Source: a virus
DNA length: 64,000 bases
Reading direction: 5' to 3' (one strand)
IMG/VR virus record: IMGVR_UViG_3300032288_005424
A program made the translations under genes and the position numbers. Under the pieces are notes generated by a model. It did no database searches. It worked only from the letters and a program-made list of their open reading frames with translations, and was not told the origin of the DNA. Positions 1 through 64,000 of this stretch are shown piece after piece. Each line of letters begins with the position of its first letter. Within the stretch, counting starts at the first letter, position 1.

Positions 1-624
1 GTGAGCGTCATCTTCCGAAGGAGATCCGTCTGGGTTAGCTTTGTAATCTAGCATTGATCCCCAAGCTTTATCCTTTTCTCTTGTGCCAGAGGTATTCGAA
101 GATATGTAACCTGCGTATTTTAATAAAGTTCGATAAAGTTTGTAACCTAGGCCGGTTCCTCTAAGGCCGACTGGAATTCCTCCATTAGGAAAGTGGCTTC
201 GCTGGCTGTCAGATGGAGCCTCAGTTCTAAAGTGAATTGCATCGCTGTTATTTGGATAAACATCTCTCCAGTAACCAAAATTGCTAGTAAATCGACTTTC
301 GTCGATTCCCTTTAATTCATTCATTAAGTTGACTATTTCTTGTGGAAATTTGGGATAATAACTTCTAGTGTTCGAAGGTTTTTCCATAGTTATTTGAGTT
401 CTAGGAATTCTCTTTAGAGCCTGTTCCAATTCTGCTGCAACTTGAGTGAACGATCTAGTTGGCGGGCGATTTGCCATTTGTTCTCTTCGTCTAATTGTTT
501 CTTGACGAATTGTTCCCATTTGACTGCCTGAGAGTCTTTCAGGTCGTTTAACACCCATTTCGTCAACTAGCCCGTCTCTGTTTAGATTAGATTCGTTGAC
601 CATGTCAATAAATGAATTTATCAT
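1..624 (-). CDS. hypothetical protein, C-terminal part beyond the left window edge
   Basis: Open frame on the minus strand starting at the ATG whose complement is 622-624 and running off the edge without a stop; LRGTGLGYKLY resembles a GNAT R-G-x-G-x-G motif (weak). Confidence 0.45.
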   Translation of the reverse strand, partial: MINSFIDMVNESNLNRDGLVDEMGVKRPERLSGSQMGTIRQETIRRREQMANRPPTRSFTQVAAELEQALKRIPRTQITMEKPSNTRSYYPKFPQEIVNLMNELKGIDESRFTSNFGYWRDVYPNNSDAIHFRTEAPSDSQRSHFPNGGIPVGLRGTGLGYKLYRTLLKYAGYISSNTSGTREKDKAWGSMLDYKANPDGSPSEDDAH

Positions 625-693
625 GAATATAAAAAATTACTTTGAGTTATTTATTTCCGGAACCGCTGACGGTTCCATAGTAAAAGATCTAGT

Positions 694-1413
694 ATGCAAA
701 AGATAACATTCAATAAGAAATCAATTCTAATCTCATTTTGGGACGAATCTAGTGAAAAATGGATTGATCGAAACATTACTGAATCGGATTTACCAATTTC
801 ATGGTATTTGCCCTACGAGGTGTTTGTGGAGCCGAAAGTCACAATTAGGGATGTACTTGGGCTATTAGAACCCTATTCAGACCAACTGAATTTCATATTC
901 GTCAACTACATGAGAGGCTTGCTCTTTTCCGATCTTACTCAGCTATTGAAATCGGCAAAGTCTGAAAAGTCTAAGCTTAGCATAGACGCAATGTGTCTTA
1001 TTTGGGTGGGTGAAATAAAGTCAACATCAGGAGATGAAGAGGTTATTGACATTTATCCGACTCTAATGGCATTGGAAATTGATGAACTTGATCAGGATGG
1101 AGAAAATGACACATTTTATTCGGTGTTTGACGTTAATACTAAGCAACTTCTTGATTCGGAATTCATTGTTGATGATCTTTTGGAATTATATCGAGAGGAA
1201 GATCCTGATGAAACTGAATTCAGTGGAATAGCCGGCTGGAGCATGTTCGATTTTGTTCGTGGACTTCTTGGTGAATTGGTCATGTACGCGTTCGCAAATA
1301 GAATGATACAGTTGTCCGAACTCTCAAATCTGCCGCCTTTAACCGCTGATGAGCTTTTCAAACACATGGATAATTTAGACAAATTTTTCAAGAACGGCAA
1401 ATCTCGAGACTAA
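694..1413 (+). CDS. hypothetical acidic protein
   Basis: 239-aa ORF, AT-rich codon usage matches neighbours; no recognisable motif. Confidence 0.55.
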   Translation: MQKITFNKKSILISFWDESSEKWIDRNITESDLPISWYLPYEVFVEPKVTIRDVLGLLEPYSDQLNFIFVNYMRGLLFSDLTQLLKSAKSEKSKLSIDAMCLIWVGEIKSTSGDEEVIDIYPTLMALEIDELDQDGENDTFYSVFDVNTKQLLDSEFIVDDLLELYREEDPDETEFSGIAGWSMFDFVRGLLGELVMYAFANRMIQLSELSNLPPLTADELFKHMDNLDKFFKNGKSRD

Positions 1414-1507
1414 CTAAGTATAATATCATTAACTACTAACTACTACACTTTTGATTTCCGATTTGGAGCTATCGACACCGATGGCTCCTTTTTGGTATAA
1501 TATTAAT

Positions 1508-2527
1508 ATGAGAACCCGAAAAATAAAAACTTTTTACGATGACAGACAAGTTTTAGAGCAGGACTCTTACTCGAATTATAGTAAGTCTCCACTAAAGCCT
1601 AAACTGTTATTGGAATACTTTAAAGAAAAGGGTTTATTCAAGCATCTTTCAGTGACTAACGAGTTCAAACCGTACTCTAAAAACGACTTTAAACTGGCTC
1701 ATGAATCAAGTTACATTGAAGAGTTTTTTAATGGAACCGGGAGATGTAGTTCAAATGGCCTTGCTTGGTCAAAACAGTTCGCTGACTCAGTGCGATACAC
1801 AAATGCTTCTTTGCACGCGGCGATTCGAAATTCAATAGTAAATCCTTCAGAAGTAAGTTTCAGTCCAACTAGCGGATTTCACCATGCTAGGCCAAGCGGC
1901 GGAAGTGGATTTTGTACGTTTAGCGGTCAAGTAATTGCTTCTCTAAAGATTTACAGGGAGTTTGGAGCAAGCGGCGCATACCTTGACCTAGATGGCCACT
2001 TCGGCAATTCAATAGAGGACAGTCGATCATTTTGCAAAGAATTAAATTTAGCGATTCCTCAGGACTTTAATATCAATCCAATCGGCATTGATTCGGATTA
2101 CTTGGCAGATTTGGCCAAATGGTTAGAGAGGCTGAAGCATGCGATCATTAACGGTAAAATCCAATACGTCGTTTGGTGCCATGGAGCAGATTCACACGCA
2201 GATGATAACCTAGGAAGTCAATGCGAAACTGAATATTGGATAGCGTGTTCAACTCTTTTTTGGAGTTGGGTGAAAGAGATGGATGAATTGCTTGGAAGAC
2301 CTTTACCTGTATCTTGCGCGCTATTCGGAGGATACCGAGATGATGATTATACTTCAGTTTTAAGTTTGCATACTGCTGATTTCGTTGAGTGCTTTACCGA
2401 GTTACTTGGCTTGGACGTTAAATATACTATAGAGGTAAAGCCTCGTCTAAAAATGGGATACTACAATGACGAACTCATTACTGGAAAGAGAAAACGCGCA
2501 CGAAAGAGAATGGATCAAAAAATATAA
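1508..2527 (+). CDS. arginase/deacetylase-superfamily protein (HDAC / acetylpolyamine amidohydrolase-like)
   Basis: SGFHHARPSGGSGFCTFSGQV matches the HDAC PGHHA...GFC..N signature; DLDGHFGNS matches D-x-D-x-H-H-G-D-G; GADSHADDNLG matches G-x-D-x-x-x-D-x-L-G. Start chosen at MRTRKIKTFYDD (ORF track gives 1451). Confidence 0.55.
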   Translation: MRTRKIKTFYDDRQVLEQDSYSNYSKSPLKPKLLLEYFKEKGLFKHLSVTNEFKPYSKNDFKLAHESSYIEEFFNGTGRCSSNGLAWSKQFADSVRYTNASLHAAIRNSIVNPSEVSFSPTSGFHHARPSGGSGFCTFSGQVIASLKIYREFGASGAYLDLDGHFGNSIEDSRSFCKELNLAIPQDFNINPIGIDSDYLADLAKWLERLKHAIINGKIQYVVWCHGADSHADDNLGSQCETEYWIACSTLFWSWVKEMDELLGRPLPVSCALFGGYRDDDYTSVLSLHTADFVECFTELLGLDVKYTIEVKPRLKMGYYNDELITGKRKRARKRMDQKI

Positions 2528-2663
2528 CGACGTCAATAAAAAGGGAATCACCTCAGTTTACTGGAACGAAATCCTGGACATAATAAAATACCTAGAAAGT
2601 AAAGAGGAGTATGAAAAGTGCCAAGACCTCTGGGAATACTATCAATCAATTACCGGCCATTAA
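2466..2663 (+). CDS. small hypothetical protein (EEYEKCQDL motif)
   Basis: 65-aa ORF overlapping the end of the deacetylase gene in another frame; shares an E-E-[YF]-E-K-C-x-D-L motif with ORF 17530..17793. Confidence 0.35.
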   Translation: MTNSLLERENAHEREWIKKYNDVNKKGITSVYWNEILDIIKYLESKEEYEKCQDLWEYYQSITGH

Positions 2664-2677
2664 AAAAGTTACAAATT

Positions 2678-3118
2678 ATGAAAGTACTATTTTTAACAAT
2701 TATATTGTTCAGCTCTTTCATGGTCCTTGGCCTGAGTCAAATCAAAATCACGGATAGAAACGTCGATTCGTTAATTAAACCTTGGATAGGAAGGCCATAC
2801 CGGTATGGAGGAACGACTAAGGCTGGAATAGACTGTTCAGCATTCACTCAAAAAATTTGGATGGGGCTAGGTGTGCCGATACCAAGGACAGCTAAGTCGC
2901 AATACAAAGCCGCAGTCAAAGTTGATTCATGCGATTTGCAGATTGGAGATCTGCTGTTCTTCATGAGCAGGCAAAGTCCTTCAGGTTGGCACGTTGCATT
3001 CTATCTTGGAAATGGACAATTTGTTCATGCAGCAAATAGAAAAATGGGAGTAATTGTTCAGGAACTTTCCGAAGACGTTAAACGTCGAATTTATTCAATC
3101 GGTAGATTTACCAAATAA
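2678..3118 (+). CDS. secreted NlpC/P60-family cell-wall peptidase
   Basis: Signal peptide MKVLFLTIILFSSFMVLG; catalytic Cys context GIDCSAF, then GDLLFF...HVAFYLGNGQFVHA, typical of NlpC/P60. Confidence 0.6.
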   Translation: MKVLFLTIILFSSFMVLGLSQIKITDRNVDSLIKPWIGRPYRYGGTTKAGIDCSAFTQKIWMGLGVPIPRTAKSQYKAAVKVDSCDLQIGDLLFFMSRQSPSGWHVAFYLGNGQFVHAANRKMGVIVQELSEDVKRRIYSIGRFTK

Positions 3119-3120
3119 AA

Positions 3121-3144
3121 AAACCGCCACTTGGGCGGTTTTCT
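3121..3144. terminator. bidirectional rho-independent terminator
   Basis: AACCGCCacttgGGCGGTT hairpin with an A-run on the left and a T-run on the right, between convergent genes. Confidence 0.6.
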
Positions 3145-3162
3145 CATTCACAGGAAATTCAA

Positions 3163-3477
3163 TTAAGAATTAAGTTGTTCTTCTTCAGGTTTAGCAGCCT
3201 CAGCTTTTTCAGCCTTAGGTTGTTTGCCGTTAATCACATTCTTAACTCCAAGTAGTGCAGCACCAATCGTTGTGAACATCACAGATTGATTGATGATGTC
3301 GATTGACTTGTCTAGAAACATCTTATCGATGCAACCTAACAAGAAGCAAAGACCGCCGATGAAAATGATGTAAACTCCAGACGTTGAAGTCGCGGAGGTT
3401 TTACCATTGTCATTAGAGGTCATTTCACCAAAGGAGAATTTTTTAATGTCTCCGATTTTAGGAAGTGTCATAGCCAT
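3163..3477 (-). CDS. small membrane protein (holin-like candidate)
   Basis: Two predicted TM helices (GVYIIFIGGLCFLLGCI and MFTTIGAALLGV) with a charged C-terminal tail. Confidence 0.45.
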   Translation of the reverse strand: MAMTLPKIGDIKKFSFGEMTSNDNGKTSATSTSGVYIIFIGGLCFLLGCIDKMFLDKSIDIINQSVMFTTIGAALLGVKNVINGKQPKAEKAEAAKPEEEQLNS

Positions 3478-3486
3478 CTAGTTTTT

Positions 3487-4302
3487 TTAATTGACGTACT
3501 CTTTGAGAGATCTCTCAAGCCCGTCGGTGTTCTCAAGTTCTGACGATGATTCGTCATAGTAGTTTTTATAGCGTTCTTCTAAAAGAGCTGAGGCTTTTCC
3601 AAAGCCCAGTTGATCTAGTATTCGAATTGCGAGCCAATCCGCTTCTCTTTCTTGTCTTTCATCGTACTTAGCAAGACGATTCGATTCATGATGATTCAAT
3701 ACTGAGTGAGAAATTTCGTGAGCCTCAATCGCAAGAAGATGATCTTGTGTTAGATTCTGGTGTTCAACCTGGACTCCGTCTATGAATACTGTTTTTGAGT
3801 TTAGGTCAGCGAAGGCTGTTCCCAACCAGTCAAATATCTTGGCAACATTTCCGTAAAGTTCATCTTCTGGCCAGAGTACCAAAATTGTCCAACTTGGGTC
3901 AATCTCACTTTTCCAAACGGCACTAGGTTCTTGAGAAGTTTCATCTGAGCTCTCAGTTAAATTGTACTTCTTCATTTTTGAAGCCCGTCGACCTGTTAGG
4001 TCTCTCCAAAGTTCTCGAACGTCCGGTTGGGCCAAGGTATCGGCTTGTACCATTGAGTAGAACTGATTATCTGAATTTTGCAACATCGCAAAAAATTCAT
4101 CAAGAGTCGGTTTCTTCGGCAAGGCCTCAATCCTAGGTTTTAGTCTTCTGAACATTGGAAATAGCTCAGTTTCGTACTTGTCTCCAGTATGTGGGTTTCT
4201 TCCGAATTTACGATTAATTCCCAGATCACTAACTTTCTTTAGCGGCCTAGATTGAGCGGCATTTTCAAGTAACCAGTCATTAAATTTAAGTAAAGTCTTC
4301 AT
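3487..4302 (-). CDS. CTS-like N-terminus plus HExxH metallopeptidase-like protein
   Basis: N-terminus MKTLLKFNDWLLENA (family motif); HEISH zinc-binding motif (LAIEAHEISHSVLNHH). Confidence 0.5.
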   Translation of the reverse strand: MKTLLKFNDWLLENAAQSRPLKKVSDLGINRKFGRNPHTGDKYETELFPMFRRLKPRIEALPKKPTLDEFFAMLQNSDNQFYSMVQADTLAQPDVRELWRDLTGRRASKMKKYNLTESSDETSQEPSAVWKSEIDPSWTILVLWPEDELYGNVAKIFDWLGTAFADLNSKTVFIDGVQVEHQNLTQDHLLAIEAHEISHSVLNHHESNRLAKYDERQEREADWLAIRILDQLGFGKASALLEERYKNYYDESSSELENTDGLERSLKEYVN

Positions 4303-4352
4303 CTAGTTTATTTATTCGGGAGTCAGATAAATAACAAAAAAACAAAAAGATA

Positions 4353-4799
4353 ATGATCCATAAGTATCAACAATGGCTTGAAGAATCTGAAAAGGTTGAA
4401 GCGGGAGCAGATGTTCCATCAGAAACTCCTGAAACCTCAACTTCGGATTTGCCAACTGAAGAAACTCCGGCAGCAGACGCGCCAGTAGATGCAAACGCTG
4501 ACGCTCCTGAAATGACAGTCGATTCAGCTGAATCCGAAATCGAACAGTATCGTACGCTAGACACTACGCGCAGAGATGCAATCAAAGCTTTCAAAGCAAA
4601 ACAAGAGGAATTCTTGGAAATCCCAGATGAAACTCGTAAGAATCCAACTGAGGAAGCTGACAAAACTAAGGTTGAAACTCTAAAAACTGAATTGATTGAG
4701 CTCAATAAGACAATGAAAGACGCGATCAAAGCATGGGATTCTTTCAATGCAAAAGCGTTAGGAATTAGTGATGACGCTGATTTAGACGAAGAACCTTAA
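4353..4799 (+). CDS. acidic hypothetical protein, divergent CTS-like N-terminus
   Basis: MIHKYQQWLEESE start; highly acidic, Pro/Ala/Glu-rich. Confidence 0.5.
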   Translation: MIHKYQQWLEESEKVEAGADVPSETPETSTSDLPTEETPAADAPVDANADAPEMTVDSAESEIEQYRTLDTTRRDAIKAFKAKQEEFLEIPDETRKNPTEEADKTKVETLKTELIELNKTMKDAIKAWDSFNAKALGISDDADLDEEP

Positions 4800-4800
4800 T

Positions 4801-5082
4801 ATGGCAGAAAATCAAATCTCTGGATTCGCAGACACATTCTTATCTAAACTTAAAGAACAGTCATTCACAGTTCTTCTCATGGTAGGCGTGATTTGGTATC
4901 AAGGTAGAATGATGGAAGAGCGAGTAGCCTATTGGCAAAAGCTGTATGAGGACAGGGAAGCTTACATTCAACAAACAGCAAAGGAAGACAAACAGATTCT
5001 ATTAGACCGAATAAAGTATCTTCAGGACCAGAGAGACAAATACGTTGATGATGCAATCAACGAATTAAAAGAAACCAAGTAA
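4801..5082 (+). CDS. small membrane/coiled-coil protein
   Basis: One TM helix (FTVLLMVGVIWY) then a charged helical region; start overlaps the upstream stop (TAATATG). Confidence 0.45.
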   Translation: MAENQISGFADTFLSKLKEQSFTVLLMVGVIWYQGRMMEERVAYWQKLYEDREAYIQQTAKEDKQILLDRIKYLQDQRDKYVDDAINELKETK

Positions 5083-5088
5083 AATAGT

Positions 5089-5877
5089 GTGCAGTACTTA
5101 TTAGAATATAGTGACTGGGTCTCACAACGCGAACAGGAAATCAATGAAGATTGGGATCTTGGTGATTGGGCACATTTAACGGCTGATGTGGTTAGTGCGG
5201 TCGCCGATTCAGTTGTGCCAGGTTCAGGAGCAGCACTTGATCTAATTCATGCAGTGAGTTATTGGATTCAATCCGATTTGACCCAAAATCCAATTGAGAA
5301 ACTTTCCCTTAACCTACAGGGTGTTGTTACGTTAGGGTCGGTCGTTGCGATAGGCGCTTTTCAAGCAGCAGCAACCTCTTTTAAATTAGAAATTAAGGCA
5401 ATAACCGATGCATTCAAAAAGGGAGCTAATCCAGCAATGATTAGCCTTGCAAAGAAGTCAGCGTCTGGCGCAGCAAGCCATGCTCAAAAAATTTTAACCT
5501 TAATCACCGAAGTTGCGAAGTGGGTAGGAAGTCAACTTGCAAAGCTTAAGGATTCTACGTTAGGCAGTTGGTTAATTGAGAACTTTGGCTCTTTCAAAGC
5601 CGGTGTTGATAAAATTCTTAATTTCCTAACGGTGAAGGTCCCAAGTTCAATCAAGCAATTCTTGTCTTTATTGGCTAAATTGAATCCAGCGGCAGTCGGT
5701 GCTAATGCAGCAAGCGGTGAAGCTGGAGAACTTGCAATAAAACAAGTTGCCAAAACATACGCTGCGAATCAGAGCGCAAACACGTCAGTCAAATTGATTT
5801 CTCAAACAACTCAGACAACTAACCAGAAAATAGCTCAATTGCAGCAGAAAAAACCTGCAACTCCTAAAACTACTTAG
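5089..5877 (+). CDS. hypothetical protein (Ala-rich)
   Basis: 262-aa ORF; N-terminus MQYLLEYSDWVSQREQE is a divergent form of the family motif. Confidence 0.5.
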   Translation: MQYLLEYSDWVSQREQEINEDWDLGDWAHLTADVVSAVADSVVPGSGAALDLIHAVSYWIQSDLTQNPIEKLSLNLQGVVTLGSVVAIGAFQAAATSFKLEIKAITDAFKKGANPAMISLAKKSASGAASHAQKILTLITEVAKWVGSQLAKLKDSTLGSWLIENFGSFKAGVDKILNFLTVKVPSSIKQFLSLLAKLNPAAVGANAASGEAGELAIKQVAKTYAANQSANTSVKLISQTTQTTNQKIAQLQQKKPATPKTT

Positions 5878-5898
5878 TTGTTTTAATAGACATAATAG

Positions 5899-5925
5899 AA
5901 AAGCCGGAATTCTCCGGCTTTTTTA
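5899..5925. terminator. bidirectional terminator
   Basis: AAGCCGGAgaattcTCCGGCTT hairpin flanked by A- and T-runs between convergent genes. Confidence 0.6.
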
Positions 5926-5936
5926 ATGTGATCATG

Positions 5937-6533
5937 TTAGTATTGGTATACGGCATTGGGCCATAGGCAGGACGGCCGCTCAATCAATTTTAATTTATGA
6001 AGGTGATTTGTCATTCCATGAATAGCTCCCTCAATGTCATCAACCACCAAATAGGTACCCTCTTTGCTTAATGAATCGCAAATTTCCATTTCAATATTGA
6101 TATGATCTTGGTGATGACATCCGTCAATGTGAATCAGATCGTATTGTTTTTGCAGAGTCGGCATGACTTCGATTGAATTTCCTGCATGGTAAGTGATACG
6201 ATTGTTAAAAACAGAATTTAGATACTCAATGCAAGGTTGAGTAAATGCGAATTCATTAATATCATTCGCATCAATTAATAAATCGTCTGATGCCAATAGC
6301 ATTATGAACAGCGAGTGGCCTGCATAGTTACCGACTTCAAGGGCAGTCTTACAGTCTTTAGCTGTTTCGTACAAGAGTTGTTGTTTATCAAACGTTGCCT
6401 CATGGTAATCAAGAGTTTGACCATCCATCATGTAAGAGCCACCGCCGATTGGAAAACCGAAACTTTCAACGATTTTTTGTAGTTCTGTGAAGTGATGAAA
6501 GTTGTCTTTTAGTTTTTGAGAATAATCGCTCAT
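5937..6533 (-). CDS. class I SAM-dependent methyltransferase (O-methyltransferase-like)
   Basis: ALEVGNYAGHS (motif I-like), DLIHIDGCHH and YLVVDD resemble Methyltransf_24 / CmcI-type O-methyltransferases. Confidence 0.55.
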   Translation of the reverse strand: MSDYSQKLKDNFHHFTELQKIVESFGFPIGGGSYMMDGQTLDYHEATFDKQQLLYETAKDCKTALEVGNYAGHSLFIMLLASDDLLIDANDINEFAFTQPCIEYLNSVFNNRITYHAGNSIEVMPTLQKQYDLIHIDGCHHQDHINIEMEICDSLSKEGTYLVVDDIEGAIHGMTNHLHKLKLIERPSCLWPNAVYQY

Positions 6534-6643
6534 TTTAATTTAGGTCATTTTTTATGTGATCTGATTAGATCTAATTTTCAGGTTAGGTTACTATTAACTC
6601 TATAGTTATGGTGTGGCCAGTGTCATCTAGTGTGTGACCTAAA

Positions 6644-7306
6644 CTAGTTAAGTTTGAACTTATAGCCTGTTAATTTTTCAACCTCTTCCTTTTTAACTGC
6701 CCATTTTTCAAGACCAATTGGTTTGGCTGGGGTATTATTAAATATGTAGGCTTCCCAAAGCCCGGTCTTTTTAACGAAGATCACCTTCCAACACTTGGTC
6801 GGAACTGAGGTTGTACCAATTTTTCTTTCGACTCCAACTGAACCGCACCATACCATTACCGAATCGTATTGAGCGGCAAGTTCGCGAGTTCGTACCTCTA
6901 GCTTTTTCCAGTCACCAGCATTTAGTGAATGATATTGTGGAGCCATATTTGAAAAGTAGAAGCACTCCCTTTGCCAGTCAGCATTGCACTGGTTGTCCGC
7001 AGCTGGGCACATGTGTCCCCTGTCCGTGCCTGATCCAACGTAGTCCTTTGCCAAATTCGTTTCAGCCGGCAATAGAGGATCCGGTGCAAACTCGTCCTTG
7101 CGTGGAACCTTTGAGTCCGGGCAAATAAGCCTAGCCTTTGTGTCCCACCATTCAACCTTTAGCGAGTAATGAAGTTCTGGGCTGTAATAGGCAACATAGC
7201 CTTGGTGTTGGAGCTTAACAGTCTTTTCGGTTTTGGGTGGAGCCACAAAGCTCGTGATGAACAGTAACAGGATCGTTGCTACTATTGAGAGTTTAAAAGT
7301 TTTCAT
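6644..7306 (-). CDS. secreted DNA/RNA non-specific endonuclease (Serratia NucA family)
   Basis: Signal peptide; DRGHMCPAADN...FYFSNMAPQ...N matches the Endonuclease_NS active-site DRGH motif. Confidence 0.7.
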   Translation of the reverse strand: MKTFKLSIVATILLLFITSFVAPPKTEKTVKLQHQGYVAYYSPELHYSLKVEWWDTKARLICPDSKVPRKDEFAPDPLLPAETNLAKDYVGSGTDRGHMCPAADNQCNADWQRECFYFSNMAPQYHSLNAGDWKKLEVRTRELAAQYDSVMVWCGSVGVERKIGTTSVPTKCWKVIFVKKTGLWEAYIFNNTPAKPIGLEKWAVKKEEVEKLTGYKFKLN

Positions 7307-7381
7307 ATTTTTTATTTATTTTTGGCCTTTTTTCCTGGGCTTGAGTATATTATATTCATAACCAAATTTAAAAAAGAAGTC

Positions 7382-7753
7382 ATGAAAAAATTAATCATCG
7401 CAATCATCGCAGCAGTAAGCTTCCAAGTTGCAAACGCTCAAGTTAACCCGATCGAACAAAATCGTCAAGCGATTGAATTTCTTAAGGATCGTTGTTTAAC
7501 TTTTAATAAAGGTCAAGTTCCGGTACGAGTTGATAACTTGACTAAGGTGACCGATTCTTTGGACATCAAGAACATCAACTACAGTCGTACCACTTACGTT
7601 TTCTACGGCAGTCAAATCAATGATGAAACTTGCGGAGGCGGATCTAGCGAAGCCGCTACTGGCAGAACAGCAGTACCTTTCATTAAGTACAGAATCTACA
7701 CTCAAGGCGGATTGACCTACTTGGAAGTGGTTGACGGTAACTCTTACTTTTAA
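7382..7753 (+). CDS. small secreted protein
   Basis: Signal peptide MKKLIIAIIAAVSFQVANAQ; class-2 TATATT box at 7346-7351. Confidence 0.5.
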   Translation: MKKLIIAIIAAVSFQVANAQVNPIEQNRQAIEFLKDRCLTFNKGQVPVRVDNLTKVTDSLDIKNINYSRTTYVFYGSQINDETCGGGSSEAATGRTAVPFIKYRIYTQGGLTYLEVVDGNSYF

Positions 7754-7775
7754 TATCGAACCTTGCTAAAATACA

Positions 7776-7803
7776 AAAGGGACTCTATTGAGTCCCTTTT
7801 TTT
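7776..7803. terminator. bidirectional terminator
   Basis: AAAGGGACTCtattGAGTCCCTTTTTTT between convergent genes. Confidence 0.6.
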
Positions 7804-7819
7804 ATGTGTGTTAACCGGA

Positions 7820-9046
7820 TTATCTTCCAACTTGGCCTTCGCCTTGCTTTGCACCGCCGGTACCAGCTCCGCCTGGGCTAGAACTGCCGCTCGTCCAGTT
7901 ATGAACCAGCTGAACGCTATCGAACCAGGTTGAAACGCCGGATTCAGTTGCTTTAGCGATCAATCCGTTCTTGATGATGTCGCCGTATCCAGCAAATACA
8001 TCGGTCGATTCAGCGAATTCTGCCGGTGGTTTAACCGGTGCGATCGCTGTCGCTATTTGGGTGATCGCCTCGATTAGGCGTTTTGTGCCTTCTGGTTTTA
8101 ATTTATACTTCTTATTACGTTCATCGTATTGAACCAGAGCATTCATATCAGCCTTTGTGATTTTCGAAAGAGCTGAGCTTGTGTCCGGCATCTGATCGTT
8201 AACCAGCATTCTGTTACCTTTTACGAAACCTGCAATCTTCGTAGCTGCGGTGGTTGATGCAGCCGCTGAGTCCTTACCTGCAATCCAATCGTAATAACCT
8301 TTGAACACGCCATCCGTTGTTGCAATGTGGTCCTTTAGGCCAAGCAACTCAAGAGCAGCAATTGAAACGGTTGAGATCAGACCGTTTGAGATTGAACCTA
8401 GCGTACCTGGTTTTGCCCAATAGTAAGTGAAACCGCGTGCATCCGCTTCAGCAACAGCTTTACCCAACGTGAATTTAACCGCATAGTTCTTACACATACC
8501 AATGCCGAACTTGAACCTGGTCGTCATGTCAGCAAGGGCATTACCGAATCTGATCAGTGCAAGCATTCCGTTATTGGATGCCTTGATCGTGATTGGGCCG
8601 GTTATTTCTGACTTCTTGATTAGGATCGTGCCGGTTTCATAGATCTTTTTGCCGTTGATCTCTAGCATATCATCACCGGGCTTTGCAACCTTTTCGGTTG
8701 AGTCCAGGTTGATTTTGATCTTACCTGCTGCAGGTTGAACGTTTGGATCTGCCGAGTTTTGATTGCTTTGGCCTCCGAACTTGCTACCGTCAGTGTCGAG
8801 GTACTTTAGTTGGCCCAAATAGGAAAGGGTTATCGTGTAGATAGTATCCTTTTTAAATCCAAATTTGGTTGCATCTCCGAGGTTGCTGGCACTGCACGAG
8901 GCAGAGATGAAAGCAACTCCGTCTGCGGCTTGCTGGCCTTGTGCGGCTGGCTGTTGTTCAACAGCCTCGTTAAGCCAGTTCGAATAGGTCTTGATTATTC
9001 TTGACTTCATTGTAAACTTTTTTTTATTTTTTACGTGTTTGTCCAT
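7820..9046 (-). CDS. large hypothetical protein with CTS-like N-terminus
   Basis: 408-aa ORF; internal start MKSRIIKTYSNWLNEA (would begin at 9010) matches the family motif; Gly-rich C-terminus. Confidence 0.5.
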   Translation of the reverse strand: MDKHVKNKKKFTMKSRIIKTYSNWLNEAVEQQPAAQGQQAADGVAFISASCSASNLGDATKFGFKKDTIYTITLSYLGQLKYLDTDGSKFGGQSNQNSADPNVQPAAGKIKINLDSTEKVAKPGDDMLEINGKKIYETGTILIKKSEITGPITIKASNNGMLALIRFGNALADMTTRFKFGIGMCKNYAVKFTLGKAVAEADARGFTYYWAKPGTLGSISNGLISTVSIAALELLGLKDHIATTDGVFKGYYDWIAGKDSAAASTTAATKIAGFVKGNRMLVNDQMPDTSSALSKITKADMNALVQYDERNKKYKLKPEGTKRLIEAITQIATAIAPVKPPAEFAESTDVFAGYGDIIKNGLIAKATESGVSTWFDSVQLVHNWTSGSSSPGGAGTGGAKQGEGQVGR

Positions 9047-9151
9047 TTAGGATTTGGTCAATCAGGTAGAGTTATTTATTTTAGTCAAGGTCGACCAATT
9101 CGATTTGGGCTGTGGTACAATAACCTTATCTTAAACAAAATTCATTATAAC

Positions 9152-9436
9152 ATGAGCAAATCAAGCAAAAAGGCCGCTACGACAGTTAAAGCAACTGCTG
9201 CGGTAACAAAAACGTCAAGCCGTAAGGGTATGAGCTATGCAAAATTGAGCCAAGATCAAAAACGTGCGATCATCGCTAGCCGTAAAAAGCGTGGTGATGG
9301 TGCAGTGATCGCCGCTAAAATGGGCGTAACAACAACCTATGTGTCTAACGTAATCACTGGTCGTACTGAGAACACCCGAGTGGTTAATCAAATGTACGAC
9401 ATGGTTAGAGGTCGTAAGGTAAGAGCAACAGCTTAA
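9152..9436 (+). CDS. small basic putative DNA-binding protein
   Basis: Lys/Arg-rich; HTH-like segment AVIAAKMGVTTTYVSNVITG. Confidence 0.45.
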   Translation: MSKSSKKAATTVKATAAVTKTSSRKGMSYAKLSQDQKRAIIASRKKRGDGAVIAAKMGVTTTYVSNVITGRTENTRVVNQMYDMVRGRKVRATA

Positions 9437-9461
9437 GCCCCACAACCCCACCGAAACCCCA

Positions 9462-9488
9462 AAGGGAGCCCCGTAAGGCTCCCTTTTT
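9462..9488. terminator. bidirectional terminator
   Basis: AAAGGGAGCCccgtaaGGCTCCCTTTTTT. Confidence 0.6.
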
Positions 9489-9510
9489 TATGTGATTTGG
9501 CCAGAGACCT

Positions 9511-9795
9511 TTATTTCAAGAAGGATAGGGTCAGCAGCGAGTTCAATAGGGTTCTGTCCGCATCGCTTGCGATCGAGTACTTAGAGTCAACCGAACACGC
9601 AACTCCCATGTCGAATGGGCCGCCTTTGGTAATGGACTTGCTGTACTCCTTGAATTGGGCCTTTGCTGCATCGCTTAAGTAGCCCCAATTTTTACAGGCC
9701 TTTTTTAAGAGCTCAGCATCCGCTGGATTTGGAGCAGCCACTGCATCAGCTTCGTGCAGTTCTTTCCATTCATTAAATTTGCCGATAGTTGTCAT
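9511..9795 (-). CDS. hypothetical protein (CTS-like variant N-terminus)
   Basis: MTTIGKFNEWKELHEA. Confidence 0.45.
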   Translation of the reverse strand: MTTIGKFNEWKELHEADAVAAPNPADAELLKKACKNWGYLSDAAKAQFKEYSKSITKGGPFDMGVACSVDSKYSIASDADRTLLNSLLTLSFLK

Positions 9796-9821
9796 TGTTG
9801 TAAACTATTTTTTGTTATTTA

Positions 9822-10214
9822 TTATATCTGGATTTCCGGATTTGGAGTTTCAAATCGGCGCTTGCGCATGATGGTCTTGAAGACCAGATCCTTTTCTGAA
9901 CCGTCCGGGTCCGCAACGACCTTGATCGGCACGTTGAGCCAGGTGGCCAGCTGCTTTAGCACTGCTTCGCTTTCGTCGGGCAGTTTCGCCAGTTTATGAC
10001 CGGCCTTGTCGAATGCTTTGAGTAGCAGGGTCTCAAGCTCATCATAGCTTACCTGGGCCCCATTACGGGCATCATTGACCCGGTCCTTGAAGTGAGAGGT
10101 GAAGACGACATCAAGTCCAATCTCATTGAAGTGATCGTCGGCGAATCGCTCAAGGTCCCTAAAGTCCTGAGCATCAAGCTCCTCATTGAGCCATTGGGTA
10201 AATGTCTTTATCAT
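9822..10214 (-). CDS. hypothetical protein with CTS-like N-terminus (GC-richer)
   Basis: MIKTFTQWLNEE; GC content well above the genome average. Confidence 0.5.
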   Translation of the reverse strand: MIKTFTQWLNEELDAQDFRDLERFADDHFNEIGLDVVFTSHFKDRVNDARNGAQVSYDELETLLLKAFDKAGHKLAKLPDESEAVLKQLATWLNVPIKVVADPDGSEKDLVFKTIMRKRRFETPNPEIQI

Positions 10215-10226
10215 AGAGGTTATCTT

Positions 10227-10565
10227 TTAAACCATGCCCCATGCAGCAACCATCTCAACCGTTGCATGGATGTTGGGCTCTTCACCATGAGAGTATTCCA
10301 TCAGTTGCTCGGCAGCGGCCTGCATCTCGTCCGAGTCATAGAGGTATTTTTGGTCGAACTCCTCGGACAGGGCTCTGAGACGTTGCTCAAGCTTTGTGAT
10401 CAGGTCCTGGACCTCCGGGTCTTGGCTGAAGTGTTCGCTGATCGCATCGAGGATCTCGTCACGGTCGGTCAGTTCAACCTGGTCGGTAAAGCCCATTGAG
10501 GCAAGTTCATCACTTTCCTCGGATTCCTTAATGTACTGGCCAATGCCCTTCACTAGTTGTTTCAT
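10227..10565 (-). CDS. acidic protein; higher-GC paralog of ORF 28764..29096
   Basis: MKQLVKGIGQYIKESEE; ELASMGFTDQVEL / DPEVQDLITKLEQRLRALSEEF align with ELRSMGFSDYSAP / DPEVNAAIDTLKSRFRELFAKH of the AT-rich paralog. Confidence 0.5.
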   Translation of the reverse strand: MKQLVKGIGQYIKESEESDELASMGFTDQVELTDRDEILDAISEHFSQDPEVQDLITKLEQRLRALSEEFDQKYLYDSDEMQAAAEQLMEYSHGEEPNIHATVEMVAAWGMV

Positions 10566-10658
10566 TTGTTATCGTGGTTATTTCAGGGTTTATTTATCAT
10601 CGCGCGCCCGGCCCCGCCTAGGGGGTTTTGTAGGCGGTGCAGGCACGCCCGTTTTTTG

Positions 10659-10672
10659 GGTACATTAAACTT
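10659..10672 (+). promoter_or_regulatory. class-2 -10-like box (TGgTACATT) ending 6 nt before the ATG
   Basis: TTTTTTGGGTACATTAAACTT then ATG; the same architecture recurs at 13709 and 29146. Confidence 0.4.
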
Positions 10673-10846
10673 ATGAAAGGACAGTTTATAATTATAGACC
10701 TCAGAACCATGGACTTCATGAAGAACGAGGAGGGCCGCATGAACTTCTATGATACGCTAGACGATGCTCTGCTTGTATGTGGAATGTATGAATTTGAAAA
10801 TGCATGGGTTGTCCAACTCGTCCATAACCATCAAGAAAGAGATTAG
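10673..10846 (+). CDS. small hypothetical protein
   Basis: 58-aa ORF starting at MKGQFIIIDL, directly after the TACATTAAAC box. Confidence 0.4.
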   Translation: MKGQFIIIDLRTMDFMKNEEGRMNFYDTLDDALLVCGMYEFENAWVVQLVHNHQERD

Positions 10847-10863
10847 AGAGATAAACCTAGAAG

Positions 10864-11283
10864 ATGACATTAGCAGAGCTACACGAACTTTGGCGGATGG
10901 GAATCATTGGAGACCAGGAACTCATCCGTATCCAGATAGACCGCATCATGGGCAAGAGCCAACACGCGGGGACCTGGACCGGCCATGGGCTTGAACTTGT
11001 CGGACTCCGAATAACCGATTCAACCGGCTTAGACTCCGGACTCCGGGTTGAAATGGAAGCCAAGGGACCGACCGCAACCCTGAAGGCCGGGGCATTTGGG
11101 CTCAAGAACAATCGGGTCCGGTGCGATTGTGTGGTTCCAACCTGGATGATGGAGAGTCCGGATACCCTAAAGAGCCTGCTTGAAAACCGGCTCATTGTTC
11201 TTTTTGGGCACTTTACCTCCGGGGGAGAATCTGGCCCCGGTAGAGGGACCGGCAAATACGACCCAATTACTGGCTACGTGTAG
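10864..11283 (+). CDS. hypothetical protein (GC-rich island)
   Basis: 139-aa ORF at ~60% GC; its 3' end overlaps the first copy of a ~40-bp direct repeat. Confidence 0.4.
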   Translation: MTLAELHELWRMGIIGDQELIRIQIDRIMGKSQHAGTWTGHGLELVGLRITDSTGLDSGLRVEMEAKGPTATLKAGAFGLKNNRVRCDCVVPTWMMESPDTLKSLLENRLIVLFGHFTSGGESGPGRGTGKYDPITGYV

Positions 11284-11808
11284 CCCAAGCCCGGGGGAGA
11301 ATCTCTAACCGGTAGAGAGCCGGCCCAAAATTTCAATTTTTAGGTCAATTGCGGAGACCGGGAAACCCTAGGACCCGTAGATACCGAAATTGGTCCGGGA
11401 AGCCTCCTCCTGGCCATGGGGATTTCGGAAAAAAGTAAAGTGCTGCGGCCGTCCTCCTGGAGTACTTTTATTACCTCGGCAAGGTCACTCCCGGGGCACC
11501 GCCAGGCAGCCTGGGGGCCACTACCGGGGTCACCTGGGGGCTACTACCGGAGTCAGCCAGGCACTGCCCTGGGGCTGCTCCTGGGGTCACTGCCCGGGTC
11601 ACAGTTCCCGGTTACCCAGACCGGTCCGGGGCAAGGTCCGCCGGGCCGAAACTTGCAAGCAGCCGGGCAGGCGGAACCTCGCGAGACCCGGCAGGTCTGT
11701 ACAGACCTGTCAGCAGACCTGTCAGACGTTGCGGTTGGCTGAACAGACGTTGCGGTTTGCGGGGTCAGATACCGCGGTCTAGCTCGGTCTCGAGAACCTG
11801 GAACCAGG
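11284..11808. repeat. GC-rich non-coding region with tandem imperfect direct repeats
   Basis: Direct repeat CCGGGGGAGAATCT..CCGGTAGAG.GCCGGC at 11221 and 11291; CTACCGGGGTCACCTGGGGG / CTACCGGAGTCAGCCAGG / CTCCTGGGGTCACTGCCCGGGTCAC; CAGACCTGTCAG x2; CAGACGTTGCGGTT x2. Confidence 0.5.
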
Positions 11809-12156
11809 TTGGAGTATAAGAAGTTATTACTTAAATCCAGAAAAAAGATGTTATTGGAAAGTTTAGTTGCAGAATTCTTCAGGATTCTCGAGCGGTCTGG
11901 TCGGGACTGGCACCGGATCCGTTGGGCAATCCGCGGGCTGGAATCCGAAATCCGGCGTAGTGCTCACGGCCAACCCTGGTCCGAGGAGCTTGAAGAATAC
12001 CTTATCTTCCGGATTGGGGAGGCGCTGACCATTGCCCAAAGGGCGGCTGTTGCAAGGGAGGAGTTTGAATGGGCGCATGAAATTGCGATCAGGCTCCGGG
12101 AACTTGGCCACGATTTAGAAAAAACCTTAATAGACAACAATGCAGAAACAGATTGA
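11809..12156 (+). CDS. hypothetical protein
   Basis: 115-aa ORF with intermediate GC. Confidence 0.4.
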   Translation: MEYKKLLLKSRKKMLLESLVAEFFRILERSGRDWHRIRWAIRGLESEIRRSAHGQPWSEELEEYLIFRIGEALTIAQRAAVAREEFEWAHEIAIRLRELGHDLEKTLIDNNAETD

Positions 12157-12157
12157 C

Positions 12158-12319
12158 ATGATAGACCTCATTCTCGAGCGGGCGCTGGACCGCCATGGTC
12201 TAATAGACTGGACTTGGATAGACCACGAACTCGCAAAGAAGGGAGCAACGGTTGAGAGACGGGTCTTACACAAGCGGGTCAAGGCTCTGCTCGCGACCAG
12301 GGCCAAACGGCGTTGGTAG
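12158..12319 (+). CDS. small basic hypothetical protein
   Basis: 53-aa ORF (MIDLILERALDRHGL...) whose ATG overlaps the upstream stop (TGACATG). Confidence 0.3.
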   Translation: MIDLILERALDRHGLIDWTWIDHELAKKGATVERRVLHKRVKALLATRAKRRW

Positions 12320-12360
12320 AATATAATAACCTATCTCTAAAAAAATAAAAGAAAAAGAAT

Positions 12361-12585
12361 ATGCAAAAACTAACAACCCTACTCGCGGCCCTGCTTCTTG
12401 CGGCTGGCCTTGCCTTTCTTGCCTCGGTAATAATTGCCTTTCCGGTCAAGTGGCTCTGGAACTGGTTGATTCCGGAAATTTTTACCGGCGTCAAACCGAT
12501 CTCGGCTCTACAGGCCTGGGGTCTCGTGTTCCTGCTTAACCTCATGATTCCGAACCGTAATCGGACCGAGAAGAAATCGGATTAA
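12361..12585 (+). CDS. small two-TM membrane protein
   Basis: TATAAT box at 12322-12327; two hydrophobic helices. Confidence 0.5.
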   Translation: MQKLTTLLAALLLAAGLAFLASVIIAFPVKWLWNWLIPEIFTGVKPISALQAWGLVFLLNLMIPNRNRTEKKSD

Positions 12586-12669
12586 CCCTAAAAAATTTAG
12601 GAAAAAAGACCCGGGATTTTTATTTCTCGGGTTTTTTTGTTATATTTGTATCATAAATCCAGTAAAGAT

Positions 12670-12831
12670 ATGTACACGTTAGATTGCAACTATTACCAAA
12701 AGGAATTCCGCACGGTCGCCGAACTCTTAACCGACGTTCTCGAGAGCGGTACCGATCCGAACTACGAAATTCTGCGCAACGGCCAACCGACCGGCGAAAC
12801 CGCATGGGACCTCATCGGCCCCGTTGCCTAG
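12670..12831 (+). CDS. small hypothetical protein
   Basis: Preceded by a hairpin plus T-run (12608-12640) and a TTATATTTG -7 box; start MYTLDCNYYQ. Confidence 0.4.
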   Translation: MYTLDCNYYQKEFRTVAELLTDVLESGTDPNYEILRNGQPTGETAWDLIGPVA

Positions 12832-12846
12832 CAAATTTTTCCTTAG

Positions 12847-12940
12847 CGATCCCAGCCCAAAAAGGTTGGGATTTTTTTTTTAAAAAAAGTGAAAATAAAT
12901 TTTTTTGTTTGAGAAATTTTGGTTATATTTGCTTTATCAA
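12847..12940 (+). promoter_or_regulatory. terminator-promoter cassette A (host sigma-A type)
   Basis: ATCCCAgcccaaaaaggTTGGGAT hairpin plus T-run, then AAAAAGTGAAAATAAATTTTTTTGTTTGAGAAATTTTGGTTATATTTGCTTTATCA (TTTG then TAnnTTTG). Confidence 0.6.
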
Positions 12941-12953
12941 ACTTCAACAAACC

Positions 12954-13427
12954 ATGCTTAATCACACCACATTTCCAGCCGCTCTCCTTGCCGGCAACTC
13001 CCGTCTCACCATCACCAATCCAGCGACCGGTCAATGGATCAAGGTCAAGATGAAGCGTCGCAAGGACCGCGAAACCGGCAAGCCGGGTAATTGCTACTTC
13101 CTGTCGCTTGCGCTCTTGCAGGACGGGGACCTTGGCCACCGCTACGTCGGAGCCTACTTCGCGGATTCGGGCCGATTCAAGCCGGGTCGCGATGCCTCGG
13201 CCAGAGAAGTTCAGATCGCCGAATTCCTGATCCGTGCCGTTCGTAATCCGCAACTGTTGCAGGCTGCAGAGATCGAGCACTGCGGTAAATGTTTTGCCTG
13301 CGGCCGGACCCTAACCGTGCCGGAAAGTATCCGCTCGGGCTGGGGACCTGAATGTTTTACCCGCCAGTTCGGAGACCTCAGCCTCCGACCGCTTGCCGAG
13401 TTCGGATTACTTGACCCAATCGGGTAA
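12954..13427 (+). CDS. hypothetical protein (GC-rich)
   Basis: 157 aa starting MLNHTTFPAALLAG, 14 nt after the -7 box; CxxC pair (HCGKCFACG). Confidence 0.5.
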   Translation: MLNHTTFPAALLAGNSRLTITNPATGQWIKVKMKRRKDRETGKPGNCYFLSLALLQDGDLGHRYVGAYFADSGRFKPGRDASAREVQIAEFLIRAVRNPQLLQAAEIEHCGKCFACGRTLTVPESIRSGWGPECFTRQFGDLSLRPLAEFGLLDPIG

Positions 13428-13708
13428 TCCGGCCCGGCCGGGGCCGGACTCCCTAGTAAAGAGTACAATAATTTCATTAATTAAAACCATAAAATCATGA
13501 AGAAGTTAATTCAAAGATTCCTATTCGGAACCCCAATCCAGGGCGAGACGGTTGACCTAAGCGTTGGCAAGCCCAGAATTCAGAGCACTTGCGAACCTGC
13601 GGAGAAGGCAAGCTTCAATGAGGTATTCCAAAACGTGCACCGCGAATTACAGGCCGCAGCCGCAGAACGACTTGGGGTCAGGGGATAATCCAATCCCTTC
13701 GAGGATTG

Positions 13709-13722
13709 GGTATATTAAACCT
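13709..13722 (+). promoter_or_regulatory. class-2 -10-like box (GGGTATATTAAAC) ending 6 nt before the ATG
   Basis: Same architecture as 10659 and 29146; preceded by hairpin CCAATCCcttcgaGGATTGG. Confidence 0.4.
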
Positions 13723-13980
13723 ATGAATACGCCCAATCAACCCGAAAAAGAAAAGATACTCTATGACCTAACCGGCTTAGCCGCCAGCCTGGTCGCCGGA
13801 GGAATCTCTAGAAATCAGCCCGATATTCTGCTCATAGGTAAGATCTTAACCGTAAGCATCGGAGCCCTGGACTCAGAAGCCGGCAAGGAGAAATTAGAAG
13901 AATTCCTTGTTCAGATTCACAATGCGAGAGAGGAAGAAGAAGAAGTGAGAAAGATGTTAAAAGACCTGGGTATTGGGTAA
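13723..13980 (+). CDS. hypothetical protein
   Basis: 85-aa ORF beginning MNTPNQPEKEK. Confidence 0.45.
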   Translation: MNTPNQPEKEKILYDLTGLAASLVAGGISRNQPDILLIGKILTVSIGALDSEAGKEKLEEFLVQIHNAREEEEEVRKMLKDLGIG

Positions 13981-14230
13981 GATAACAATAATAAAAGATT
14001 ACAACTGGTGGAGGAAGTAACAAGAGTTACCAACTGACTGGAGTAAAGGATTCTACGGGTAAAAAGTCAGAGCCCGCTTGAGAGAATCGTCGGAGCAACA
14101 CCGAACTCCACCGCAAAATGATAAATTGGTTTGGTTGATTGATTCAGCAATGGGAGACTCGCAAGGTCTCCTTTGTTGGTTATTGAGTATATTAGTAATT
14201 ATCATTAACTCCTAAATAAAAAGAACCCTT

Positions 14231-14383
14231 TATGAATCCATTAATTCAAACATTTAAAGTACTATACAACTACGCCAAAGAAGAACCTCGTGATTTCGTA
14301 TTATCAATCGCCTTCATGATATTAATGATATTCATTGTTTGGGCGAGCCTATGGGGTCATGCAATAATTAGCGGCACCGTTTA
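14231..14383 (+). CDS. small membrane protein
   Basis: 50-aa ORF with one TM helix (LSIAFMILMIFIVWASLW); TATATT box at 14187-14192. Confidence 0.3.
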
Positions 14384-14461
14384 AAATTTAGGACATGAAT
14401 AATAAAGACATAGTAATAGATGACGTCTTGATTGGATAGACATTAAATCAATAGATATACC

Positions 14462-14707
14462 ATGGAAAAAATAAGTTGGGAACCGGTAAAGGACAGACAC
14501 TGCCACGGCCGTTGCGAGCTAGGCGAGCTATGGATCCGTTTGGACCGTGAGGGTAAAGTAAGCGGAATATACACGATGTTCGGCGAGACCAAGAAATGGT
14601 GTCCGGAATCCGAGGAAGAAGAAACCCTTGTTGGAGCAAAGGTAATCTGCGAATTACTCTTAGCTGGCGAGATCGCGGCCAGAAAAATAGAGAAAATTAT
14701 TCAATAA
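14462..14707 (+). CDS. small hypothetical protein
   Basis: 81-aa ORF. Confidence 0.4.
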   Translation: MEKISWEPVKDRHCHGRCELGELWIRLDREGKVSGIYTMFGETKKWCPESEEEETLVGAKVICELLLAGEIAARKIEKIIQ

Positions 14708-14746
14708 AAATTGTCAGGTGTCAAGTTTCTGTATTATATTTACAAT

Positions 14747-14887
14747 ATGGAAAATAACAAAGACCTAAAACCAGAACCCAAACAGGAAAAGCCAGAACCT
14801 TGCAAGCACGAACGCTATTACATTGCGGTCCGCCACGTGAGCGGACTTGTTGTAAGAAGGTGTTCAATTTGCGGAGTGAGAGTTTAA
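14747..14887 (+). CDS. small zinc-ribbon-like protein
   Basis: 46-aa ORF (CKHERYY...CSICG) preceded by GTGTCAAGTTTCTGTATTATATTTACAAT promoter; shorter than the ORF-track cutoff. Confidence 0.35.
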   Translation: MENNKDLKPEPKQEKPEPCKHERYYIAVRHVSGLVVRRCSICGVRV

Positions 14888-14908
14888 TTAAGACATTATC
14901 CAAAGAGA

Positions 14909-15020
14909 GCCCGGCCAATGGTCGGGCTTTTTGTTAATAACTATGTTAATAACTTTTTTTAAAAAAAGTGAAAATAAATTTTTTGGTTTGAGAAATTTGT
15001 TTTATATTTGCTCTATCAAT
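14909..15020 (+). promoter_or_regulatory. terminator-promoter cassette B
   Basis: AGCCCGgccaatggtCGGGCT plus T-run, then AAAAAAAGTGAAAATAAATTTTTTGGTTTGAGAAATTTGTTTTATATTTGCTCTATCA. Confidence 0.6.
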
Positions 15021-15049
15021 TATCAATTAACCCTTAAAAAACCAAACTT

Positions 15050-15427
15050 ATGCAAATCCAATTAACCCACCAAGAATCAGAACAGATGTTCCACAACGCT
15101 CTTTGCAACGGCTTAGGCTACATGAGCGGCTACGGTCTAGAATTCGAGTACAGCGACGAGCAGTACAGCGCAGCAAAGACAAAACTTCAGAGCCCATGCT
15201 TCGAGGACGTGCTCATGCAAATCCTACGCGACGGCGGTAGTCTAACTTTCGTAGACGTTGAATGCGACGGCGAATACACTCGCTCGGTCTCGTTAGCTGA
15301 TGTCCACGACAGAGTTCAAAAAACTCCAGCTCGCTTCTTGTTAGACATGATCAATGAGAACGACGATGCTGAGACAGCGGATGTAATTCTACAGACGGTG
15401 TTCTTCGAAGAGATCATCTTCGGATAA
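15050..15427 (+). CDS. hypothetical acidic protein
   Basis: 125-aa ORF followed by a long GC-rich hairpin containing ACTCCCTAGT. Confidence 0.5.
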   Translation: MQIQLTHQESEQMFHNALCNGLGYMSGYGLEFEYSDEQYSAAKTKLQSPCFEDVLMQILRDGGSLTFVDVECDGEYTRSVSLADVHDRVQKTPARFLLDMINENDDAETADVILQTVFFEEIIFG

Positions 15428-15562
15428 TCCACGGCCAGCCGGCCGGGCCAGTAGGCCACTCCCTAGTACGGGTGGTCCGCTGGCCCGGACCTTTAGAGCC
15501 AAAACGGGGTCGGACTCCCTAGTAAAGAATTTAAAATCAATAACCAATTAAATCAAAAGATC

Positions 15563-15769
15563 ATGCAACAAGAAATAATTAAAACCTTAACTGAATTAAA
15601 AAGAAACAAGAAGTACATCGCGCTCTCGCTCCACCCAGCAATCGGTAACTCAACGATTTCCAAGGAGGATAACAGACTCTTCATCAACGAAGGTCGAGGC
15701 GGTAAGTGGGAAGGAGTATCGGAAAGTTTCTACGACGAGATGGTCGCTAAGTTCGATTCACGTAGCTAG
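15563..15769 (+). CDS. small hypothetical protein
   Basis: 68-aa ORF. Confidence 0.4.
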   Translation: MQQEIIKTLTELKRNKKYIALSLHPAIGNSTISKEDNRLFINEGRGGKWEGVSESFYDEMVAKFDSRS

Positions 15770-15780
15770 AAAATATTTTT

Positions 15781-15835
15781 CACAAAAGTGAAAATAAATT
15801 TTTTTGTTTAAGAAAAAAGTGTTATATTTACAATC
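15781..15835 (+). promoter_or_regulatory. promoter C (sigma-A type) for the sigma-factor gene
   Basis: CACAAAAGTGAAAATAAATTTTTTTGTTTAAGAAAAAAGTGTTATATTTACAATC. Confidence 0.55.
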
Positions 15836-15867
15836 TCAATTATTAATCAATCAAAAACCCAACAATT

Positions 15868-16587
15868 ATGTCAAAAAGATTTGAAACAGCGGATGGCCTA
15901 CCGCAATACTTCAAGAGTATTGAATCAGTTGCCAAACCACTAAGCAAGACGGAGGAGCTTGCGCTAGCGGATAGAATCCAAGCGGGAGACGAGCGCGCGC
16001 TCAATGCTCTGGTAACCGCGAATCTAAAGTTCGTCGTAACCCTTGCGAATAAGTTTATCGGTATGGGATTACCGATCGATGACTTGATTCAAGAAGGAAA
16101 CGCTGGTCTAATTGAAGCGGCTCGTAAGTTTACATCAGATAAGGATGTTAAGTTTATTACCTATGCCCAGTTCTGGATTCGCAAGCGCTTGAATCTTGCT
16201 CTTTGCGATTACGGCAGAATCGTTAGGCTTCCGGTAAATCAAGAGTACGACATTTACAAGCGCAAGATGAAGGGAGAAGAAATCAATCTCTCAACCGTAC
16301 AGATCGATAAGCCTGTTGGCGAGGACGGTGACAATACAATCGGCGATATAATGCTTCGTACAGACTTTGCCGATCCGTTCGAGAAGGAAGAAACCAATCG
16401 TGTCTTGACCAGATTACTTTCAAAGTTAAGACCGACCGAAAGGGAGATTGTTGAATTGTTTTACGGTCTCGTGGGAGATGGCCTTTCTACGAAAGAAATC
16501 GCAGAGCAAGTTGGAAAGACCCCAGCTGAAGTTAACCGCGCGTTGAAGGTCGCACGTGCACAAATGAGAAAGGAGGTAAGCAAATGA
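15868..16587 (+). CDS. sigma-70 family RNA polymerase sigma factor (regions 2, 3, 4)
   Basis: Region 2 (NLKFVVTLANKF...DDLIQEGNAGLIEAARKFTSDKDVKFITYAQFWIRKRL) and region 4 (TEREIVELFYGL...LSTKEIAEQVGKTPAEVNRALKVARAQMRK). Confidence 0.7.
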   Translation: MSKRFETADGLPQYFKSIESVAKPLSKTEELALADRIQAGDERALNALVTANLKFVVTLANKFIGMGLPIDDLIQEGNAGLIEAARKFTSDKDVKFITYAQFWIRKRLNLALCDYGRIVRLPVNQEYDIYKRKMKGEEINLSTVQIDKPVGEDGDNTIGDIMLRTDFADPFEKEETNRVLTRLLSKLRPTEREIVELFYGLVGDGLSTKEIAEQVGKTPAEVNRALKVARAQMRKEVSK

Positions 16588-16799
16588 ATACGATAGAACA
16601 CGCAAACACGATGGCTGCCATGGCAGTCGATATCCTCTACTCTGAGGGTGATCCATTCAAGGAGCCAATAGATAAATCAAGACTCCAGTGGGAGATTCGT
16701 CAGGCCACCCTGAAGAAACTTGTGACTGAAGATTCAGACCTATTGGACGAAGACGAATTCCAAGCCTGCGTTAATAACTCTAAAATTCAAAAGGCATGA
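16584..16799 (+). CDS. small hypothetical protein
   Basis: 71-aa ORF whose start overlaps the sigma-gene stop (ATGA). Confidence 0.4.
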   Translation: MNTIEHANTMAAMAVDILYSEGDPFKEPIDKSRLQWEIRQATLKKLVTEDSDLLDEDEFQACVNNSKIQKA

Positions 16800-17092
16800 G
16801 CGTAGTAAGAATAATAAACGATACGGTCCACCTGTTCGAGAATTCGGGTAACCTGATAAGAACCATAACAAGCGGCGCGGTCTCAGCACAGATCTCTCCT
16901 GACGAGAGTCGTATTGTGCTAGTCACGGAGTCAGGGACCGCCCAGCTTTGGGACGTAAGAGGTAATTACCTACAGGATATTACGAGCGGAGCGGTCGATG
17001 CCCGATTCTCAGGAGACCTAATCATCGTTACCAAAGAGTACGGGCCGGATGAAGTTAGGGATGGGCGAGGAAATCTGCTCAGAACAATTTAA
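16796..17092 (+). CDS. repeat-containing small protein
   Basis: Internal repeats GNLIRTITSGAVSAQ / GNYLQDITSGAVDAR / GNLLRTI. Confidence 0.4.
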   Translation: MSVVRIINDTVHLFENSGNLIRTITSGAVSAQISPDESRIVLVTESGTAQLWDVRGNYLQDITSGAVDARFSGDLIIVTKEYGPDEVRDGRGNLLRTI

Positions 17093-17094
17093 CC

Positions 17095-17145
17095 GGTCTA
17101 AAAATAAATTTTTCCGTTTAAGAAAAAAGTATTATATTTACAATC
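17095..17145 (+). promoter_or_regulatory. promoter D (sigma-A type)
   Basis: AAAAATAAATTTTTCCGTTTAAGAAAAAAGTATTATATTTACAATC. Confidence 0.55.
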
Positions 17146-17167
17146 TCAACCCTAAAAATTTAAAATC

Positions 17168-17425
17168 ATGCGCTACAAATTAGGAAACAAATGGTCAGAC
17201 AACTTTGATTACGATGGAATGCTCGAGACCGGAGCACAGGTTACGGAAGAAACCCCGCTTGCAGACCTGCAGAAATTGTTTGACTCTTTCGAAGATGTCA
17301 ATTACCACACGGAATCCGAGCCGCTATGGGAAGCCATACAGGGCAAGAAGGCCGGGCAAGAAGAATACTTCAAGAAGAATCTAGCAGAGTTCAAGGCTCG
17401 CTGCTCAGCCTGCCTAGCAGAGTAA
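17168..17425 (+). CDS. small hypothetical protein
   Basis: 85-aa ORF. Confidence 0.45.
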   Translation: MRYKLGNKWSDNFDYDGMLETGAQVTEETPLADLQKLFDSFEDVNYHTESEPLWEAIQGKKAGQEEYFKKNLAEFKARCSACLAE

Positions 17426-17450
17426 AAGAATCTATCAAGAAAAAACAAAA

Positions 17451-17482
17451 GGGACCGAGGGTTAATCTTTCGGTCCCTTTTT
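17451..17482 (+). terminator. rho-independent terminator
   Basis: GGGACCGAgggttaatctTTCGGTCCC plus T-run, followed by a double TATAAT box (17485-17495). Confidence 0.6.
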
Positions 17483-17529
17483 AGTATAATATAATAGAGC
17501 CTAATTGGGTAAAAATAAATAATCAAACC

Positions 17530-17793
17530 ATGTCAGACCTAAATAAGTATTCCAAAATCCTGCTAGACCTCGTCTATCTTAGACAGACGGACTACGACGC
17601 TTTCATGAATCGCCTGTACGAAGCCTTGACCGGCGAGTTCAAGGATGTAATCAATGATTCAACCCCGGTCGAGGAGAAGTCTCAAGCAATATGGACCATG
17701 ATCAAGCATTTTGAAAAGAACGAAGAATTCGAGAAGTGCGCCGACCTGAAGAAATTAGCGGATCAATTACCTAAATCAAAAGATCATGTGTAA
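17530..17793 (+). CDS. small hypothetical protein (EEFEKCADL motif)
   Basis: 87-aa ORF sharing a motif with 2466..2663. Confidence 0.45.
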   Translation: MSDLNKYSKILLDLVYLRQTDYDAFMNRLYEALTGEFKDVINDSTPVEEKSQAIWTMIKHFEKNEEFEKCADLKKLADQLPKSKDHV

Positions 17794-17864
17794 GGTAATC
17801 CTAATAGTCGCAGCTTTCGTGTTGATTGAAGAATGGATCGTTCGCAAGAAAGCCTAAAACTTTT

Positions 17865-17925
17865 TTTGAAAAAAGTTTAAAATAAATTTTTTGGTTTCGC
17901 GGATTTTTGTTATATTTGCTCTATC
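17865..17925 (+). promoter_or_regulatory. promoter E (sigma-A type)
   Basis: TTTTTTTGAAAAAAGTTTAAAATAAATTTTTTGGTTTCGCGGATTTTTGTTATATTTGCTCTATCA. Confidence 0.55.
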
Positions 17926-17949
17926 ATTAACCAACTAAAATTTTAAATC

Positions 17950-18336
17950 ATGCAGAAATTAATTCTAGTCCGCTTCGGAAATCAACCGAACCCAATCGTC
18001 TCAATGGCTTTAAAACCCCATCTCGTTGGCAACGCGTTCGCCGGTCCAATCCCGGGCGCGATCATGTCGGTCTTTAACACCGAGTCCACGAAAGAGGAGA
18101 TCGCTGAAGACCTCAAAGAAACAGGTGCCTACTTCATGCTAATGCGAGCTGATGAAGCCACAATCAATCTTCCGGAAGAGTTGATGGAAGTAATTGCGCA
18201 AATCGTCGGTGAGGAACCTGGACGCGCGACAGACTCCAGTGAATTGACTATTGATGATATATTGGACCTCATCAACAAGAACGGTATTGAGTCCCTAACG
18301 CCCGAACAGAGACGTATCCTGGATAATCGCCATTAG
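17950..18336 (+). CDS. hypothetical acidic protein
   Basis: 128-aa ORF. Confidence 0.45.
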   Translation: MQKLILVRFGNQPNPIVSMALKPHLVGNAFAGPIPGAIMSVFNTESTKEEIAEDLKETGAYFMLMRADEATINLPEELMEVIAQIVGEEPGRATDSSELTIDDILDLINKNGIESLTPEQRRILDNRH

Positions 18337-18377
18337 GCGATTATCCCACTGTTAAATATAATCTAAACCCCATTTAT

Positions 18378-18593
18378 ATGAAGGAGATTGTAAGACTATA
18401 CTTATACACGGACGGCAAGGAAACTTGTATTAAAGACCCGCAAGAGATGATAAGACTTCTTTCAGACCCGCAGGAAGAAATAGACCTGGATTACCATGAT
18501 GCGAGAGGTTTCGCAAAGGTTGCAACCAGCAAAGACCTGATTGGAGAGACCGTCCAGGTTGGAGAAGTAGAGATTACTATTATTAACCATTAA
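18378..18593 (+). CDS. small protein, tandem paralog 1
   Basis: IRLLSDPQEEIDL...DLIGETVQVGEVEITII. Confidence 0.45.
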   Translation: MKEIVRLYLYTDGKETCIKDPQEMIRLLSDPQEEIDLDYHDARGFAKVATSKDLIGETVQVGEVEITIINH

Positions 18594-18605
18594 TCGAATT
18601 AGACC

Positions 18606-18830
18606 ATGCAAACACCAATAAACATTATAGATTGTATCGAGACCGTGGACAATTGGGGAGGTCAAGAAAAGTATTCAACTCAAGAAACGTTCAGACTCTT
18701 AAGTAATCCGGACGAATGGACAGACGACCAAATCTTTCGCGGCCCTGCTGGCGAGAGGTATTTTATAGACGACCTCATCGGAAAGAAAGTCACAGTCGGT
18801 CCAATGACATTTACCGTTCAAGAAGACTAA
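18606..18830 (+). CDS. small protein, tandem paralog 2
   Basis: FRLLSNPDEWTDD...DLIGKKVTVGPMTFTV, similar to 18378..18593. Confidence 0.45.
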   Translation: MQTPINIIDCIETVDNWGGQEKYSTQETFRLLSNPDEWTDDQIFRGPAGERYFIDDLIGKKVTVGPMTFTVQED

Positions 18831-18867
18831 AGATATTTCGAGAAATCGAGATTGGCGACAGGCTAAG

Positions 18868-18955
18868 GCTGCTCAGAAACGGGCAGCTTTTTTTTTGAAA
18901 AAAGTTTAAAATAAATTTTTTAGTGTCAAGTTTTTGTTGTATATTTGCTCTATCA
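18868..18955 (+). promoter_or_regulatory. terminator-promoter cassette F
   Basis: GCTGCtcagaaacggGCAGC plus T9, then GAAAAAAGTTTAAAATAAATTTTTTAGTGTCAAGTTTTTGTTGTATATTTGCTCTATCA. Confidence 0.6.
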
Positions 18956-18980
18956 TTAACCACCTAAATTATTAATCAAC

Positions 18981-19499
18981 ATGGCAAAGAAAATCCAAAC
19001 CACCGAACGCGCTAGCGGAACCTCATTCCACGGAACAGAATTCAGAGCGAGCGCAAACGAAATTATTGCAATCCTTGGCGAACCAACATACAATGACAAC
19101 AACGGCAGAGATAAGGTAAATCTTGAATGGGTATGCGAGACGGACGAAGGAGACGTCTTTACGATCTACGATTGGAAAGAGTATCGTCAAATCGGAATGG
19201 ACGAAAAGATTGATTGGCATATCGGAGGACACAGCGGCCGAGTAACTAAGAAGGCTGTGATGGAGCTTGAGAAGTTTGGAGTGAAGCCTTTGGAAGATAT
19301 GCTATCATTTAACGAATTTTTAAAAGAATCCAAAAAGCACAAACTAAGTATAGGCGATTTGATTGAATTTGATAACGCCGAAGCTAGAATTTATAATGTT
19401 TATACGACTAGAGGCGGTAAAGCCATGTACACAGTCGGCAGCTCAAAACATGGAACCATTGAGATTGAAGCCGAAGACATAGAAAAACAGATAAGGTAG
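18981..19499 (+). CDS. hypothetical protein
   Basis: 172-aa ORF. Confidence 0.5.
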   Translation: MAKKIQTTERASGTSFHGTEFRASANEIIAILGEPTYNDNNGRDKVNLEWVCETDEGDVFTIYDWKEYRQIGMDEKIDWHIGGHSGRVTKKAVMELEKFGVKPLEDMLSFNEFLKESKKHKLSIGDLIEFDNAEARIYNVYTTRGGKAMYTVGSSKHGTIEIEAEDIEKQIR

Positions 19500-19517
19500 A
19501 TTGATTGGATTACAGAA

Positions 19518-19605
19518 GCTGCTCAGAAATGGGCAGCTTTTTTTTTGAAAAAAGTTTAAAATAAATTTTTTTATTTGAGAAATTTGTTGTATATTTACAC
19601 TGTCA
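19518..19605 (+). promoter_or_regulatory. terminator-promoter cassette G (no ORF directly downstream)
   Basis: GCTGCtcagaaatggGCAGC plus T9, then GAAAAAAGTTTAAAATAAATTTTTTTATTTGAGAAATTTGTTGTATATTTACACTGTCA; about 100 nt follow without an ORF before the next cassette. Confidence 0.5.
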
Positions 19606-19708
19606 ATCAAACACTGACGGGACGGTTCGGAACAAGGAAGCGGGAGGTATACTCCGACCTGCACCAGACCTAGCGAGTTGTTAACAACCGAATGTTAATA
19701 ACTTTTTT

Positions 19709-19765
19709 TAAAAAAAGTGAAAATAAATTTTTTGGTTTGAGAAATTTGTTTTATATTTACAATCT
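19709..19765 (+). promoter_or_regulatory. promoter H (sigma-A type)
   Basis: AAAAAAAGTGAAAATAAATTTTTTGGTTTGAGAAATTTGTTTTATATTTACAATC. Confidence 0.55.
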
Positions 19766-19777
19766 AAATTAATCAAT

Positions 19778-20035
19778 ATGCCAACATCATTTCAACCAAT
19801 CGAAGCCCAAACATTACGGGCACAACTACAGACAGGAATTGTAAAATTCTTTTTTGTAAAAAAGGACGGCTCACTTCGTGAAGTCCAAGGAACCACCAAC
19901 TTACGCCACGTGCCGGCCGACAAACATCCTCAAGGCGTACGTCAAACCCCACCAAGCGTTATCACCTTCTGGGATCTCCTAGCGGGCGATTGGCGCAGTG
20001 CGAAAGTAGAAACTCAATTCTTTATTAACCCCTAA
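19778..20035 (+). CDS. small hypothetical protein
   Basis: 85-aa ORF. Confidence 0.45.
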   Translation: MPTSFQPIEAQTLRAQLQTGIVKFFFVKKDGSLREVQGTTNLRHVPADKHPQGVRQTPPSVITFWDLLAGDWRSAKVETQFFINP

Positions 20036-20047
20036 ACCCCACACATC

Positions 20048-20233
20048 ATGGTAACACAAGAAGCAATAGATGAAGCAATCAAAATATTCGGCGAGGACGT
20101 CGTTTATCAAGCAATGGAAGTCGTAGCAATGTCGGATCCCGATGGAGCCTACGCAATGTTCGAGGACATGGGCCAATTCGAAATGGCTGAAGCTGTAGAG
20201 TTTCTTTATTTCGACGGCTCTGCTGACGACTAA
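20048..20233 (+). CDS. small acidic protein
   Basis: 61-aa ORF. Confidence 0.4.
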   Translation: MVTQEAIDEAIKIFGEDVVYQAMEVVAMSDPDGAYAMFEDMGQFEMAEAVEFLYFDGSADD

Positions 20234-20283
20234 AATAGATAAAACTGTAGTACATTAGTCTTAACAATCAAATCAAAAGTAAT

Positions 20284-21414
20284 ATGCAAGAACGTATCGG
20301 TAAAAAAGAATTAGTAGTAAGAGACTTCTTTGAAGCTCAACACGGTGGTCGCGTGCCGCAACTAACCGTTCAACAATTGTACACCCAATTCATGACGCAG
20401 TCGACGGACGCCTCGGGCATCTCGTACGGTCTCTTCAATGGGGTAATCAAGAAGCTGCGCTTCGAAACGGGAGACTCCCTAGTCCCAGGCCCAGGCCAAA
20501 GCACGATAGCTAGAGCCACGGCTGGAGCACAGGCTGACTCCGTAGTAGAAATCAGCGATGAACCCGAGATCTTCGAGATTGGCTCAATGGAGTTTCCTAA
20601 CTTCCGCAAGTTCAAGACCGGCTCGGTGTTCGATCAATTAATGTCGGATCATGACGAGGCCGGCGGTATTTTCTCGGGCACGGCTAATATTGTAATCGGC
20701 GAGTCAGGTGTAGGTAAGTCAACCGTAACCTTGGACATGCTTGCCAAGATCAAGCAGCAGGACCCAACCGCCAAGATCTTGTACATCTCAAGCGAAATGA
20801 CTCGTAACGATCTATTCTTCTATTACAGAAAGATGCCGATCATCGAGACCATTCCTACTCTCTTGGTAATGGATTACCTAATGGGTCGTTTCGATAAGAC
20901 CTTAGAGAAGGCGATCAACGGCGACTATGACGTTATCCTAATTGACTCTCACCAAGACATTATTGTCAAGCTGAAAGACGTGCTTGGCTGGAAGTCTACC
21001 AAGGCCGAGACATGGTTAACCAACCTGATTATCGAAGCCGCTGACAAGAAAGGTAAAGCAATCTTCGCGATCCAACACATGACTAAGGGCGGTGAGTATG
21101 TCGGTTCAACCTACCTCAAGCACGCCACGACCTCAATGATGGAGATCAAGTTCGACGACGCGGGTCGCAGGTTCGTAGAGTTCTCGAAGAACCGCCGAGG
21201 CGGTAGCCTAGTCGGCAAGCGCTTGTACTACTCCCTAGTCCAAGGTGAGGTACGTTGGGACGAGGCCGCATGGAGACAGGAGACCGTGGTTAGCGAGTTG
21301 GCCGAGCAAGAGTCAGAACGCCGCCAACACTTGGAGGGCCAGTTCAACTCTCTGTTCCTAAGCGTTAAGAGACCCCAAACTGATGCAGAGAACGCTGAAA
21401 CTGCAGCAGAATAG
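20284..21414 (+). CDS. RecA-superfamily ATPase, RadA/Sms-like
   Basis: Walker A VIGESGVGKSTVTL; KNRRGG resembles the RadA KNRFG motif; hydrophobic strand plus D (ILIDSHQD) as Walker B; two GC-rich patches with ACTCCCTAGT. Confidence 0.5.
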   Translation: MQERIGKKELVVRDFFEAQHGGRVPQLTVQQLYTQFMTQSTDASGISYGLFNGVIKKLRFETGDSLVPGPGQSTIARATAGAQADSVVEISDEPEIFEIGSMEFPNFRKFKTGSVFDQLMSDHDEAGGIFSGTANIVIGESGVGKSTVTLDMLAKIKQQDPTAKILYISSEMTRNDLFFYYRKMPIIETIPTLLVMDYLMGRFDKTLEKAINGDYDVILIDSHQDIIVKLKDVLGWKSTKAETWLTNLIIEAADKKGKAIFAIQHMTKGGEYVGSTYLKHATTSMMEIKFDDAGRRFVEFSKNRRGGSLVGKRLYYSLVQGEVRWDEAAWRQETVVSELAEQESERRQHLEGQFNSLFLSVKRPQTDAENAETAAE

Positions 21415-21470
21415 TCGGAAACTTCAGCACATAATTTAGTATATTAACCCAATAAAATAAATCAATAGAC

Positions 21471-22589
21471 ATGATAAGCCAATCAGAATTCAATCAGATC
21501 AAATCAGACCTAAGCGGCAACGACCCCTTGGTAAAGCGAGTGAAGTTGTCAGACATCCAGTTGGACGACAACTCAATCAAACATAACCACATCGAGATCG
21601 AGGGATCACGAGTTCCGGTGTCGGATAAGTTCTTCAATCGTCTGGGCCAGATGGTAAACATCAACACCGGCCTAATCACGAAGATGAATAAGAACTCGGA
21701 CAAGGAGATCGAGACCAAGCTCTTACAGGCGGTTAAGTCCTATTCAGAAACCCGTGATGGTAATAAAGAGTTTCTCTTAATCGGCGACTCTACGAGCCAT
21801 CAGGTAACCAACATCGTGAAGGGAGACAAGTATAACAGATTATCTAATGATACGCTGTTCGCTACCGCAGAGACCATCCTAAACGAGATCCCGGACATGC
21901 ACGTTGAGTCAATCGACCGTGGCGGTCCAGGCGGATTATCCATTAACATGATCCATGGCAGCCAGATAGGTTACGAGAAGATCGGTAAGGACGAGGTATT
22001 CCGTTTCGGTATCTCTCTTGTAAACGGCCAGACAGTAAGCCGAGTTGACGACTTCTTCTATCGCTTGGCCTGTGCCAACGGAGCGGTAGCTCGCAACATG
22101 GACACCGCGTTCCAATTCGGTCAGGGTCAGGACGCCTTCCGCAAGTTGCTCGAGCAGATGCAAGGTTGGGCAAAGAACGGCTTCGTACCTAAGACCTTCC
22201 AAGACAGGTTGGAAAGAGCCATGACCACCAAGGCAAGCTACTCAGAATTGGAGAGAGCCTTGTACTCAGTAACCGGTGCAATCCAAGAGAACGACCCTAA
22301 CTTCAAGGCCCACTTGATCAAGAACGCAGAGTCTCAATTCTTTCCAGAGTTCGATGCAACCACGAAGCGTATCTTCCGTAAGGGTTACAATCCGCTACAG
22401 TTGACAGACGCTCAAAAGAAGTTCATCAAGACAGATGCTACAATCTGGGACGTTGTTAACGAGTTGACATGGATCGGTTCTCACGATACTGTCTTCAACT
22501 TAAAGAACCATAAAGGTTTCAAGGTAGAGGGTGGTAATCTATTCGCTAAGAGCTGGGATCTAGAACACGCAGGTCTAGCTACAATCTAA
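21471..22589 (+). CDS. hypothetical protein
   Basis: 372-aa ORF; TATATT box at 21440-21445. Confidence 0.5.
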   Translation: MISQSEFNQIKSDLSGNDPLVKRVKLSDIQLDDNSIKHNHIEIEGSRVPVSDKFFNRLGQMVNINTGLITKMNKNSDKEIETKLLQAVKSYSETRDGNKEFLLIGDSTSHQVTNIVKGDKYNRLSNDTLFATAETILNEIPDMHVESIDRGGPGGLSINMIHGSQIGYEKIGKDEVFRFGISLVNGQTVSRVDDFFYRLACANGAVARNMDTAFQFGQGQDAFRKLLEQMQGWAKNGFVPKTFQDRLERAMTTKASYSELERALYSVTGAIQENDPNFKAHLIKNAESQFFPEFDATTKRIFRKGYNPLQLTDAQKKFIKTDATIWDVVNELTWIGSHDTVFNLKNHKGFKVEGGNLFAKSWDLEHAGLATI

Positions 22590-22618
22590 GCCTTAAACAA
22601 ACTATCTATAACCGGAAA

Positions 22619-22648
22619 GGGGTCCTCACAAGGGACCCCTTTTTTTTG
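22619..22648 (+). terminator. rho-independent terminator
   Basis: GGGGTCCtcacaaGGGACCCC plus T9. Confidence 0.65.
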
Positions 22649-22761
22649 TGTTTAGTAAAACCTTAAACTCAATCCAAGTATAAGACTACTGTAGCTGATT
22701 AAACAGCTTTTCATTTTTACGACTGATGGATGGGCTTCCTAATAAGGAGCCCATTCGTCGT

Positions 22762-22905
22762 TTAGCCCTGGCCGACATTGCGCTTCACGTAGTTCTTGGA
22801 GCTCTTGTTGTTAGAGGTCTTAGACTTCGCGTGCACGCCGGGCCTGCTCACTTTAGTCTTTAGTCTAAAGGTCGAGGCAGCCGAGGTTTTAGTTGATTTA
22901 GCCAT
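22762..22905 (-). CDS. small Lys-rich basic protein (47 aa)
   Basis: MAKSTKTSAASTFRLKTKVSRPGVHAKSKTSNNKSSKNYVKRNVGQG read from the minus strand inside the GC-rich island; possibly a DNA-binding protein. Confidence 0.3.
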   Translation of the reverse strand: MAKSTKTSAASTFRLKTKVSRPGVHAKSKTSNNKSSKNYVKRNVGQG

Positions 22906-23035
22906 TGAGAGATTATGATTTATTGTTATTTAACCCAAAAACCGTGCCTCCCCCGGTGAGCTCTGGAGTTGAGCCCCCAGGCCATGGGGATTCGGGTCAC
23001 AAGTACCTTCATCGCCCCCAAATAAATAAACCAGT

Positions 23036-23485
23036 ATGACAAAGACACTAGCGCAAAAGGATTTAGACTTCATCAGATTCTGCATAGCAGAATTAGGGAT
23101 AACCACCGCTCCCAACATCAGGGTCGGGGATGACCACTCAAAGGCCCAAGACCGGAGAGCAATGGGTTACTACAGTCCCAAGGATAATTACATTTGGGTG
23201 CTAAGGGGCCAGCGAATCCCGGCTGACTGGTACCGAACCCTAGCCCATGAGCTTGTGCATTGGCGCCAACGCGAAGAGGGTAAGCCATTGGACGGGGCGG
23301 ACGGTAGCGAGATCGAGAATGAAGCTAACTCCAAGGCAGCGGTGCTCCTACGCGAATGGGGCCGCCGTTACGAACACATTTACGTGCTGGACGAGGACGA
23401 GCCCCAGATTCCAGTAGGCACTGACCTGCCTTTCGATGGCGGTGGTAGCCTGGCCGGCGAGCCAATGGTTCCATTCTCTCTCTAA
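23036..23485 (+). CDS. HExxH motif protein (putative Zn peptidase, ImmA/IrrE-like?)
   Basis: LAHELVHW motif; ~58% GC; converges on and overlaps the recombinase gene by 4 nt. Confidence 0.4.
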   Translation: MTKTLAQKDLDFIRFCIAELGITTAPNIRVGDDHSKAQDRRAMGYYSPKDNYIWVLRGQRIPADWYRTLAHELVHWRQREEGKPLDGADGSEIENEANSKAAVLLREWGRRYEHIYVLDEDEPQIPVGTDLPFDGGGSLAGEPMVPFSL

Positions 23486-24105
23486 TCCCCAATCAAGCGG
23501 CGGGACTCCAGGATGAGATCCGCTAGATCCGACTTTAACTCTTCCCGCATCTCTTCAGTTGTTAGGTGCTTGCTAACTACATGCAGCTCGACACCGTGCC
23601 AGGTCAGGAATCTCTCTATGATCTCTTGGCCAGCAAAGCGCGCGATCCTGTCAGGGGTCTCGACGACAATCATTGAGACCTGCTTGCGCAGTACCCCGTC
23701 CATGATCTTGTCCAGGCCGGACCTGCCAGCTAGGGTACCCGCGCGCCCAACATCTTCAATGACCCGGTCGACCCGGACCCCGGCCGCCGCACAGTACTTC
23801 AGGACCCGCTCGGTCTGGGCCGCGAGTCTGGCCTTGGCCCCTTTACCCAACGTGTGGTTTCCCTCGATCGGAGCGGATCGCGTGTAAACCCATACCTCTC
23901 GGGACTGGGGCAGCCTACTCCCTAGTAACTTAAGTAGGTCCTGCTTGTCGTAGTAGGTCCGGCCATTGACCTGATTCTTCCAGTTCTGCAGCCTGCCGTC
24001 GGCGACATAGCGGTCCAGGGTCTTGAGCGAGACCCCCAAGAACTGGGCGGCCTCCTTCTTGTACACGAGCTCCCCGGTCGGGAAGGTTCTAGTTTCTTGT
24101 TCCAT
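23482..24105 (-). CDS. IS607-family-like serine recombinase (N-terminal MerR-like HTH plus resolvase catalytic domain)
   Basis: N-terminal HTH (AAQFLGVSLKTLDRYVADGRL) followed by resolvase motifs VWVYTRSAP...DRVIEDVGRAGTLAGRSGLDKI...VSMIVVETPDRIARF...GVELHVV; HTH-first order as in IS607 TnpA; ~65% GC; start set at MEQETRT (track gives 24270). Confidence 0.55.
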   Translation of the reverse strand: MEQETRTFPTGELVYKKEAAQFLGVSLKTLDRYVADGRLQNWKNQVNGRTYYDKQDLLKLLGSRLPQSREVWVYTRSAPIEGNHTLGKGAKARLAAQTERVLKYCAAAGVRVDRVIEDVGRAGTLAGRSGLDKIMDGVLRKQVSMIVVETPDRIARFAGQEIIERFLTWHGVELHVVSKHLTTEEMREELKSDLADLILESRRLIGD

Positions 24106-24400
24106 GAGATTATTTATCAGGCCGGGTCCGTGGACTCTCGAGACATTCCCGGGCCCGGTGTCCCGCGGTGTCCGTATATGTCCCGAGTCGTGGGGCCCTC
24201 GCGACCCAGGGCAGCAGGTCCCAGGGCCCGGGGCCGGGCTCGCCGTACTCCGTAGTCCCCAGGTCCGCACAGTAGGTACCCCTTGGGCGTGGCTGGCCGG
24301 TTTACTCCCTAGTCCCGGGTAGGACCGCAGAGGGCCGTGGCAGCCCCCGGACCGGTGGTCGGCTGGGGCCCGGCTATCGGGCCCGGCTTGAGCGAGATTG

Positions 24401-24415
24401 GGTATACTAGCCTAT
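24401..24415 (+). promoter_or_regulatory. class-2 box GGTATACTAG 7 nt before a 29-aa membrane peptide ORF
   Basis: GGTATACTAGCCTAT then ATG (24416) MKRAGIRFDWAWPIVLVVVLASIIIFFIA. Confidence 0.35.
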
Positions 24416-24632
24416 ATGAAAAGAGCAGGGATAAGATTTGATTGGGCATGGCCTATAGTGCTGGTGGTAGTGTTGGCTTCTATAATAATCTTTTTTATAG
24501 CATAGGTAGACTGGGTAGGTTTACTAGACTAGGTAGGTTTAGTAGCTAGAGTAATCTCTTTACTTTTGGGTGTAGGGCGCGCCTCGGTGTTTTTGAGCGA
24601 GAAAAGGTCCACGGCCCGGCGAGCTCGGGTCT

Positions 24633-24647
24633 GGGTATAATAGACTC
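24633..24647 (+). promoter_or_regulatory. class-2 box GGGTATAATAG just upstream of the tRNA-like element
   Basis: TATAAT at 24635-24640; a TSS ~7 nt downstream would precede the element at 24651. Confidence 0.4.
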
Positions 24648-24650
24648 TAT

Positions 24651-24772
24651 AGTCAGGTGGCGGAACGGTAGACGCAACAAGTAAGCTAATGGAAAGTGTA
24701 CAATTCCATGAGGCCATTAATTCCGAGATGTAAGAGAAGTACATCGTGCCCGTTCGAATCGGGTCCTGACCA
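24651..24772 (+). ncRNA. tRNA-like element with a ~35-50 nt insertion in the anticodon region (pseudo-tRNA or unusual RNA)
   Basis: 5' AGTCAGG-TG-GCG-GAACGGTAGA-CGC (acceptor, U8, D-arm with GG) and 3' GCCCG-TTCGAAT-CGGGT-CCTGACC-A (T-arm plus acceptor pairing 6/7); the middle is 72 nt instead of 22-39. Confidence 0.3.
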
Positions 24773-24791
24773 CTAATACAAATAGATCAAC

Positions 24792-24977
24792 ATGAAAGAA
24801 CAAAAAGTACTCGTGACCGGCGATCAGGGCTCGCATGAGGTGCAGGCCAAGGTCGATGCCCTACTCGTGGAGGGTTGGCAGGTGGTGTCGGTCACCGCAC
24901 AGCACGTTTCCACAGGTTCAAGCCAGTTCTTTAGGGGCGGTTACTTCATCGTCTTTGAACGGGCGGCCGCCGAATAA
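24792..24977 (+). CDS. small hypothetical protein
   Basis: 61-aa ORF, GC-rich. Confidence 0.4.
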   Translation: MKEQKVLVTGDQGSHEVQAKVDALLVEGWQVVSVTAQHVSTGSSQFFRGGYFIVFERAAAE

Positions 24978-24985
24978 ATAACTCT

Positions 24986-25477
24986 ATGAAGTATATCAAA
25001 CTATTCGAGGAACTTGCCTCTGACCTGCCTACTCTAAGGGACGTGATCGACAATAACCCCGACGATTTCGAAGATTTTAGGTCCGCTGCGGTAGAGACCG
25101 CCTCGGCGCTTGGCCTCAAGCTCTCCGGCGAGGACAGCGAACTACAGGACATGGGGCTCATTGATGACGAGGCCCTGTTCGACCGGCTCGAGTTTGATCG
25201 TGTTAAGCTCGTCTTTAACATTACCGAACTTACCCATGCTGATGCTCCAAGGCTCAGGGCCCTGGTGCAAAAGTTTCCTGGCCTCTTCACGCTTGATTAC
25301 GATGAGATTAGGCCCGCCCGCAAAGCTGTTCCAAACAAGACTATAGACCCTGAGGTTGACCTCGAGCCCGGCGAGCCGGTGGACGTCATCGTGTGGAAGG
25401 ACCAGGCTGGCAATACCGCGGTCCAGTGGGAGAGCTACTACAATAACATGTGGTTCATGCTGGACTCAGCACTTTAA
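24986..25477 (+). CDS. CTS-like N-terminus protein, tandem paralog 1
   Basis: MKYIKLFEELASD; ~52% GC; similar throughout to 25499..26017. Confidence 0.55.
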   Translation: MKYIKLFEELASDLPTLRDVIDNNPDDFEDFRSAAVETASALGLKLSGEDSELQDMGLIDDEALFDRLEFDRVKLVFNITELTHADAPRLRALVQKFPGLFTLDYDEIRPARKAVPNKTIDPEVDLEPGEPVDVIVWKDQAGNTAVQWESYYNNMWFMLDSAL

Positions 25478-25498
25478 AAAAAAGAATAATAAACCCAA

Positions 25499-26017
25499 AT
25501 GAAATACCTTAAGATATTCGAAGAATTCAATAATTCAGAACTTGCAACTCTACAGGACGTGCTCAATCCGGACCATTATAACGGGGATGACGGTCGCCTT
25601 GAGATGTACTCAGAGGCTGCGCTTGAGACCTGTAAGATGCTTGGCGTTGCACTACCTCCGGAGTTCGCAGAGATCAATGATCTTGGTCTCATTGACCAGC
25701 ATGACCTCATGGACAGCTTACCGCTGGACTCTGTGGTTGAGGTCTTTAACATACTGGCTCTCACCCACCAGAACGAGCCGAGAGTTCGTGAATTCTGCCG
25801 CCGCTTTCCTGGTATACTAGCATACGATCCGGACACCGACGAGTATCGTCGACCTGAGAGTTCACGACAGCTTGAAGAGATCTTTATTGACTCGCCGGAA
25901 TACTGGGACGAGGTTAGGGTGGTGCTCTTTGAGGACAAGAACGGGCTGAGAGCGGTTGAATGGGAGGACCAAGACTATCTAGGCTACTTCATGCTTAGAC
26001 GGGACCTTGAAAAATAA
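25499..26017 (+). CDS. CTS-like N-terminus protein, tandem paralog 2
   Basis: MKYLKIFEEFNNSE; shares LGLID...ALTH...FPG with 24986..25477. Confidence 0.55.
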   Translation: MKYLKIFEEFNNSELATLQDVLNPDHYNGDDGRLEMYSEAALETCKMLGVALPPEFAEINDLGLIDQHDLMDSLPLDSVVEVFNILALTHQNEPRVREFCRRFPGILAYDPDTDEYRRPESSRQLEEIFIDSPEYWDEVRVVLFEDKNGLRAVEWEDQDYLGYFMLRRDLEK

Positions 26018-26043
26018 ATAATCTTGTAAAAAAAGAAACTCAC

Positions 26044-26334
26044 ATGAAGAAATTAATTAAAGGATTTCAACAATTCGTCAATGAAGCATCAGTTAATGAG
26101 ACCAAGTTAAAAAAGGACGTTGAAGAGCATTTTCACTATCCGGATGAAGACGCCGCTGATCAAGAGGCTTCTAGCAAAAGACGCAAAATTATGGATGAGC
26201 CGTATTCTGACGACGAAGACTACTCAGGAATGCGTAGTGTTATGAGAAAAAGATACAATAAAGATATGGGCATTTCTGATGATGAAGGCTCTGCTAAATC
26301 ACAAAAGATGACTAACCTCAGAAACCGTCGTTAA
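26044..26334 (+). CDS. CTS-like N-terminus small acidic protein
   Basis: MKKLIKGFQQFVNEASVNE. Confidence 0.5.
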   Translation: MKKLIKGFQQFVNEASVNETKLKKDVEEHFHYPDEDAADQEASSKRRKIMDEPYSDDEDYSGMRSVMRKRYNKDMGISDDEGSAKSQKMTNLRNRR

Positions 26335-26372
26335 TTACACGTATAATTAAAAACACTTTCATTTAATACTTG

Positions 26373-26402
26373 GGACCCGTACTTCACGGGTCTTTTTTTT
26401 TT
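26373..26402 (+). terminator. rho-independent terminator
   Basis: GGGACCCGTacttcACGGGTC plus T11. Confidence 0.65.
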
Positions 26403-26445
26403 GCCCGAACGGCTGGACGATAAATAACAATAAACTGGAATTCCA

Positions 26446-26952
26446 ATGTTCAATAACATTTCAGATATTCTTAAGAGCTTCACGCCCGCCCAGCGAATCA
26501 CGGCGCTGCTCATACTCGTGTTCACCATTGTGCTTATTAGTCTAGGCCCAAGCCTGATCGATCGCCACACGACTGACTGTTCCGAACTTGAGGTCAGGGT
26601 CAAGAGCCAACAGGTGCAGATCATGGAGCTCTCGGCTCAGGTCGAGAAACTCAATCGTGATCTCATCAGCGGCCAGAGCGAGTGCACTGCTAACCTAATT
26701 CAAAAACAGCAAGAGATCATGGGCATTGTCAATGGTATGATCGAGGAGACCCAGCGCAAGGCCGCCCTTGCAGGTCGTCGAGAGCAAATGATGAGGACCA
26801 GACCCGATCGAAGAGACGGTAGCGGAGACGGCAACGGTGAGCTCGCCTATTCAAGAGCTCCAGAGCCCGAACCTGTGCAGGTGATCGATGAGACCCTGCC
26901 CAAGCTTAAGCAGCTCAAGGCTCAAATTCAAAAAACCATGAAATCCAAGTAA
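26446..26952 (+). CDS. membrane-anchored coiled-coil protein
   Basis: N-terminal TM (ITALLILVFTIVLISLG) followed by a heptad-rich region. Confidence 0.45.
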   Translation: MFNNISDILKSFTPAQRITALLILVFTIVLISLGPSLIDRHTTDCSELEVRVKSQQVQIMELSAQVEKLNRDLISGQSECTANLIQKQQEIMGIVNGMIEETQRKAALAGRREQMMRTRPDRRDGSGDGNGELAYSRAPEPEPVQVIDETLPKLKQLKAQIQKTMKSK

Positions 26953-27917
26953 TGCCGAATGTAATAAAGTACAGCGCGAGCACCCAGACCAATGCGCTAA
27001 AAAGCGGTAACTTTTGGGTCGGGATCGGCGATGCTGACAAGGGCCCAACCGGCACCACCGGTTACTGGAACGGAATTAATCCTCCGGTCGGTGGCTACAC
27101 GTTCTATCTCAATAAAGCAGCCAACGGCCCGTCCGTTTATACTGCAGCAAATAGCTCTCAACTCATAAACCTGGTCAAGATTTTTTCTGGCACGACATTC
27201 GGTAGTGCTGCTGCCTGCATTAACTGGGCAAATGATAACCCGGACTACATGATTGTCAATCAAGAGTTTCCAATGACCATAACCGATGGCTTGCAGTTTG
27301 CATTCGATACTGACTACTCAATAAGTCACTCATCCGACGGTACCGATAAGTGGTACGACATGATAGGCGGAGCCTCATACACCAATGGGTCTGGGGCTGA
27401 CCCAGTCTGGATGAATGGAGTTGATGAAATAACCGTCTGCTGCCTGCTGGAAAAGACCGCAAGCACCGTCGGCCAATACGCGTATCATCCAATCAGCAAA
27501 TGGAACTCTGCCTATAATCTGAATGCGTCATTCGTTCTGTACCAGTTCGATGACTATCAGGGAAACGGAAACGATGGCATTCTTGGCTGGTACGGCTACA
27601 CCCAAAATTCAGGCTGGACCAACCTCACCGACCTGTTCATTAGGATGTTTCCCAACCAAACTCTAATGGTCAGCATGACTTACAGCTCCGCTGCCGGAGG
27701 TCAGATGTGGATCAATGACACAAAGGTCGGCAACCTGACCTCAGCCGGTGCCGGAGCGTTGGGCAATACTAATCATCCGACCTCGGTGTTTGGCATGTAC
27801 GGACCCATGCAGGTCGGCCCACTAAGAGTTCGCCAAGCCCTGTTCTACGATCGAGTGCTTAGCGACATGGAAATGTACTACAACTACGCAGCCGTCCAGT
27901 CAAGGCTGGTGTTTTAA
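26952..27917 (+). CDS. LamG / concanavalin-A-like lectin domain protein (tail fibre or receptor-binding candidate)
   Basis: C-terminal ...LRVRQALFYDRVLSDMEMYYNY resembles the LamG_3 ending (vaiYnRALsaaEi); start codon overlaps the upstream stop (TAATG). Confidence 0.45.
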   Translation: MPNVIKYSASTQTNALKSGNFWVGIGDADKGPTGTTGYWNGINPPVGGYTFYLNKAANGPSVYTAANSSQLINLVKIFSGTTFGSAAACINWANDNPDYMIVNQEFPMTITDGLQFAFDTDYSISHSSDGTDKWYDMIGGASYTNGSGADPVWMNGVDEITVCCLLEKTASTVGQYAYHPISKWNSAYNLNASFVLYQFDDYQGNGNDGILGWYGYTQNSGWTNLTDLFIRMFPNQTLMVSMTYSSAAGGQMWINDTKVGNLTSAGAGALGNTNHPTSVFGMYGPMQVGPLRVRQALFYDRVLSDMEMYYNYAAVQSRLVF

Positions 27918-28111
27918 CATAATCAACTAATGATGTACACAATAGAAGAACCCTATGCCAATTCAAGCACCCCACCAAAAGGAACTGTTCCCTTCTTTTT
28001 AGTAAAAGACGAGAACAACACAACCGTTTACACTGGAGTTACCAGAGCGGAGTGCCAGAAGTGGATCGATACTAATACGGCTCCATAATAAATAGAAATA
28101 AATCAAACGAT

Positions 28112-28753
28112 TTGAACGCTAATAATTTGAAATACGTTAAACTATACGAGAACTTCTTTGAGGACATGGAACGTGCAGCGGACCAAGCTCACAAGCCCGT
28201 GCCCTTTAAGAAGCAGGAGAAGAAGCCTAAGCCCGAACCGCAAGCCGAACCTCAAGAGGAGCCAGTTAAGGTTCAAGAACCCGCTGAAACCAGACCAGAA
28301 GAGGACACTACTGAAACGACGACTGAAGCACCAGCGCCTGAGGAACCCAAAACATTCAAGGACTGGCTCACAGGTAAAGTAAAAAAGCTTGTTGAGTTCG
28401 AAGAGACCGATCAGAGCGTGAGGTGCTGGGCAGAGCTTGAGAATGAAACCTCATGCCAATGGTCCATTTCAATGGAGGATTACCCAACGGTCGAGGCAAG
28501 TTTCAAGCTTGGAGCTGACACCGTCTATTTGGACGATGATACCTCTGGCGAGATTGCTCGTGAATACTACACTAAAAAGCGAGAGTACGATCCAAAACCT
28601 TGGACCGAATGCGTGCTACAGGTTGGAGCCCAATTTCCGGAATTCATGAGAAGAATGGAGAAGGAGGCAATCAATCGAGCGACCGATCAAGACATTGAAC
28701 TCTCAAAGATAATTGCAGCCCAATTCGGCACCCAAAAAACAGGCAAAAAATAA
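28112..28753 (+). CDS. CTS-like N-terminus protein with a Pro/Glu-rich linker
   Basis: MNANNLKYVKLYENFFEDME. Confidence 0.5.
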   Translation: MNANNLKYVKLYENFFEDMERAADQAHKPVPFKKQEKKPKPEPQAEPQEEPVKVQEPAETRPEEDTTETTTEAPAPEEPKTFKDWLTGKVKKLVEFEETDQSVRCWAELENETSCQWSISMEDYPTVEASFKLGADTVYLDDDTSGEIAREYYTKKREYDPKPWTECVLQVGAQFPEFMRRMEKEAINRATDQDIELSKIIAAQFGTQKTGKK

Positions 28754-28763
28754 AAGATCATTC

Positions 28764-29096
28764 ATGAAAAATTTAAAAGCATTCAATCAATTCATACATG
28801 AAGAACTCGATAAGGACGAAACTGGCGAGCTTAGAAGCATGGGTTTCTCTGATTACTCAGCTCCTTTCAGAGAACGTTATCAGGCATTAGTCGAAGAATG
28901 GGGTTCTGATCCTGAAGTAAATGCAGCAATCGATACTTTAAAATCCAGGTTCCGCGAACTGTTCGCAAAGCACATAGATTCCGATTCAGATGATGATGCT
29001 GAGGAGATTGAACAACTGAGAACATGGATGTACGATGCCAACGGTATTGACGATATCGGATGGTTCGAGTACATTTTTATCAATGACCTTTACTAA
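28764..29096 (+). CDS. CTS-like N-terminus acidic protein, AT-rich paralog of 10227..10565
   Basis: MKNLKAFNQFIHEE; ELRSMGFSDYSAP...DPEVNAAIDTLKSRFRELFAKH. Confidence 0.5.
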   Translation: MKNLKAFNQFIHEELDKDETGELRSMGFSDYSAPFRERYQALVEEWGSDPEVNAAIDTLKSRFRELFAKHIDSDSDDDAEEIEQLRTWMYDANGIDDIGWFEYIFINDLY

Positions 29097-29120
29097 TAAT
29101 TGATACTTATTTTTATAATT

Positions 29121-29146
29121 GACCGGTCCATGTGACCGGTTTTTTT
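29121..29146 (+). terminator. terminator
   Basis: GACCGGTCcatgtGACCGGT plus T7; followed by TGTACATTAAC box and a 35-aa membrane peptide ORF (29160..29267, MKRLNKWTFWDWAIIFIFSAWIVGMTWILMNAPLN). Confidence 0.55.
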
Positions 29147-29271
29147 GTACATTAACTTCATGAAAAGACTTAATAAATGGACGTTCTGGGATTGGGCAAT
29201 CATATTCATCTTTAGTGCATGGATAGTTGGCATGACCTGGATTCTAATGAACGCTCCGTTAAACTAACGCA

Positions 29272-29877
29272 ATGAAAATAACAGATGACGTAATCGTTAA
29301 ATTTTTTGGGCACGGCCGTGGATTCACAATGACCTCAATTAAAAGATGGGGCGGATTCATAAAGGACGAAGACGATCTTGAGCATGCCCAGTTTCATGCA
29401 ATCCGTAGTGCGGTTTCAGCCAAGGACCGTGAGATTGAATTTGAGAATGAGGTTCACATGGTGAATTACCTAATGAAGAATTGTTATTGGGGTTGGTGTG
29501 AGGCCGTTAAACGTAGGCTTAGATTACCAGTCGTATTGGAAAGTCAGCTGATTCCAGCTGGGGCAGAAGAAGATCGAGCACCTGTCAACAAGCTTGAAGA
29601 GTCGGTTGAGCCCAAGGAAATGGTGCTCGATCCTCACAGGCTACACGGAATCGCAAAACACCTTGTGCTTCAAGAACTCGGTCCAGTATCGGCCAGCATT
29701 TTTGAACTACACTACGTCAATGAATTAATTGTCAAGGATGTTGCAAAAGAGCTTGAACTCAAACCTGAGATCGTTCGAAATAGACTTACCACAATCAAGA
29801 GATTGCTCAATAGAAGGCTCAAGCATTTCGCGAATAATAATTATCAAATAGGCCGAGGCCGGCTTCACGCTTATTAA
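29272..29877 (+). CDS. ECF-like sigma factor / sigma-70 region-4 transcription factor
   Basis: Region-2-like FHAIRSAVSA...NYLMKNCYWGWCEAVKRR and region-4 HTH IFELHYVNELIVKDVAKELELKPEIVRNRLTTIKRLLNRRL. Confidence 0.5.
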   Translation: MKITDDVIVKFFGHGRGFTMTSIKRWGGFIKDEDDLEHAQFHAIRSAVSAKDREIEFENEVHMVNYLMKNCYWGWCEAVKRRLRLPVVLESQLIPAGAEEDRAPVNKLEESVEPKEMVLDPHRLHGIAKHLVLQELGPVSASIFELHYVNELIVKDVAKELELKPEIVRNRLTTIKRLLNRRLKHFANNNYQIGRGRLHAY

Positions 29878-29979
29878 TCCAGGCATACTTATTTTAAAAA
29901 CGGGATCCTTTAGACCCCGTTTTTTTATTTTACGGGAGTCCGGCAAATAAATAACTAGGTAAATAATTAGTAACTCCAA

Positions 29980-30204
29980 ATGAAGCACATCAAACTATTT
30001 GAGCAATTCATAACCGAATTCTACGCGGCTGAGCCGGCTACCAGACCGGCACCTACCATTGCTCCGACCAAGCCTGCTACAAGACCAAAACCGGGCCCAA
30101 TTCCTACAAAGAAACCGTTCAAACAACCTGAGCCAGCAAAAGCTCAAGCTGAAGACGTGTTGGCTCGTCTAAAAGAACTAGAGAATGAGAATGAAATCGT
30201 TTAA
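29980..30204 (+). CDS. CTS-like N-terminus small Pro-rich protein
   Basis: MKHIKLFEQFITEF. Confidence 0.45.
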   Translation: MKHIKLFEQFITEFYAAEPATRPAPTIAPTKPATRPKPGPIPTKKPFKQPEPAKAQAEDVLARLKELENENEIV

Positions 30205-31642
30205 ACAATTCATGAATGAGGCCGATATCAAGGGAAATCCAGCTATTTCGCCAGAGTACTTAGCCTCCCTAAACAAGAGAGCTGAGGCTAGTGCCAGAGA
30301 GATTGAAGAACGATATGGCCGTGAAGTGATGAATCTAATGAAGTTTGCGAAAGAAGTACAGGAAATTCAAAATAAGAAAGACGACACTGATAAATCAGCA
30401 AATGGGCCAACCGATAATGCTTCAAAGATCACTAAACTTGAGGCTTTAACCAAAAGTGTAATAGAACAGTTTTACGGTCCTATCCTTAGAGATACAGAAC
30501 TAGACATTAGAATTCCTACTGACCCACGTGAAATGAAGCAAAAAATGGATCAGGAAAAGTCGGAGGCTGATGAGATGCCGGCCTTCAAAGAAATTGAGGA
30601 CGATGCCACTCGAACAGCGATTCACAAGCGTAAGATCCTAAACATGATTACTCAGGGCGAGGCCATCAATTCAAAGAAAATGCTTTTGAGCGATGTTAAT
30701 AGGGACGGATTAGCCGAAATATTTGGAAAAGCTGATTCTGAAAAAATGATAGAGCTCTTAATTAAGATAACCGATATCTGTAATGCCAGAGACTGGCGTA
30801 TACCCGAGGAAGTTGCAGAATTAATGATCGAACAGGGGCAATCTCTGAGCGGCGTTTCTAAGATTGAATGGAAACCTAACAGGTCAAAACAAGATGACTC
30901 AGCCGATGAACCTGAAAATGATGAAGATTCACCAGCAGATGATCATTCAACCGATACTGCAAAGCTAATCATTTTGGGAATGGATCAAGCAATGCTTTTC
31001 CATGAAGCAGTCAAAGCAATTTACGGCTTAATTAATCAGGGTGGGCTTGCTCATCTTGATGATGAGACCATTGCAAAGGTCTTTATGAACGCTGACACTC
31101 CAAGGGATGAGGTTCAAGATCTTAAGAGAGCTAAGCTAACTGCTGCGGATCTTAGAGATTTCATCAATGATTTCCCAGAGGTTGCGACTATTGAAAACGG
31201 TCGAGAATACGTTTGGGGTAAGATGATTGATGCAAGCATTCTACCCGATGCAAAGTTCCTTGAACTAATGCGATTGATCTTCACAGCAGCTCCTCTTTAC
31301 AGACAGGTTAGTGAGAACGAACCGCCTTACTCAGAAGAGGAAATCTCTGCTGCTCGCGAAGCAATGCCTAAAGCCCAAGCGGTCGTTAACAAGTTGATTC
31401 AGCTAATACAAGACGAGCTCGCTGACTGGGAAGATTCAGTTTCGGGTTCAGAATACGATGATGAAGATTACGGAGACTCTAGCTTCGATAACGCGTTCGA
31501 TAATGGTTTTTTACCAAGAGCAGCCAGAGGCGAAATGAGCCAGTCTGAAATTCAGAGTTTGATTGACCAAGCACTAGATCGCCGAGACTTTGCTGAAGTC
31601 CAAAGACTTTCTAAACTATTGAAAGAGAGTAATTTAAGTTAA
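30191..31642 (+). CDS. CTS-like N-terminus large acidic protein
   Basis: MKSFKQFMNEADIK, near-identical to the T4 internal-protein CTS MKTYQEFIAEA; ~484 aa. Confidence 0.55.
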   Translation: MKSFKQFMNEADIKGNPAISPEYLASLNKRAEASAREIEERYGREVMNLMKFAKEVQEIQNKKDDTDKSANGPTDNASKITKLEALTKSVIEQFYGPILRDTELDIRIPTDPREMKQKMDQEKSEADEMPAFKEIEDDATRTAIHKRKILNMITQGEAINSKKMLLSDVNRDGLAEIFGKADSEKMIELLIKITDICNARDWRIPEEVAELMIEQGQSLSGVSKIEWKPNRSKQDDSADEPENDEDSPADDHSTDTAKLIILGMDQAMLFHEAVKAIYGLINQGGLAHLDDETIAKVFMNADTPRDEVQDLKRAKLTAADLRDFINDFPEVATIENGREYVWGKMIDASILPDAKFLELMRLIFTAAPLYRQVSENEPPYSEEEISAAREAMPKAQAVVNKLIQLIQDELADWEDSVSGSEYDDEDYGDSSFDNAFDNGFLPRAARGEMSQSEIQSLIDQALDRRDFAEVQRLSKLLKESNLS

Positions 31643-32466
31643 TGAAGCATTTAAAACTATTTGAAAGTTGGGTCAATGAGGCTCTAACCGCAGATCAAAT
31701 TGCTGCACAGATTCAAGCAGCAGTCGCCGGCATTGGCACGGACGAGACTGCTCTAACCTCAGCAATCCGATCAATTCCTGACGCAGCTTCTTTAGTTAAA
31801 ATCAACAAGACTTTAAAAGCAGGTCATGAGGATCAGCAGAAAGCATGGGCATATCCAAGCGTTGGTGATGCAATTAATGGAGAGCTTGGATTGTTTGACT
31901 CTGATTACAAGACTCAGATAATGACCCACATCAAGAACATTAGAGCAGAACAGTACCTTAATTCGTTCAAAGCCCCGCCTCCTCCAACCGACCCGGTCAT
32001 TGCATCAATCAAGGATCGCGTAATAAAACATGAAGGCTCAAAGCCTTTCAAATACCTGGATTCCAGAAAGATCCCAACTATTGGAGTAGGTTTTAATCTT
32101 ACTCGAGGGGACGCTTCTCTCCAATTAAAAAAGGTTGGAGCTAATCCTGAAAAGATCAAGTCGGGTAAATCTCCATTGACTCAGGACCAGATAAATGCTC
32201 TGCTTTTTACTGATCTTAAACAGGCAAAGTTAAATGCCCAAGATCTAGTTCCAAACATGGAAACTCTACCCACCCAAGTTCAAGGAGTCTTAACTGAAAT
32301 GGTTTTCAACCTGGGCAAGACTGGGCTTTCTGAGTTCAAGAATTTTCTAGCCCACATAAAACAGAAAAACTTTGATGCTGCCTCAGACGAAATGCTAAAG
32401 TCTACATGGGCAAAACAGGTCGGCGAAAGAGCCATAACCTTAGCAGGTCTCATCAAAGCAGCCTAA
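31642..32466 (+). CDS. CTS-like N-terminus plus GH24 (T4-type) lysozyme domain
   Basis: MKHLKLFESWVNEA; HEGSKPFKYLDSRKIPTIGVGFNL matches the GH24 E-G-x(n)-Y-x-D-x-x-G-x-x-T-I-G-x-G core. Confidence 0.65.
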   Translation: MKHLKLFESWVNEALTADQIAAQIQAAVAGIGTDETALTSAIRSIPDAASLVKINKTLKAGHEDQQKAWAYPSVGDAINGELGLFDSDYKTQIMTHIKNIRAEQYLNSFKAPPPPTDPVIASIKDRVIKHEGSKPFKYLDSRKIPTIGVGFNLTRGDASLQLKKVGANPEKIKSGKSPLTQDQINALLFTDLKQAKLNAQDLVPNMETLPTQVQGVLTEMVFNLGKTGLSEFKNFLAHIKQKNFDAASDEMLKSTWAKQVGERAITLAGLIKAA

Positions 32467-32473
32467 CTTTTTT

Positions 32474-32491
32474 GGTATAATAGGTCTATCT
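32474..32491 (+). promoter_or_regulatory. class-2 box TTTTGGTATAATAGG 10 nt before the sigma-gene ATG
   Basis: TATAAT at 32476-32481. Confidence 0.4.
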
Positions 32492-33037
32492 ATGGACTTA
32501 AATTTACGCTACGTCGATCCAATGGTCGACATGGCCAAAACCGGTGATGATCGTGCTCTTGCAGATTTGTGGAATCAATGGAAGCCTTTAGCCTATAAGA
32601 CGGCTGCTAAATACTTAACCGATCGGGGCGAACTTGATCAAGCTGTAGCTCAGGGACTTGCTAAAGCTCTCATGAATCTAGACAAGTGGAGCGGAACTGG
32701 CCCTTTCGCTGCCTGGTTAGCAAGGGTCGTTTGTAACGAAACTGTTAATTGGATTAGGCAATTCAAGACAAAGGCAAAGGTATTTTCTGACATTGATGGA
32801 ATTGATGTTAAAATCGAAGACGTTCATGCGGACAGGCCGGCTCTAAATTTAATTAGGGGAATCGTTGATAATCTTCCGACTAGACAACAATTTGCATTCA
32901 AGCTTGTTGTCTATGAGGATTTATCGTATGAGGAGGCTGCTGTGCACATGGGCACAACAGCCGGTGCAGTCAAGTCAAACGTGCATGATGCAAAGACTAA
33001 ACTAAGAAAATTGTTGTCTGGGACTGGGCTTCGATAA
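32492..33037 (+). CDS. ECF-type RNA polymerase sigma factor
   Basis: Region 2 (DLWNQWKPLAYKTAAKYL...FAAWLARVVCNETVNWIRQ) and region 4 (LPTRQQFAFKLVVYEDLSYEEAAVHMGTTAGAVKSNVHDAKTKLRKLL). Confidence 0.65.
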   Translation: MDLNLRYVDPMVDMAKTGDDRALADLWNQWKPLAYKTAAKYLTDRGELDQAVAQGLAKALMNLDKWSGTGPFAAWLARVVCNETVNWIRQFKTKAKVFSDIDGIDVKIEDVHADRPALNLIRGIVDNLPTRQQFAFKLVVYEDLSYEEAAVHMGTTAGAVKSNVHDAKTKLRKLLSGTGLR

Positions 33038-33089
33038 TTCTTATGAAGCTCACCTAAAATAAATAAACCTGAAATAAATTACGCAATAA

Positions 33090-33962
33090 ATGCCAAAGTA
33101 CATAAAGCTATTTGAATCTTTCATTGGTGAAGCCGCTGATGACCTGATGACGGTCTTCAACGATACAAGCAAGGTCAAATGGACCGTTTACGCTTCAATA
33201 TTTAAACTTTCCAGCAAGAAACTGGGTAAGATGATGGCGGTTACCGATGCCAATAAGGTTAAGGAATTGGGTTACAACGTGTTAGCCATGTTAACTGTAG
33301 CAGACAATGCAGTCATTACTAAATTAAAGGATGCGGGTGGACTTGCTCTTACTACTCAATCCGGAACTCTAGAACAATTGCCTGGAGGAGAACCTAACTA
33401 CGCATATTCGGCTAGGTTCGGATTCAAAGTAACTGAAAAATTAGGTAGCGCAAAGATAGATTCAATCTCTGATATACTAGATGGACTTGGAACAACCGGT
33501 TCCGCCGGAACAGCCGGTACTTCAGGTTCAGCAGGCAGTGCTGCTGATAAAATGTTCGGAGCAGCTTCAGCCAATTTCGATAAAGCGATGCAAGAGGCTG
33601 GCGTAAAACAGATTGCCGCCTACTTACGAATGATTAACAATCCAGCTCTACAATCAGCAGCCGGTCAAGACCCGTCAATCAAGACTCTTCTTGATGCTCA
33701 AGCAGCGGCGGTTACGCAAGCTGATAAAGATGCAAAGGAGAGAGAAATTGAGCCCAAGGTCAAAGCCGCATTGACTTCAAGGTTGGCTCAAGTTCAAGCC
33801 GACTTCAGCACTACGCAAGATCCTAACCTAAAGAAACAGGCTCAAGATAAAGCTCAACAGCTAGACTCTCTAATAAAAAATTACAAGCCTGAATTTGGAC
33901 CTGCACTTAATGTGGGTTCAGCTGGAACATCAGGTTCAGCTGGAATTTCTGCACAAAAATAA
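33090..33962 (+). CDS. CTS-like N-terminus protein with duplicated GSAGTSGSAG segments
   Basis: MPKYIKLFESFIGEA; internal and C-terminal S/G/A/T repeats. Confidence 0.5.
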   Translation: MPKYIKLFESFIGEAADDLMTVFNDTSKVKWTVYASIFKLSSKKLGKMMAVTDANKVKELGYNVLAMLTVADNAVITKLKDAGGLALTTQSGTLEQLPGGEPNYAYSARFGFKVTEKLGSAKIDSISDILDGLGTTGSAGTAGTSGSAGSAADKMFGAASANFDKAMQEAGVKQIAAYLRMINNPALQSAAGQDPSIKTLLDAQAAAVTQADKDAKEREIEPKVKAALTSRLAQVQADFSTTQDPNLKKQAQDKAQQLDSLIKNYKPEFGPALNVGSAGTSGSAGISAQK

Positions 33963-33971
33963 TGATAGAGT

Positions 33972-34838
33972 TTGAAATACATTAAATTATTTGAAGAGCA
34001 TTCGCTAAATTCACTAAATGCACAAAAGGCCGATTTAGATGGGCTAAAGGACATAGGGATCATTTCTCCAACAGAGTACACAGATAAGATAAAGGACATC
34101 AATCGTCAAATAAAGTCTATGTTAACAACCGGCTCAATGAATACAATGTATTCAAAGAAATGGTTCGATGATATTAGAACTGTACCTGAGTTCAAATGGC
34201 TAGTTGATGTAGTTGATTCTCCTGAATACTCAAACTTGGTTTCAAAGGGAGTTGCTTTATCTTCAAGTTTTACTCAATTAATGAATCATACACTGGTCTT
34301 TTCGAAAAATCAGGAAAGGCGAGTAGAGTCTGATTATGCAATTGGATTCTTTGGAGCTACTAAAACGGTTAGACGAATCGTACCTAAAACTGGGAATCGG
34401 GACATGGACATGATAATAAAGATTTTCAAGTCTCCAACCGAAGATGACTTCTTCAAATCAGCCATGTCGTACATCGCTGACACAATTGACTTTACGACCA
34501 ACTATTTTAGTTCAAAGCGAGCAGTCAAAGCTGAGCTTTTAAAACAAGAAACCGTTGCCGAATTCAAAAAGGTTATGGTCGAATTCATTAAGAAAAAAAT
34601 GCCAGGAGCAGATGATTCGCAAATCCGAAAATTGTCAGACCATCTTCATGCTTTAATTGGATGGAACCTAGCAGAGATCAAACCTGCAACAAAAGCATTG
34701 AAGACTTGGCTAACAACAGATAAGACGGTAAATCTGTCCATATACTCGTATGCTCCACTTGATGGAGAACTTCAACAGCTCCTATTAAACGATCCAAGAT
34801 TAATTGTTCACAATCGAGCTCAACGAAGTTTAACATAA
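33972..34838 (+). CDS. CTS-like N-terminus protein
   Basis: MKYIKLFEEHSLNS. Confidence 0.5.
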   Translation: MKYIKLFEEHSLNSLNAQKADLDGLKDIGIISPTEYTDKIKDINRQIKSMLTTGSMNTMYSKKWFDDIRTVPEFKWLVDVVDSPEYSNLVSKGVALSSSFTQLMNHTLVFSKNQERRVESDYAIGFFGATKTVRRIVPKTGNRDMDMIIKIFKSPTEDDFFKSAMSYIADTIDFTTNYFSSKRAVKAELLKQETVAEFKKVMVEFIKKKMPGADDSQIRKLSDHLHALIGWNLAEIKPATKALKTWLTTDKTVNLSIYSYAPLDGELQQLLLNDPRLIVHNRAQRSLT

Positions 34839-34856
34839 AATGTAAAATTTAATAAA

Positions 34857-36329
34857 ATGAAGTACCTAAGGATATTTGAAAGTTGGATGACCAACGAAGA
34901 TCAGATGATCGATGAAAACATGCAGGCCGCAAAGTCCTTCATGCTAAAAAGACTTGCTGATCGTTTGCGTAAGCCGGTTCAAGAGCTTTCGCCTGAAGAA
35001 CAGACTCAGGCCCTAAGCGATCCAAAGTACAAGGAGATCCTTGCTCTACTTGGAGAAAAGTACAGAGGATACGCTGGATCCTTCGTTAATTTCGTATTCC
35101 TTCAAAGAATAGCAATTCAACAATTACAACTTCTATTGGCTGAGATTGAAGCGAATCGTGAATTCATCAGCTCACTACCTCATACGATTGAGGCCTATTC
35201 AAAAGGTAATCCAGACCAAACCTCTAGAATTTCAGGATTTGAGGCATTAATGGACCAATTCGCGCAAATTAAGTTTCGTAGAAAAGGTAAATGGATCATT
35301 GACAAATTACCTGGAGTTATAAGAGCCAAAGCAAGAGAGGCGAGTCCTGAAGAACAACAGGCACTATTAAGAATTGGAGCTACTCTTGCGGATCAGGATC
35401 CGGAAATTCAAAAGCGATTAATGAAAAAGGTTAATCGTTTCTTGAGCAAGCCAATTGCAGATTTTATTGCCTATGCTCGTAACTTCGCTGATGCTCAAAA
35501 CACAGAAGGCGCGCCCAAATTGGCTGCACAGGCTGAAGATCTTGCACCGGCGGTTAATGTGTTATACGATGATGAGCGTTACGTAGTAATGTCAATCAGA
35601 ACTGAAGCTGCACAAAAGGCCCTATGTTCCGCTGCTAACTGGTGTATTAACACATGGGCATGGAAGCAGTACGCAACCGGTGCAGTACAGATAAACATCT
35701 TTGATTTTGGAGTTCCTAGCACAGATCCTTTACATATAGTGGGCACAACGATTTACTACAACGGTAAGGTTAGAACCTCACATGACATCAACGACATTGC
35801 TATCAAGAAATCTGACGATCCAGCAGAACACTTTACCAAATTGGGATATCCGACCGATGTTGTTGATTCAATCGTTAAACCGCTTGCAGCCGAATGCGCG
35901 GTCAAGCAAGTGCTAGATGAAGGAGCATCGGCTAAAACCGGCAGAGCGATCATAGACAAGATCATGACGGCAGGTCACAGCTTGCAAATAGCTGATCAAA
36001 CAATGTCGGCCTATGCTGAGCAGGAAATAGCTAATGTGATTGATCAGGAAATGGGTCAACTAATTAAAATGCAGGACGTGATTGACTCATTCAAACAGTA
36101 CGGTGTTGTATCAACGTTTGCCGCAAAGCTATATAATAAATTGATAGTCGGCTCGGCGATTTCACAAAACGACAACGAAGCGATCTTGGCAAAGACCGCA
36201 CGAGGTTTCAAGTTGATGGAGGCTGCAATCGCTGCAGGTACTTTTGAAAAACAGGCGAATACTAAACGTAAGATTGAAGCAATCCTTGCGGTCAAGGACC
36301 AGATTCTGGCCATGATCTCTAACCAGTAA
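34857..36329 (+). CDS. CTS-like N-terminus large protein
   Basis: MKYLRIFESWMTNED; 490 aa. Confidence 0.5.
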   Translation: MKYLRIFESWMTNEDQMIDENMQAAKSFMLKRLADRLRKPVQELSPEEQTQALSDPKYKEILALLGEKYRGYAGSFVNFVFLQRIAIQQLQLLLAEIEANREFISSLPHTIEAYSKGNPDQTSRISGFEALMDQFAQIKFRRKGKWIIDKLPGVIRAKAREASPEEQQALLRIGATLADQDPEIQKRLMKKVNRFLSKPIADFIAYARNFADAQNTEGAPKLAAQAEDLAPAVNVLYDDERYVVMSIRTEAAQKALCSAANWCINTWAWKQYATGAVQINIFDFGVPSTDPLHIVGTTIYYNGKVRTSHDINDIAIKKSDDPAEHFTKLGYPTDVVDSIVKPLAAECAVKQVLDEGASAKTGRAIIDKIMTAGHSLQIADQTMSAYAEQEIANVIDQEMGQLIKMQDVIDSFKQYGVVSTFAAKLYNKLIVGSAISQNDNEAILAKTARGFKLMEAAIAAGTFEKQANTKRKIEAILAVKDQILAMISNQ

Positions 36330-36362
36330 CCTTTTGCCCAATATTTAGTATAATAAGCCAGT

Positions 36363-36965
36363 ATGGTCAACAATACTGAGCAGATCAGATCGATGTTAAG
36401 ATTCGATTCTGAAGATACTTTTTACTTTTTACAAATCTTCAAGAGACGTAAGGACAATCCTGACATGGACAAGGACATGATAGTTCTTGCGAATTACTGT
36501 GTCAAGTCATTAGCTCATTTCGATAAGCTTGTGCCTGATGTAATTAAACAGTGTCAAGACAATAATGCTCGAGCCTATTTCAGGTTTAATCGTAGAAGTT
36601 ATAAAAAGGCCGCTTTAAAAGCTATGAGGTTAACCGCTGAATACATTGAGGCCGGTCAATATAGGTCAGTCCGAAAAGCATTTGATTCTGCGGCCGGCAT
36701 GTATCATGCAGATCCCGACAAGACCTGGATAATCGATATCGATTACAAAGATCTTGAAGGAGACCGCGATCAATCGATCAATGAAATAATCAGCGCCGTT
36801 CAAAATCTAATTTCTGAAACTGATAGAGACGATACGGTTTGGACAATCAACAGCAAGAACGGGATTCACCTGATCTGTCGACCTTTCAATCTCCAGAAAT
36901 TCAAAATCTCTTATCCAAAAATAGACGTTCACAAAGATAATCCAACAATTTTATATGCAAACTAA
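36363..36965 (+). CDS. hypothetical protein
   Basis: TATAAT box at 36349-36354; 200 aa. Confidence 0.5.
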   Translation: MVNNTEQIRSMLRFDSEDTFYFLQIFKRRKDNPDMDKDMIVLANYCVKSLAHFDKLVPDVIKQCQDNNARAYFRFNRRSYKKAALKAMRLTAEYIEAGQYRSVRKAFDSAAGMYHADPDKTWIIDIDYKDLEGDRDQSINEIISAVQNLISETDRDDTVWTINSKNGIHLICRPFNLQKFKISYPKIDVHKDNPTILYAN

Positions 36966-37161
36966 TTTATTACAAGACCTAGCAACATACTTAATCGTGG
37001 GCCTTATTTGGGGAGCCATCATTGAGCACATTGAATCAAAGCAAAAGGATCGCCAGCCTCCAAAAACTATGAAGGCTAGAGTAGTCATCATTCTAACTTG
37101 GCCAATAACGGTCTTTCTCATGCTACTTGGAATGATCCGAAATTTATTAACTGGAAAATAA
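36955..37161 (+). CDS. small membrane protein
   Basis: Two TM helices; overlaps neighbours. Confidence 0.35.
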   Translation: MQTNLLQDLATYLIVGLIWGAIIEHIESKQKDRQPPKTMKARVVIILTWPITVFLMLLGMIRNLLTGK

Positions 37162-37166
37162 GAAAT

Positions 37167-37376
37167 ATGTCAAAAACAATAATCGTACACGAGAGATTTA
37201 GGACCAATGAACTAAGTCTTAAACCCGGCGGATACTCAGTGACCGTCGTTTATTCAAATGGGACTCAAAGAATCTACAATAACGTGAAGAATCCAAAAGC
37301 CTACATCAATTCTATTGCAAAGGACGAGACAATCGTTAAGACTCTAGTAGACGGTGAAGTTTACTGGACTCGATAA
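37167..37376 (+). CDS. small hypothetical protein
   Basis: Start set at MSKTIIVHERF to avoid the frame overlap; the track ORF starts at 37098. Confidence 0.4.
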   Translation: MSKTIIVHERFRTNELSLKPGGYSVTVVYSNGTQRIYNNVKNPKAYINSIAKDETIVKTLVDGEVYWTR

Positions 37377-37397
37377 ATAAAATAAAGATTTTAATTA

Positions 37398-38090
37398 ATG
37401 AAAATTGCTGGAATGCAAAGGCTTTCTCAAGTCGATGAACACAAGATCGGACTTGATCTGATAAAATATTCAATAAATCACATCTCTCAATTCTGTTCTC
37501 ATCTGTATTTTTTACAGATAGGAGATATTAATGAAGAGACTCTATCTCATATTGAATCATTGGGAAAGCCCTATAAGATCGTAAGAACTCAAGTTGATTA
37601 CGGAAGGGGCTGGAACTTCAAGAACAATGAAAGCCTAGACGAGATGTACAGATTAATAGACGATGAGCAATTCGATTGGGTCGTGTATCCTGATATGGAC
37701 AATCTACTTCCTGCAAACATGATTGAGCTACTAGAACAAGCGGATGAAATTGCAGCAGAGACCGTTAGGCTACATATAATTGAATGTTTTGGAGGAGTTG
37801 ACGAAATAATCGAGGTAAAACCGGGATTTCCAATAGGACCTCACTTCATTGCAGTCAAGCACGCTAAAGATATTACGTTCGTAGGGTCTGACGGTTTTTG
37901 TGAGGCTCGTAAACTCGATCGTAAGCTTGTTAGACATGAAACTCCTTACTGTGCTCGTCACATGAGATACGTTGGAGCTTCTCAAATTGAGAATCGTAAA
38001 AGCATGAACTACTTTCAAGAATACTTTTTACAGGATCATGCAACAATTAAATATTTGGAAAATCAAAAAATAGACTACTACAAAAGATGA
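37398..38090 (+). CDS. hypothetical protein (possible glycosyltransferase partner)
   Basis: 230 aa; DxD-like YPDMDNLLP; translationally coupled to the GT2 gene downstream (ATGA overlap). Confidence 0.4.
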   Translation: MKIAGMQRLSQVDEHKIGLDLIKYSINHISQFCSHLYFLQIGDINEETLSHIESLGKPYKIVRTQVDYGRGWNFKNNESLDEMYRLIDDEQFDWVVYPDMDNLLPANMIELLEQADEIAAETVRLHIIECFGGVDEIIEVKPGFPIGPHFIAVKHAKDITFVGSDGFCEARKLDRKLVRHETPYCARHMRYVGASQIENRKSMNYFQEYFLQDHATIKYLENQKIDYYKR

Positions 38091-38905
38091 CAGTAAGTTT
38101 CGTTTGCACGACGTACCGTAGATACAGATGCGTTGAGAGAATTATAGAACAGTTCATTCAACAGGATTACCTTCATAAAGAATTAATTATCTTCAATACT
38201 GATGTTGAGAATCCAATGAGCCTTGATCCTGATCTGGCTGATCTGAACATAAAGCTCGTCAACAATGATACTGATTACGTAACTGGCAACTCATACACCA
38301 ATCGTGGAGCGATTTGCAGAGACGCGGTTACTCATGCAACTGGAGAGTACTTCATGCTTGCGGATGATGACGATGCCTATTTGCCATGGCATATTCGCCA
38401 AGCTGTGGATGGAATCTCAGCAAACGGTAAGGACGCTTGGAAACCGGAGAGAAGTATCTTTGCAACCCCTCATAAGGTTGAACTTACTCGAAATACTCTG
38501 GAAGCATCAGTAATAGTAAGGATGAATCGAATCCGAGAAATTGGATTTAGAGATGATATGACTGGATACGAGGGCTTAAGCTGGTACACCAAGCTTAGGG
38601 ACGAAAAGAATCTGGACGAGCACTTTACTCATTACGTTCCGTCTTACTGTTTTAACTGGTCCGATCCTTCTGATATGGCAGGTCACAAGCAGTCAGGCGA
38701 TATTAACAATCCAGCCAATTTCGATAATCATAAGATTGCCTCTACTGATGTTTCAGCAAAACCTTTAAATCGCTGCGGCCAGTCTGTAATAGATCCTTTC
38801 TACAACAGGTTCTATGAATTTTTATCTAATACTAAAAACAATTACGATCCGGAACTATGGGAAAAATACGTAAGCCCTTACGTCCAGGAGAGATTGGAGG
38901 CTTAG
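38087..38905 (+). CDS. family-2 glycosyltransferase
   Basis: VSFVCTTYRRY resembles the GT2 N-terminal signature; acidic DxD-type motif FMLADDDDAY. Confidence 0.5.
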   Translation: MTVSFVCTTYRRYRCVERIIEQFIQQDYLHKELIIFNTDVENPMSLDPDLADLNIKLVNNDTDYVTGNSYTNRGAICRDAVTHATGEYFMLADDDDAYLPWHIRQAVDGISANGKDAWKPERSIFATPHKVELTRNTLEASVIVRMNRIREIGFRDDMTGYEGLSWYTKLRDEKNLDEHFTHYVPSYCFNWSDPSDMAGHKQSGDINNPANFDNHKIASTDVSAKPLNRCGQSVIDPFYNRFYEFLSNTKNNYDPELWEKYVSPYVQERLEA

Positions 38906-38918
38906 ATAAATAATTCTG

Positions 38919-40076
38919 ATGAAACTTTTTAAATTCACCGAATTCATAAATGAGGGCCAATTCTACCAAGATCAATTGAATCCAATGGTCTGGGACGGAG
39001 AAGAGCTTAACCCGGAGATCAGAACCAAGCTTCTACAGATCGCTCATGACTTCTACGAGGACTTAAAAGTTAGTGCTCCAATTGAGGACATTCAACTTAC
39101 AGGTTCCCTAGCTAACTATAACTGGACCGAGTACTCTGACTTTGACGTACACGTCATCATGGATCTTTCTAAGATAAACGACGACGTTGAACTTGTAAAG
39201 ATAGCAATGGAAGGTTTAAAAACTGTATGGAATCAACGCCATCCTGTAAATATTGGAGGATACGATGTTGAGTTGTACGCTCAGGACATGAATCAATTAC
39301 ACCTGGCATCAGGTCTGTACTCTTTACTAAAGGGCGAATGGCTTAGAAAGCCAGATTACAATCCGCCAAGCGTAGATCCAAAGGACGTTCAGATAAAATC
39401 CGACCACTACATTTATGCTATAAAGCAACTCATGAAAGAGATTCAAGGTGCTGGACCTGAAGAGGCTCGTGATATTATGGAAAGAGCTTCTGTTCTAAAG
39501 AAAAAGATCTCAAGGTCAAGGGACGAGCAGCTCGCTCATAAGGGCGGAGAGTTCTCGGTCGAGAATCTAGTATTTAAAAGATTACGTAATGAAGGTTGGA
39601 TCGGTAAATTGATTGACCTAAAATCTCAAGCATATTCACACATCTATTCAGAACCATCGGATGCAGTTGATTCTAAATTCTCAACTGAATCGGATGTAGT
39701 AGACGAATCTGTTTCTTTCGGTAAGGGTAACACAGTCGTTGTAATGGGTCCCGATGTCGAGGGAGGTCGTAGGCTTTTTGTGTTCTACGTCGATTGGGTC
39801 AGAGAAGTTGAAAGAGCTGGCCGTTGGGTAAACATGGTTGGACTCTCTTCTCCGATGATGATTCGTCAGGAGAACGGAAATCTAATCGCAAAGCCAGTAA
39901 TGTTTAATTCTCAAACTCTACAGAAGTACGCGGGTCTTAGCGATTACCAAGTCGTTCTAAATTCAAAAACGAAAACTCCGTTTTGGTTCGAGACAGTTAA
40001 ATTCTCAAACCATATTCCAATGCTTAGAGCATTAAGAAACCAATTAATGGGAATTCCTGGAGTTAAGATACCTTAA
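38919..40076 (+). CDS. CTS-like N-terminus plus pol-beta-superfamily nucleotidyltransferase-like protein
   Basis: MKLFKFTEFINEG; LTGSLANYNWTEYSDFDVHVIMD fits the minimal NTase motif hG[GS]x(9-13)Dh[DE]h. Confidence 0.45.
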   Translation: MKLFKFTEFINEGQFYQDQLNPMVWDGEELNPEIRTKLLQIAHDFYEDLKVSAPIEDIQLTGSLANYNWTEYSDFDVHVIMDLSKINDDVELVKIAMEGLKTVWNQRHPVNIGGYDVELYAQDMNQLHLASGLYSLLKGEWLRKPDYNPPSVDPKDVQIKSDHYIYAIKQLMKEIQGAGPEEARDIMERASVLKKKISRSRDEQLAHKGGEFSVENLVFKRLRNEGWIGKLIDLKSQAYSHIYSEPSDAVDSKFSTESDVVDESVSFGKGNTVVVMGPDVEGGRRLFVFYVDWVREVERAGRWVNMVGLSSPMMIRQENGNLIAKPVMFNSQTLQKYAGLSDYQVVLNSKTKTPFWFETVKFSNHIPMLRALRNQLMGIPGVKIP

Positions 40077-40080
40077 TTTT

Positions 40081-40094
40081 GGTATAATAGCATT
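40081..40094 (+). promoter_or_regulatory. class-2 box GGTATAATAG 6 nt before the ATG
   Basis: TATAAT at 40083-40088, AGCATT, ATG at 40095; a leaderless transcript is predicted. Confidence 0.4.
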
Positions 40095-40553
40095 ATGCGA
40101 AAACTATTTTTAACGCTAATTTTATTGGCAGTAACCGGTGTATCACATGCGCAGATCGTGATTGATCAAGCCGGAGATGACTGGCGTTCCAAAGTAGATT
40201 CAGCAATATCGCTGATCAAAACTTCACCAAGCTTTTATTACGGAGGATTGCTGACCGTGTGCGACACAATATCGTTCTTCAATGCAAGCTTTTCAAGCTG
40301 CGATGGTTCCTTTCAAAAAAAGGGAACCATTTTCGTTTCGGCAAACGACGTTAGGCTCGGCATTCAAAACATTGCAGCAGTCATTGTGCATGAAAGCCTG
40401 CACCTAAACCTGAGAATGCAAGGAATCACAATTCCACCAAGGCAAGAAGAGCACTTGGCATACACTTACGAATGGCAGTTCCTAAAGAATTTACCTGGAG
40501 CAGACCGATCTTTAATCAAATACGCTGAGGAACGCATGAAACAATTTAGGTAA
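40095..40553 (+). CDS. secreted HExxH motif protein
   Basis: Signal peptide MRKLFLTLILLAVTGVSHAQ; HESLH motif. Confidence 0.45.
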   Translation: MRKLFLTLILLAVTGVSHAQIVIDQAGDDWRSKVDSAISLIKTSPSFYYGGLLTVCDTISFFNASFSSCDGSFQKKGTIFVSANDVRLGIQNIAAVIVHESLHLNLRMQGITIPPRQEEHLAYTYEWQFLKNLPGADRSLIKYAEERMKQFR

Positions 40554-40589
40554 AACCTTTTATAAAAAATCGAATACAATACAAACTAT

Positions 40590-42425
40590 ATGGCATCTAC
40601 TAAAGAAATAGGAAAGAAGTACCAACTGCTTGATGAGATTGAGCACGTTCTTAAAAGACCTGGAATGTACATTGGTTCTACTAAACCTCACACGGCAAAT
40701 GAATGGATTCTCGGAGACGGCCTCTATTCAAAAGAGGAATTGACCTACAATCCAGGATTCTTGAAGCTGTTTGATGAAATCATTTCAAATTCGGTCGACG
40801 AACACAAGAGGGCAGGTAAAATCAATACAATAAAGGTATCTGTGACTGCTGACACAATCACAGTATGGGATAACGGAGGAATTCCAGTCGTTCAACATCC
40901 TCAACATAAAGTTTGGATTCCAGAATTAATTTTCTCTAACTTAAGAGCAGGCTCAAATTTCAACGATGAAGAAGGCAGAACCGTTGCAGGAACTAATGGA
41001 GTTGGAGCTTCATTAGTTAATATTTTCTCAAAGCGTTTCGTGATTGACACGGCTGACGGAAAGAATCGTTTCTTACAGACGTTTACTGATAACATGTCAA
41101 AGAGAACGACTCCAAAAACAAGTCGAACGTCTCAAGGCTTTACCGAAATAACTTACGTTCCGGATCTTTTAAGATTTGAAATGAAGAAGATAGATGACGC
41201 TCATTGCAAGATGATGCGTAAACGTGTAATTGATATTGCTGCCGCGAATCCGGGTCTCAAGCTTGAATTTAACGGCGAGAAATATCGATTCAAAACATTC
41301 AAGGAATACGTTGATCTGTATGTAAACGATTCAATTTGGGAAAGATCAAAGGACTGGGAAATATCCTTTGGGGTTTCAAAGGACGGTTTCCAATCAGTAT
41401 CGTTCGTCAATTCAATCCACACAAAGGATGGCGGAACCCATGAGAACTATATCTTAAATCAGGTAATTGAGTATCTCAGAGCCATGATCAAGAAGAAGCA
41501 CAAGGTCGATGTTAAACCATCAGAAATAAAAAACCATGTATTTCTTTTCATAAACTGCACGGTAATAAATCCGGCATTCTCATCTCAGACCAAAGAAAAG
41601 TTAATCACTGAGCCCAAGGATTTCGGTACGAAACACGACGTGACTGAGAAATTCGCAAAGGCCGTATTTGGGTCAGAGGTAATTCAGTCTTTGCTTGATT
41701 GGATCGAGCAGAAAAAGAATGCAGAAGAGAGAGCAGAACTACGTAAGCTTAATAAATCGTTAGCTAGCACTAAAGTGCTTAAGTTAATTGATGCAAAAGG
41801 TAAGGACCGTAATAAATGCGTGCTTGGAATATTTGAAGGTATGTCAGCTCTTTCAGCCGTACGTAAGTTCAGAGATCCGCAAACTTTCGGAGCCTTTCCT
41901 CTGAAGGGTAAATTCCTGAACGTTAGTGAGATGACAAACTCTGGGGTCATCCAGAATGATGAGGTCGTCCAGCTAATGGCTTCATTAGGAATCAAATTAG
42001 GAGAGGAACCGGGTGATCTGAGATATGGCAAGGTGTATATCTATACTGATGCTGATCCGGACGGAGACTCTATTGCAGGTCTGCTAATTAACTTTTTTAA
42101 CAAGTACTGGCCAGAACTATTCGATCAAGGTCGAGTATTCAAAGTCATGACTCCGTTAGTCGTTGCTAAAAAGGGCAAGGAGGTAAAACCGTTCTACTCA
42201 AACGAAGAGTATTCCGAATGGGAAAAGAAGACTGGCGCAAAGGGTTGGGATGTTGAATACAAGAAAGGTCTTGCTGCATTGGAAGACGTTGAGTACCGAG
42301 ACATTATCCACAGCCCAGTTCTCGTTAAGCTGCAGAACGACAAGAATTTCAAGGACAGCTTGAACGATTGGTTTGGATCAGACTCTGAACCTCGCAAGGA
42401 GAAACTACTTAAACTTTCAATATAA
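40590..42425 (+). CDS. type II DNA topoisomerase large subunit (GyrB/ParE-like ATPase plus Toprim; T4 gp39-type)
   Basis: LEHVLKRPGMYIGS (GyrB N-terminal hallmark), GHKL ATPase motifs, Toprim FEGMSA and YTDADPDGDSIAGL. Confidence 0.85.
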   Translation: MASTKEIGKKYQLLDEIEHVLKRPGMYIGSTKPHTANEWILGDGLYSKEELTYNPGFLKLFDEIISNSVDEHKRAGKINTIKVSVTADTITVWDNGGIPVVQHPQHKVWIPELIFSNLRAGSNFNDEEGRTVAGTNGVGASLVNIFSKRFVIDTADGKNRFLQTFTDNMSKRTTPKTSRTSQGFTEITYVPDLLRFEMKKIDDAHCKMMRKRVIDIAAANPGLKLEFNGEKYRFKTFKEYVDLYVNDSIWERSKDWEISFGVSKDGFQSVSFVNSIHTKDGGTHENYILNQVIEYLRAMIKKKHKVDVKPSEIKNHVFLFINCTVINPAFSSQTKEKLITEPKDFGTKHDVTEKFAKAVFGSEVIQSLLDWIEQKKNAEERAELRKLNKSLASTKVLKLIDAKGKDRNKCVLGIFEGMSALSAVRKFRDPQTFGAFPLKGKFLNVSEMTNSGVIQNDEVVQLMASLGIKLGEEPGDLRYGKVYIYTDADPDGDSIAGLLINFFNKYWPELFDQGRVFKVMTPLVVAKKGKEVKPFYSNEEYSEWEKKTGAKGWDVEYKKGLAALEDVEYRDIIHSPVLVKLQNDKNFKDSLNDWFGSDSEPRKEKLLKLSI

Positions 42426-42508
42426 TGAAACGATTTATAAGATTTATAACAAAAATACAGATGTCAATTGATTGGACTCGCGAACGCTCAACATTTCAAA
42501 AATTCTAA

Positions 42509-42889
42509 ATGACAGATAACAAAACCCTAATTCTTGCAGAGTTTGAGAAACTCAAAGGCCAGTTCGTAATCAATGCGTGTTGGGATATCGAAAGACTGAT
42601 TGCGGTCGGCGAAGATGAGATGGATTACTATTGGATAACTTACAACGGCCGTAAACTTAAGTGGAATACTTGCGTCGGCAGACTCATGCCTCTCAAGGGT
42701 CATTTAAGAGATAAGGATTATGCTGAGCTGATTAGACTAGCTAAGCTAAATCATTACGATCAGGTAACTCTTTGGAGTAACAGCGAGCCAGAGAAATTTC
42801 AAGCGGCTCGTGAAGAACATGTCAAAGAGCTTTTGACTCTACCGGAAGATCATCGATTTTTAACACCAGTCTGTTTAGACCTAAATTAG
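42509..42889 (+). CDS. hypothetical protein between the topoisomerase subunit genes
   Basis: 126-aa ORF. Confidence 0.45.
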   Translation: MTDNKTLILAEFEKLKGQFVINACWDIERLIAVGEDEMDYYWITYNGRKLKWNTCVGRLMPLKGHLRDKDYAELIRLAKLNHYDQVTLWSNSEPEKFQAAREEHVKELLTLPEDHRFLTPVCLDLN

Positions 42890-42903
42890 TATATTAATAA
42901 CCC

Positions 42904-44265
42904 ATGATTCAATTAAAGAATAAAACTGTAACAGAATATCTTGATCAGGATTACGCGATGTACGGTATGTACACGCTTGAGAACAGGGCGATTCCATCAG
43001 TCATTGACGGATTCAAACCAACTCAACGCAAGATCATCTTCATTGCTGATAAAGTTTGGCGTTCAGGTAATGAGAAGCCTTTAAAGATATTTCAATTAGG
43101 CGGTAAGATCGCATCTGATGCACACTATCATCACGGTGATGGTTCACTAAATGGTGCAATCATTGGTATGGCTCAATCATTCAAGAACTCATTACCGTTA
43201 CTTGACGAGATTGGCCAATTCGGTTCGTTACGATCTCCTGAGGCAGGCGCTGCTCGTTACATCTCAACCAAGCTCACTGGTAATTTCAGACTCTTATACA
43301 AAGACTTTGAACTATTGGAGAATCAGGTAGAAGAAGGTAATGTGATTGAGCCTAAGTTCTTTTTACCTATCATCCCAACCGTTTTGTTGAATGGTAGTTC
43401 AGGAATTGCTGTGGGATTCGCTACTAATATTTTAAACCGAAATCCTCTTGACCTTGTTGATTCTTGCCTAAGGGTGCTAGATGGAAAGAAGGTCGGTAAG
43501 CTTTTACCTTGGTGGAAGGAATACTCAGGCCCAGTCGAGAATGTTACGGGAACCAACCAGTACATAATGCGCGGAGTCTATGAGATTCAGAATACGACAA
43601 CGGTTAATATCACTGAGCTTCCGCCATCAATGACATTTCAAAAGTACGAGACTCATCTTAACTCCTTACAAGACAGAGGTATCATTTACTCGTATGAGGA
43701 TAACTCAACTGATGGAATCAATTACACCATTAAATTCGCAAGAGCAACTTTAGCTGACTTAATCGCAAAGGGCAAACTGGATCAGACTCTAAAGATGGTT
43801 GAGACTGAGACTGAGAACTTGACATGTTTGAATGAAAAGGGCAAGCTAATCATATTCGAAGACGTTCCGCAAGTGGTGGAATACTTCGTTAACTTTAGAT
43901 TAGGATTCTATTCAAAACGCAAAGCCTTCTTGATTAAGAAGTACGGCGAAGAATTGGTGTACTTATCAAATAGAGCAAAGTTCGTAAAGTTAATCATTGA
44001 CGGTAAACTAAAGATCAATAACGTTCCTCGCAAAGAAATAGTCCTCTACTTACAGACTGCTGGCTTCGATGAGGTTAATGGATCTTACAATTACTTGCTA
44101 AACATGCCAATTCATTCCTTGACTAAGGAAACTTATGAGCAGCTCTTAAAAGAGGTTGCTGAAAAGAAAGCCGAATTGGCTGAGATCAAAAAGAAAGAGC
44201 CGATTGAAATGTACAAGGAGGATCTTGTTGAGCTGAAGAAAAACCTTAAAGCGACACTAAAGTAG
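42904..44265 (+). CDS. type II DNA topoisomerase DNA-cleavage subunit (GyrA N-terminal-like; T4 gp52-type)
   Basis: AMYGMYTLENRAIPSVIDGFKPTQRKIIF matches the GyrA N-terminus; active-site Tyr in GAARYISTKL; TATATT box at 42890-42895. Confidence 0.8.
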   Translation: MIQLKNKTVTEYLDQDYAMYGMYTLENRAIPSVIDGFKPTQRKIIFIADKVWRSGNEKPLKIFQLGGKIASDAHYHHGDGSLNGAIIGMAQSFKNSLPLLDEIGQFGSLRSPEAGAARYISTKLTGNFRLLYKDFELLENQVEEGNVIEPKFFLPIIPTVLLNGSSGIAVGFATNILNRNPLDLVDSCLRVLDGKKVGKLLPWWKEYSGPVENVTGTNQYIMRGVYEIQNTTTVNITELPPSMTFQKYETHLNSLQDRGIIYSYEDNSTDGINYTIKFARATLADLIAKGKLDQTLKMVETETENLTCLNEKGKLIIFEDVPQVVEYFVNFRLGFYSKRKAFLIKKYGEELVYLSNRAKFVKLIIDGKLKINNVPRKEIVLYLQTAGFDEVNGSYNYLLNMPIHSLTKETYEQLLKEVAEKKAELAEIKKKEPIEMYKEDLVELKKNLKATLK

Positions 44266-44295
44266 AATATTTAAGTTAGACTAAATTTTAATACA

Positions 44296-44673
44296 ATGAC
44301 ACTATTTAAAGAAACTGCCAGTAAAATATTAGGCATGAACGGAAGAATGATCTCTGGATCAAAGAGCGGATATTGCAATAAGTATCCAAAAAACATTGCA
44401 GTATTTAATGCAAACGTATGTACCAAGAAAGAAGGAAAGATCTGGTACGGTGATATTGACGTGACATTAAGTCGCGAAGGACTATCTGAACTATCGAGAT
44501 CATTGGAGACTGACGTTTACGTTCTTTTTGAAATGGATGCTAGATTCGAGAACGAAGCCTCTCCTAAATTAGAAAATGCACTAGTCGTATTTAGCCAAGA
44601 CGGCTCATGTAAAGTAGGCGAACGTTACAAAGGCTACCTAGACTCCGAAAGTTTAACCAATAAAAATCGTTAA
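44296..44673 (+). CDS. hypothetical protein
   Basis: 125-aa ORF. Confidence 0.45.
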   Translation: MTLFKETASKILGMNGRMISGSKSGYCNKYPKNIAVFNANVCTKKEGKIWYGDIDVTLSREGLSELSRSLETDVYVLFEMDARFENEASPKLENALVVFSQDGSCKVGERYKGYLDSESLTNKNR

Positions 44674-44676
44674 TCT

Positions 44677-45228
44677 ATGATTAAATCATTCACTCAATTT
44701 ATCGCAGGTCTTTTTGAAAAGAAGGGCGATTCCCATTCCTATGGCTGTGCCATGGTGTATTTCGATTTTCCACAAATGCAAGAATTCCATGCTGAAATAG
44801 AGCCGGAAGACGTTTATACCGAAGATGGTGATCGATCTTTTGGATTAGAGGACGAACCTCATACCACTCTGCTCTACGGTCTTCACTCAAACGAGATTGA
44901 TGATGATACTGTAATCGACATTTGTAAGTCTAGACAAATAGGCCCACTAATGTTAGTTAATGCTTCTCTATTTGAAAATGAGAATTACGATGTACTGAAG
45001 TTCGATGTTCAGAACTCTACTCTATACGATATTAATGCCAAGCTTAGCGAATTACCTCACACAACTAATTTTCCAGACTATCATCCACACGCGACGATCG
45101 GTTACTTAAAACCCGGAATGGGCAAGAAATACGTTGAGAAATTCAAGAACAAAACGTATGAGGTGAATCCAAACAAGATAGTTTACTCAAAACCAGATGG
45201 TGATCGTATAGAAGAATCATGGAACTAA
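44677..45228 (+). CDS. CTS-like N-terminus plus 2H phosphoesterase (LigT / Acb1-like)
   Basis: MIKSFTQFIAGL; two H-x-[TS]-x motifs (HTTLLYGL and HATIGYL) diagnostic of the 2H phosphoesterase superfamily. Confidence 0.55.
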   Translation: MIKSFTQFIAGLFEKKGDSHSYGCAMVYFDFPQMQEFHAEIEPEDVYTEDGDRSFGLEDEPHTTLLYGLHSNEIDDDTVIDICKSRQIGPLMLVNASLFENENYDVLKFDVQNSTLYDINAKLSELPHTTNFPDYHPHATIGYLKPGMGKKYVEKFKNKTYEVNPNKIVYSKPDGDRIEESWN

Positions 45229-45683
45229 TTAGCACCTACATTTGTAAGAAAGGAGATATTGGAGTTCACGATAACATGTTCGGCGGAACAATCCTTTCAA
45301 TAATAGACGATGCCTCAGCCAGTTATGCATCTCAGACCTGCGATACGCAGAGAGTCGTGACCTTGAAAATAGATGAGCTCATCTTTGAAAAACCAGTAAA
45401 GGTCGGTAATATTCTGAAAGTTTACGGCGAAGTTAAGGAATTTGGAACAACATCAGTTACTCTCTACATTGAGGTTCGTAAGCACAATGTTTACACAGGC
45501 CTTCAGACAGTAGTCACTCACACGAATATCAAGTTCGTAAGAATCGACGATGAAGGTACTCCGCTTGCGATTAGCGAAAGAGTCAAGGAGAGATACGCTG
45601 AGCGTATGAAGGAATACGGCAGAGCACTGCTCACGCCAGAGGAAATGATTACAAAGAAAACAAATTCCAAAAAGCAACAATGA
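45219..45683 (+). CDS. hotdog-fold acyl-CoA thioesterase
   Basis: VHDNMFGGTILSIIDDASA resembles the thioesterase HGG...D active-site region. Confidence 0.6.
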   Translation: MELISTYICKKGDIGVHDNMFGGTILSIIDDASASYASQTCDTQRVVTLKIDELIFEKPVKVGNILKVYGEVKEFGTTSVTLYIEVRKHNVYTGLQTVVTHTNIKFVRIDDEGTPLAISERVKERYAERMKEYGRALLTPEEMITKKTNSKKQQ

Positions 45684-46633
45684 ACTATAAAATTTTCTCA
45701 ATCGACGGCTCTAAACTAGCCAAAGACATCGCGATCCAATTGGACGCTGACGATTACGATCAAATCTTAGGCAAATTCAAGGTGGACACCTTTTCGGACG
45801 GAGAGATTAGCCCACAATTCATGGAATCAGTTAGGGACAAGAAAGTTTTCTTGGTCTCAAGCACAACAACTCCTGAAAAAATGCTGACCCTATTGCTCTC
45901 GATTGATGCTGCAAAAAGAGCTTCCGCTTCTGAAGTGATTGTTGTATTGCCGTATTTCGGTTATTCAAGACAGGATCGTAAGGAAGGCATGCGTGGAGCG
46001 ATCGGTGCAAAGTTAATGGCAGATCTTTTACAAACGGCTGGTGCAAGCAGAATCATTTCAATAGATCTACATGCTGAACAGATTCAAGGATTCTTTGATA
46101 TTCCGGTGAACATGATCCCAGGTCATGTAGCATTCGCTCCATTCATTAGGACTCTAACCTCTGCTGAATATTGTATTTGTTCGCCAGATGCAGGTGGAGT
46201 AAAAAGAGCAAGCCGCTTTTATCAAAAATTTCTGTATAAATTTCCGGACACTCACTTTGCAATGTTGTCAAAGTTGAGAGACAAGCCCAATTCAATTGAG
46301 AGAATGGATCTAATTGGAGACGTCAAGGATCGTCACGTGATCTTAGTCGATGATATGATAGACACCGGCGGAACTCTAGTAAATGCTGCTAGACTCCTAA
46401 AGGAGGGCGGCGCAAAGAAGGTAACCGCTGTAATCTCACACGGTGTGTTGTCGGGCCTAGGCCATGAAAGAATTGCTGGATCTACCGATCTTGACAAGTT
46501 GATCATTACCGATTCTATTGAGCAAATCAATAACCCCAAGATCCAGGTGGTAAGCTGTGCTCCAGCGATCGCTGCCGCAATCGAAGCAATCGTTAATTCA
46601 ATATCAATGGACAATCACTTAGAAAAAATATAA
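45680..46633 (+). CDS. prs: ribose-phosphate pyrophosphokinase (PRPP synthetase)
   Basis: FSDGEISPQF, VVLPYFGYSRQDRK, DLHAEQIQGFFDIPV, VDDMIDTGGTL; all canonical Prs motifs. Confidence 0.85.
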   Translation: MNYKIFSIDGSKLAKDIAIQLDADDYDQILGKFKVDTFSDGEISPQFMESVRDKKVFLVSSTTTPEKMLTLLLSIDAAKRASASEVIVVLPYFGYSRQDRKEGMRGAIGAKLMADLLQTAGASRIISIDLHAEQIQGFFDIPVNMIPGHVAFAPFIRTLTSAEYCICSPDAGGVKRASRFYQKFLYKFPDTHFAMLSKLRDKPNSIERMDLIGDVKDRHVILVDDMIDTGGTLVNAARLLKEGGAKKVTAVISHGVLSGLGHERIAGSTDLDKLIITDSIEQINNPKIQVVSCAPAIAAAIEAIVNSISMDNHLEKI

Positions 46634-46814
46634 TCACATGATAACTCAAGAAATCCTAGACTCTTTCGTTTACGAAACTCTTAATGGCGAATTCGAAGTC
46701 ACCGACCCGACCGAATTTGATCAAGTGCTAGTTGGTGGTCCGTTTGAAACAAAAAAAGCAGCCGAAGCTGCTTTCATTGAATTCGTTGAGAAAAACTCAA
46801 TTGAGTTCGAGTAG

Positions 46815-47564
46815 TTAAAACGTCATCTTTAAAATTAATGAAGCGGTTTCCTGAGAAGGACTAACCGCTTTATTTATGTAGTAAGGATAGCCTTGATAAC
46901 TGTAAATGTAGAGAACTCCAACTTCGTAACCCCTTTTGATTTTATAGGTTAAAGTATTCGTACTTCGCATGTTCAAGTTACTTGAGTAATCAACGTTACG
47001 ATCGCTAAAAACCGCAGGTTGATAAAGAGTGGTTGACGACAGTTTAAACAGGCCCGACTCGTATTCTAACTTAAATCTAGTGGAGAGTCTAATCGTGAAG
47101 TTATTCTTTGTCTGATCAATGCTTGACCAATAGTATTCAGGTAAAATGATTTCAGAAATGGATATGTCCCAGCCACCTCCTTCTAAAATATCATGAGCTG
47201 CTCCAAGGCCTAATGAACCTCTGAGCTTAATATTTCGCATGTACGATTTCTCGTCCTCAGTGAATGCGAGTATTTTCCAGGCTCCAAACTTACGAGCGAC
47301 ATTGCCTGTAAGATAAAGTTCATTCTCGTACAGATTCATCTTGGTCTGACCGTACGGTGACTGCTCGCTCCAACGGTATGTTGGAGTCAGGGCCCAAGTA
47401 AATTTACCAGTGTCCTTTTTGATATCAGCCTTGACCGTAACTCCGATTGAACTAAAATTTCCCCTGGAACCGTCGGCTCCAAGGGAAATTGATTTAGAGA
47501 TCGGTTGAGCGTTGCTAATACTAGTGGCCAATATAGCCAATGTAAAAAATAGTAATCCTTTCAT
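46815..47564 (-). CDS. outer-membrane beta-barrel-like protein
   Basis: Signal peptide MKGLLFFTLAILATSISNAQ; alternating amphipathic strands; C-terminal ...LKMTF with terminal Phe. Confidence 0.45.
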   Translation of the reverse strand: MKGLLFFTLAILATSISNAQPISKSISLGADGSRGNFSSIGVTVKADIKKDTGKFTWALTPTYRWSEQSPYGQTKMNLYENELYLTGNVARKFGAWKILAFTEDEKSYMRNIKLRGSLGLGAAHDILEGGGWDISISEIILPEYYWSSIDQTKNNFTIRLSTRFKLEYESGLFKLSSTTLYQPAVFSDRNVDYSSNLNMRSTNTLTYKIKRGYEVGVLYIYSYQGYPYYINKAVSPSQETASLILKMTF

Positions 47565-47570
47565 ACTTTG

Positions 47571-47879
47571 TTAGTCAGCTACAATTCTGCCTACTTGAGA
47601 TGCGACGATGTAGGTAGGCATGTAAGTGCCGTAACCGGCAACGAACGAACCCGGAGAAGTGTCGATCACCTCATCCCTGTATCTAGGTCGACAGTCCGGT
47701 AGAAGTCCAGGCTCGAGTCCATAAATAGAAAGAATTTGCGCGAGCTCAGGGTACTGTTCAACTGAGTAGTATGATCCGTCGCATAGTAGCCAATTAGACT
47801 GCCTCTTGCCCAGCGATTGAAATATATCTCCAACTGCTTTTTTTGGAATCACTCGCCTTGGCGGTATTGGTGCTGGCAT
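47571..47879 (-). CDS. phage tail collar domain protein (MdpB-like)
   Basis: WLLCDGSYYSVEQYPELAQILSIYG matches the Collar domain (W.CDG....Y..L....G). Confidence 0.5.
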   Translation of the reverse strand: MPAPIPPRRVIPKKAVGDIFQSLGKRQSNWLLCDGSYYSVEQYPELAQILSIYGLEPGLLPDCRPRYRDEVIDTSPGSFVAGYGTYMPTYIVASQVGRIVAD

Positions 47880-47889
47880 TAGTTAATGA

Positions 47890-48717
47890 TTATTTTAATA
47901 GAGCGTAGTACTCTTTGAAGTGTTTCAAGCGGTCAGGTAATCCGATTGTTCCACCGTTAACTCTTTTAGTAACTGCGGTCACAGTAGCGTCGTCTGCTCC
48001 CTTATCGCAAATTGCCCAAAGACCATTTGACTGAAAAAAGAATGCAGCAGAAGCCAAAGGATACTTTGTTGCAACTAGATCAGGATTTGAGATAACATCT
48101 TCATCAACAGTTTTGTCGAATCTAGCGTAGTTGTCCTTTCCTGTCAATTGGATGTAACCTCGACCGCGGAATTTGTAACCTTCGCCAGTTGCCTCAGCTC
48201 CATTACCCATACGGTTACCGTAAACTAGGTTAGCAATTTTTTCTGGCTTGCGCTCGTATTCTAGAGCCTTTGCGTCGGTTGGGAAGTACTTAGCGAAAAT
48301 ACCTCTTAGACCTTTCGCTCCGTAATTTAGGTTTTCTTGAACTGCCTTAAACCCGCCAGACTCATGGCCGCATTGTGCCAAGAAGTGAGCAAGTCTCAGT
48401 GGAGTTGTAATACCGAATTTTGCAGCAGTATCGGGGATCTGAGCGATCACTGAATCGGGAACGTGTCCTTTTAGATTAGCTAGTTTAAATTCGCTAGCCG
48501 GGATTGCAACTTGTGCAGCTGCTTGAGCTGGGGCTGCTCCCATTAATTTTGACCAAGAGGCCGGGCCAACAATACCGTCAGCCGTTAAGCCATTCGCGGC
48601 TTGCCATTCTTTTACCTTGGCTTCAGTACCGGGTCCAAATTGACCGTCTGCTGCAAGACCAAGTTTTTCCTGAAGTTGTTTGACTTCAGGGCCGGAAGAT
48701 CCATTCTTTAGTAACAT
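47890..48717 (-). CDS. endolysin: peptidoglycan-binding domain plus GH19 (chitinase-like) lysozyme
   Basis: PG_binding_1 repeats (GSSGPEVKQLQEKLG...DGQFGPGTEAKVKEWQ); GH19 core RLAHFLAQCGHESGGF...GRGYIQLTGKDNY. Confidence 0.7.
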   Translation of the reverse strand: MLLKNGSSGPEVKQLQEKLGLAADGQFGPGTEAKVKEWQAANGLTADGIVGPASWSKLMGAAPAQAAAQVAIPASEFKLANLKGHVPDSVIAQIPDTAAKFGITTPLRLAHFLAQCGHESGGFKAVQENLNYGAKGLRGIFAKYFPTDAKALEYERKPEKIANLVYGNRMGNGAEATGEGYKFRGRGYIQLTGKDNYARFDKTVDEDVISNPDLVATKYPLASAAFFFQSNGLWAICDKGADDATVTAVTKRVNGGTIGLPDRLKHFKEYYALLK

Positions 48718-48783
48718 ACGTGTGATTTTCTTGTTATTTATTCAAATGCAACAGGCTTAAAGAGTCTAATAAATAATACCAGT

Positions 48784-49155
48784 ATGAGTCATCATGTCAA
48801 TCTGAAAAGTGCAAAGTTAATTCTTGGTTGGTGTATTGAAAAATACGGTCCCAGCGAATACGCTAATTTAAAAACTCTAAAGATCAAACTTGATTCTAAT
48901 TTAGAGTACATTGGCCAGTACATGCAATACAACAATACAATTACTCTGAACCCAAGGTATCACAGGTCCTTATTGGGTTGGTGTTCAACCGTCATTCATG
49001 AGTACACGCATTTTCAACAGGACATGAATAAGTACCATGAATATCGGACGAGTTATGAAAATCATCCCTATGAGCTAAGTTCAAATAATCGAAGTAACCG
49101 CGACAAACTTGAGGCCAAACGATTCGTTCTAGGGAAACTTCGATCTAAAAAGTAG
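48784..49155 (+). CDS. HExxH motif small protein
   Basis: VIHEYTHF. Confidence 0.4.
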   Translation: MSHHVNLKSAKLILGWCIEKYGPSEYANLKTLKIKLDSNLEYIGQYMQYNNTITLNPRYHRSLLGWCSTVIHEYTHFQQDMNKYHEYRTSYENHPYELSSNNRSNRDKLEAKRFVLGKLRSKK

Positions 49156-49197
49156 TATAATAATAACTCAATCTTTAACTTAAAAAAACAAACAGAC

Positions 49198-49368
49198 ATG
49201 AAAAATCTATTTTTCGCGATCGCAATGATCTTCGCTGTAGCTTTGACAAGCTGTCAAAATACTGCAACTGAGGCAACATCAACTTGCCAAGACACTACCT
49301 GCGTTGACTCTACTGCAACCGCAGTTGACACGACAAGTGTTAAAGTTGATAGCGTAAACACTAAGTAA
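49198..49368 (+). CDS. small lipoprotein
   Basis: Lipobox LTSC (MKNLFFAIAMIFAVALTSCQN); TATAAT box at 49156-49161. Confidence 0.4.
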   Translation: MKNLFFAIAMIFAVALTSCQNTATEATSTCQDTTCVDSTATAVDTTSVKVDSVNTK

Positions 49369-49394
49369 TCAATTACATATTTTTACGATCTTTT

Positions 49395-49430
49395 CTGCCC
49401 GAGCCTAGGTTCGGGCAGCTTTGTTTTGGA
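49395..49430 (+). terminator. terminator
   Basis: CTGCCCGAgcctaggtTCGGGCAG plus T-rich tail. Confidence 0.55.
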
Positions 49431-49454
49431 TAAATAATAAGAAAGTCGTAAAAA

Positions 49455-51380
49455 ATGAAACAAATCCAAGCTTTATTTCTTGGGGTGTGTCTCTTTCTAA
49501 TAGGAGGCATTTCCAATCAGGTTGCTGCACAAACTTGCCCAGTTGCACCAACCTCAGCAACACCTTACGTCCTGATCGATTCGTCGTACCAGGTAGGAAC
49601 GGTCGCTTCGGGCAAAACCTATGCTAGCTTCTGCTACGCCAATCCAACTTCCACAAAAATTACAGGTCTTCAGTTTAGAGTATGGTATGATAAGACTGCA
49701 TTTGCCGGCGCAAATCCAGTTGTCACCTCAGCCAATACCAGCTGGTCGCAAAGCCTGAATTACGTGGTTAATGCAACTGAAGGTAATATCACAATTACCA
49801 TCGCGTACACAGGTTCTAGTTCAACATTCACCATTCCAGACGGAAGACAATTTACTGTTGAATTTACTCACTCAACTAACTTCCAGACGTACACTTCAAT
49901 TTCAAATCTCGCAATCACTGGAACTACAACCTTTCCAACAAGTTCTGCGAACATTAACGGTTTAGATGACACTTTGGCTCTTTATAGTTATGGTGGAGTC
50001 ATGAAGAACGTTAAGCTTAATTTTCATGGTGAATTCACAAACGTGACTGGTTCTCCAGCAAAGAATCTAACTTTGGCTTTAGAGAAAAAACCTAAGACTG
50101 GTTCTACTTGGACTCAGGTTGCCTCTTACACAACTAACACTCTAGGAAAATTCTCGTTCTCAGAAGATGTTGATACCACTTACTATGATGCACGCATTTA
50201 TGTTAAAGGGGATACTCTTGGTGTGGGTAACATCGTCTCAACTGCGGACGCTCAAAAAATCAATGACTGGATCCTAGGACTAGCTACTCCTACCGGTTTT
50301 GATTACTACACTGGAGACGTTAACGGATCAAACGGAATTACTATCGCTGACGTTTATGGCGCATTCGGAAGAATTGCTGGGCGTTTCAGTGCATGGCCTA
50401 ATTCAGTAATGGACATTCTATTCTTCTCTGCATCAGAATACGCAACGATTAACGGATCATCGACTAACTATCGCTCAACAATTCCAGGTACAACTAATCT
50501 GTACTACACAATTAGCGGAGGAGTTGTAGATTCAGTTAAATTCTATGTTGCTTCTCCTGGTGATGCTAACGGTACAGGTTACAACATGGCACGTTTGACC
50601 CCAATTCCAATCATTAATCCAGCAAATGCTAATAAATACATAATTGATGAAACTGTTGAATACGATAATTTGAATTTATCAGTAATGGAAGTCAATGTTC
50701 CTAAATTATCAGTAGAAGAAGGTAACCTAGTTAATATTCCAGTAAAGGTTTTGACTAACGGTTCAGATCGAGTAGGAGCTCTTCAATTGGCTCTAATGTA
50801 CGATCAAGCCCTATTGGAGTTTAGAGGAATTAACGGAACTGAGAAATCTCAAAAGTGGATGGCCTTCGTTAATCCATCAAACGGTGTAGTTGAATGGGGA
50901 GGATTTGATCCAACTGGCAAAGATAACTTAATGAACAGCGGCGAAGAAGTAGTTACTATTCAATTCGCAGCGCTTAAGCCTCAAGACGAATGGGGTAAAA
51001 GCCCTCTGTATACTACTCGTAAATTCGCAGGAGACGCTTCAGCTAGAGATATGGTAATCACTCCAACCAACGGAATGGTCTCAGTTTTGAGAGTCATGGG
51101 CGGAGGATTTAACATCGGCGATGAAGATTTTGAAATTTATCCTAATCCAACACAGGGAGAAATTCAGGTAGTTTTCAGCGTTAAAGAAGATACTAAAGCC
51201 ACAGTATCAGTTTATACTCTAGACGGTAAAAATGTAATAGAGATAATCAACGAACAAGTGCCCGAAGGAAAATATCGGTACTCAGCAGATCTGGGATTTT
51301 TAACACCTGGAACTTACACAGCAATTTTACAAACAGCTAGTGATAATCGAATCACTGCAAAAAGAATAATCAAAAACTAA
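49455..51380 (+). CDS. secreted protein with a type IX secretion system C-terminal sorting domain
   Basis: Signal peptide MKQIQALFLGVCLFLIGGISNQVAAQ; C-terminal ~80 aa (IYPNPTQGEIQVVF...VYTLDGKNV...GKYRYSADLGFLTPGTYTAILQT...KRIIKN) fits the T9SS CTD (TIGR04183-like); dockerin-like GDVNGSNGITIADV. Confidence 0.6.
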   Translation: MKQIQALFLGVCLFLIGGISNQVAAQTCPVAPTSATPYVLIDSSYQVGTVASGKTYASFCYANPTSTKITGLQFRVWYDKTAFAGANPVVTSANTSWSQSLNYVVNATEGNITITIAYTGSSSTFTIPDGRQFTVEFTHSTNFQTYTSISNLAITGTTTFPTSSANINGLDDTLALYSYGGVMKNVKLNFHGEFTNVTGSPAKNLTLALEKKPKTGSTWTQVASYTTNTLGKFSFSEDVDTTYYDARIYVKGDTLGVGNIVSTADAQKINDWILGLATPTGFDYYTGDVNGSNGITIADVYGAFGRIAGRFSAWPNSVMDILFFSASEYATINGSSTNYRSTIPGTTNLYYTISGGVVDSVKFYVASPGDANGTGYNMARLTPIPIINPANANKYIIDETVEYDNLNLSVMEVNVPKLSVEEGNLVNIPVKVLTNGSDRVGALQLALMYDQALLEFRGINGTEKSQKWMAFVNPSNGVVEWGGFDPTGKDNLMNSGEEVVTIQFAALKPQDEWGKSPLYTTRKFAGDASARDMVITPTNGMVSVLRVMGGGFNIGDEDFEIYPNPTQGEIQVVFSVKEDTKATVSVYTLDGKNVIEIINEQVPEGKYRYSADLGFLTPGTYTAILQTASDNRITAKRIIKN

Positions 51381-51397
51381 AAAAAACGGAAATCTGT

Positions 51398-51736
51398 ATG
51401 TCAGACGAACAAAACGTAGAGACCAATGACGGAACTTGGTCAGGATTAAAGAAAACAATAATTGGCGTTGCAACTACGGCAATTATGGCAGGTGGAACTT
51501 ACTTCACAACCACTCTATTCGGAGGCCACGATAAGGAAGAAACTAAAACTGAGCAAGCTGCACCAGCTGCTGCGCCGGTTATCAATCTAAACGTTGATAA
51601 TTCTTCTAAGAACGTTGCAAACGGTGGAGGAACAACCACCGTGATCAAAGAAAAAACAATCGTTGAAAAACCAGCGGCCGCTAAAGAAGAAAAGAAAGTG
51701 GAAAAGAAGAGCGAAACTGAGGATTCACCTTGGTAA
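51398..51736 (+). CDS. small membrane protein
   Basis: One TM helix (IIGVATTAIMAGGTYFTTTLFGG). Confidence 0.4.
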   Translation: MSDEQNVETNDGTWSGLKKTIIGVATTAIMAGGTYFTTTLFGGHDKEETKTEQAAPAAAPVINLNVDNSSKNVANGGGTTTVIKEKTIVEKPAAAKEEKKVEKKSETEDSPW

Positions 51737-51886
51737 TATGAAATACGTTCTTTTGACGCTTGGCATCGAGGCTGTCCTGTTTTTGACATGGGTTTTCTTT
51801 GAAGCTAAAAGACAAATAAAGGAAGAAGAGTCTGGGCGGTTTTGGCCGCCCGACTTTTTCGACCGTTAAAAAAACAAATCGTAAAA

Positions 51887-52291
51887 ATGAAAAAATGGTT
51901 TTCAGGTAGTAATGAATATGTAAAGGTTGAAGACAAGAACCGATTCTATTATATGCTACAACAAATGCAAGCTAATCGTTGGAGAATTACTGCCATCGTA
52001 TTAGGTTTATTCACATTGATTATTGTTGGCATTAATGCCGGAGTATTCATGGGAGCTACAATCAATGAAGATTGGAAAGAGATGTTGCTAATTCTATTAG
52101 GAGCTTTCGTTGGTAACCTAAATAAAGTGGTTGACTACTGGTTCAACTCTGAAGACAGAGATAAAATGCTGATTCAAAAGGTTGACGAAGAGGATGGTTT
52201 CTCATTATCAAATATTGCAGATCCAAACGCTAACCAAGTAAGTTCTATCAAGGTTGAGTCTGAATTATCGGACGAAGAGCCTCTAGCTTGA
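51887..52291 (+). CDS. membrane protein
   Basis: Start set at MKKWFSG, after the hairpin at 51834-51859; TM RITAIVLGLFTLIIVGINAGVFM. Confidence 0.4.
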   Translation: MKKWFSGSNEYVKVEDKNRFYYMLQQMQANRWRITAIVLGLFTLIIVGINAGVFMGATINEDWKEMLLILLGAFVGNLNKVVDYWFNSEDRDKMLIQKVDEEDGFSLSNIADPNANQVSSIKVESELSDEEPLA

Positions 52292-52344
52292 TTTTTAAAA
52301 AAATAAGGGCGGTCTTTGATCGCCCTTTTTACTATTCACAAATT

Positions 52345-53061
52345 ATGAAAAATATTATATGCTTATTGCTAGGCTTGGCTTTGGCCTTCTCAGCTAAATC
52401 CCAAACGATCGGCAGCATTAAAACCGACAAATACAAGGCAAGTTTTGAAAAAGAAGCCTCGCTTGACTCTATGCCAGAGTACACTGACACTCTTAAAATT
52501 CCAATTCAATTACTAAAGATCGGAATCAATGAAGAGCTTTATGAAATGTATCCGGAATTAAAGGACAAGCGAGTAGGACTTGGCGTTACGAACATTGTGC
52601 TTGAGTATCTTGAAATGACCAACCGTTTTGAATTCACAGAAGACAAAAAGGAAATTAAAGAAAGAATGGTTAATCAATTCAAGGCAAGCGACAAAGGCTT
52701 TACCGAGAATAAAATTGACGGCCGCGGAAAGGTTAAGTTGGCCAAGTACTTTGTCTATATCGAAGTTTACGATTTTTCAGTGTCAGAAGACGAGGTTGTA
52801 AAAGCAAAAGGGCAGGCAAAAGCAACTCAAACGACTAGGCTAGGATTACAGATCAAATTCGTTGATGCTGAATCTGGAGCAATCGTCATGGGTTCTGGAT
52901 TGGGAGAAGCTTCTACTGTCAAGATGTCAACCATATTAGATGACGTTGACGAAATTAAGTTCAACCAGTCGACAATAGGAATTACGACTAAGAAATCTCT
53001 TGAATACGCAACTTATCATGTGGTTCAAAAGCTAATAAAGAAAGGTGTTTTTAAACAATAA
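52345..53061 (+). CDS. CsgG-like lipoprotein (curli secretion-channel family) - tentative
   Basis: Lipoprotein-type signal MKNIICLLLGLALAFSAKSQ; GLGVTNIVLEYLEMTNRFEFTE and LQIKFVDAESGAIVMGSG resemble CsgG core segments (eye alignment only). Confidence 0.35.
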   Translation: MKNIICLLLGLALAFSAKSQTIGSIKTDKYKASFEKEASLDSMPEYTDTLKIPIQLLKIGINEELYEMYPELKDKRVGLGVTNIVLEYLEMTNRFEFTEDKKEIKERMVNQFKASDKGFTENKIDGRGKVKLAKYFVYIEVYDFSVSEDEVVKAKGQAKATQTTRLGLQIKFVDAESGAIVMGSGLGEASTVKMSTILDDVDEIKFNQSTIGITTKKSLEYATYHVVQKLIKKGVFKQ

Positions 53062-54695
53062 TGAAAAGGATACTTGTAACATTAACTGTATTATGCATGG
53101 CTTTGTCAGCAATGGCTCAAAGCTTTACCTACAGCTATGTGAATCCCTGTAATGGAAACATTGAAAAGATAGTGATTCCTTCCGGATCAAATTCGGTTGC
53201 CGTGACTTACTATAATCAAATACGAGTTTTCAGCGAAGCTGATTTCTCAAATGGAACGTTTGACGCATGGGCAAGTTCAGTGTTTAATTCATACAGCCAA
53301 GTTTCTCCATGTGCAGGTATCGGAACAACTACGGTCGTTTCACTGACTCAAAACACAGCAATGACGATGATCTCAATAATGGGATCGTTAACCACAATTA
53401 GCGATGCGTTAGGCAGTGTTAATTCGTTGGGAGGATTAACTGCGTCCGTTACTAGCGGGAGCGGTGGGTCAGATGGATCTAAAGGAAGTAACAACTCTAA
53501 AAAGACTAAATCAAATGACGCAGGTGGACAAGGAACATCGCAATCAACAGGTTCCTCTAATTCTTCCGGTGGAAGTTCTCAATCTACTGGTTCTACTTCG
53601 ACAAGCGGGCAGGGCTCAAGCGGATCAAGTTCAACTACTGGATCAACTGGAAGCTCAACTCAATCTTCTACAGGAACACCACAATCTCAGAGTGGTTCAA
53701 CTCAAGGAGGAAGTTCGTCGTCTCAGCCGACTCTAAGCGGAGGATCGACTAGCGGTTCTAGTTCAAGCGGTTCAAATTCAGGAAGCTCGACTACTGGTTC
53801 CGGATCTTCAAGTTCAACCAGCGGATCGAGCTCAGGAGGATCAACAAATGGCTCAAGCTCAGGATCCTCAAGTTCAACTGACGGATCAACCAGCGGATCG
53901 GGCTCAGGAGGATCAAGCACTGGCTCAGGATCTTCTAGTGGAGGTTCAACTAAAACAGAAGCAGCGGCTGAAGACAAAAAAACCGATGCACTAAGCGGTT
54001 CAAATAATGCAGTTAGATCAACACCCACTAACGGAACTGGAAATTCAAAGAATGGATTAAGGCCGATGGTTGTCGCAGGTAGCGATTTAGCCGGATTTAA
54101 TTTTAAAGACGGGGATGTTGCGTTCGGTGGAAAGATTAACGGCAACTACACGTCAGTTAGATACGATCAACGCCGATCTCATGGATTGTTATTTGACTAC
54201 ACAACCGCGATCAAAGGACCTAACATTACCGGTTTTTACGCATGGATGAAACCGAAAAGAATCACATTACTTTCAAATACATTGACTATCGGATTTGAAG
54301 GCAAGGGCTCAATTTATAATAGCGTTGCATTCGGACAGATGAGAGATATTGGAAAATCTAAAAGACTAAAGCTTGTTTACATGGCATCCGCTTCCGTTGG
54401 CGAAGTGTATGACGAAGCTTTTTTAGGAACCGCTCTAATTGCTGGAGGAATGTACGACTGGAGAGTCAGCAAAAAGCTAGATCTTAAACTTATGGCTCTT
54501 GGAGTTTACGCTCCATACGTGAGCTACTACAACGATATTTTACTACAGTCTCCTTATGTTATTTTGCCAAGCATTGGAACTAATATTAAGGTGACAAAGA
54601 ATTTTAGATTCAACATAAACTGGGGAGGAGCGTGGGCCATAAATCAAAATGTGTTGAACTACACGATAACAATTGGAACAAGACTTGTGCTTTAA
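53061..54695 (+). CDS. secreted protein with a long S/G/T-rich low-complexity linker and a C-terminal beta-rich domain
   Basis: Signal peptide MKRILVTLTVLCMALSAMAQ; ~180 aa of SGS/TGS repeats; C-terminal ~200 aa with alternating hydrophobic strands. Confidence 0.5.
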   Translation: MKRILVTLTVLCMALSAMAQSFTYSYVNPCNGNIEKIVIPSGSNSVAVTYYNQIRVFSEADFSNGTFDAWASSVFNSYSQVSPCAGIGTTTVVSLTQNTAMTMISIMGSLTTISDALGSVNSLGGLTASVTSGSGGSDGSKGSNNSKKTKSNDAGGQGTSQSTGSSNSSGGSSQSTGSTSTSGQGSSGSSSTTGSTGSSTQSSTGTPQSQSGSTQGGSSSSQPTLSGGSTSGSSSSGSNSGSSTTGSGSSSSTSGSSSGGSTNGSSSGSSSSTDGSTSGSGSGGSSTGSGSSSGGSTKTEAAAEDKKTDALSGSNNAVRSTPTNGTGNSKNGLRPMVVAGSDLAGFNFKDGDVAFGGKINGNYTSVRYDQRRSHGLLFDYTTAIKGPNITGFYAWMKPKRITLLSNTLTIGFEGKGSIYNSVAFGQMRDIGKSKRLKLVYMASASVGEVYDEAFLGTALIAGGMYDWRVSKKLDLKLMALGVYAPYVSYYNDILLQSPYVILPSIGTNIKVTKNFRFNINWGGAWAINQNVLNYTITIGTRLVL

Positions 54696-54697
54696 AT

Positions 54698-56998
54698 ATG
54701 AAAAATATTATTCTAATAATACTTGCATTCGCTCTACTATTCCCTAAATTAGCGGAGGCTCAAGCGACCTCAGTTAATTTAGGGACTTCGAGTACCTCAG
54801 CCCTGTCCGCTACTTATAATACTTGGACAAAGGTTGACCCTAATATTACAATAACTGCAAATGGAACCATCTCTGGATTCAGGGTTCAAATTTCGCAAAC
54901 CTATACAAGCGGAGATCAATTACGATCTACTGGGACTCTACCTTCTGGAGTTAGCTCTTCTTTTAATACGACCACCGGTATACTTGCATTTAGCGGAACA
55001 GCATCCGCTTCTGACTGGCAAACGGTATTGAGAGGAGTCGAGTTTAGATCGACCACTACTACGTGCTATGCACTACAGAGGAGAGTAACGTTCGTAGCTG
55101 GAGCAGTTTTCTATAATCCTCTTACTGAACATTTTTATGAATATGTATCTGGCTCAATAACCTTTACAAACTCAGTAACCTCTGCTCAAGCTCGATCTTA
55201 TTTTGGTAGAGCAGGATATTTAGCAACAATGTCATCAGAGGCTGAAAATAATTTTGTTTGGAGACTAATGGCCAGCGATTGCTGGTTCGGTGCATCTGAC
55301 GAAGTTGGCTTGGTAAATTCAGCAAAGGGAACCACTGCATTCGCTAGTCAAGCTGCGGTTGAGGGTAAATGGCACTGGATCTCAGGTCCCGAAAAAGGGA
55401 TCAATTTTTCAAATGGTAATGCAGGAGCTGGCCCAACTACCGTATCTGGACAATACGCTAAATGGGCGCCTGGCGAACCCAACAACTCAGGTGGCGAGCA
55501 TTACGGTCAATTCTATTCAGCCAATCTAGGCCAGTGGAATGACTTACCTAATACGAATCTCGGAGGATACCTTTGCGAGTATGGGGACATGCCCGGAGAT
55601 ATTACGAGCAGCGTTACCATACTGACTAGGGATATTGAAATTAGTAATTCTTCAAGTGGCTATATCACTGGTGGAAACATCAATGTGTGTTCTGGCTCAA
55701 ACAGTACAACTCTAACTCTAACCAATTTAACAGGGTCAGTTGTACGTTGGGAATCTTCGCTTGATAATTTCTTTACGGCTGGAACAACGATTTCAAGTAC
55801 CTCATCGACCTTAACTATTACTAACTTAACTAGGACCACTTACTATAGAGCAATCGTAAATTCAACGAGTCCAGTCTCGTGCACAGGATTAGCGACGTCA
55901 AGCGTATTTCTATCAGTCAAACCGACCAGAGCCGGCACAGTATTCGCTGCGAACAATTCAATATGTTCAGGCGGCCTAGCTGAATTGACCCTGTCCGGAC
56001 AACAGGGTAACGTGAATAAGTGGCAACGTTCGATCAACAACATAAATTGGACGGATATTACAAACACTAGCACGAGCTTGACTGAAACCATTAATACAGC
56101 TGGAACTTATTACTATCGAGTTGAGGTGCAGACTCCAAGCTGCGGAAGTGCAGTATTTTCAGATTCAAAAATAATTACTGTGACTTCTGGAACTCCACCG
56201 ACCGGTGGATCAGTTTCGTCGGCAGTTCATCCAACCTCGACAAACTCAGGAACGTTGACGTTAAGCGGCCATACTGGAACAATTGTTAAATGGCAAAGAT
56301 CAACAAATTCCGGCGTAACATGGACAGACATCGCAAATACTGGAACGACTAACTCATACTCAAATCAGACTGACGGTACCATGTTCAGAGCTCAATTGAC
56401 TAGCGGTACCTGCGGAAACGCATTCTCTTCTGCTGGCACAATCACAGTTGCTCCATTCACTCACTCCGGTTCTGTGTACAACGCTGAGAATACTGGAATT
56501 CAAAACGTCGTTGTCAATCTACTTCATAAATTAAAAACTGATTTAGTTTACAGTGCATTGAGCTCTTCAACCACCGCTGCAAACGGCAGTTACTCGTTCT
56601 CCACATCATTGAGCGTTAACAAATACGATTTCATAATCAGCATTAACTCAGCAGCTGTTGATTCGCCGACGTCGGCTGACGCTGAGTCTTTTAATCAAAA
56701 GGTACTTTACCAATCGTTCGTCTCGAAAGACTATTATCGAATGGACGCTAATTCAAATGGAAAGTTATCAATCACTGATGTATTCTTAGTGTATGCTAAA
56801 AAGAGTGGATTAATTTCCACGTGGCCTTACTCTACCCCAAATTACAGGATATTTACAGCATCGCAATGGTCGGCGATAAACTCAAGCGCGAGTAATTTAG
56901 TTGCAACATATCCTGGGACTCAGGCGCTAACCACACCAACCTTGACTTCCGGTGGAACTACTAATTTCTATATCGTTAAAACCGGCTTAATAAAATAA
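54698..56998 (+). CDS. large secreted protein with a C-type lectin domain and repeated beta-rich (Ig-like) modules
   Basis: Signal peptide MKNIILIILAFALLFPKLAEAQ; WHWISGPEKG...YAKWAPGEPNNSGGEHYGQFYSANLGQWNDLPN...YLCEY matches the CTLD WIGL/EPN/WND motifs. Confidence 0.55.
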   Translation: MKNIILIILAFALLFPKLAEAQATSVNLGTSSTSALSATYNTWTKVDPNITITANGTISGFRVQISQTYTSGDQLRSTGTLPSGVSSSFNTTTGILAFSGTASASDWQTVLRGVEFRSTTTTCYALQRRVTFVAGAVFYNPLTEHFYEYVSGSITFTNSVTSAQARSYFGRAGYLATMSSEAENNFVWRLMASDCWFGASDEVGLVNSAKGTTAFASQAAVEGKWHWISGPEKGINFSNGNAGAGPTTVSGQYAKWAPGEPNNSGGEHYGQFYSANLGQWNDLPNTNLGGYLCEYGDMPGDITSSVTILTRDIEISNSSSGYITGGNINVCSGSNSTTLTLTNLTGSVVRWESSLDNFFTAGTTISSTSSTLTITNLTRTTYYRAIVNSTSPVSCTGLATSSVFLSVKPTRAGTVFAANNSICSGGLAELTLSGQQGNVNKWQRSINNINWTDITNTSTSLTETINTAGTYYYRVEVQTPSCGSAVFSDSKIITVTSGTPPTGGSVSSAVHPTSTNSGTLTLSGHTGTIVKWQRSTNSGVTWTDIANTGTTNSYSNQTDGTMFRAQLTSGTCGNAFSSAGTITVAPFTHSGSVYNAENTGIQNVVVNLLHKLKTDLVYSALSSSTTAANGSYSFSTSLSVNKYDFIISINSAAVDSPTSADAESFNQKVLYQSFVSKDYYRMDANSNGKLSITDVFLVYAKKSGLISTWPYSTPNYRIFTASQWSAINSSASNLVATYPGTQALTTPTLTSGGTTNFYIVKTGLIK

Positions 56999-57010
56999 AA
57001 ACAATAACAC

Positions 57011-57493
57011 ATGAAACAGCTTATTTTCTTTTTAGTTCTCATACTTGGAGTGCAGCTTCAAGCATTCAGTCAAAACTGCGTCAAGGTCGATACAGTCTAC
57101 ACAACCGCTAAGATAAAGGAATTAAAGAATCGCAGGATCACATTCGGGATTCGCCAGATCGCAGAAGAAGAACTTTCCAATAAGTACCAAATCTGCCAGG
57201 AAGGTGAGCCCATAGGGATCGAGGTTGCCTATGTTGGAACTCCAAAAAAGAGCTTCACGTTTGGCGGAGTAGGCGGAGCTGTTCAAACTACTGAGGTTCT
57301 TGTTAAGCTTCACATGGCCGGTCTTGTGTATGACGGTAATGGAGCAGAAGAAACTTCCGCACAAATGATGTTCATTCAATTGAATGACGATCAGATTCCA
57401 TTCGACAAGACGACTCTATCTACTGCTCTAAAGAGAGCGATCGCCGATGCAGTAAAAAAGATGACCACGGTTAAACCAATTGAGGGAAATTGA
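57011..57493 (+). CDS. secreted hypothetical protein
   Basis: Signal peptide MKQLIFFLVLILGVQLQAFSQ. Confidence 0.45.
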   Translation: MKQLIFFLVLILGVQLQAFSQNCVKVDTVYTTAKIKELKNRRITFGIRQIAEEELSNKYQICQEGEPIGIEVAYVGTPKKSFTFGGVGGAVQTTEVLVKLHMAGLVYDGNGAEETSAQMMFIQLNDDQIPFDKTTLSTALKRAIADAVKKMTTVKPIEGN

Positions 57494-57517
57494 GTAGAAT
57501 AGTCTAAAATTCTATTC

Positions 57518-57736
57518 ATGGATCAATCTAACATTAAGGTTGGCTTGGAAAACTCAACAGCAATTGTATGTGACGAGTGCGGCAGCCAAACATTCAAGGA
57601 GGTTACTTACCTTAGACGTATTTCTCGATTATTGACCGGTGCTCCGGAAGACATGATCGTGCCAATTCCTGCGTTTGCATGCTCGAGCTGCAATCACGTA
57701 AACGAACAATTCCAATTAAAGGATCAAAAAAAGTAA
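57518..57736 (+). CDS. zinc-ribbon small protein
   Basis: CDECG...CSSCNH. Confidence 0.4.
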   Translation: MDQSNIKVGLENSTAIVCDECGSQTFKEVTYLRRISRLLTGAPEDMIVPIPAFACSSCNHVNEQFQLKDQKK

Positions 57737-57742
57737 ATTAAG

Positions 57743-58018
57743 ATGATAACAGTAACTGACTACTGGGCTCCATGGTGCGGCCCTTGTAAAATGATGATGC
57801 CTACTATTGAAAAACTGGCAGAGGAATACAACGTTCCGGATAGCAAAGTTCAAATAAAAAAGGTAAACGTTGATGAAGACTCCGAAACTGCAGCTAAACT
57901 TGGAATCCGTTCCATTCCTACTCTAGTATTTGAAAAGAACGGAGATGAGGTTGATCGTAAAAGCGGATCTTTACCCTATGAGAAAATTAAAGAAATAATT
58001 GAAAATCTGAAAGGCTAA
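57743..58018 (+). CDS. thioredoxin
   Basis: WAPWCGPCK active-site motif. Confidence 0.75.
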   Translation: MITVTDYWAPWCGPCKMMMPTIEKLAEEYNVPDSKVQIKKVNVDEDSETAAKLGIRSIPTLVFEKNGDEVDRKSGSLPYEKIKEIIENLKG

Positions 58019-58701
58019 TGGAAATAACTTTCATATCTGATACTCACTGGTTGGTGAGAGATGCACAAGACTGCAGAGACATGAATGATCTTTTACCGGG
58101 TGGTCCAATTTTGGTGCATGCTGGCGACGTGAGTGGCCGAGGCACTGAGTCAGAAATTCGAAAGTTTCTTGACTGGTTTAGTAAGTTGCCTTACACGCAT
58201 AAGATACTAATCTCAGGAAATCATGATTTCTTTTTTGAAGTGGCCAAGCCTGATGAGGTTGAGGCCTTGATCGCAGAGTATCCTGGAATTACTTATTTGA
58301 ACGATAATGGAGTAACGATTGAGGGCATAAAGTTTTGGGGTAGTCCAGTCACGCCGTTCTTTCATAATTGGGCATTCAATAGATGGCCGAACGAAATTAA
58401 ACCTCATTGGGACCTGATTCCCGAAGGAATTGATGTTTTGATAACTCACGGCCCTCCAAGGGGAATATTGGACTTCACAGAATACGATCGTGACCATGTC
58501 GGCTGTCCGACCCTACTTGATAAGGTTAAGCAGATAAAACCAAAGGTTCACGTGTTCGGCCACATTCATGAGGCTAGGGGAAAGAAGGAAATTGACGGAA
58601 CCGTTTTTATCAATGCGTCAATGGTTACCTTAAGATACGAACTCCGATACGAAACTCCATACACTGTGGACGTTGAACCAAATTCTCAAACTTTAGTATA
58701 A
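58018..58701 (+). CDS. calcineurin-like metallophosphoesterase
   Basis: Metal-ligand motifs ISDTH, GD (VHAGDVSGRG), GNHD (ILISGNHDF), THGP and GH (VFGHIHEARG) in the canonical order. Confidence 0.65.
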   Translation: MEITFISDTHWLVRDAQDCRDMNDLLPGGPILVHAGDVSGRGTESEIRKFLDWFSKLPYTHKILISGNHDFFFEVAKPDEVEALIAEYPGITYLNDNGVTIEGIKFWGSPVTPFFHNWAFNRWPNEIKPHWDLIPEGIDVLITHGPPRGILDFTEYDRDHVGCPTLLDKVKQIKPKVHVFGHIHEARGKKEIDGTVFINASMVTLRYELRYETPYTVDVEPNSQTLV

Positions 58702-58708
58702 TAACCGT

Positions 58709-58939
58709 ATGAAAAATAAATTAAAACAAATCGCAATATTCGTCCTGTGCTTAGCGATAGGTTTCGAATCAATACATTTGGCTTTCTGGCTAATGAACAT
58801 GCCTAGCACTCCGCTATTTTGGCTTGGAATCCTGGTCCTTACGGCAATTGCCTTTATCTCAGGAACCTATGTTTGGCAAAAGGTTGGAGCTTGGATCGAA
58901 AAAAAGTTCGAAGAAACTGAGAATTCTAATCATCATTAA
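58709..58939 (+). CDS. small two-TM membrane protein
   Basis: Two hydrophobic helices. Confidence 0.4.
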   Translation: MKNKLKQIAIFVLCLAIGFESIHLAFWLMNMPSTPLFWLGILVLTAIAFISGTYVWQKVGAWIEKKFEETENSNHH

Positions 58940-58967
58940 TCATTTCAACAATTTAAAACAACTATAA

Positions 58968-59804
58968 ATGAACAAAGGAAAATTGACACTAGCCGTACTC
59001 GGCTTTTTAATCGCATTGACGTTAATGATTAACTCTTGCGAACGCATTGACGCTGGCCATGTTGGAGTTAAGGTAAATCTCTACGGAACCGGTAAGGGAG
59101 TTGACGATGTTACTGAATGTACTGGACTTGTTTTTTACAATCCGCTTTCAACTAAGATCTATGAGTTTCCAACCTACATCCAACACAAGGAATACACCGA
59201 GGACCAATCATTTGTGATTAACTCAAAGGACGGTTCCGAATTCCATGTAAGTCCAATCGTTAACTATTCAGTACAGCGCGATAAAGTTCCGGCTATATTC
59301 GCAAAGTATCGAAGAAGTTTAGAATCGATTGAGGAAGGTTTCTTAAAGACAACAATATACGATGCCTTTCGTATGACTGCTAATTCCTACACAGCTGAGG
59401 AATTAATTTCGAATCGTCAAACTTTTGAAACCAAGGTACGCGCTAAATTAGACACCGACCTCTTAAGAGAAGGTTTCTTGATTAGCCAATTGACCTCTAA
59501 CTTGGGTTATCCTGAAACATTCAAGAAGGCTATTGAAGCCAAGAATAATGCAGTACAGACCGCATTGACTGCCGAGAATCAAGTCAAAACCGCTGAGGCC
59601 CAGGCTAAAATCAAGGTTGCAACTGCCGAGGGTAATGCTCAAGCAATGCTGACCCAAGCAAAGGCTGAGGCTGAAGCAAACCGTGTAAAACAGTCTACCT
59701 TGACTCCGATGCTACTACAACAAATGTGGATTGAGAAATGGAACGGTGCTTTACCGACGACTCAATTAGGAGCAGGTACAAACATGCTATACAATGTCAA
59801 GTAA
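58968..59804 (+). CDS. SPFH / band-7 (prohibitin/HflKC-like) membrane protein
   Basis: N-terminal TM anchor, then an SPFH-like domain and a long Ala/Glu/Lys/Gln coiled-coil (AEAQAKIKVATAEGNAQAMLTQAKAEAEANR). Confidence 0.6.
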   Translation: MNKGKLTLAVLGFLIALTLMINSCERIDAGHVGVKVNLYGTGKGVDDVTECTGLVFYNPLSTKIYEFPTYIQHKEYTEDQSFVINSKDGSEFHVSPIVNYSVQRDKVPAIFAKYRRSLESIEEGFLKTTIYDAFRMTANSYTAEELISNRQTFETKVRAKLDTDLLREGFLISQLTSNLGYPETFKKAIEAKNNAVQTALTAENQVKTAEAQAKIKVATAEGNAQAMLTQAKAEAEANRVKQSTLTPMLLQQMWIEKWNGALPTTQLGAGTNMLYNVK

Positions 59805-59978
59805 TAACTCAGCAGAAAAAATTGAAATAACTGTATCAATAACTAAGGACGGTCAAACAGTAAAAGCTGTCCTTGGTTATGATCAGATAAAAGAGGTCAA
59901 AGAGTTCCATAATCAGGATCTCATTGAAACAACGATTAACCTTCTTCAACACGAAATCGAAAGAGGAATTTAATCAAA

Positions 59979-60063
59979 GGAGAGGTGGCAGAGCGGTTGA
60001 ACGCGGCGGTCTTGAAAACCGTTTTAGGTAACACTAACGGGGGTTCGAATCCCTCCCTCTCCG
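59979..60063 (+). tRNA. tRNA-Ser (anticodon UGA), type II with long variable arm
   Basis: GGAGAGG acceptor, D-arm GCAGAGCGGTTGAACGC, anticodon loop CTTGAAA, long variable arm, T-arm GGGGGTTCGAATCCCTC, 3' CCTCTCC-G. Confidence 0.8.
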
Positions 60064-60079
60064 CAAAATAACAATACGA

Positions 60080-60352
60080 ATGATTAGAAAAGTATTTGGA
60101 CCTGCTTTATCTATTGTCGCAATAGCAATAGTTGCCTACTTAATCGTGCTTGGTATCAAATGGGAAAGTTCAAGACCTAGAGAAGTGGTTAAGATTGAAA
60201 CTCGAATGCCTAAGCATGTTTCAAGATTACAGGTCGAAAAAATTTCTGAATTGATTCAAGAGTCTGGGCTCTATACTTTAAAGATAGATGACACGGTTAG
60301 CGTGCTGCTCTATAAAGAATCTAATCATTCAACTTTAATTCAAATAAAATAA
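60080..60352 (+). CDS. small membrane protein
   Basis: One TM helix (ALSIVAIAIVAYLIVLGI). Confidence 0.4.
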   Translation: MIRKVFGPALSIVAIAIVAYLIVLGIKWESSRPREVVKIETRMPKHVSRLQVEKISELIQESGLYTLKIDDTVSVLLYKESNHSTLIQIK

Positions 60353-60357
60353 TAGAA

Positions 60358-61047
60358 ATGATTAAAAACACTACGCCCTATTTGGGAAAGATCAGACTTA
60401 AGTTTGAAAAGTTTCCTCACTATTCAGGAAAAGATAAGCTGAATAAAATTCACCTAAACCTTGGATTCACCAAGTTGGTCAGTCGCATAACTCCTTTCAG
60501 AGATGAGAGCGGTTGGGTTGTAAATCCTGAATGCATTGAGTTGATTAAAAAGAATACTGGCCTTAAGGTTGAGACTCACAAGTTTGGACCAAATGACGAG
60601 TACACATTACCGAATTCGTGCATGAATCTTGACGGGCAGTACGTTGGCTCAATCGAAGAAGGTTGGTGGTACTACAATAACGGATTGCGAGCAACTAAGG
60701 GCTCTCATCCGCACACAGCTTGGAGCAAAGAGGCCAAGCAATGGATAGGTTACTCACATAGAGCTGCATGCGCGTTCGGTAAGGGAGACAAACTTTTCGA
60801 TGCAAATTGGGTTCCAAACGATGACGAACTTCTTGCTCTTGAAAAGCACTACGTAAAGCATTTAGGAGAATTTCAAAAGGAATATTCTGAGTGGGTACAA
60901 AGCGGATCTGATCACAAGGAAGAGGAATTCACTCTAAATAAATGGGCAGTAGGCCACATTCCTTTCAAGTTACGTGGAAGTAAAACGATTCATTCTTACG
61001 AAGATGCTTACAAAGCAGCCGTTAACTTTGCTAAATACATAGGTTAA
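60358..61047 (+). CDS. hypothetical protein
   Basis: 229-aa ORF. Confidence 0.5.
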   Translation: MIKNTTPYLGKIRLKFEKFPHYSGKDKLNKIHLNLGFTKLVSRITPFRDESGWVVNPECIELIKKNTGLKVETHKFGPNDEYTLPNSCMNLDGQYVGSIEEGWWYYNNGLRATKGSHPHTAWSKEAKQWIGYSHRAACAFGKGDKLFDANWVPNDDELLALEKHYVKHLGEFQKEYSEWVQSGSDHKEEEFTLNKWAVGHIPFKLRGSKTIHSYEDAYKAAVNFAKYIG

Positions 61048-61385
61048 TGAATTTATTTCTAGGTTTTCTGTATGGTTTCGTAGCTCAAACATTAACATTC
61101 ATTCAGCTACAAGGACCCATGAAGTGGGACTTGTTAAAAAATAACAAGAATTGGCTGGTCCTATTAGGACTGCCAATTTCTTGGCTTTTCATGAATTCTG
61201 TAAAAAATTTCGTGCTAGCATTTGAAGGACTAATTTGGCCAAGCAGATTGATCGGCTTCTCAATTGGGATAACAGTATTCACGATAATGTCCCAATGGAT
61301 GTTCTCTGAGGGTCTTAATCTAAAAACTGTGATTTGTCTTTTGCTAGGACTCACGATACTTGCAATACAATTATTTTGGAAATGA
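61047..61385 (+). CDS. membrane protein (3-4 TM)
   Basis: Hydrophobic throughout. Confidence 0.4.
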   Translation: MNLFLGFLYGFVAQTLTFIQLQGPMKWDLLKNNKNWLVLLGLPISWLFMNSVKNFVLAFEGLIWPSRLIGFSIGITVFTIMSQWMFSEGLNLKTVICLLLGLTILAIQLFWK

Positions 61386-61681
61386 TTAAAGGTTCTGAAC
61401 AAAATCGAAAACAAAGGGACGTTGAACTTGCGCGACTCGTTCAAGAGTTCACTGAGAAGCTAGAACATGATCCTTACCAGCCTGGTGTAGTACACCCTGA
61501 AGTCTATCCTGATGATTTACAGGAGGTAATTGAGGATCTTTTCTTCGTTAGAGGATTTTCCGAGGCAACCATCAAGGTCAGTAAGAATCTGGACGGAATG
61601 TCAATTCAGGTTCAAGTTTTAAACCGGGGCGGAATAAATAATAAAAATTCCTCAACACTGGATGAAACTAAAGAGATTTAA
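61382..61681 (+). CDS. small hypothetical protein
   Basis: Start MIKGSEQNRK overlapping the upstream stop (ATGA). Confidence 0.4.
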   Translation: MIKGSEQNRKQRDVELARLVQEFTEKLEHDPYQPGVVHPEVYPDDLQEVIEDLFFVRGFSEATIKVSKNLDGMSIQVQVLNRGGINNKNSSTLDETKEI

Positions 61682-62234
61682 CGAATTCATAGCGATAAAT
61701 GAATCAATTCACGAATTTACAGTAGACGAGCTACTTGTCTTGATAGATGGTGAAATTTATCAACCTTACGAGTTTGACGTAGACCTGGCCTGGGAGCATG
61801 AACCTGCTGACCCGGAAGTTGGCATACCTAACTCATACTATTATGTTGAAAATTATGAACTATATCAAGTAACCAAAGTTTCTAAATTAGTAGATCCGGA
61901 AATCAAGAATGAACTTATGGATTTACTGTCTCCTCCAAGCGATGAAATCTCAACAGAGCTTGCTGGTTTCGGATTCAGAGAAGAGGCTAGAGAAGACCGT
62001 ATCACTGACATAGCTTTCTCCGGCGATTGGCAACAAAACTGGAAAGACTTGGCCGGTGATGAGCTAAAGGCTTTTTCGAAACAGTTTATTCAACTTTACG
62101 AGACTAACCAGCTTAAGACGATCGTCGGTAACCTTACGGATGCTCTACAAACAGAAGTAAATAATGTTGAATCTGATTACGAGGATCATTCTGACGACGG
62201 TTATGATTACGACGATTATCACGATAGATATTAA
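61662..62234 (+). CDS. CTS-like N-terminus acidic protein
   Basis: MKLKRFNEFIAINES. Confidence 0.5.
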   Translation: MKLKRFNEFIAINESIHEFTVDELLVLIDGEIYQPYEFDVDLAWEHEPADPEVGIPNSYYYVENYELYQVTKVSKLVDPEIKNELMDLLSPPSDEISTELAGFGFREEAREDRITDIAFSGDWQQNWKDLAGDELKAFSKQFIQLYETNQLKTIVGNLTDALQTEVNNVESDYEDHSDDGYDYDDYHDRY

Positions 62235-62273
62235 ATCTGCCCAAATAAATAACCTAAAATTACACGAATCTAC

Positions 62274-62837
62274 ATGAAACTTTTAAAGTTCACAGAATTT
62301 GTTAACGAATCACAAGTTAACGAAGCACAACTAAAGGACAAAGCAATAATTGCTAAGTTGGAAAGAATTCACGAAATCAAAGAAAGATTGAAAGAGCTAA
62401 CTACTGAAACTAAAGCTATTGAAGGAGAGCTAAAGGAGTTCGATGCATCAGTTAAACCCATCTTTGATGCAATGAAAGTTCTTAACGATAAATTGGCAAC
62501 TACTGAGAAGTACGTAATGAAAATTACAAGATACGGTGGAGAAGGAACTGCTGTTGCTTACGGAAAGGCCGTTGAGCAAGCTCTTACTCAAGTTGACGAA
62601 GCTGCTCAAGCAATCATCAATGAATGTGTTAGACAGCATACTAGCATTACTCAAGTTAAACACTCTTTTGAAATTAACAAATTGGACGAGGGCAAATTAA
62701 CTGACAAGGCTAAAGCTGTAATCGCTAAAATTTCAGATAAGATTAAAGCGATAGTTACTAAATTCAAGAGTTTCTTTGACTCTAAGATCTCTAAGATCGA
62801 TGCAGCTAACGAAAAGCTTGCAGCTATCAAAAAATAA
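62274..62837 (+). CDS. CTS-like N-terminus coiled-coil protein
   Basis: MKLLKFTEFVNESQVNEA. Confidence 0.5.
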   Translation: MKLLKFTEFVNESQVNEAQLKDKAIIAKLERIHEIKERLKELTTETKAIEGELKEFDASVKPIFDAMKVLNDKLATTEKYVMKITRYGGEGTAVAYGKAVEQALTQVDEAAQAIINECVRQHTSITQVKHSFEINKLDEGKLTDKAKAVIAKISDKIKAIVTKFKSFFDSKISKIDAANEKLAAIKK

Positions 62838-62845
62838 TTGAACCT

Positions 62846-63325
62846 ATGCTCAAGCCACTAGTTCAGAGCTTCAATGAGTACACTATCAACGAGGCCAAAT
62901 CAAATCATCCAGCTAAATATAAAGCGCCTGAGGGCAGTTCCCGAGACTCTAAGTTAGACAAGGCACAGGCTCTACTGAAGGCCGGTAAAAAGGAGGAGGC
63001 TTATAAGTTGCGTGATGAAATGGAAAAGGCCGAAAGATCTAAACTGGATTGGAAGAACACTCCGCGTAAGGATTCACAAGTTGATGAAGCTAAAAAGGCT
63101 GGTAGAAACTTAAGCAAAGAAACTCTTGCAAAGATCAGAGCGGTTGCAACCAAAAAAGGTTACTCATTCGCCGATCTCAAAAGAGAATACGTCAAGGGCC
63201 TAGGTGCTTTCTACTCTTCCGGTTCAAGACCTGGAATGACGGCTCATCAATGGGCAATGGCAAGAGTAAATTCAGCTTCTCCAAGTAAATCTTGGGCAAA
63301 CGTAAAAAAGGTTGGAAAAAAATAA
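62846..63325 (+). CDS. CTS-like N-terminus basic protein
   Basis: MLKPLVQSFNEYTINEA. Confidence 0.5.
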   Translation: MLKPLVQSFNEYTINEAKSNHPAKYKAPEGSSRDSKLDKAQALLKAGKKEEAYKLRDEMEKAERSKLDWKNTPRKDSQVDEAKKAGRNLSKETLAKIRAVATKKGYSFADLKREYVKGLGAFYSSGSRPGMTAHQWAMARVNSASPSKSWANVKKVGKK

Positions 63326-63340
63326 AACCCTTTTTCAAAA

Positions 63341-63355
63341 AGTAGGTATAATAGC
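63341..63355 (+). promoter_or_regulatory. class-2 box AGTAGGTATAATAGC with no ORF downstream (leader of the tRNA cluster or a small RNA)
   Basis: TATAAT at 63347-63352; ~190 nt without a convincing ORF, then hairpin 63547-63576, then tRNA-Phe. Confidence 0.35.
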
Positions 63356-63546
63356 TTTATAAATAACTAGACAAAAATTCAAAAACTCGTGCAAACACTA
63401 ACGAACATATCAAAAAACACTCAAAACTGGAATCAGTATCCGGCAGGCACATCAATTGTGATGACAGCTGAGATTAAAGATTTTGGGGTTATTCGAGGTT
63501 CAAGTGGACGAAGTTAAAGAAAAATATTAACTATGAAAACAACGAA

Positions 63547-63576
63547 CCTCGAACCTAAAAAATTCGAGGTTTTTTG
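63547..63576 (+). terminator. hairpin plus T-run immediately upstream of tRNA-Phe
   Basis: CCTCGAAcctaaaaaaTTCGAGG plus TTTTTTG. Confidence 0.5.
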
Positions 63577-63583
63577 TTTTATA

Positions 63584-63660
63584 TGGTGCGGTAGCTCAGA
63601 TGGTAGAGCACAGGACTGAAAATCCTGGTGTCGGCAGTTCGATCCTGCCCCGCACCACCA
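63584..63660 (+). tRNA. tRNA-Phe (anticodon GAA), CCA encoded
   Basis: GGTGCGG-TA-GCTCAGATGGTAGAGC-ACAGGACTGAAAATCCTG-GTGTC-GGCAGTTCGATCCTGCC-CCGCACC-A-CCA. Confidence 0.85.
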
Positions 63661-63745
63661 AAAAAAGATTATGAAAATGAAACGATTAGTAATGAAACGA
63701 AAACGATAAGGTCCCGATGACTCTCATTGAGCTGCGGGACAATAA

Positions 63746-63822
63746 GACTTCGTAACTCAGTTGGTTAGAGTACCATACTTTTAATATGGGAGTCACAGGT
63801 TCGAGTCCTGTCGGGGTCACCA
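63746..63822 (+). tRNA. tRNA-Lys (anticodon UUU), CCA encoded
   Basis: Acceptor GACTTCG/CGGGGTC (two G-U pairs), D-arm ACTCAGTTGGTTAGAGT, anticodon arm CCATA-CTTTTAA-TATGG, T-arm ACAGGTTCGAGTCCTGT. Confidence 0.7.
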
Positions 63823-63830
63823 ATAAAAAT

Positions 63831-63904
63831 TGCGGGATGCGTAGAAAAGGCTATCTCGTCAGTCTCATAAGCTGAAGTTCCCGGTTCGAGTCCGGGTCCC
63901 GCAA
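63831..63904 (+). tRNA. putative tRNA-Met or tRNA-Ile2 (anticodon CAU), irregular D-arm
   Basis: Acceptor TGCGGGA/TCCCGCA, anticodon arm TCAGT-CTCATAA-GCTGA, T-arm CCCGGTTCGAGTCCGGG; D-arm spacing is non-canonical. Confidence 0.5.
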
Positions 63905-63915
63905 CTAAAAAATAC

Positions 63916-63989
63916 ACGGGTGTGGTGCAATGGTAGCATTCCGGTCTCCAAAACCGTCGATGGGAGTTCGAATCTCTCCACCCGTGCCA
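63916..63989 (+). tRNA. tRNA-Trp (anticodon CCA), CCA encoded
   Basis: Acceptor ACGGGTG/CACCCGT, D-arm GTGCAATGGTAGCAT, anticodon loop CTCCAAA, T-arm GGGAGTTCGAATCTCTC, discriminator G plus CCA. Confidence 0.75.
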
Positions 63990-64000
63990 AATATTAAGAA

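Follow-up and report, generated by a model that had tools for sequence, protein, structure and literature searches.

A promoter-like motif, TTKRG-TAYAWTA-R (designated class B), recurs upstream of genes in the 64-kb window, the whole stretch of phage DNA that was analyzed. It is very probably a phage-specific promoter, and in about one-third to one-half of cases its placement would put the mRNA 5' end on the start codon or only a few bases from it. The reading we favor, with a probability of roughly 0.6, is that class B is a middle-type phage promoter lacking a -35 element and read by host core RNA polymerase together with the SigA-like sigma factor encoded at 15868-16587. The motif appears to be specific to this family of uncultured jumbo phages, whose hosts are presumed to be Bacteroidota.

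According to this proposal, sigma 15868 would be made early, because its gene sits behind a host sigma-A-type promoter, and would turn on the genes for DNA topoisomerase II, an ATPase, a primase-like protein, small membrane peptides and a tRNA-like RNA. It would also activate the gene for an ECF-like sigma (32492), so that class B would belong to the middle or delayed-early stage of a sigma cascade.

Motif sequence and enrichment

The window has a GC content of 40–50% and AT-rich intergenic regions. It contains 22 matches to GTAYAWTA, of which 20 are on the + strand and co-directional with the genes (strand ratio 20 to 2). In 100 dinucleotide-preserving shuffles the count was 5.48 ± 2.44 with a maximum of 13, and none reached 22. 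The working set of class B sites (n = 22, Table 1) consists of the 20 + strand matches and two one-mismatch variants (12322 and 24403), with the - strand matches at 10529-10536 and 50794-50801 left out. All 15 motif sites cited in an earlier note on this DNA are present at their coordinates, and seven class B sites were absent from its list (1419, 1496, 9116, 13464, 14188, 20251 and 58697).

The extended consensus of the 22 sites is T(-5) T(-4) K(-3) R(-2) G(-1) T A Y A W T A R, and shows neither a -35 element nor a -33 TTTG. In promoter numbering, G-13 is invariant and A is found at -6 in 22/22 sites, while -8 is A or T, -14 is A (12 sites) or G (9 sites), and G-5 is present in only 7/22. Nine of the 22 can be read as TGG-TATAAT-like. 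At orthologous sites in relatives the variants are all of the form TAnnnT (TATAAT, TATATT, TACATT, TACAAT, TAAAAT, TAAATT, TATACT and TATTAT), with A-11 and T-7 kept throughout. There is also an enrichment of A 7 nt past the hexamer, both in the window (14/22) and at the pooled sites (120/206, against a background of 33%), and transcription would start at about this point.

Table 1. Class B sites and associated features of the window. Spacing is from the hexamer to the ATG unless stated otherwise; L numbers denote related loci in which the site was found.
Feature	Position	Strand	Spacing (nt)	Downstream gene and context
Class B CTAAG-TATAATA-T	1414..1426	+		Upstream copy of tandem pair, 77 nt before 1496
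Class B TTTGG-TATAATA	1491..1510	+	6	ATG 1508, in frame with HDAC-like ORF 1451-2527; leaderless geometry
Class B TTGAG-TATATTA	7341..7353	+	30	ATG 7382
Class B TGTGG-TACAATA	9111..9123	+	30	ATG 9152; kept in L025, L026, L051
Class B TTGGG-TACATTA	10656..10675	+	6	ATG 10673 (57 aa); just 3' of T-rich hairpin tail
Class B variant, two overlapping registers possible (TTGG-TAGAAT or GAA-TATAATA)	12313..12329	+	33-39	ATG 12361 (74-aa membrane protein)
Class B AAGAG-TACAATA	13459..13471	+	27	ATG 13497
Class B TTGGG-TATATTA	13706..13725	+	6	ATG 13723 (85 aa); kept in L025, L026; leadered in L031
Class B TTGAG-TATATTA	14183..14195	+	38	ATG 14232; preceded by terminator-like hairpin 14152-14172
Class B TTTAG-TATAATA	17480..17492	+	39	ATG 17530; hairpin GGGACCGA...TCGGTCCC-TTTTT directly 5'; class C motif ATAAATAA between site and ATG; kept in L025, L026, L031, L033, L034, L039, L040, L043
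Class B TGTAG-TACATTA	20246..20258	+	27	ATG 20284, P-loop/RecA-helicase-like ATPase; kept in L025, L031, L033, L034, L037, L039, L040
Class B TTTAG-TATATTA	21435..21447	+	25	ATG 21471 (372 aa); kept in seven diverged loci, spacer varies
Class B variant TTGGG-TATACTA	24398..24418	+	7	ATG 24416 (29-aa hydrophobic peptide)
Class B CTGGG-TATAATA	24631..24773	+	9, to gene 5' end	tRNA-like gene 24651-24773
Class B variant TTTTG-TACATTA	29143..29267	+	6	ATG 29160 (35-aa membrane peptide); preceded by hairpin GACCGGT...ACCGGTC-TTTTTTT; followed by ORF 29272-29877 (weak sigma region-4-like helix-turn-helix)
Class B TTTGG-TATAATA	32471..33037	+	10	ATG 32492, ECF-like sigma gene; 10 nt in all orthologues
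Class B TTTAG-TATAATA	36344..36365	+	8	ATG 36363 (200 aa; phrog_14949, weak primase-S match); 7-8 nt kept even in L068 (protein only 30% identical)
Class B TTTGG-TATAATA	40078..40097	+	6	ATG 40095 (152 aa), topoisomerase II large subunit (40590) downstream; retained in L005, L020 despite unrelated upstream sequence
Class B ATTAG-TATATTA	42885..42906	+	8	ATG 42904, topoisomerase II medium subunit; 8 nt in 12/12 distinct orthologous contexts
Class B AGTAG-TATAATA	49151..49163	+	36	ATG 49198 (56-aa lipoprotein-like); kept in L004, L017, L018, L020, L070, L076
Class B TTTAG-TATAATA	58692..58711	+	6	ATG 58709 (76-aa membrane protein); kept at 6-7 nt, including L103 (34% protein identity)
Class B GTAGG-TATAATA, in tandem with ATAAATAA	63342..63580	+		Heads ORF-less unit
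Class A, Bacteroidota sigma-A-type, AAAGTGAAAATAAATTTTTT-GTTTG-N-TATATTT[GA]C	12880..19765	+		~10 copies, e.g. 12924, 15003, 15823, 17133, 17911, 18940, 19590, 19752
SigA-like phage sigma, candidate class B reader	15868..16587	+		239 aa; regions 1.2, 2 and 4

Spacing to start codons

The distance from hexamer to ATG in the window is bimodal, at either 6–10 nt or 25–39 nt. An ATG follows at 6–10 nt in 10/22 sites (p = 3.6e-6) and at exactly 6 nt in 6/22 (binomial p = 1.4e-6, taking the ATG frequency as 0.017). The exact 6-nt spacing claimed earlier for ATGs 10673, 13723, 29160 and 40095 agrees in all four cases, and is also found at 1496 (ATG 1508) and 58697 (ATG 58709); the other short spacings are 7 nt (24403), 8 nt (36349 and 42890) and 10 nt (32476). 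Ten sites had been listed under a class abutting start codons, which is correct for eight of them but not for 24635, which adjoins a tRNA-like gene, or 63347, which adjoins an ORF-less unit; neither has an ATG at 6–10 nt.

When 104 sequences of relatives (1.94 Mb) were pooled, the peak at 6–10 nt was again seen, with nearly nothing at 0–5 or 11–12 nt, and none of five permuted control motifs produced such a peak in the same 104 sequences. Of the 83 gene families, 21 have the short spacing, and in 11 of these it is exactly 6 nt. It is the same or within ±1 nt in most of these leaderless-type families (12/12, 6/6, 4/4, 3/3, 4/5 and 8/9), three of which also contain a leadered member, and within leadered families it varies from 24 to 40 nt.

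With a start about 7 nt past the hexamer, transcription at the ten short-spaced sites would begin on the A of the ATG (exactly so at 6-nt spacing) or at most about 4 nt upstream, giving leaderless mRNAs or leaders of a few nucleotides, and the other sites would have leaders of about 18–32 nt. Spacings of 8–10 nt would need either a start 8–10 nt past the hexamer or a leader of 1–4 nt. The earlier view that this geometry implies leaderless mRNAs is supported indirectly. The start codons of these genes are credible because Met1 of the topoisomerase II medium subunit and the annotated start of T4-type gp52 are at most one residue apart in the alignment, the products of 40095 (signal-peptide-like) and 58709 have signal-peptide or transmembrane type N-termini beginning at Met1, and alignments of the ECF sigma (32492) start at query residue 10–11 and residue 8–13 of the PDB chains. 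Several leaderless-type genes lie inside longer co-directional runs, and may therefore also be translated from polycistronic RNA.

Conservation and downstream genes

Class B sites persist in front of orthologues of 15 window genes, the encoded proteins of which are 30–98% identical, and the flanks of the conserved sites are changed or replaced in related IMG/VR phage contigs. Some of these contigs are about 250–270 kb long. The recurrence of the motif before genes is real, and the possibility that its copies are chance AT-rich matches without function is practically nil. The base composition of the window and the 5/35 + strand TAYAWTA matches that are intragenic and without the upstream G would suit such a reading, but it is refuted by the shuffles, the permuted controls and the orthologue conservation, and is also at odds with the strand bias.

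Genes behind class B sites include those for the topoisomerase II medium subunit, a RecA/helicase-like ATPase, a weakly primase-like protein, an HDAC-like protein, sigma factors and small membrane peptides. This does not match an earlier description of the targets as late-type and CTS-tagged genes; the only T9SS-CTD protein (49455) has a ATAAATAA motif directly upstream.

Non-coding targets

Two class B sites head units that do not code for protein. The tRNA-like gene 24651-24773 has good acceptor, D and T arms around an aberrant centre of about 60 nt, and had no match in Rfam. Orthologues of this gene likewise have class B in front, at an unchanged distance in L055 and with a 29-nt spacer in L039, which makes three diverged genomes in all. 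The unit behind the 63342 site is about 190–220 nt long, lacks a credible ORF, lies upstream of a tRNA cluster and ends in an intrinsic terminator, the stem of which shows compensatory changes in L070 and L076. Because these two units lie behind it, the motif is best read as a transcription signal rather than a translation signal.

An action on RNA, as a ribosome-loading or enhancer signal or an endoribonuclease processing site, is accordingly very improbable. Ten sites do lie at a typical ribosome-binding distance (6–10 nt before the ATG), several are found between co-directional genes without a terminator, and Bacteroidota rely on leader features other than Shine-Dalgarno sequences, which they lack (PMC6847099). 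Against this, half of the sites lie 25–39 nt before the ATG, at distances that differ among orthologues, the motif is often 3' of terminators (in several cases directly 3' of the hairpin), two targets are non-coding, and the TAnnnT pattern of variation is that expected for DNA melting by a sigma factor.

Other promoter classes in the window

Bacteroidota sigma-A promoters have a -33 TTTG and a -7 TAnnTTTG (Bayley 2000; Vingadassalom 2005; Baez 2019, PMC6847099). The 8-bp element of class B falls in the same -12 to -5 frame, 4 nt before the presumed start, shares T-12, A-11 and T-7, and at 6-nt spacing leaves 4 nt between the 8-mer and the ATG. It could be taken for a variant or weak -7 element of the host sigma-A holoenzyme, acting alone or with a phage co-factor, and hence for an ordinary early class. 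This seems improbable, since host promoters hardly ever deviate from T-6 and G-5 (PMC6847099), whereas class B has an invariant A at -6, a poorly conserved G-5, no -33 TTTG, and an invariant G-13 that is foreign to the host consensus. The earlier statement that the motif is not the Bacteroidota sigma-A consensus therefore stands.

Host-type promoters are also present in the phage, as about ten perfect class A copies of the general form TTTG…TATATTTG with an upstream AT-rich block, although the bare TAnnTTTG string shows no enrichment (55 against 53). Class A lies 18–41 nt from the ATG in essentially every pooled context, with none at 5–17 nt and five stray cases at 3–4 nt, and in this phage itself it never takes up a leaderless spacing. 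The presence of these promoters, together with the distinct spacing behavior of class B, therefore points to a separate reader. A further class (C) is the T4-late-like R-ATAAATAA motif, which is separate from class B and often leaderless in geometry too.

Sigma factors

A phage sigma, as proposed earlier, is the most plausible reader of class B, because a host-type promoter class exists elsewhere in the window and TAnnnT boxes are not read by the alternative sigmas known in Bacteroidota, namely sigma-54 and ECFs (PMC9723704). Three phage sigma genes had been proposed, but only two are solid: 15868, which is primary-sigma-like with matches to SigA in PDB at 1e-29, and the ECF-like 32492 (181 aa, regions 2 and 4, without region 1.2). 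The product of 29272 gave only a sub-threshold region-4 match. A class A promoter (~15785-15831) lies upstream of the 15868 gene, and class B promoters precede both 32492 and 29272.

By alignment offset, sigma 15868 keeps the equivalents of sigma70 Y430, W434, R436 and N383, while positions for reading -12 to -15 have diverged (Q437K, T440N, R441L, H455N and E458Y). This pattern parallels the canonical TAnnnT core and non-canonical TTKRG upstream part of class B and, with the gene order, suggests sigma 15868 as the likeliest reader. No class B enrichment was found in the 20 kb sampled from relatives with a 54–59% identical sigma (L046-L048); the specificity may have changed there, or the link between sigma and motif may be wrong.

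A less likely reader is some other phage factor, which could be the ECF-like 32492, the sigma-like protein 29272, a factor of the gp55 type, or an RNA polymerase or other factor whose gene lies beyond the window; a modified host sigma-A is a further, less likely candidate. The window covers 64 kb of what may be a roughly fourfold larger genome (related contigs reach ~270 kb), it holds a second solid sigma gene, and T4-type genes (topoisomerase II) are present, so a gp55/gp33-type apparatus is possible elsewhere. However, ECF sigmas as a rule require 'AAC' at -35 and 'CGT' at -10 (PMC9723704, motif SM6), both of which class B lacks, and the invariant A-11 and T-7 fit regions 1.2 and 2, both of which are found in 15868, whereas the ECF-like sigma has no region 1.2. 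Both 32492 and 29272 sit behind class B sites and would require autoregulation, and for a gp55-type reader the T4-late-like box is the separate ATAAATAA class.

Comparison with known systems

One close parallel in geometry is that of leaderless genes in Actinobacteria and Deinococcus-Thermus, which have a TAnnnT -10 box some 12 bp before the start codon (Zheng et al. 2011, PMC3160421). Class B likewise places a TAnnnT box a short, constant interval ahead of the ATG, so that the predicted transcript would begin on the start codon or beside it, and in both cases leaderless transcription was deduced from sequence. Among Bacteroidota genomes only 1/37 showed this signal (PMC3160421), and leaderless mRNAs make up 3.7–5.5% of transcripts (PMC7366714, PMC9723704). 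Class B differs in belonging to a phage of Bacteroidota, in its additional invariant G-13 and upstream TTKR, and in probably being read by a phage sigma rather than the housekeeping sigma.

Phage sigma cascades are exemplified by Bacillus phage SPO1 (gp28, then gp33/34) and by T4 gp55. As proposed for sigma 15868 with class B, a phage sigma-family protein redirects host core RNA polymerase to promoters not read by the sigma of the host, and one promoter class drives the gene for the next factor. SPO1 middle promoters, however, combine a -35 with a -10 element, both unrelated in sequence, and T4 gp55 reads TATAAATA, so that the analogy drawn earlier with gp55 suits the R-ATAAATAA motif of the same window, not class B. 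The SPO1 and T4 sigma systems are not known for systematic leaderless mRNAs.

Class B also resembles the extended -10 (TGnTATAAT) of sigma-70/SigA in dispensing with a -35 element and in its apparent specificity from bases directly upstream of a TATAAT-like hexamer, but its invariant base is G-13, the 'n' of TGn, and -14 is A as often as G. In E. coli, TG is read by sigma positions H455 and E458, and the equivalents in sigma 15868 are N and Y. Lambda PRM-cI and other single leaderless phage mRNAs are isolated cases under host sigma. Leaderless class B mRNAs would similarly begin with their AUG, but the leaderless geometry here spans about one-third of two whole promoter classes (B and ATAAATAA), in a phylum where leaderless mRNAs are rare.

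Genomic context and relatives

The genes of the window (64 kb, 40–50% GC) are densely packed, lie mainly on the + strand and are accompanied by five tRNAs. No match to GenBank phage DNA was found by megablast with a 20 kb query, and by protein the nearest GenBank records are 'huge phage' genomes of 460–640 kb and 24–29% GC, with topoisomerase identities of 51–59%. The largest genomes of that kind belong to the Mahaphage clade, for which infection of Bacteroidetes has been predicted (PMC7162821). Close relatives are numerous in IMG/VR, several of them on contigs of ~250–270 kb, and from these and the protein matches to the 'huge phage' genomes the window is assigned to an uncultured jumbo-phage family, with a host very probably among the Bacteroidota. 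For comparison we used the window and 103 related IMG/VR loci (104 sequences, 1.94 Mb; L-numbers denote individual loci).

Occurrence, spacing and conservation of the class B motif

All sites at which the earlier note had listed a promoter-like hexamer were found in the window, and the motif is enriched: GTAYAWTA occurs 22 times, against 5.5±2.4 in shuffled sequence, with no shuffle reaching 22. The + strand carries 20 of the 22 matches, and these, together with one-mismatch variants at 12322 and 24403, make up a set of 22 sites designated class B, which in the window is functional on the + strand only. Their alignment gives the 13-nt consensus T-T-K-R-G-T-A-Y-A-W-T-A-R, in which the G directly 5' of the hexamer (TAYAWT) is invariant and beyond which A is enriched 7 nt 3' of the hexamer. 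The 'huge phage' genomes were dropped from the motif comparison as too distant to inform; the strand bias of GTAYAWTA is inconsistent among them (8 vs 10 in LR745206, 14 vs 7 in LR756500), and the TTKRG prefix was not found in LR745206, the one such genome with contexts inspected.

An ATG follows the hexamer at 6–10 nt (leaderless geometry) at 10/22 sites, at exactly 6 nt in 6/22 (p=1.4e-6), and at 25–39 nt (leadered) at the remainder. The earlier description of the motif as abutting start codons does not apply to two of the sites so listed: 24635, which has a tRNA-like gene 9 nt on, and 63347, which heads an ORF-less unit. Over the 104 pooled sequences the hexamer–ATG distances form a sharp peak at 6–10 nt with nearly nothing at 0–5 or 11–12 nt, and no such peak was found in them with five permuted control motifs. 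When downstream proteins were clustered, 21 of 83 families lay at 6–10 nt, 11 of them at exactly 6 nt. Spacing within the leaderless families is mostly the same or within 1 nt (12/12 at 8 nt, 6/6 at 6, 4/4 at 10, 3/3 at 9, 4/5 at 6 and 8/9 at 7–8), although three of them also contain a leadered member; within leadered families it varies over 24–40 nt.

The motif is retained before orthologues of 15 window genes, with the adjoining sequence drifting or replaced outright. Examples are the topoisomerase medium-subunit gene (in L022 and L019), gene 40095 (in L005 and L020) and, at protein identities of 30% and 34%, gene 36363 in L068 and gene 58709 in L103. TAnnnT was kept in every variant seen at orthologous positions. 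Class B also precedes the tRNA-like gene in three diverged genomes, with differing spacers. Only ARAGORN with introns allowed gives a model of this gene, a tRNA-Gly(gcc) that has an intron of 30 nt and a long extra arm; in default mode the program misses it, and the region has no Rfam match. L055 and L039 retain its 5' part, and a probably spurious ORF overlaps it on the opposite strand. The ORF-less unit, a candidate small RNA, lies directly upstream of a tRNA-Phe/Lys/Met/Trp cluster, and L069, L070 and L076 share its layout, the stem of the terminator differing among relatives by compensatory changes. Several class B sites lie directly 3' of terminator hairpins. Taken together, the conservation, the spacing and the non-coding targets indicate that the motif acts in transcription and is neither a signal for translation nor a chance match, and assignment of class B as a promoter is strongly supported by these comparisons.

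Features of the window
Feature	Position	Strand	Remarks
Class B sites absent from the earlier note	1419, 1496, 9116, 13464, 14188, 20251, 58697	+	
Class A -7 boxes	12924, 15003, 15823, 17133, 17911, 18940, 19590, 19752; also 12641	+	
Class C sites (examples)	4327, 23022, 24974, 33059, 38906, 48769, 49430	+	
Class C sites (examples)	4315, 7319, 9079, 24117, 48741	-	
SigA-like sigma gene	15868-16587		239 aa
ECF-like sigma gene	32492-33037		181 aa
tRNA-like gene	24651-24773	+	good acceptor, D and T arms; aberrant ~60-nt central part
Probably spurious ORF	24529-24744	-	overlaps tRNA-like gene
ORF-less unit	~190-220 nt within 63354-63580	+	tandem class B and class C promoter pair to intrinsic terminator
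Hydrophobic short ORF	24416-24505	+	29 aa, begins MKR
Hydrophobic short ORF	29160-29267	+	35 aa, begins MKR
T4-type DNA topoisomerase II, large and medium subunits			encoded in the window
Protein with T9SS C-terminal sorting domain			encoded in the window
Serine recombinase (resolvase) gene	23482-24270	-	
Tad6-like anti-Thoeris protein	60358-61047		E=9e-22
Acb1/2'-5' ligase-like protein	44677-45228		weak likeness
Histone-deacetylase-domain protein	1508-2527		

Comparison with known promoter types

Class B carries the -10 element of the sigma-70 family (TAnnnT) at 22/22 window sites, with T-12 and invariant A-11 and T-7. A generic sigma-70 consensus scan of 9–29 kb, for promoters with a TTGACA-like -35 element 16–18 bp upstream, picked up no class B site, and its matches were not enriched (29 vs 22.6). 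Across 206 non-redundant class B sites there was no information peak between -50 and -8, and among 74 family representatives no 5-mer was enriched between -42 and -18; apart from a weak G-rich/C-rich ripple at -23 to -19, which probably derives from upstream terminator stems, these searches showed nothing. Extended -10 promoters are defined by TG at -15/-14, a definition that leaves out the invariant G-13 of class B, where position -15 is T in 12/22 and G in 8/22 sites and position -14 is G in 9/22 and A in 12/22.

The Bacteroidota sigma-A promoter has a -7 element TAnnTTTG, with T-8, T-7, T-6 and G-5 nearly invariant, with or without a -33 TTTG. Class B departs from it, with A-6 at 22/22 sites, G-5 at 7/22 and A-8 at 13/22. 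Since A-6 is invariant where the host factor needs T, G-5 is unconserved, G-13 is invariant and there is no -33 element, host sigma-A is probably not the factor that reads class B.

An analogy with phage T4 late transcription (gp55 and its box TATAAATA, at about -10) had also been drawn for this motif. The core TAYAWTA does not match that box, and the likeness belongs instead to a different motif of the window, class C. Many of the downstream genes had likewise been called late-type, a label that the gene content does not support. The class B genes encode the topoisomerase II medium subunit, a RecA/helicase-like ATPase, a primase-like protein, an HDAC-like protein, sigma factors and many small membrane peptides, and include RNA genes; from this content class B looks like a middle or delayed-early class.

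Start codons and leaderless geometry

Holoenzymes of the sigma-70 family usually start transcription ~7 nt beyond the 3' end of the -10 hexamer. For Flavobacterium johnsoniae, starts are placed 4–5 nt past the 8-bp -7 element (PMC6847099). Where the hexamer is followed by a gap of 6 nt, the 8-mer is followed by one of 4 nt, and +1 would fall on the A of the ATG. Inference of leaderless genes from a TAnnnT box ~12 bp ahead of the start codon is accepted practice, and by the operational definition of the same study (PMC3160421) 10 window sites belong to this type, their A-11 lying 10–14 nt before the ATG. The start codons themselves appear credible from protein comparison: in alignment, Met1 of the topoisomerase medium subunit falls no more than one residue from the annotated start of a T4-type gp52, the N-termini of 40095 and 58709 resemble signal peptides or transmembrane segments, and alignments of the ECF-like sigma begin near query residue 10, at residues 8–13 of solved chains. 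Leaderless class B mRNAs are a well-supported prediction from geometry.

Leaderless genes are scarce in Bacteroidota. A leaderless signal was seen in 1/37 Bacteroidota genomes surveyed (PMC3160421), 5' UTRs of <10 nt make up 3.7% in B. thetaiotaomicron (PMC7366714), leaderless transcripts are 5.5% of mRNAs in F. psychrophilum (PMC9723704), and in F. johnsoniae 87% of leaders are longer than 10 nt (PMC6847099). The mapped transcription start sites of the jumbo phages phiKZ and AR9 showed no leaderless transcripts (PMC8244752, PMC5312081).

ORF calls made at the first possible start (1451, 7322, 9035, 10637 and 13564) overshoot; the motif-anchored ATGs at 1508, 7382, 9152, 10673 and 13723 lie in frame 12–53 codons downstream and are more likely to be the true starts. 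The two hydrophobic short ORFs, each at leaderless distance from a class B site, may encode small membrane peptides of a kind passed over by standard gene calling; the second is directly upstream of gene 29272, which encodes a helix-turn-helix, sigma-region-4-like protein.

Host-type and late-like promoter-like classes

Class A is a ~55-nt repeat, AAAGTGAAAATAAATTTTTT-GTTTG-N-TATATTT[G/A]C, present in about 10 copies in the 12880–19765 region on the + strand only. It fits the Bacteroidota sigma-A architecture (-33 TTTG, -7 TAnnTTTG) and has a block rich in AT upstream. All copies are 18–41 nt from the small gene that follows, and one immediately precedes 15868, the SigA-like sigma gene. In relatives the surroundings of that gene hold as many as 18 copies in 20 kb. 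The region looks like a dense early region. Class C (R-ATAAATAA) is similar to the T4 late box, and its 27 sites are spread over both strands; all - strand gene runs with any motif have class C, and no other motif was found before - strand genes. It precedes genes for a peptidoglycan-binding/chitinase-like (lysis-like) enzyme, the T9SS-CTD protein, a glycosyltransferase and an endonuclease, and is a candidate late class, often leaderless in geometry.

The pooled sequences separate the classes by distance to the ATG. Class A lies essentially always at 18–41 nt, with none at 5–17 nt and five strays at 3–4 nt. Class B lies at 6–10 nt in 58/177 cases, and class C is bimodal, at 6–9 nt (67/196) or 17–27 nt. 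Leaderless geometry is thus limited to the two non-host classes, and within one genome the host-type early promoters would be, in essence, never leaderless.

The candidate factor reading class B

The window encodes two clear sigma-70-family proteins. The larger, sigma 15868, has regions 1.2, 2 and 4, and its best solved relatives are primary SigA/RpoD factors (E=1e-29); the other is the ECF-like 32492. Of the three sigma factors proposed earlier, these two are solid and the third is not established. Protein 29272 was rejected for that role, its sole support being a sub-threshold Pfam region-4 match, with no PDB or PHROG match and an hhalign probability of 1%.

ECF promoters have a -35 with AAC and a -10 with CGT, and class B has neither; because of this, and because 32492 has no region 1.2, the phage's ECF-like sigma fits poorly as reader of class B. 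A host alternative sigma is probably not the reader either, as those of Flavobacteria are sigma-54 and ECFs only, with boxes unlike class B (PMC9723704). The best candidate, held with moderate confidence, is sigma 15868, whose residues were placed on E. coli sigma70 by alignment offsets. It keeps Y99, W103, R105 and N52 at Y430, W434, R436 and N383, with F102 at the W433 position, all of these being positions for -10 melting and base-flipping. It has diverged where sigma70 reads the -12/-13 duplex (K106 at Q437, N109 at T440, L110 at R441) and the extended -10 TG (N124 at H455, Y127 at E458). This pattern mirrors the make-up of class B, a canonical TAnnnT core with a non-canonical TTKRG upstream part.

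One weak sign of co-variation comes from L046–L049, where the sigma differs at the R441 and V454 equivalents and there is little or no class B enrichment nearby, a comparison confounded by phylogeny and a small region. A search for a replacement motif gave TATATAA-rich upstream regions in L046–L048, where the sigma has diverged, with noise too high for interpretation. A solved Bacteroidota sigma-A for residue comparison was not found in the PDB. When GTDB genomes were scanned with the sigma alignment, the matches were primary sigmas from Firmicutes, Patescibacteria, Chloroflexota and other groups (30–38% identity); the back-translated DLIQEGNxG pattern used may exclude Bacteroidota RpoD, and the matches carry no weight as to origin. 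In metagenomes sigma 15868 belongs to a large family, apparently phage-borne, of 675 clusters at E≤1e-10; identity is at least 64% throughout the top 120, whose length is ~240 aa, and the JGI annotation is 'primary sigma factor'.

Gene order, with class A before 15868 and class B before 32492 and 29272, suggests a cascade in which host sigma-A would read class A to yield sigma 15868, which in turn would read class B to yield the ECF-like sigma and the helix-turn-helix protein; either of these might then read class C. The sigma-cascade hypothesis is thereby made concrete, with a named candidate sigma.

Leaderless expression as a possible phage programme

Bacteroidota have an atypical sigma-A, make no use of Shine-Dalgarno sequences and rarely have leaderless mRNAs, and to our knowledge the transcription signals of their phages are, outside the crAss-like group, essentially uncharted. 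Phage sigma cascades, -35-less promoters and leaderless mRNAs are each known elsewhere; what is new is the combination, in a Bacteroidota setting, of a phage-specific promoter class (two with class C) laid out for leaderless expression and, in the same genome, host-type early promoters that are not. The host-type class A is essentially always leadered and about a third of class B and ATAAATAA sites have leaderless geometry; the hand-over from host sigma-A to phage sigmas may be coupled to a change in mRNA translation, with the virus programming 70S-type leaderless initiation genome-wide. We give this reading about one chance in three. Leaderless initiation may be a way to sustain phage translation when canonical initiation is shut down or remodelled.

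The result is a three-class promoter map (host-type, TAYAWTA-type and ATAAATAA-type) for a widespread freshwater jumbo-phage family, and a prediction that many phage mRNAs begin at or a few bases from the AUG. If true, the motif would sharpen start-codon calling in these phages, the promoters and sigma would offer orthogonal parts for Bacteroidota genetics, and the question would arise why phage-specific rather than host-type promoters favour leaderless translation.

Other features of the window

GC content is ~50% at 8000–12000 and 20000–28000 vs ~40% elsewhere, and these blocks may be mosaic or acquired segments; the serine recombinase gene is within the second. Candidates for counter-defence or host takeover are the Tad6-like, Acb1/2'-5' ligase-like and histone-deacetylase-domain proteins listed in the table.

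Follow-up and report, generated by a model that had tools for sequence, protein, structure and literature searches.

A conserved family of putative early promoter cassettes punctuates a gene-variable region of an uncultured jumbo phage

Clustered early promoters read by the host polymerase and followed by a cascade of phage sigma factors are familiar from phages such as SPO1, with its gene 28, and from T4, whose early promoters carry A-rich upstream regions. In T4-type phages, early promoters also occur within promoter-early stem-loop (PeSL) cassettes (Arbiol et al. 2010, PMC2839356; Comeau et al. 2014, PMC4122927). Primary-sigma promoters of Bacteroidota are built from a -33 element, TTTG, and a -7 element, TAnnTTTG or TAHHTTTG (PMC6847099, PMC9723704, PMC2483708). 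For sigma-A of Bacteroidota, the -7 element is TAHHTTTG, and among F. johnsoniae sigma-A promoters the G at -5 is nearly invariant, 4 to 5 nt separate the box from the start site, AT-rich blocks lie at -18 and -28, the -33 element is weak, and the mean leader is 33 nt (PMC6847099).

We analyzed a 64,000-nt stretch of DNA (the window; IMG/VR record IMGVR_UViG_3300032288_005424) that belongs to an uncultured jumbo phage, its relatives forming a clade of phages of ∼250 to 270 kb. A composite regulatory unit present in ten copies, eight full and two eroded, punctuates positions 12.6 to 19.8 kb. A repeat finder returned one direct-repeat family with eight 80-nt members, all on the plus strand (starting at 12872, 14951, 15771, 17081, 17859, 18888, 19538, and 19700), and the pattern AAAATAAATTTTT-N19-TATATTTR, searched with up to three mismatches, matches exactly the eight cassette sites in the window (0.00 expected from 100 shuffles); both agree with the original prediction of eight units at these places. 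The cassettes are ∼60 to 80 nt long, intergenic, and on the same strand. A profile made from the eight copies recovers all of them (E = 1e-13 to 1e-17) and adds two degenerate copies, at 14708-14748 (E = 0.011) and 12617-12656 (E = 4.5), with no further credible cassette in the 64 kb on either strand. The copies had been called near-identical, which holds for two pairs (B and H have a 66-nt exact stretch in common, and the 5' halves of F and G differ at one of 55 nt) but not for the family, in which identity to the reference copy over 80 nt is 60 to 88%. The features are as follows.

12603-12656, plus strand: degenerate cassette 0 (terminator scan; weak profile match, 12617-12656); terminator hairpin (12603-12638) adjoining the -7 box TATATTTG (12641-12648), with a 53-aa ORF (12670-12831) downstream
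12848-12942, plus strand: cassette A (repeat, pattern, profile, and terminator scans); GC hairpin 12848-12873 and T10, then A-run/AAAATAAATTTTT and -7 box TATATTTG (12924-12931); putatively drives ORF 12954-13427 (DUF6011) and the ORFs that follow
14708-14748, plus strand: partial cassette of GTGTCAA type (profile), also kept in relatives L025 and L024; lacks the upstream A/T block; the ATG (14747) follows the -7 box TATATTTA (14735-14742) by only 4 nt, which would make the 46-aa ORF 14747-14887 nearly leaderless
14904-15020, plus strand: cassette B (repeat, pattern, profile); GC hairpin 14904-14932, two GTTAATAAC boxes (14933-14941 and 14945-14953), T7/A7 run, -7 box TATATTTG (15003-15010); putatively drives ORFs 15050-15427 and 15563-15769
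15774-15840, plus strand: cassette C, without terminator (repeat, pattern, profile); -7 box TATATTTA (15823-15830); putatively drives the sigma-factor operon
15868-16587, plus strand: phage sigma-70-family sigma factor gene (Pfam, PHROG, and PDB matches)
17087-17151, plus strand: cassette D (repeat, pattern, profile); 5' end truncated, no terminator; -7 box TATATTTA (17133-17140); putatively drives ORF 17168-17425
17859-17928, plus strand: cassette E (repeat, pattern, profile); T7 run, no adjacent hairpin; -7 box TATATTTG (17911-17918); putatively drives ORFs 17950-18336, 18378-18593, and 18606-18830
18865-18957, plus strand: cassette F (repeat, pattern, profile, and terminator scans); GC hairpin 18865-18890 and T9; -7 box TATATTTG (18940-18947); putatively drives ORF 18981-19499
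18958-19513, plus strand: insertion module with the 172-aa ORFan 18981-19499 (alignment to relatives)
19514-19608, plus strand: cassette G (repeat, pattern, profile, and terminator scans); GC hairpin 19514-19541 and T9; -7 box TATATTTA (19590-19597); followed by a predicted non-coding RNA, not an ORF
19602-19709, plus strand: predicted non-coding RNA, ∼105 nt (homologues, fold, terminator)
19701-19768, plus strand: cassette H (repeat, pattern, profile); -7 box TATATTTA (19752-19759); the 66-nt stretch shared with B includes a GTTAATAAC box (19694-19702); putatively drives ORFs 19778-20035 (WYL_2), 20048-20233, 20284-21414 (P-loop ATPase), and 21471-22589, a gene run that ends at a terminator hairpin (22619-22639) followed by T8

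From 5' to 3', the full layout is a terminator (in about half of the copies), sometimes a GTTAATAAC box, phased A-tracts at about -57 to -37 that are UP-like, a T6 run (-36 to -31), a GT(G/T)T(C/G/A)A(A/G) box (-29 to -23), the -7 box TATATTT(G/A) (-12 to -5), and a leader. GC hairpin terminators precede four of the eight cassettes (A, B, F, and G), and an AU-rich 12-bp hairpin with U7 lies upstream of H; these five hairpins (-14 to -23.5 kcal/mol) are followed by T-runs. The terminator scan found no terminator hairpin at C, D, or E, so the expectation of a GC hairpin and T-run upstream is borne out at four copies, and the name "terminator-promoter" does not fit every one. The GTGTCAA form of the GT-box is confined in the window to F and the partial copy, the others having GTTTGAG or GTTTAAG, and GTTAATAAC occurs four times in the window (0.52 expected), being present at two of the eight cassettes (B and H). 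The GTGTCAA and GTTAATAAC boxes match no known Bacteroidota promoter element, which suggests an additional factor.

The -7 box fits TAHHTTTG at seven of eight positions in every copy, the exception being -5. In cassettes A, B, E, and F the box reads TATATTTG and so conforms to TAnnTTTG, as had been claimed for all units; in C, D, G, and H it reads TATATTTA, with A instead of G at -5. The sequence around -18 and -28 is rich in T or A, matching the AT-rich blocks of F. johnsoniae promoters, and an ATG follows the box after 18 to 39 nt (rather than the 20 to 35 nt first given) without a Shine-Dalgarno sequence, the predicted leaders being A/T-rich and 14 to 35 nt long. The TTTG proposed as a -33 element is present, but it lies 16 to 17 bp (or 12 bp) upstream of the box and is absent at that place in D, F, and G; canonical spacing in Bacteroidota promoters is ∼19 to 21 bp. 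None of the full cassettes carries a normally placed sigma-70 -35/-10 consensus; there are 19 sigma-70-type matches (12.9 ± 3.9 expected), and their -10 hexamers never fall on the conserved box of a full copy. Promoter activity is a probable reading of the cassette sequences, in which the A-tracts may serve as UP elements.

The first reading had missed the conservation of the cassettes across the clade, their apparent role as recombination boundaries, and the RNA gene behind G. Fourteen related genomes with 65 to 95% sigma factor identity yielded 71 distinct cassettes, and 79 of 80 cassette matches lie on the sigma-gene strand. No variation is seen at T-36, T-35, T-33, T-26, or T-10, and A-9 is present in 70 of 71, none of these bases being imposed by cassette selection, and A occupies -5 in 34 of 71. 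Because cassettes usually resemble their orthologues more than their paralogues, ongoing homogenization between copies is limited.

Comparison with L025, which is 91% identical, places six of the seven indels of at least 40 nt in or adjoining cassettes; cassettes and terminators make up ∼15% of the compared region. The L025 site orthologous to cassette 0 (6220-6288) is a full cassette, 43 nt of which are missing in the window. Three modules have cassettes on both sides: the 650-nt module carrying the 172-aa ORF, L025 m4, and L024 m8. Direct repeats at 18868-18922 and 19518-19572 (54/55 nt identical) bound the first, the whole unit (18863-19512) is missing from L025 and L024, and its 172-aa ORF has no relative in IMG/VR. 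The cassettes appear from these alignments to mark points of gain and loss of small genes and, because they form near-exact direct repeats of 55 to 66 nt, may act as substrates for homologous recombination.

As originally noted, there is no ORF between cassettes G and H, and we predict that what G expresses is a small conserved non-coding RNA rather than a protein. The RNA would run from 5 nt past the -7 box through a terminator hairpin of 12 bp (19675-19704), AU-rich and with U7, whose 3' arm is the GTTAATAAC box at cassette H. Of the 15 distinct related genomes retrieved with the sigma gene, 10 contain homologues, and an invariant 15-nt core, GGTATACTCCGACCT (19646-19660; also written GGTAKACTCCGACCT), occurs alone in four more (L031, L038, L042, and L043/L044). 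The fold (-27.4 kcal/mol, z = -2.1) is accompanied by covariation in one hairpin of a sister subfamily.

A Bacteroidota host is supported by three independent lines of evidence. Shine-Dalgarno-like motifs are rarer upstream of 110 ORF starts (8%) than at random positions (16%), ORF 49455-51380 has a T9SS type A sorting domain (35.1 bits, cutoff 23), and a relative with 78% sigma identity, having nine cassettes in 12.7 kb, is a 254-kb contig in an "uncultured Bacteroidetes bacterium" MAG. The promoters had been taken to confirm this host; the motif alone is insufficient, but the assignment itself is supported by these three lines. The array region encodes small ORFs of unknown function, the phage sigma factor, and a helicase-like ATPase, a content consistent with an early region. 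The original reading of an early array of host-type promoters gains support from the box match, the AT-rich blocks, the leaders, the host evidence, and the gene content, although early timing is itself a prediction from sequence.

We therefore favor, at a probability of roughly 75%, composite early promoter cassettes that are read by host sigma-A and double as recombination substrates in a jumbo phage of Bacteroidota. Positions 12.6 to 19.8 kb would be an early, hyperplastic region in which, right after infection, host RNA polymerase with its primary sigma (Bacteroides-type sigma-A) starts at each cassette ∼5 nt past the box, the terminator half shielding each unit from read-through. Together, the cassettes would express ∼24 small early proteins, the phage sigma factor, and one small RNA; the sigma factor would then presumably redirect transcription to later genes, and homologous recombination between cassettes would insert, delete, and swap promoter-plus-gene modules in a PeSL-like manner.

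Because the phage has its own sigma factor, we infer, rather than observe, host sigma-A use. The protein has regions 1.2, 2, and 4 (Pfam Sigma70_r2, 3.8e-13, and r4, 2.7e-08; phrog_351, 1.8e-47), matches SigA, RpoD, and RpoS in the PDB, and appears to be group 1/2-like; it is the first gene behind cassette C, followed by ORFs 16584-16799 and 16796-17092. The cassettes could accordingly be promoters of this factor, in a middle or auto-amplifying regulon with the T6 run and GTGTCAA read by its region 4, a reading that finds some encouragement in the conserved boxes outside the Bacteroidota consensus, the A at -5 in half of the copies, and the scarcity of such promoters elsewhere in the window (of 55 TAnnTTTG occurrences, only seven are found no more than 80 nt ahead of an ORF start, three of these seven being cassettes). 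We consider it unlikely, as a cassette of this family lies immediately ahead of the sigma gene itself, here and, at 35 to 45 nt, in most relatives, so a host holoenzyme must read at least that copy, and the -7 box is host-type at seven of eight positions in every copy. A motif enriched upstream of non-array genes, AAATAAATAA (9 copies, 0.59 expected), is the better candidate for recognition by the phage sigma.

Conservation of GTGTCAA (-29 to -23) and GTTAATAAC far beyond the needs of a spacer raises the further idea that these blocks and the A/T tracts are operators of a repressor or activator from phage or host, forming an early-gene shut-off switch on weak promoters. The excess of GTTAATAAC and its position upstream of nearly every L040 cassette, mostly without a complementary hairpin arm, fit this idea, but in the window GTGTCAA is restricted to F and the partial copy, and GTTAATAAC to two cassettes, at one of which it belongs to the RNA terminator; we regard it as improbable, albeit compatible with host-read promoters rather than exclusive of them. 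Least probable is a chief role of the repeats in recombination or mobility (as MITE-like elements or site-specific recombination sites), with an incidental promoter likeness. Indel breakpoints do fall at cassettes and a serine recombinase gene is nearby (23482-24270), yet strand and start-codon position are fixed in 79 of 80 matches, conservation peaks exactly on the promoter elements, the repeats noted are direct, with no terminal inverted repeats or target-site duplications among those noted, and those flanking modules are the cassettes themselves, as homologous recombination predicts.

Taken as host-read promoters, the cassettes resemble those of Bacteroidota in TA at -12/-11, TTT at -8 to -6, no G at -10/-9, AT-richness around -18 and -28, and leaders of tens of nucleotides with TAAAA-like A-rich stretches, not Shine-Dalgarno sequences, before the ATG; they differ in the frequent A at -5, the closer TTTG, a long and strongly conserved A/T block, and a GTGTCAA box with no described counterpart. 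The SPO1- and T4-type arrays likewise cluster many strong host-type promoters in an early region with a phage sigma gene among the early genes, but differ in host phylum and promoter grammar. The RNA, short, with its own promoter and intrinsic terminator, kept in relatives, and without an ORF, resembles early phage small RNAs transcribed from host-type promoters in general, but it matches none of 4227 Rfam families in sequence or structure. Relative to PeSLs, the cassettes are of the Bacteroidota -7 rather than the sigma-70 -35/-10 type, lack a Shine-Dalgarno sequence at the 3' end, have extra conserved boxes (GTTAATAAC and GTGTCAA), include one that would drive an RNA gene, and come from an uncultured jumbo clade. 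They nonetheless share with PeSLs a composite intergenic unit of up to ∼100 nt, a promoter of host primary-sigma consensus joined to a stem-loop terminator and to an AT-rich block upstream, a stem-loop inside the promoter in some copies (here 12603-12648 and the RNA promoters of relatives), many copies in a hyperplastic region rich in small ORFans, and an ORFan between two cassettes where close relatives have a single cassette.

The putative early promoters form a compact repeat family. A repeat finder run on the window returned an 80-nt direct repeat in eight copies (cassettes A to H, starting at 12872, 14951, 15771, 17081, 17859, 18888, 19538 and 19700), and a window scan for AAAATAAATTTTT-19 nt-TATATTTR at up to two mismatches gave exactly those eight sites, all on the + strand; the number of matches to this degenerate pattern expected by chance is 0.00 (100 dinucleotide-preserving shuffles). 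A profile HMM of the eight copies recovered the full copies at E = 1e-13 to 1e-17 and added two eroded ones, at 12617-12656 and 14708-14748. The eight same-strand copies of the original prediction are thereby confirmed at their places, and the wider motif search that it proposed, made with the profile over both strands of the 64-kb window, found no credible cassette in the remaining 56 kb, all ten copies lying within 12.6-19.8 kb. Its description of the copies as near-identical applies to two pairs, with B and H sharing 66 consecutive identical bases and the 5' halves of F and G matching at 54 of 55 nt, but overall the copies are 60-88% identical to the reference over 80 nt and constitute a family.

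Read from the upstream end, the cassettes are built from the following elements, numbered relative to the predicted start site:

furthest upstream: T-run, in most copies
about -53 to -49: A-run
-44 to -37: AAAATAAA
-36 to -31: T6 run
-29 to -23, upstream of the box: GT(T/G)T(G/A/C)A(G/A)
immediately 5' of the box: variable spacer, T- or A-rich around -18

The -7 box follows at a fixed position and reads TATATTT in all eight copies; the TAnnTTTG consensus in which every copy was said to end is complete only in A, B, E and F, an A replacing the final G in C, D, G and H. An ATG lies 18-39 nt beyond the box (20-35 nt had been proposed) after every cassette except G, with predicted leaders of 14-35 nt, and Pfam and PHROG assign no function to most of the ORFs that the cassettes flank. 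Within the partial cassette, at 14735-14749, only 4 nt separate the end of the -7 box from the ATG of a 46-aa ORF, an arrangement conserved in the close relative L025, and the mRNA of this ORF is predicted to be leaderless or nearly so.

Putative terminator stem-loops accompany six of the ten copies (A, B, F, G, H and the 12603 copy) and are missing in C, D, E and the 14708 copy:

12603-12638: hairpin with direct U-run, predicted terminator (terminator scan)
12848-12873: hairpin with direct U-run, predicted terminator (terminator scan)
14904-14932: hairpin with direct U-run, predicted terminator, at cassette B
18865-18890: hairpin with direct U-run, predicted terminator (terminator scan)
19514-19541: hairpin with direct U-run, predicted terminator (terminator scan)
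19675-19704: AU-rich hairpin followed by U7, predicted terminator

The GC hairpin expected ahead of the cassettes is therefore only partly borne out: of the full cassettes, A, B, F and G alone have a stable hairpin linked to the T-run (-17 to -23.5 kcal/mol), an AU-rich 12-bp hairpin with U7 lies ahead of H, and C, D and E begin 8-21 nt after the upstream stop codon with no hairpin. In the eroded copy at 12603-12648 the hairpin abuts the box directly.

Two further motifs occur near the cassettes. A GTTAATAAC box, present in four copies in the window (0.52 expected) at B and H, lies upstream of cassettes in many relatives, and in the related locus L040 it precedes nearly every cassette, usually without a complementary arm, and so acts there as a motif in sequence and not as part of a hairpin. 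We considered it as a terminator arm, which holds at H, but most copies in relatives have no complementary arm. Separately, the window has eight copies of ACTCCCTAGTA when one mismatch is allowed (0.58 expected), every one on the + strand:

13448, 15458, 15514 and 23917 (+): ACTCCCTAGTA, exact
20474, 20537, 21230 and 24304 (+): ACTCCCTAGTA, one mismatch

Its intergenic copies directly follow GC-rich hairpins (13428-13447, 15430-15513), and in relatives the hairpin and ACTCCCTAGTA stand just upstream of cassettes, in the place that a terminator would occupy; the motif may signal 3' ends or RNA processing.

The same cassettes recur across the clade. The profile identified 80 in the window and 14 related genomes; 79 of them have the orientation of the sigma gene, and 71 of the sequences are distinct. 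In a logo of the 71, T-36, T-35, T-33, T-28, T-26, T-10, A-9 and C-4 are invariant or nearly so, and none of these eight positions is imposed by the rule used to select cassettes; conservation extends to A-53 to A-49, AAAATAAA (-44 to -37) and GTGTCAA (-29 to -23), and the predicted A/T-rich upstream block is thus present and conserved in the 71. Scanning IMG/VR for AAAATAAATTTTT-N19-TATATTT yielded more than 80 viral stretches among the matches listed, many outside the clade defined by the sigma gene, whereas the spacing control with N20 in place of N19 gave 23 single matches, as by chance. This promoter architecture may therefore be widespread among Bacteroidota phages.

Known promoters of the phylum provide a detailed comparison. 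In Flavobacterium johnsoniae, T-12, A-11, T-8, T-7, T-6 and G-5 scarcely vary, positions -10/-9 avoid G, transcription starts 4-5 nt past the box with a mean leader of 33 nt, and upstream of the box there are a faint -33 element and AT-rich blocks centred on -18 and -28 (PMC6847099); F. psychrophilum has the same box, from -12 to -5 (PMC9723704). All eight cassettes carry T-12, A-11, T-8, T-7 and T-6 and none has G at -10 or -9; in the logo of the 71, the -19 to -15 segment is T/A-rich, T-28 and T-26 are nearly invariant, and the base 5 nt past the box is A in 44. They differ at -5, which is G in four of eight here and in 37 of 71 clade-wide (A in 34, about equal), and in the upstream TTTG. 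The latter, attributed to all copies, is present in A, B, C, E and H as the T6 run plus G, ending 16-17 bp before the box, and is missing at that place in D, F and G; the usual spacing from a -33 TTTG or TTG to the -7 box is about 19-21 bp. Judged by sequence, the cassettes fit the F. johnsoniae promoter features save for the A at -5 and the spacing or absence of TTTG. A sigma-70 promoter reading was rejected for the cassettes by a consensus scan, with no enrichment in the array region (19 found versus 12.9 ± 3.9 expected) and with consensus matches that miss the boxes of all full cassettes.

To say that the motif confirms a Bacteroidota host, as was claimed, is circular if it is taken alone, but the phylum is backed by three independent lines. 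Shine-Dalgarno-like 4-mers stand upstream of 8% of 110 ORF starts versus 16% at random positions, and positions -20 to -1 of these 110 starts are A-rich and G-poor, an initiation style known for Flavobacterium (PMC6847099). The ORF at 49455-51380 (641 aa, also with a cohesin domain) ends in a type IX secretion system (T9SS) type A sorting domain (Pfam Por_Secre_tail, 2.1e-08; NCBIfam TIGR04183, 35.1 bits against a cutoff of 23), which implies that its product would be exported via the host type IX system and serves as a host marker; type IX secretion is not known outside the Bacteroidota and close relatives. The only close sigma match in a bacterial genome (78% identity) is on a 254-kb contig in an 'uncultured Bacteroidetes bacterium' MAG, at a locus with nine cassettes and the RNA core described below, and this binning is weak evidence pointing the same way. 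Together, the three agree in supporting a Bacteroidota host.

The phage itself has no close cultured counterpart in our searches: megablast of 12-22 kb found no match among cultured phages, and blastn of cassette B gave only chance matches of 26-31 nt. Probing IMG/VR with the protein of the ORF directly behind cassette C (15868-16587), a sigma factor of the sigma-70 family, returned 29 related loci (37-95% identity), and because many of these are on 250-271-kb contigs, we place the window in a jumbo-phage clade. It encodes T4-like topoisomerase II large and medium subunits with best matches of 56% identity in uncultured phage records of 635-642 kb, compared with 37% for the Prevotella Lak phages. 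Other genes and repeats of the window include the following:

1481-2527: histone-deacetylase-family protein, auxiliary gene
6644-7306: non-specific DNA/RNA endonuclease, auxiliary gene
23482-24270 (-): IS607-like serine recombinase with MerR-type HTH and resolvase domain, in the 22-26 kb GC-rich island
45680-46633: ribose-phosphate pyrophosphokinase (PRPP synthetase), auxiliary gene
59979-60064 and 63585-63989: five tRNA genes (Ser-tga, Phe, Lys, Met, Trp), four clustered at the window end

The island at 22000-26000 has a GC content of 0.52-0.53 versus about 0.41, and its recombinase has no relatives in 185,579 bacterial species genomes and gives no clue to the host. In a second GC-rich stretch, 10000-12600 (0.535; island about 10-14 kb), ORFs of the two strands overlap and a 38-nt sequence is repeated, at 11219 and 11291; the stretch ends at the start of the cassette array. 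Imperfect 27-nt tandem-like repeats at 53600-53950 (families D4 and D10) encode a Ser/Gly/Thr-rich stretch within ORF 53061-54695.

The original interpretation of the array as early promoters read by the host sigma-A is supported. Soon after infection, host RNA polymerase with sigma-A would start at every cassette, and terminators, where present, would insulate the units; these would yield small early proteins, the small RNA and the phage sigma factor, which would afterwards take over transcription of later genes. We infer use of the host sigma because the box matches and because a cassette lies directly upstream of the phage sigma gene both here (cassette C) and in relatives. The main rival is that the phage sigma, with its regions 1.2, 2 and 4, reads the cassettes rather than the host sigma-A. 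All cassettes have a single architecture, however, and the host holoenzyme needed at the cassette of the sigma gene would probably recognize the rest as well; moreover, another enriched motif, AAATAAATAA, is a better candidate for the phage sigma, and we consider the rival improbable. As to whether the phage sigma derives from a Bacteroidota sigma-A, comparison with solved structures and NCBIfam is not discriminating: SigA chains (8x6f, 7l7b, 7ckq) are the top matches, followed by SigA, RpoS and RpoD chains with similar scores. The AAATAAATAA motif has nine copies (0.59 expected), 5-25 nt before same-strand start codons and mostly outside the array:

647(-), 7312(-), 9072(-), 17513, 23020, 26012, 29945, 33057 and 62243: AAATAAATAA sites

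It has AAATAAAT in common with the cassette block at -43 to -36, and may be a second promoter class (perhaps for the phage sigma) or a translation signal.

Cassette G, as predicted, has no plausible ORF behind it before H. The 92 nt that separate the two cassettes are the best-conserved module of the array, with 96.7% identity to L025 versus about 89-95% in neighbouring modules, and are duplicated in the related locus L024. The corresponding feature is:

about 19602-19709 (+): predicted small RNA, with cassette G as promoter and a terminator at 19675-19709

Of the 15 distinct related genomes retrieved by way of the sigma gene, 10 have a homologue (sigma identity 95% to 60%), and the 15-nt core alone is present in four more (sigma identity down to about 65%). 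Each homologue has a -7 box upstream, and most copies have a GTTGTTAACA...TGTTAATAAC hairpin and T-run downstream; the core, GGTA(T/G)ACTCCGACCT, is invariant; each locus has one or two copies of it, without exception on the + strand, and the window has a single one. The window RNA folds at -27.4 kcal/mol (z = -2.1). The homologues fall into two subtypes with the core in common, and a single fold for both found little backing from RNAalifold on mixed alignments, clear covariation being confined to a hairpin beside the core in the second subtype. There, the pair at alignment columns 11-25 is AU in five sequences, CG in five and GC in one, the core helix is 100% paired, none of 500 shuffles reaches the covariation score and slid controls collapse; this support belongs to a sister subfamily and is weaker for the window's own subtype. 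No Rfam family matches the small RNA, searches at gathering thresholds and at E ≤ 1 returning tRNAs and three sub-threshold chance sRNA matches. A predicted promoter and terminator of its own, the lack of an ORF, stronger conservation than in neighbouring sequence and covariation in the sister subfamily lead us to conclude that the G-H segment is a predicted small RNA gene. Relatives also have a second core paralogue (L031:6660-6760, L035:7540-7640 and L040:3860-3960, among others), which stands behind a terminator hairpin, not a -7 box, and starts with GGTTCGATCC, resembling a tRNA T-arm.

Comparison of the array with L025 (91% identical over aligned columns) and L024, module by module and by global alignment, shows where these genomes differ. 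Six of the seven indels of at least 40 nt relative to L025 are in or beside cassettes, cassettes and terminators together occupying about 15% of the region. The 650-nt unit 18863-19512, which comprises ORF172 (18981-19499, 172 aa) and one terminator-plus-cassette, is flanked in the window by direct repeats identical at 54 of 55 nt, and both L025 and L024 have a single cassette in its place. Similarly, L025 has an additional module of about 300 nt (m4) between two cassettes where the window has cassette B alone, and L024 an additional 497-nt module (m8) between two cassettes at the position of E; like ORF172, both are cassette-bounded on either side. Module 14749-14951 is missing from L024, and L025 has a cassette, absent from the window, before its orthologue of ORF 15563-15769. 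ORF172 is an ORFan: a search of IMG/VR found no relatives, and so no sign of its module moving between genomes. The best match of a cassette is usually its orthologue (exceptions are B/H and E), which leaves concerted evolution of paralogous cassettes weakly supported and suggests recombination between copies with little continuous homogenisation.

A wider reading can be offered tentatively, with perhaps one chance in three of being correct. Beyond being host-type promoters, the cassettes would be the cis-element common to an early regulon, complete in itself, of an undescribed clade of Bacteroidota jumbo phages. A phage factor recognizing the conserved non-consensus boxes GTTAATAAC and GTGTCAA would set the time of early shut-off, the repeats would shuffle promoter-plus-ORFan modules, and one module would be a new small-RNA family (invariant core GGTAKACTCCGACCT, one or two copies per locus) with a target in host or phage during takeover. 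If so, this would be the first PeSL-like system in a phylum without Shine-Dalgarno-based translation initiation, and the first conserved phage sRNA family for such a phylum. Transcription signals of Bacteroidota phages are almost uncharted, and a literature search found no description of repeated regulatory cassettes in them. The locus and its 71 related copies provide a position-resolved logo of a putative phage promoter class using the Bacteroidota sigma-A, of use in annotating early regions and in predicting hosts of uncultured phages. The cassettes are also potentially strong, portable promoter and terminator parts for engineering Flavobacterium or Bacteroides, and the conserved small RNA is a candidate early effector.

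The closest known parallel is with the promoter-early stem-loop (PeSL) cassettes of T4-type phages, which show such indel behaviour in phi1/RB49, T4/PST and KVP40/nt-1 (PMC2839356, PMC4122927). As with PeSL elements, the -7 box matches the consensus of the putative host primary sigma, although of Bacteroidota type and not sigma-70; an AT-rich block lies upstream of the promoter; the cassettes cluster in a hyperplastic region and flank small ORFs without assigned function; and they hold the breakpoints of indels and replacements between close relatives. Unlike PeSL elements, the 3' end of the cassette has a start codon but no Shine-Dalgarno sequence, as expected for a Bacteroidota host. Of genes that resemble those of T4-type phages, only the topoisomerase II subunits were seen in the window. 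These features support the array as a PeSL-like system of early promoter-terminator cassettes, probably new in its Bacteroidota promoter grammar, its phage clade, its extra conserved boxes and its embedded small RNA. Current views are not overturned; the array adds a well-supported case that is new in some of its features, and it extends the PeSL idea of regulatory repeats as gene-shuffling engines beyond the T4-type phages of Proteobacteria.

Follow-up and report, generated by a model that had tools for sequence, protein, structure and literature searches.

An oriented 10-nucleotide motif in large freshwater phages: candidate binding sites of a domesticated IS607-TnpA-like protein

Genes and motif copies of the early region

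The window (the whole 64,000-nucleotide stretch of viral DNA analysed, IMGVR_UViG_3300032288_005424) contains a phage sigma-factor gene with regions 2 and 4 (15868-16587), a gene of a RadA/DnaB-like P-loop ATPase (20284-21414, plus strand) and, on the minus strand, an IS607-TnpA-like gene (23482-24105) encoding 207 aa and starting at the ATG at 24105. A conserved neighbour of 372 aa and other small ORFs were not identified by Pfam, PHROG and PDB sequence searches. Classic terminator-plus-early-promoter cassettes and T4-type topoisomerase genes are also present in the window.

The 10-mer ACTCCCTAGT occurs seven times in the window, in all seven cases on the plus strand (starts at 13448, 15458, 15514, 20474, 21230, 23917 and 24304), whereas 0.08 copies are expected from shuffled sequences, none of 100 of which reached seven; it is the most over-represented oriented word. 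The over-representation reported in an earlier sequence-only reading is thereby confirmed, and so are its near-variants, two ACTCCGTAGT at 20537 and 24247, which are the sole one-mismatch forms in the window; the motif coordinates given at that time were 1-10 nt off. The site consensus is K-ACTCC[C/G]TAGT-M, with a C-form and a G-form at position 6. The conserved block around the motif spans 12-16 nt with no second element at a fixed distance, and an extension of the motif into a hairpin was rejected, as positions -1 and +1 do not covary. Avoidance of CTAG was also rejected (167 occurrences in the window versus 185 expected). Rfam searches of the region and of the array gave nothing above noise, ARAGORN called no tRNA near the array, and a full-text literature search with the 10-mer returned only papers with the Widom 601 nucleosome sequence, a chance occurrence.

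The first copy (13448-13457) is intergenic, located 21 nt past the stop at 13427, and abuts a GC hairpin (CCGGCCC-GGCCG-GGGCCGG), with the ATG at 13497 following 40 nt further on. The copies at 15458 and 15514, 56 nt apart, belong to a GC-rich intergenic element (15428-15528, plus strand) that begins at a stop codon (TAATCC...), ends with ...ACTCCCTAGTAAAGA 40 nt before the ATG at 15563 and resembles the element at 13428-13462 (family D7). Two copies had been described as sharing an identical context downstream of genes, and indeed the same 17-mer, GGACTCCCTAGTAAAGA, is found at 13446-13462 and 15512-15528, in both cases with a stop codon and a GC-rich stretch before it and the next ATG 40 nt after it. 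A decayed motif, ATGCTCTGGT, lies inside the sigma-factor gene (16004-16013, plus strand).

The RadA-like gene holds three motif copies rather than the two noted previously, and with a GC content of 51% and a GC3 of 0.62 it is not the AT-rich ORF it had been taken for. The first two form a pair (20474-20546; C-form at 20474 and G-form at 20537, 63 nt apart), which sits in frame in the part encoding the linker (GDSLVP...ADSVVE), and the third is located at 21230-21239 (YYSLV). The copies said to flank a recombinase gene do so: one (23917-23926) lies inside the TnpA-like gene in antisense and another (24304) 199 nt upstream of its start. The latter, a C-form, makes up a two-copy array of 57-nt period with the G-form at 24247, within a GC-rich (61-75%) non-coding region (24106-24400) upstream of the TnpA-like start. 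The GC content upstream of the window copies is 0.52-0.82 versus 0.43-0.57 locally.

Distribution and conservation in related phages

Related loci were gathered by searching with the motif and with the RadA-like and TnpA-like genes; the clade with the motif consists of large freshwater phages. A count over these relatives, which extends the enrichment beyond the window, found 226 distinct copies in one strand versus 2 in the opposite strand, concentrated in an early/replication module of 10-16 kb. Most genes of this module lie on the motif strand, and the orientation is also kept inside opposite-strand genes, namely the TnpA-like gene and an ORF of the locus L065 (3607-3879). The GC-rich patches described around the motif are real in the window, but in relatives the enrichment is modest and confined to the upstream side (GC content of 0.53 upstream and 0.47 downstream over 186 distinct copies, background 0.46); the upstream flank is also richer in hairpins than the downstream one.

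The usual position of the motif is just past stop codons or terminators. Of the intergenic copies, about 30% follow the upstream stop codon by no more than 9 nt. Many copies are preceded by a terminator or stop codon, with a start codon 15-60 nt ahead, and about a dozen distinct ones are found directly downstream of canonical hairpin-plus-T terminators, which argues against a role inside the upstream mRNA. Several copies are placed just 1-6 nt ahead of conserved start codons, and several directly precede a complete host-type promoter cassette. Among 45 short distances between copies, 36 are of 56-58 nt, and these include arrays, intergenic pairs and one coding pair. The arrays upstream of the TnpA-like gene comprise 2-5 copies with a period of 57-58 nt, the first unit being conserved and the later spacers variable; at 13.4 kb, the comparison of the window with the locus L002 is one of one unit versus two units. 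The array spacers fold no better than shuffles (mean z -0.45), none of 45 distinct spacers has a match elsewhere in the loci, and only 4 pairs of flanks from the same genome score above chance. A CRISPR-like array was rejected, since the repeats are too short (12-16 nt, at least 23 nt being needed) and neither a cas-like match nor a spacer match in the loci was found.

The motif is under selection at the nucleotide level. At the copy at 21230 the codons TAC TCC CTA GTx are invariant in 12 diverged genomes, with the flanking codons varying synonymously, and the antisense copy at 23917, read there as CTA GGG AGT (L-G-S), keeps its nucleotides in relatives. More distant phages have neither the word nor the peptide at that position of the RadA-like gene. 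An explanation by a conserved peptide or by codons was therefore rejected, because the word does not vary even at synonymous positions and relatives without the motif lack the peptide too; the D/E-S-L-V peptide, which the sequence-only reading had named as a trivial source of the word, fails to explain the motif for the same reasons. Sites are gained and lost by point mutation, as seen in the sigma-factor gene, where the position 16004-16013 matches the motif exactly in L003, L009 and L012 and differs from it at one base in L002. The RadA-like alleles of relatives, whose comparison had been proposed, differ by the presence or absence of a 63-nt linker unit: L012 and L108 have a single motif copy in the linker, without the unit (the downstream stretch and the second copy). 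In addition, the G-form at position 6 has given way to the C-form across the clade, and this implies a single reader.

Among GenBank phages, no close relative was found by megablast with the 12-kb region and tblastn with the RadA-like protein. The sole match was a distant megaphage of 484 kb, in which the RadA-like gene is present and neither the motif nor the TnpA-like gene is; the locus L126 is likewise devoid of the motif. In 596 Gb of bacterial genomes 37 motif pairs were counted versus about 70 by a rough chance estimate, with the exception of a few phage-like contigs, binned with Bacteroidota, that carry motif pairs.

The TnpA-like protein

The TnpA-like gene is found on the strand opposite to the motif in every related contig covering the region, as one copy per locus and at the same syntenic position, and the gene and the motif co-occur in a fixed relative orientation down to 30% protein identity. 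The densest motif copies are located just upstream of its start (2-5 copies at 140-400 nt before it in the close clade, 2-3 in the distant clade), and one more is inside the gene. Between the clades the TnpA-like protein is conserved to about 30%, versus 54% for the RadA-like protein.

The protein has an N-terminal HTH_17/BldC-like domain followed by a serine-recombinase fold (Pfam HTH_17 and Resolvase), and its score with NCBIfam transpos_IS607 is 93 bits, below the cut-off of 110. The best structural matches of its AlphaFold model (pLDDT 86) are IS607-type catalytic domains (3LHF, 3ILX, 3LHK, 6DGC and 6DGB), and its N-terminal domain can be superposed on chains of BldC-DNA complexes (6AMA, TM 0.73-0.77 over 55 residues). 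In an alignment with two annotated IS607 transposases the column of the nucleophile Ser is occupied by Ala in the window protein and most relatives: the canonical YARVSS is replaced by YCRAA, YTRSA or YCRVAG in 68 homologues and the distant clade, among which no Ser or Thr is conserved in the catalytic loop. Residues Y74, R76, D152, R153 and R156 are invariant in two alignments, i.e. the Arg after the first strand and the D-R...R motif are kept. An insertion of 8 aa extends the catalytic loop, and the protein ends in a truncated C-terminal tail. No TnpB-like domain was found in the scanned neighbouring ORFs, transposon ends were not identifiable, and a search of the literature for phage-borne IS607 TnpA that is domesticated or inactive gave no relevant find.

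The retention of an excisionase/BldC-type domain and of the recombinase fold, together with the loss of the nucleophile, suggests a domesticated DNA binder rather than a recombinase. Domains of this class bind cooperatively to asymmetric sites about 9-10 bp long that follow one another head to tail as direct repeats. The N-terminal fold is shared with BldC and Xis-type small MerR-like proteins; unlike in BldC, the domain is fused here to a dead recombinase fold, and the site sequence and long phasing are unrelated to known BldC sites. The domain order is that of IS607-family TnpA (IS1535, IS607 and ISC1926; PMC6188088), which binds 9-bp directly repeated motifs beside its own gene, and here, too, a short asymmetric motif is directly repeated upstream of the gene. 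The window protein differs from these enzymes by the missing Ser nucleophile, the loop insertion, the shorter tail and the lack of a detectable tnpB, and its gene, being single-copy and syntenic, is not mobile as IS607 transposons are. The phage sites are phased at 56-58 bp, whereas the IS1535 motifs follow each other at 10-11 bp, and, unlike IS607 ends, they also occur up to 10-16 kb away and inside other genes.

Possible readers and roles of the motif

On the best reading, the motif is a sequence-specific polar DNA recognition site of this phage clade, with the TnpA-like protein as its most probable reader. From the observed motif, its strand bias, nucleotide-level selection and spacing, its co-occurrence with the gene, and the fold and lost Ser of the product, we infer both the binding of the motif and what binding might achieve. 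The copies would be oriented candidate binding sites of a domesticated, non-catalytic TnpA-like protein; for this reading, drawn from the sequences, the structural model and analogy, we estimate a chance slightly short of even. Nucleation would take place where sites are paired or arrayed at 56-58 bp directly ahead of the protein's gene, comparable to what IS607-family TnpA does at the direct repeats of its left end; single sites, about one per kb throughout the early/replication module, may be occupied as well. Such occupancy might regulate or organise the module, for instance if the protein autoregulates its gene, blocks in a polar manner, insulates early transcription units or bridges sites. 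The strand bias of 226:2 would be more than a simple transcription-factor site needs, and the GC-rich upstream flanks are left unexplained by this model. Since the loci were found via the RadA-like gene, the TnpA-like gene or the motif, the reader could also be another protein of the module or a host factor, and, since most module genes lie on the motif strand, there is room for a transcription-linked role.

The sequence-only reading had offered recognition or crossover sites of the adjacent recombinase as one explanation of the copies. The link to the adjacent gene stands, much more strongly than could be seen from the sequence alone, and recognition is plausible, but crossover is much less so, given the absence of the Ser nucleophile and the truncated tail. 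It is improbable that the copies are true recombination sites at which modules are exchanged or deleted between direct repeats in the manner of integron cassettes, be it by a TnpA-like protein with an unconventional nucleophile or by another recombinase, and this in spite of a resemblance to attC: all sites are in direct orientation, many just past stops, with a recombinase-family gene oppositely oriented alongside, and module content at the sites varies between relatives, as does the number of units, including the in-frame 63-nt one. Homology of the window to L002 stops 4 and 13 nt past the motif at two junctions (4 nt past the copy at 13448), beyond which gene content differs, and homology end points fall within 20 nt of the motif 15 times versus 3.8 expected. 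Homology often stops 0-4 nt past the motif, a pattern that a conserved word in variable DNA gives as well, because it ends alignments; the excess is thus partly trivial and was not counted for recombination. Besides the lost nucleophile and the lack of a conserved loop Ser or Thr, two further points stand against exchange: essential genes would be deleted by recombination between direct repeats inside them, and neither spacers nor flanks have been copied in from other places of the genome concerned. Integrons rely on a tyrosine recombinase that is active and on attC sites folded as single-stranded hairpins, whereas the phage protein belongs to another enzyme family, the phage spacers have no conserved structure and the sites occur also in essential genes. 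A homing-endonuclease target, proposed as well, finds no support: the sites are intact, conserved and uninterrupted, and the scanned ORFs contain no endonuclease gene and no match to HNH, LAGLIDADG or GIY-YIG. The likeness to yeast mitochondrial G+C clusters is superficial; it is seen in units of about 50 nt that are GC-rich against an AT-richer genome, occasionally in tandem and in one case in frame (the RadA-like unit), in the polymorphic unit number and in a repeated word containing TAG; it breaks down at the spacers, which are dissimilar and fold like shuffles. Yeast clusters are families of similar palindromic copies, while in the phages only a word of 10-12 nt is conserved and many motif copies lack a GC-rich unit altogether.

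A phage-specific promoter or transcription-start element, used by the host RNA polymerase with the phage sigma factor or by a phage polymerase and marking one temporal gene class, might be expected to appear as the most over-represented oriented word, co-directional with most genes, placed after terminators or stops ahead of start codons, kept inside upstream genes as internal promoters are and altered clade-wide along with polymerase or sigma specificity. We consider it improbable, because the motif is a single block of 10-12 bp that no further element accompanies at a fixed distance, despite the presence of both regions 2 and 4 in the sigma factor, because of the copies 1-6 nt before start codons and those followed by a complete host-type promoter cassette, because arrays of up to 5 copies at 56-58 nt and a coding pair at 57 nt would have no rationale, and because one L065 copy points against the adjacent genes. 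The PeSL cassettes of T4-type phages are similarly repeated between genes at early-region module junctions, but the motif is GC-rich, lacks a promoter consensus and is found in coding sequence too. Only a small probability is given to an action in RNA, as an endoribonuclease cleavage or translational-repressor site by which early transcripts would be processed or shut off, with the upstream hairpins as protective 3' ends. The T4 RegB and T7 RNase III sites are functional precedents, and the motif is in the sense strand for nearly all genes, often close behind stops and with GC and hairpins in excess upstream; yet many copies lie past strong intrinsic terminators, hence mostly outside the upstream transcript, the orientation is maintained in genes of the other strand, no Rfam match and no RNase candidate among the scanned ORFs were found, and the spacers fold like shuffles. 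A polar DNA signal with a different reader is also unlikely. Candidates are the N-terminal domain of the ATPase, whose own gene would then contain iteron-like origin sites as in lambda O, a nickase that acts at specific sites (T5 and phiKMV, with their one-strand nicks, offer a parallel), a barrier to forks or translocases, and a Chi-like host factor. This would suit a strand bias that is global and independent of local gene direction, the concentration of copies in the replication module, 2-3 of them where the ATPase linker is encoded, and an ATPase more conserved than the TnpA-like protein, such conservation being what a nearly invariant site would favour. It is opposed by the lack of a recognisable nickase, HUH enzyme or Tus-like gene in the ORFs examined, by paired copies in bacterial genomes that are not above the rough chance estimate, and by the densest copies adjoining the TnpA-like gene and not the ATPase gene.

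A more far-reaching form of binding by the TnpA-like protein, which we think unlikely, would be a polar DNA-organising or module-exchange system of jumbo phages, in which the domesticated transposase forms cleavage-free synaptic filaments on head-to-tail sites. Such filaments might insulate, pair or promote the exchange of motif-bounded early/replication modules, and the system would be a phage counterpart of an integron or a centromere, built from a transposon end.

If the motif copies are indeed binding sites of the TnpA-like protein, a virus would have domesticated an IS607-type serine transposase, turning it into a DNA binder with sequence specificity but no catalysis, and a former transposon-end motif would have spread as about 10 strictly co-oriented sites through a module of essential genes. 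The 10-bp site, the 207-aa protein and the natural C-form and G-form sites make up an experimental system for studying how DNA is read by IS607-type binding domains and what role polar site arrays have in the early regions of jumbo phages. The 10-mer can also serve as a practical marker of this uncultured clade of phages, whose hosts are probably Bacteroidota.

Occurrence and conservation of the oriented 10-mer

Seven exact copies of ACTCCCTAGT (13448, 15458, 15514, 20474, 21230, 23917 and 24304) are present in the 64-kb window, exclusively on the plus strand and only at 13.4-24.3 kb, inside a compositionally distinct segment, and its reverse complement does not occur in the window. This is the top over-represented 10-mer of the window, with 0.08 copies expected and seven copies reached in none of 100 dinucleotide-preserving shuffles. 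The sequence-only reading was right in describing this word, although its coordinates were 1-10 nt off; it had also counted two copies within an otherwise AT-rich RadA-like gene (RadA/DnaB-like P-loop ATPase, 20284-21414, +), whereas three were found there and the GC content of the ORF is 51%. The GC-rich patches that it reported do flank the copies in the window, chiefly upstream, but are modest over 186 distinct copies in relatives (GC 0.53 upstream, 0.47 downstream and 0.46 background). Allowing one mismatch adds only two sites in the window, both of them ACTCCGTAGT (20537 and 24247), and recognition therefore appears to be all-or-none, with one tolerated change at position 6 separating this G-form from the C-form.

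The enrichment also holds in related phages, where the sequence-only reading had suggested looking for it: no oriented 10-mer ranks above the motif in any related locus (8-12 copies per 10-16 kb), with 226 distinct instances on the major strand versus 2 on the other. The extended consensus is K-ACTCC[C/G]TAGT-M, beyond which conservation is nil, and no covariation links positions -1 and +1. Coding copies are always read as xAC TCC CTA GTx, giving [D/N/Y]-S-L-V. Among alleles of the RadA-like gene, a 63-nt in-frame linker unit is variable. At the YYSLV site, 12 diverged genomes all share TAC TCC CTA GTx, with synonymous variation in the codons around it (K, R, L, Y, G, E). The word is thus frozen where neighbouring codons vary, and a mere set of codons for a shared D/E-S-L-V peptide does not account for it. 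Both word and peptide are absent from this position in the related locus L014 and in a more distant clade (YYKLE, YFSLK), and a site in the sigma-factor gene is exact in three lineages, carries one mismatch in the relative L002 and has decayed in the window; thus, sites arise by point mutation where the protein tolerates it and are then frozen. Judged by these codon patterns, selection acts on the motif as nucleic acid and not as peptide.

Of the distinct copies, about half (110/212, by a crude gene call) are intergenic, though the genomes are mostly coding. Around 30% of the intergenic copies lie no more than 9 nt from an upstream stop codon, which in nine copies is the motif's own TAG, and about a dozen distinct copies follow a canonical hairpin-plus-T-run terminator at 5-20 nt. 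Some others directly precede a complete early-promoter cassette or stand 1-60 nt ahead of a start codon. Close neighbours are sharply phased: 36 of the 45 distances of up to 100 nt are 56-58 nt, and none falls below 51 nt or between 69 and 168 nt. This period occurs in arrays upstream of the TnpA-like gene (two copies in the window, four and five in the related loci L008 and L012), in double units between genes (15458/15514, for example), and in a pair that the L013 clade has within its TnpA-like gene. The 46-48 nt spacers between paired copies have a mean GC content of 63%, are not copies of one another, match nothing in the rest of the loci and show no more folding than shuffled sequence (mean z -0.45); only the first unit of an array is conserved between relatives.

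Phage and module setting

The window is part of a large phage with Bacteroidota-type promoters. It encodes T4-type topoisomerase II subunits and a sigma-70-family factor, its IMG/VR relatives include contigs of about 270 kb, and a few similar contigs are found in Bacteroidota MAG bins. At about 12.6-19.8 kb (12616-19779) there are 8-10 repeats of a cassette with a terminator hairpin and T-run ahead of an early promoter of the Bacteroidota type, TTG...TATATTTG. They are similar to the PeSL cassettes in T4-type phages, and the genes lying between them are not the same in the window and L002. A compositional island occupies 9.5-28 kb (9500-28000), with gene GC3 of 0.55-0.74 versus 0.31-0.45 elsewhere in the window; promoter cassettes between its genes remain AT-rich. 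Upstream of genes there is also a second family of promoter-like words, TTTAGTATA(A/T)TAA (17464, 21419, 36328, 58676; a related word, GGGTATATTAA, at 13697), which may represent a later promoter class.

Several other features were observed. The segment 11280-11800 (GC 70-73%) is apparently non-coding and carries tandem repeats, namely two copies each of the 23-nt unit CCTGGGGGCCACTACCGGAGTCA (11510-11555) and of CAGACCTGTCAG. It also holds ACTACCGGRGTCA, approximately the reverse complement of the G-form motif plus one extra C; located where the motif domain begins on the left, on the motif strand, this word is present in the closest relatives only (L019, L021, L029). A tRNA-like sequence (~24650-24775, +; acceptor GTCAGG/CCTGAC-CA, T-arm CCCG-TTCGAAT-CGGG) has its D and T arms separated by an insertion of about 70 nt and was not called by ARAGORN or Rfam; upstream of it lie a Bacteroidota-type -7 box, TACTTTTG (24561), and a TAGGGCGCGCC box shared with L008 and L012. 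Directly 3' of the RadA-like gene, both clades encode a conserved protein of 372-391 aa with a FYRLACANG stretch (window 21471-22589, +; related locus L065 8105-9280, -), which had no match in Pfam or PDB sequences and matched weakly a PHROG of unknown function.

The TnpA-like protein

The gene that the sequence-only reading took for a serine recombinase starts at ATG 24105, its extent being corrected to 23482-24105 (-), and encodes a 207-aa product with HTH_17 and Resolvase domains. Its best matches are a PHROG 'transposase' family and NCBIfam transpos_IS607 (93 bits versus a cut-off of 110). For the AlphaFold model (pLDDT 86, pTM 0.80), the closest superpositions are with catalytic domains of the IS607 type (3LHF, 3ILX, 3LHK, 6DGC, 6DGB), and its N-terminal domain superposes on BldC-DNA complexes. 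BldC/Xis-type domains bind asymmetric direct repeats head to tail. In an alignment with two annotated IS607 transposases, YARVSS of the latter is replaced by YTRSAP, YCRAAG, YCRAST or YCRSAV in the phage proteins, most of which have Ala in the nucleophile column, and no conserved Ser/Thr was found in the catalytic loop among 68 homologues. The phage proteins also carry an 8-residue insertion and end 10-35 residues before canonical ones; the remaining catalytic residues (R76, D152, R153, R156) are retained. Since the nucleophile is replaced, every relative has one copy of the gene, in synteny, and no TnpB-like neighbour was found, the product is probably a domesticated, non-catalytic DNA-binding protein.

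Between its start codon and the array, a GC-rich stretch (24107-24200, +) is highly conserved in the window, L002 and the related locus L001; its repeated GGGACA/GGACAC words may be further operator sites or the promoter region of the TnpA-like gene. A metallopeptidase-like gene (23036-23485, +) converges with the TnpA-like gene, overlapping it by 4 nt (23482-23485) with no terminator between, and rightward transcription would therefore cross the latter antisense.

Candidate reader and mode of action

Motif and TnpA-like gene are both present in every related contig extending over the region, all these loci having been obtained via this module or the motif itself. Orientation is constant, antisense to the TnpA-like gene and sense to the RadA-like gene; the former holds one copy, and motif density is highest just upstream of its start. 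The association persists in the distant clade, whose TnpA-like proteins are about 30% identical (YCRVAG): two or three copies lie upstream of the gene and one within it, at another place (codons T-T-E-S, the former catalytic loop). All copies in this clade are G-form, and a clade-wide change between G-form and C-form, made at every site, implies a single reader. The motif is absent from a megaphage that has a distant RadA-like gene and no TnpA-like gene. IS607-family TnpA nucleates on 9-bp directly repeated motifs adjoining its own gene (PMC6188088). On these observations, together with the BldC/Xis precedent, the TnpA-like protein is the best candidate for the reader. The RadA-like ATPase, which is better conserved between clades (54% identity), or another conserved protein might conceivably fill this role instead.

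Location past strong terminators, fixed phasing, and an orientation retained in opposite-strand genes (in all clades the TnpA-like gene, in L065 also ORF 3607-3879) favour action at the DNA level, while co-directionality with most genes, proximity to stop codons, and more hairpins and GC in the upstream flank favour action on RNA or in transcription. Copies 1-6 nt ahead of conserved start codons, the arrays and the absence of a second promoter element all speak against a promoter role. Crossover at the motif would fit several observations: the window and L002 cease to be homologous 4 and 13 nt past the motif at 13457 and 15523, with different gene content beyond; over 15 genome pairs, 15 homology end points lie within 20 nt of a motif versus 3.8 expected; and unit numbers vary, including the 63-nt unit of the RadA-like linker. 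However, the same end points follow from a conserved word within fast-evolving intergenic DNA, unit numbers could change by slippage between short direct repeats, and with the nucleophile gone active crossover is considered quite improbable.

The motif is thus a real, strongly selected, polar recognition element of 10-12 bp; it is specific to one clade of large, uncultured phages and goes together with an IS607-type protein that lacks the serine. On grounds of anatomy, co-occurrence and family knowledge, its copies are most likely oriented binding sites that this protein would occupy, acting on the early/replication module. The system would then most likely be a domesticated transposase plus its end motifs, a variation on known biology, with a smaller chance that motif and protein form an undescribed polar organising or module-exchange system.
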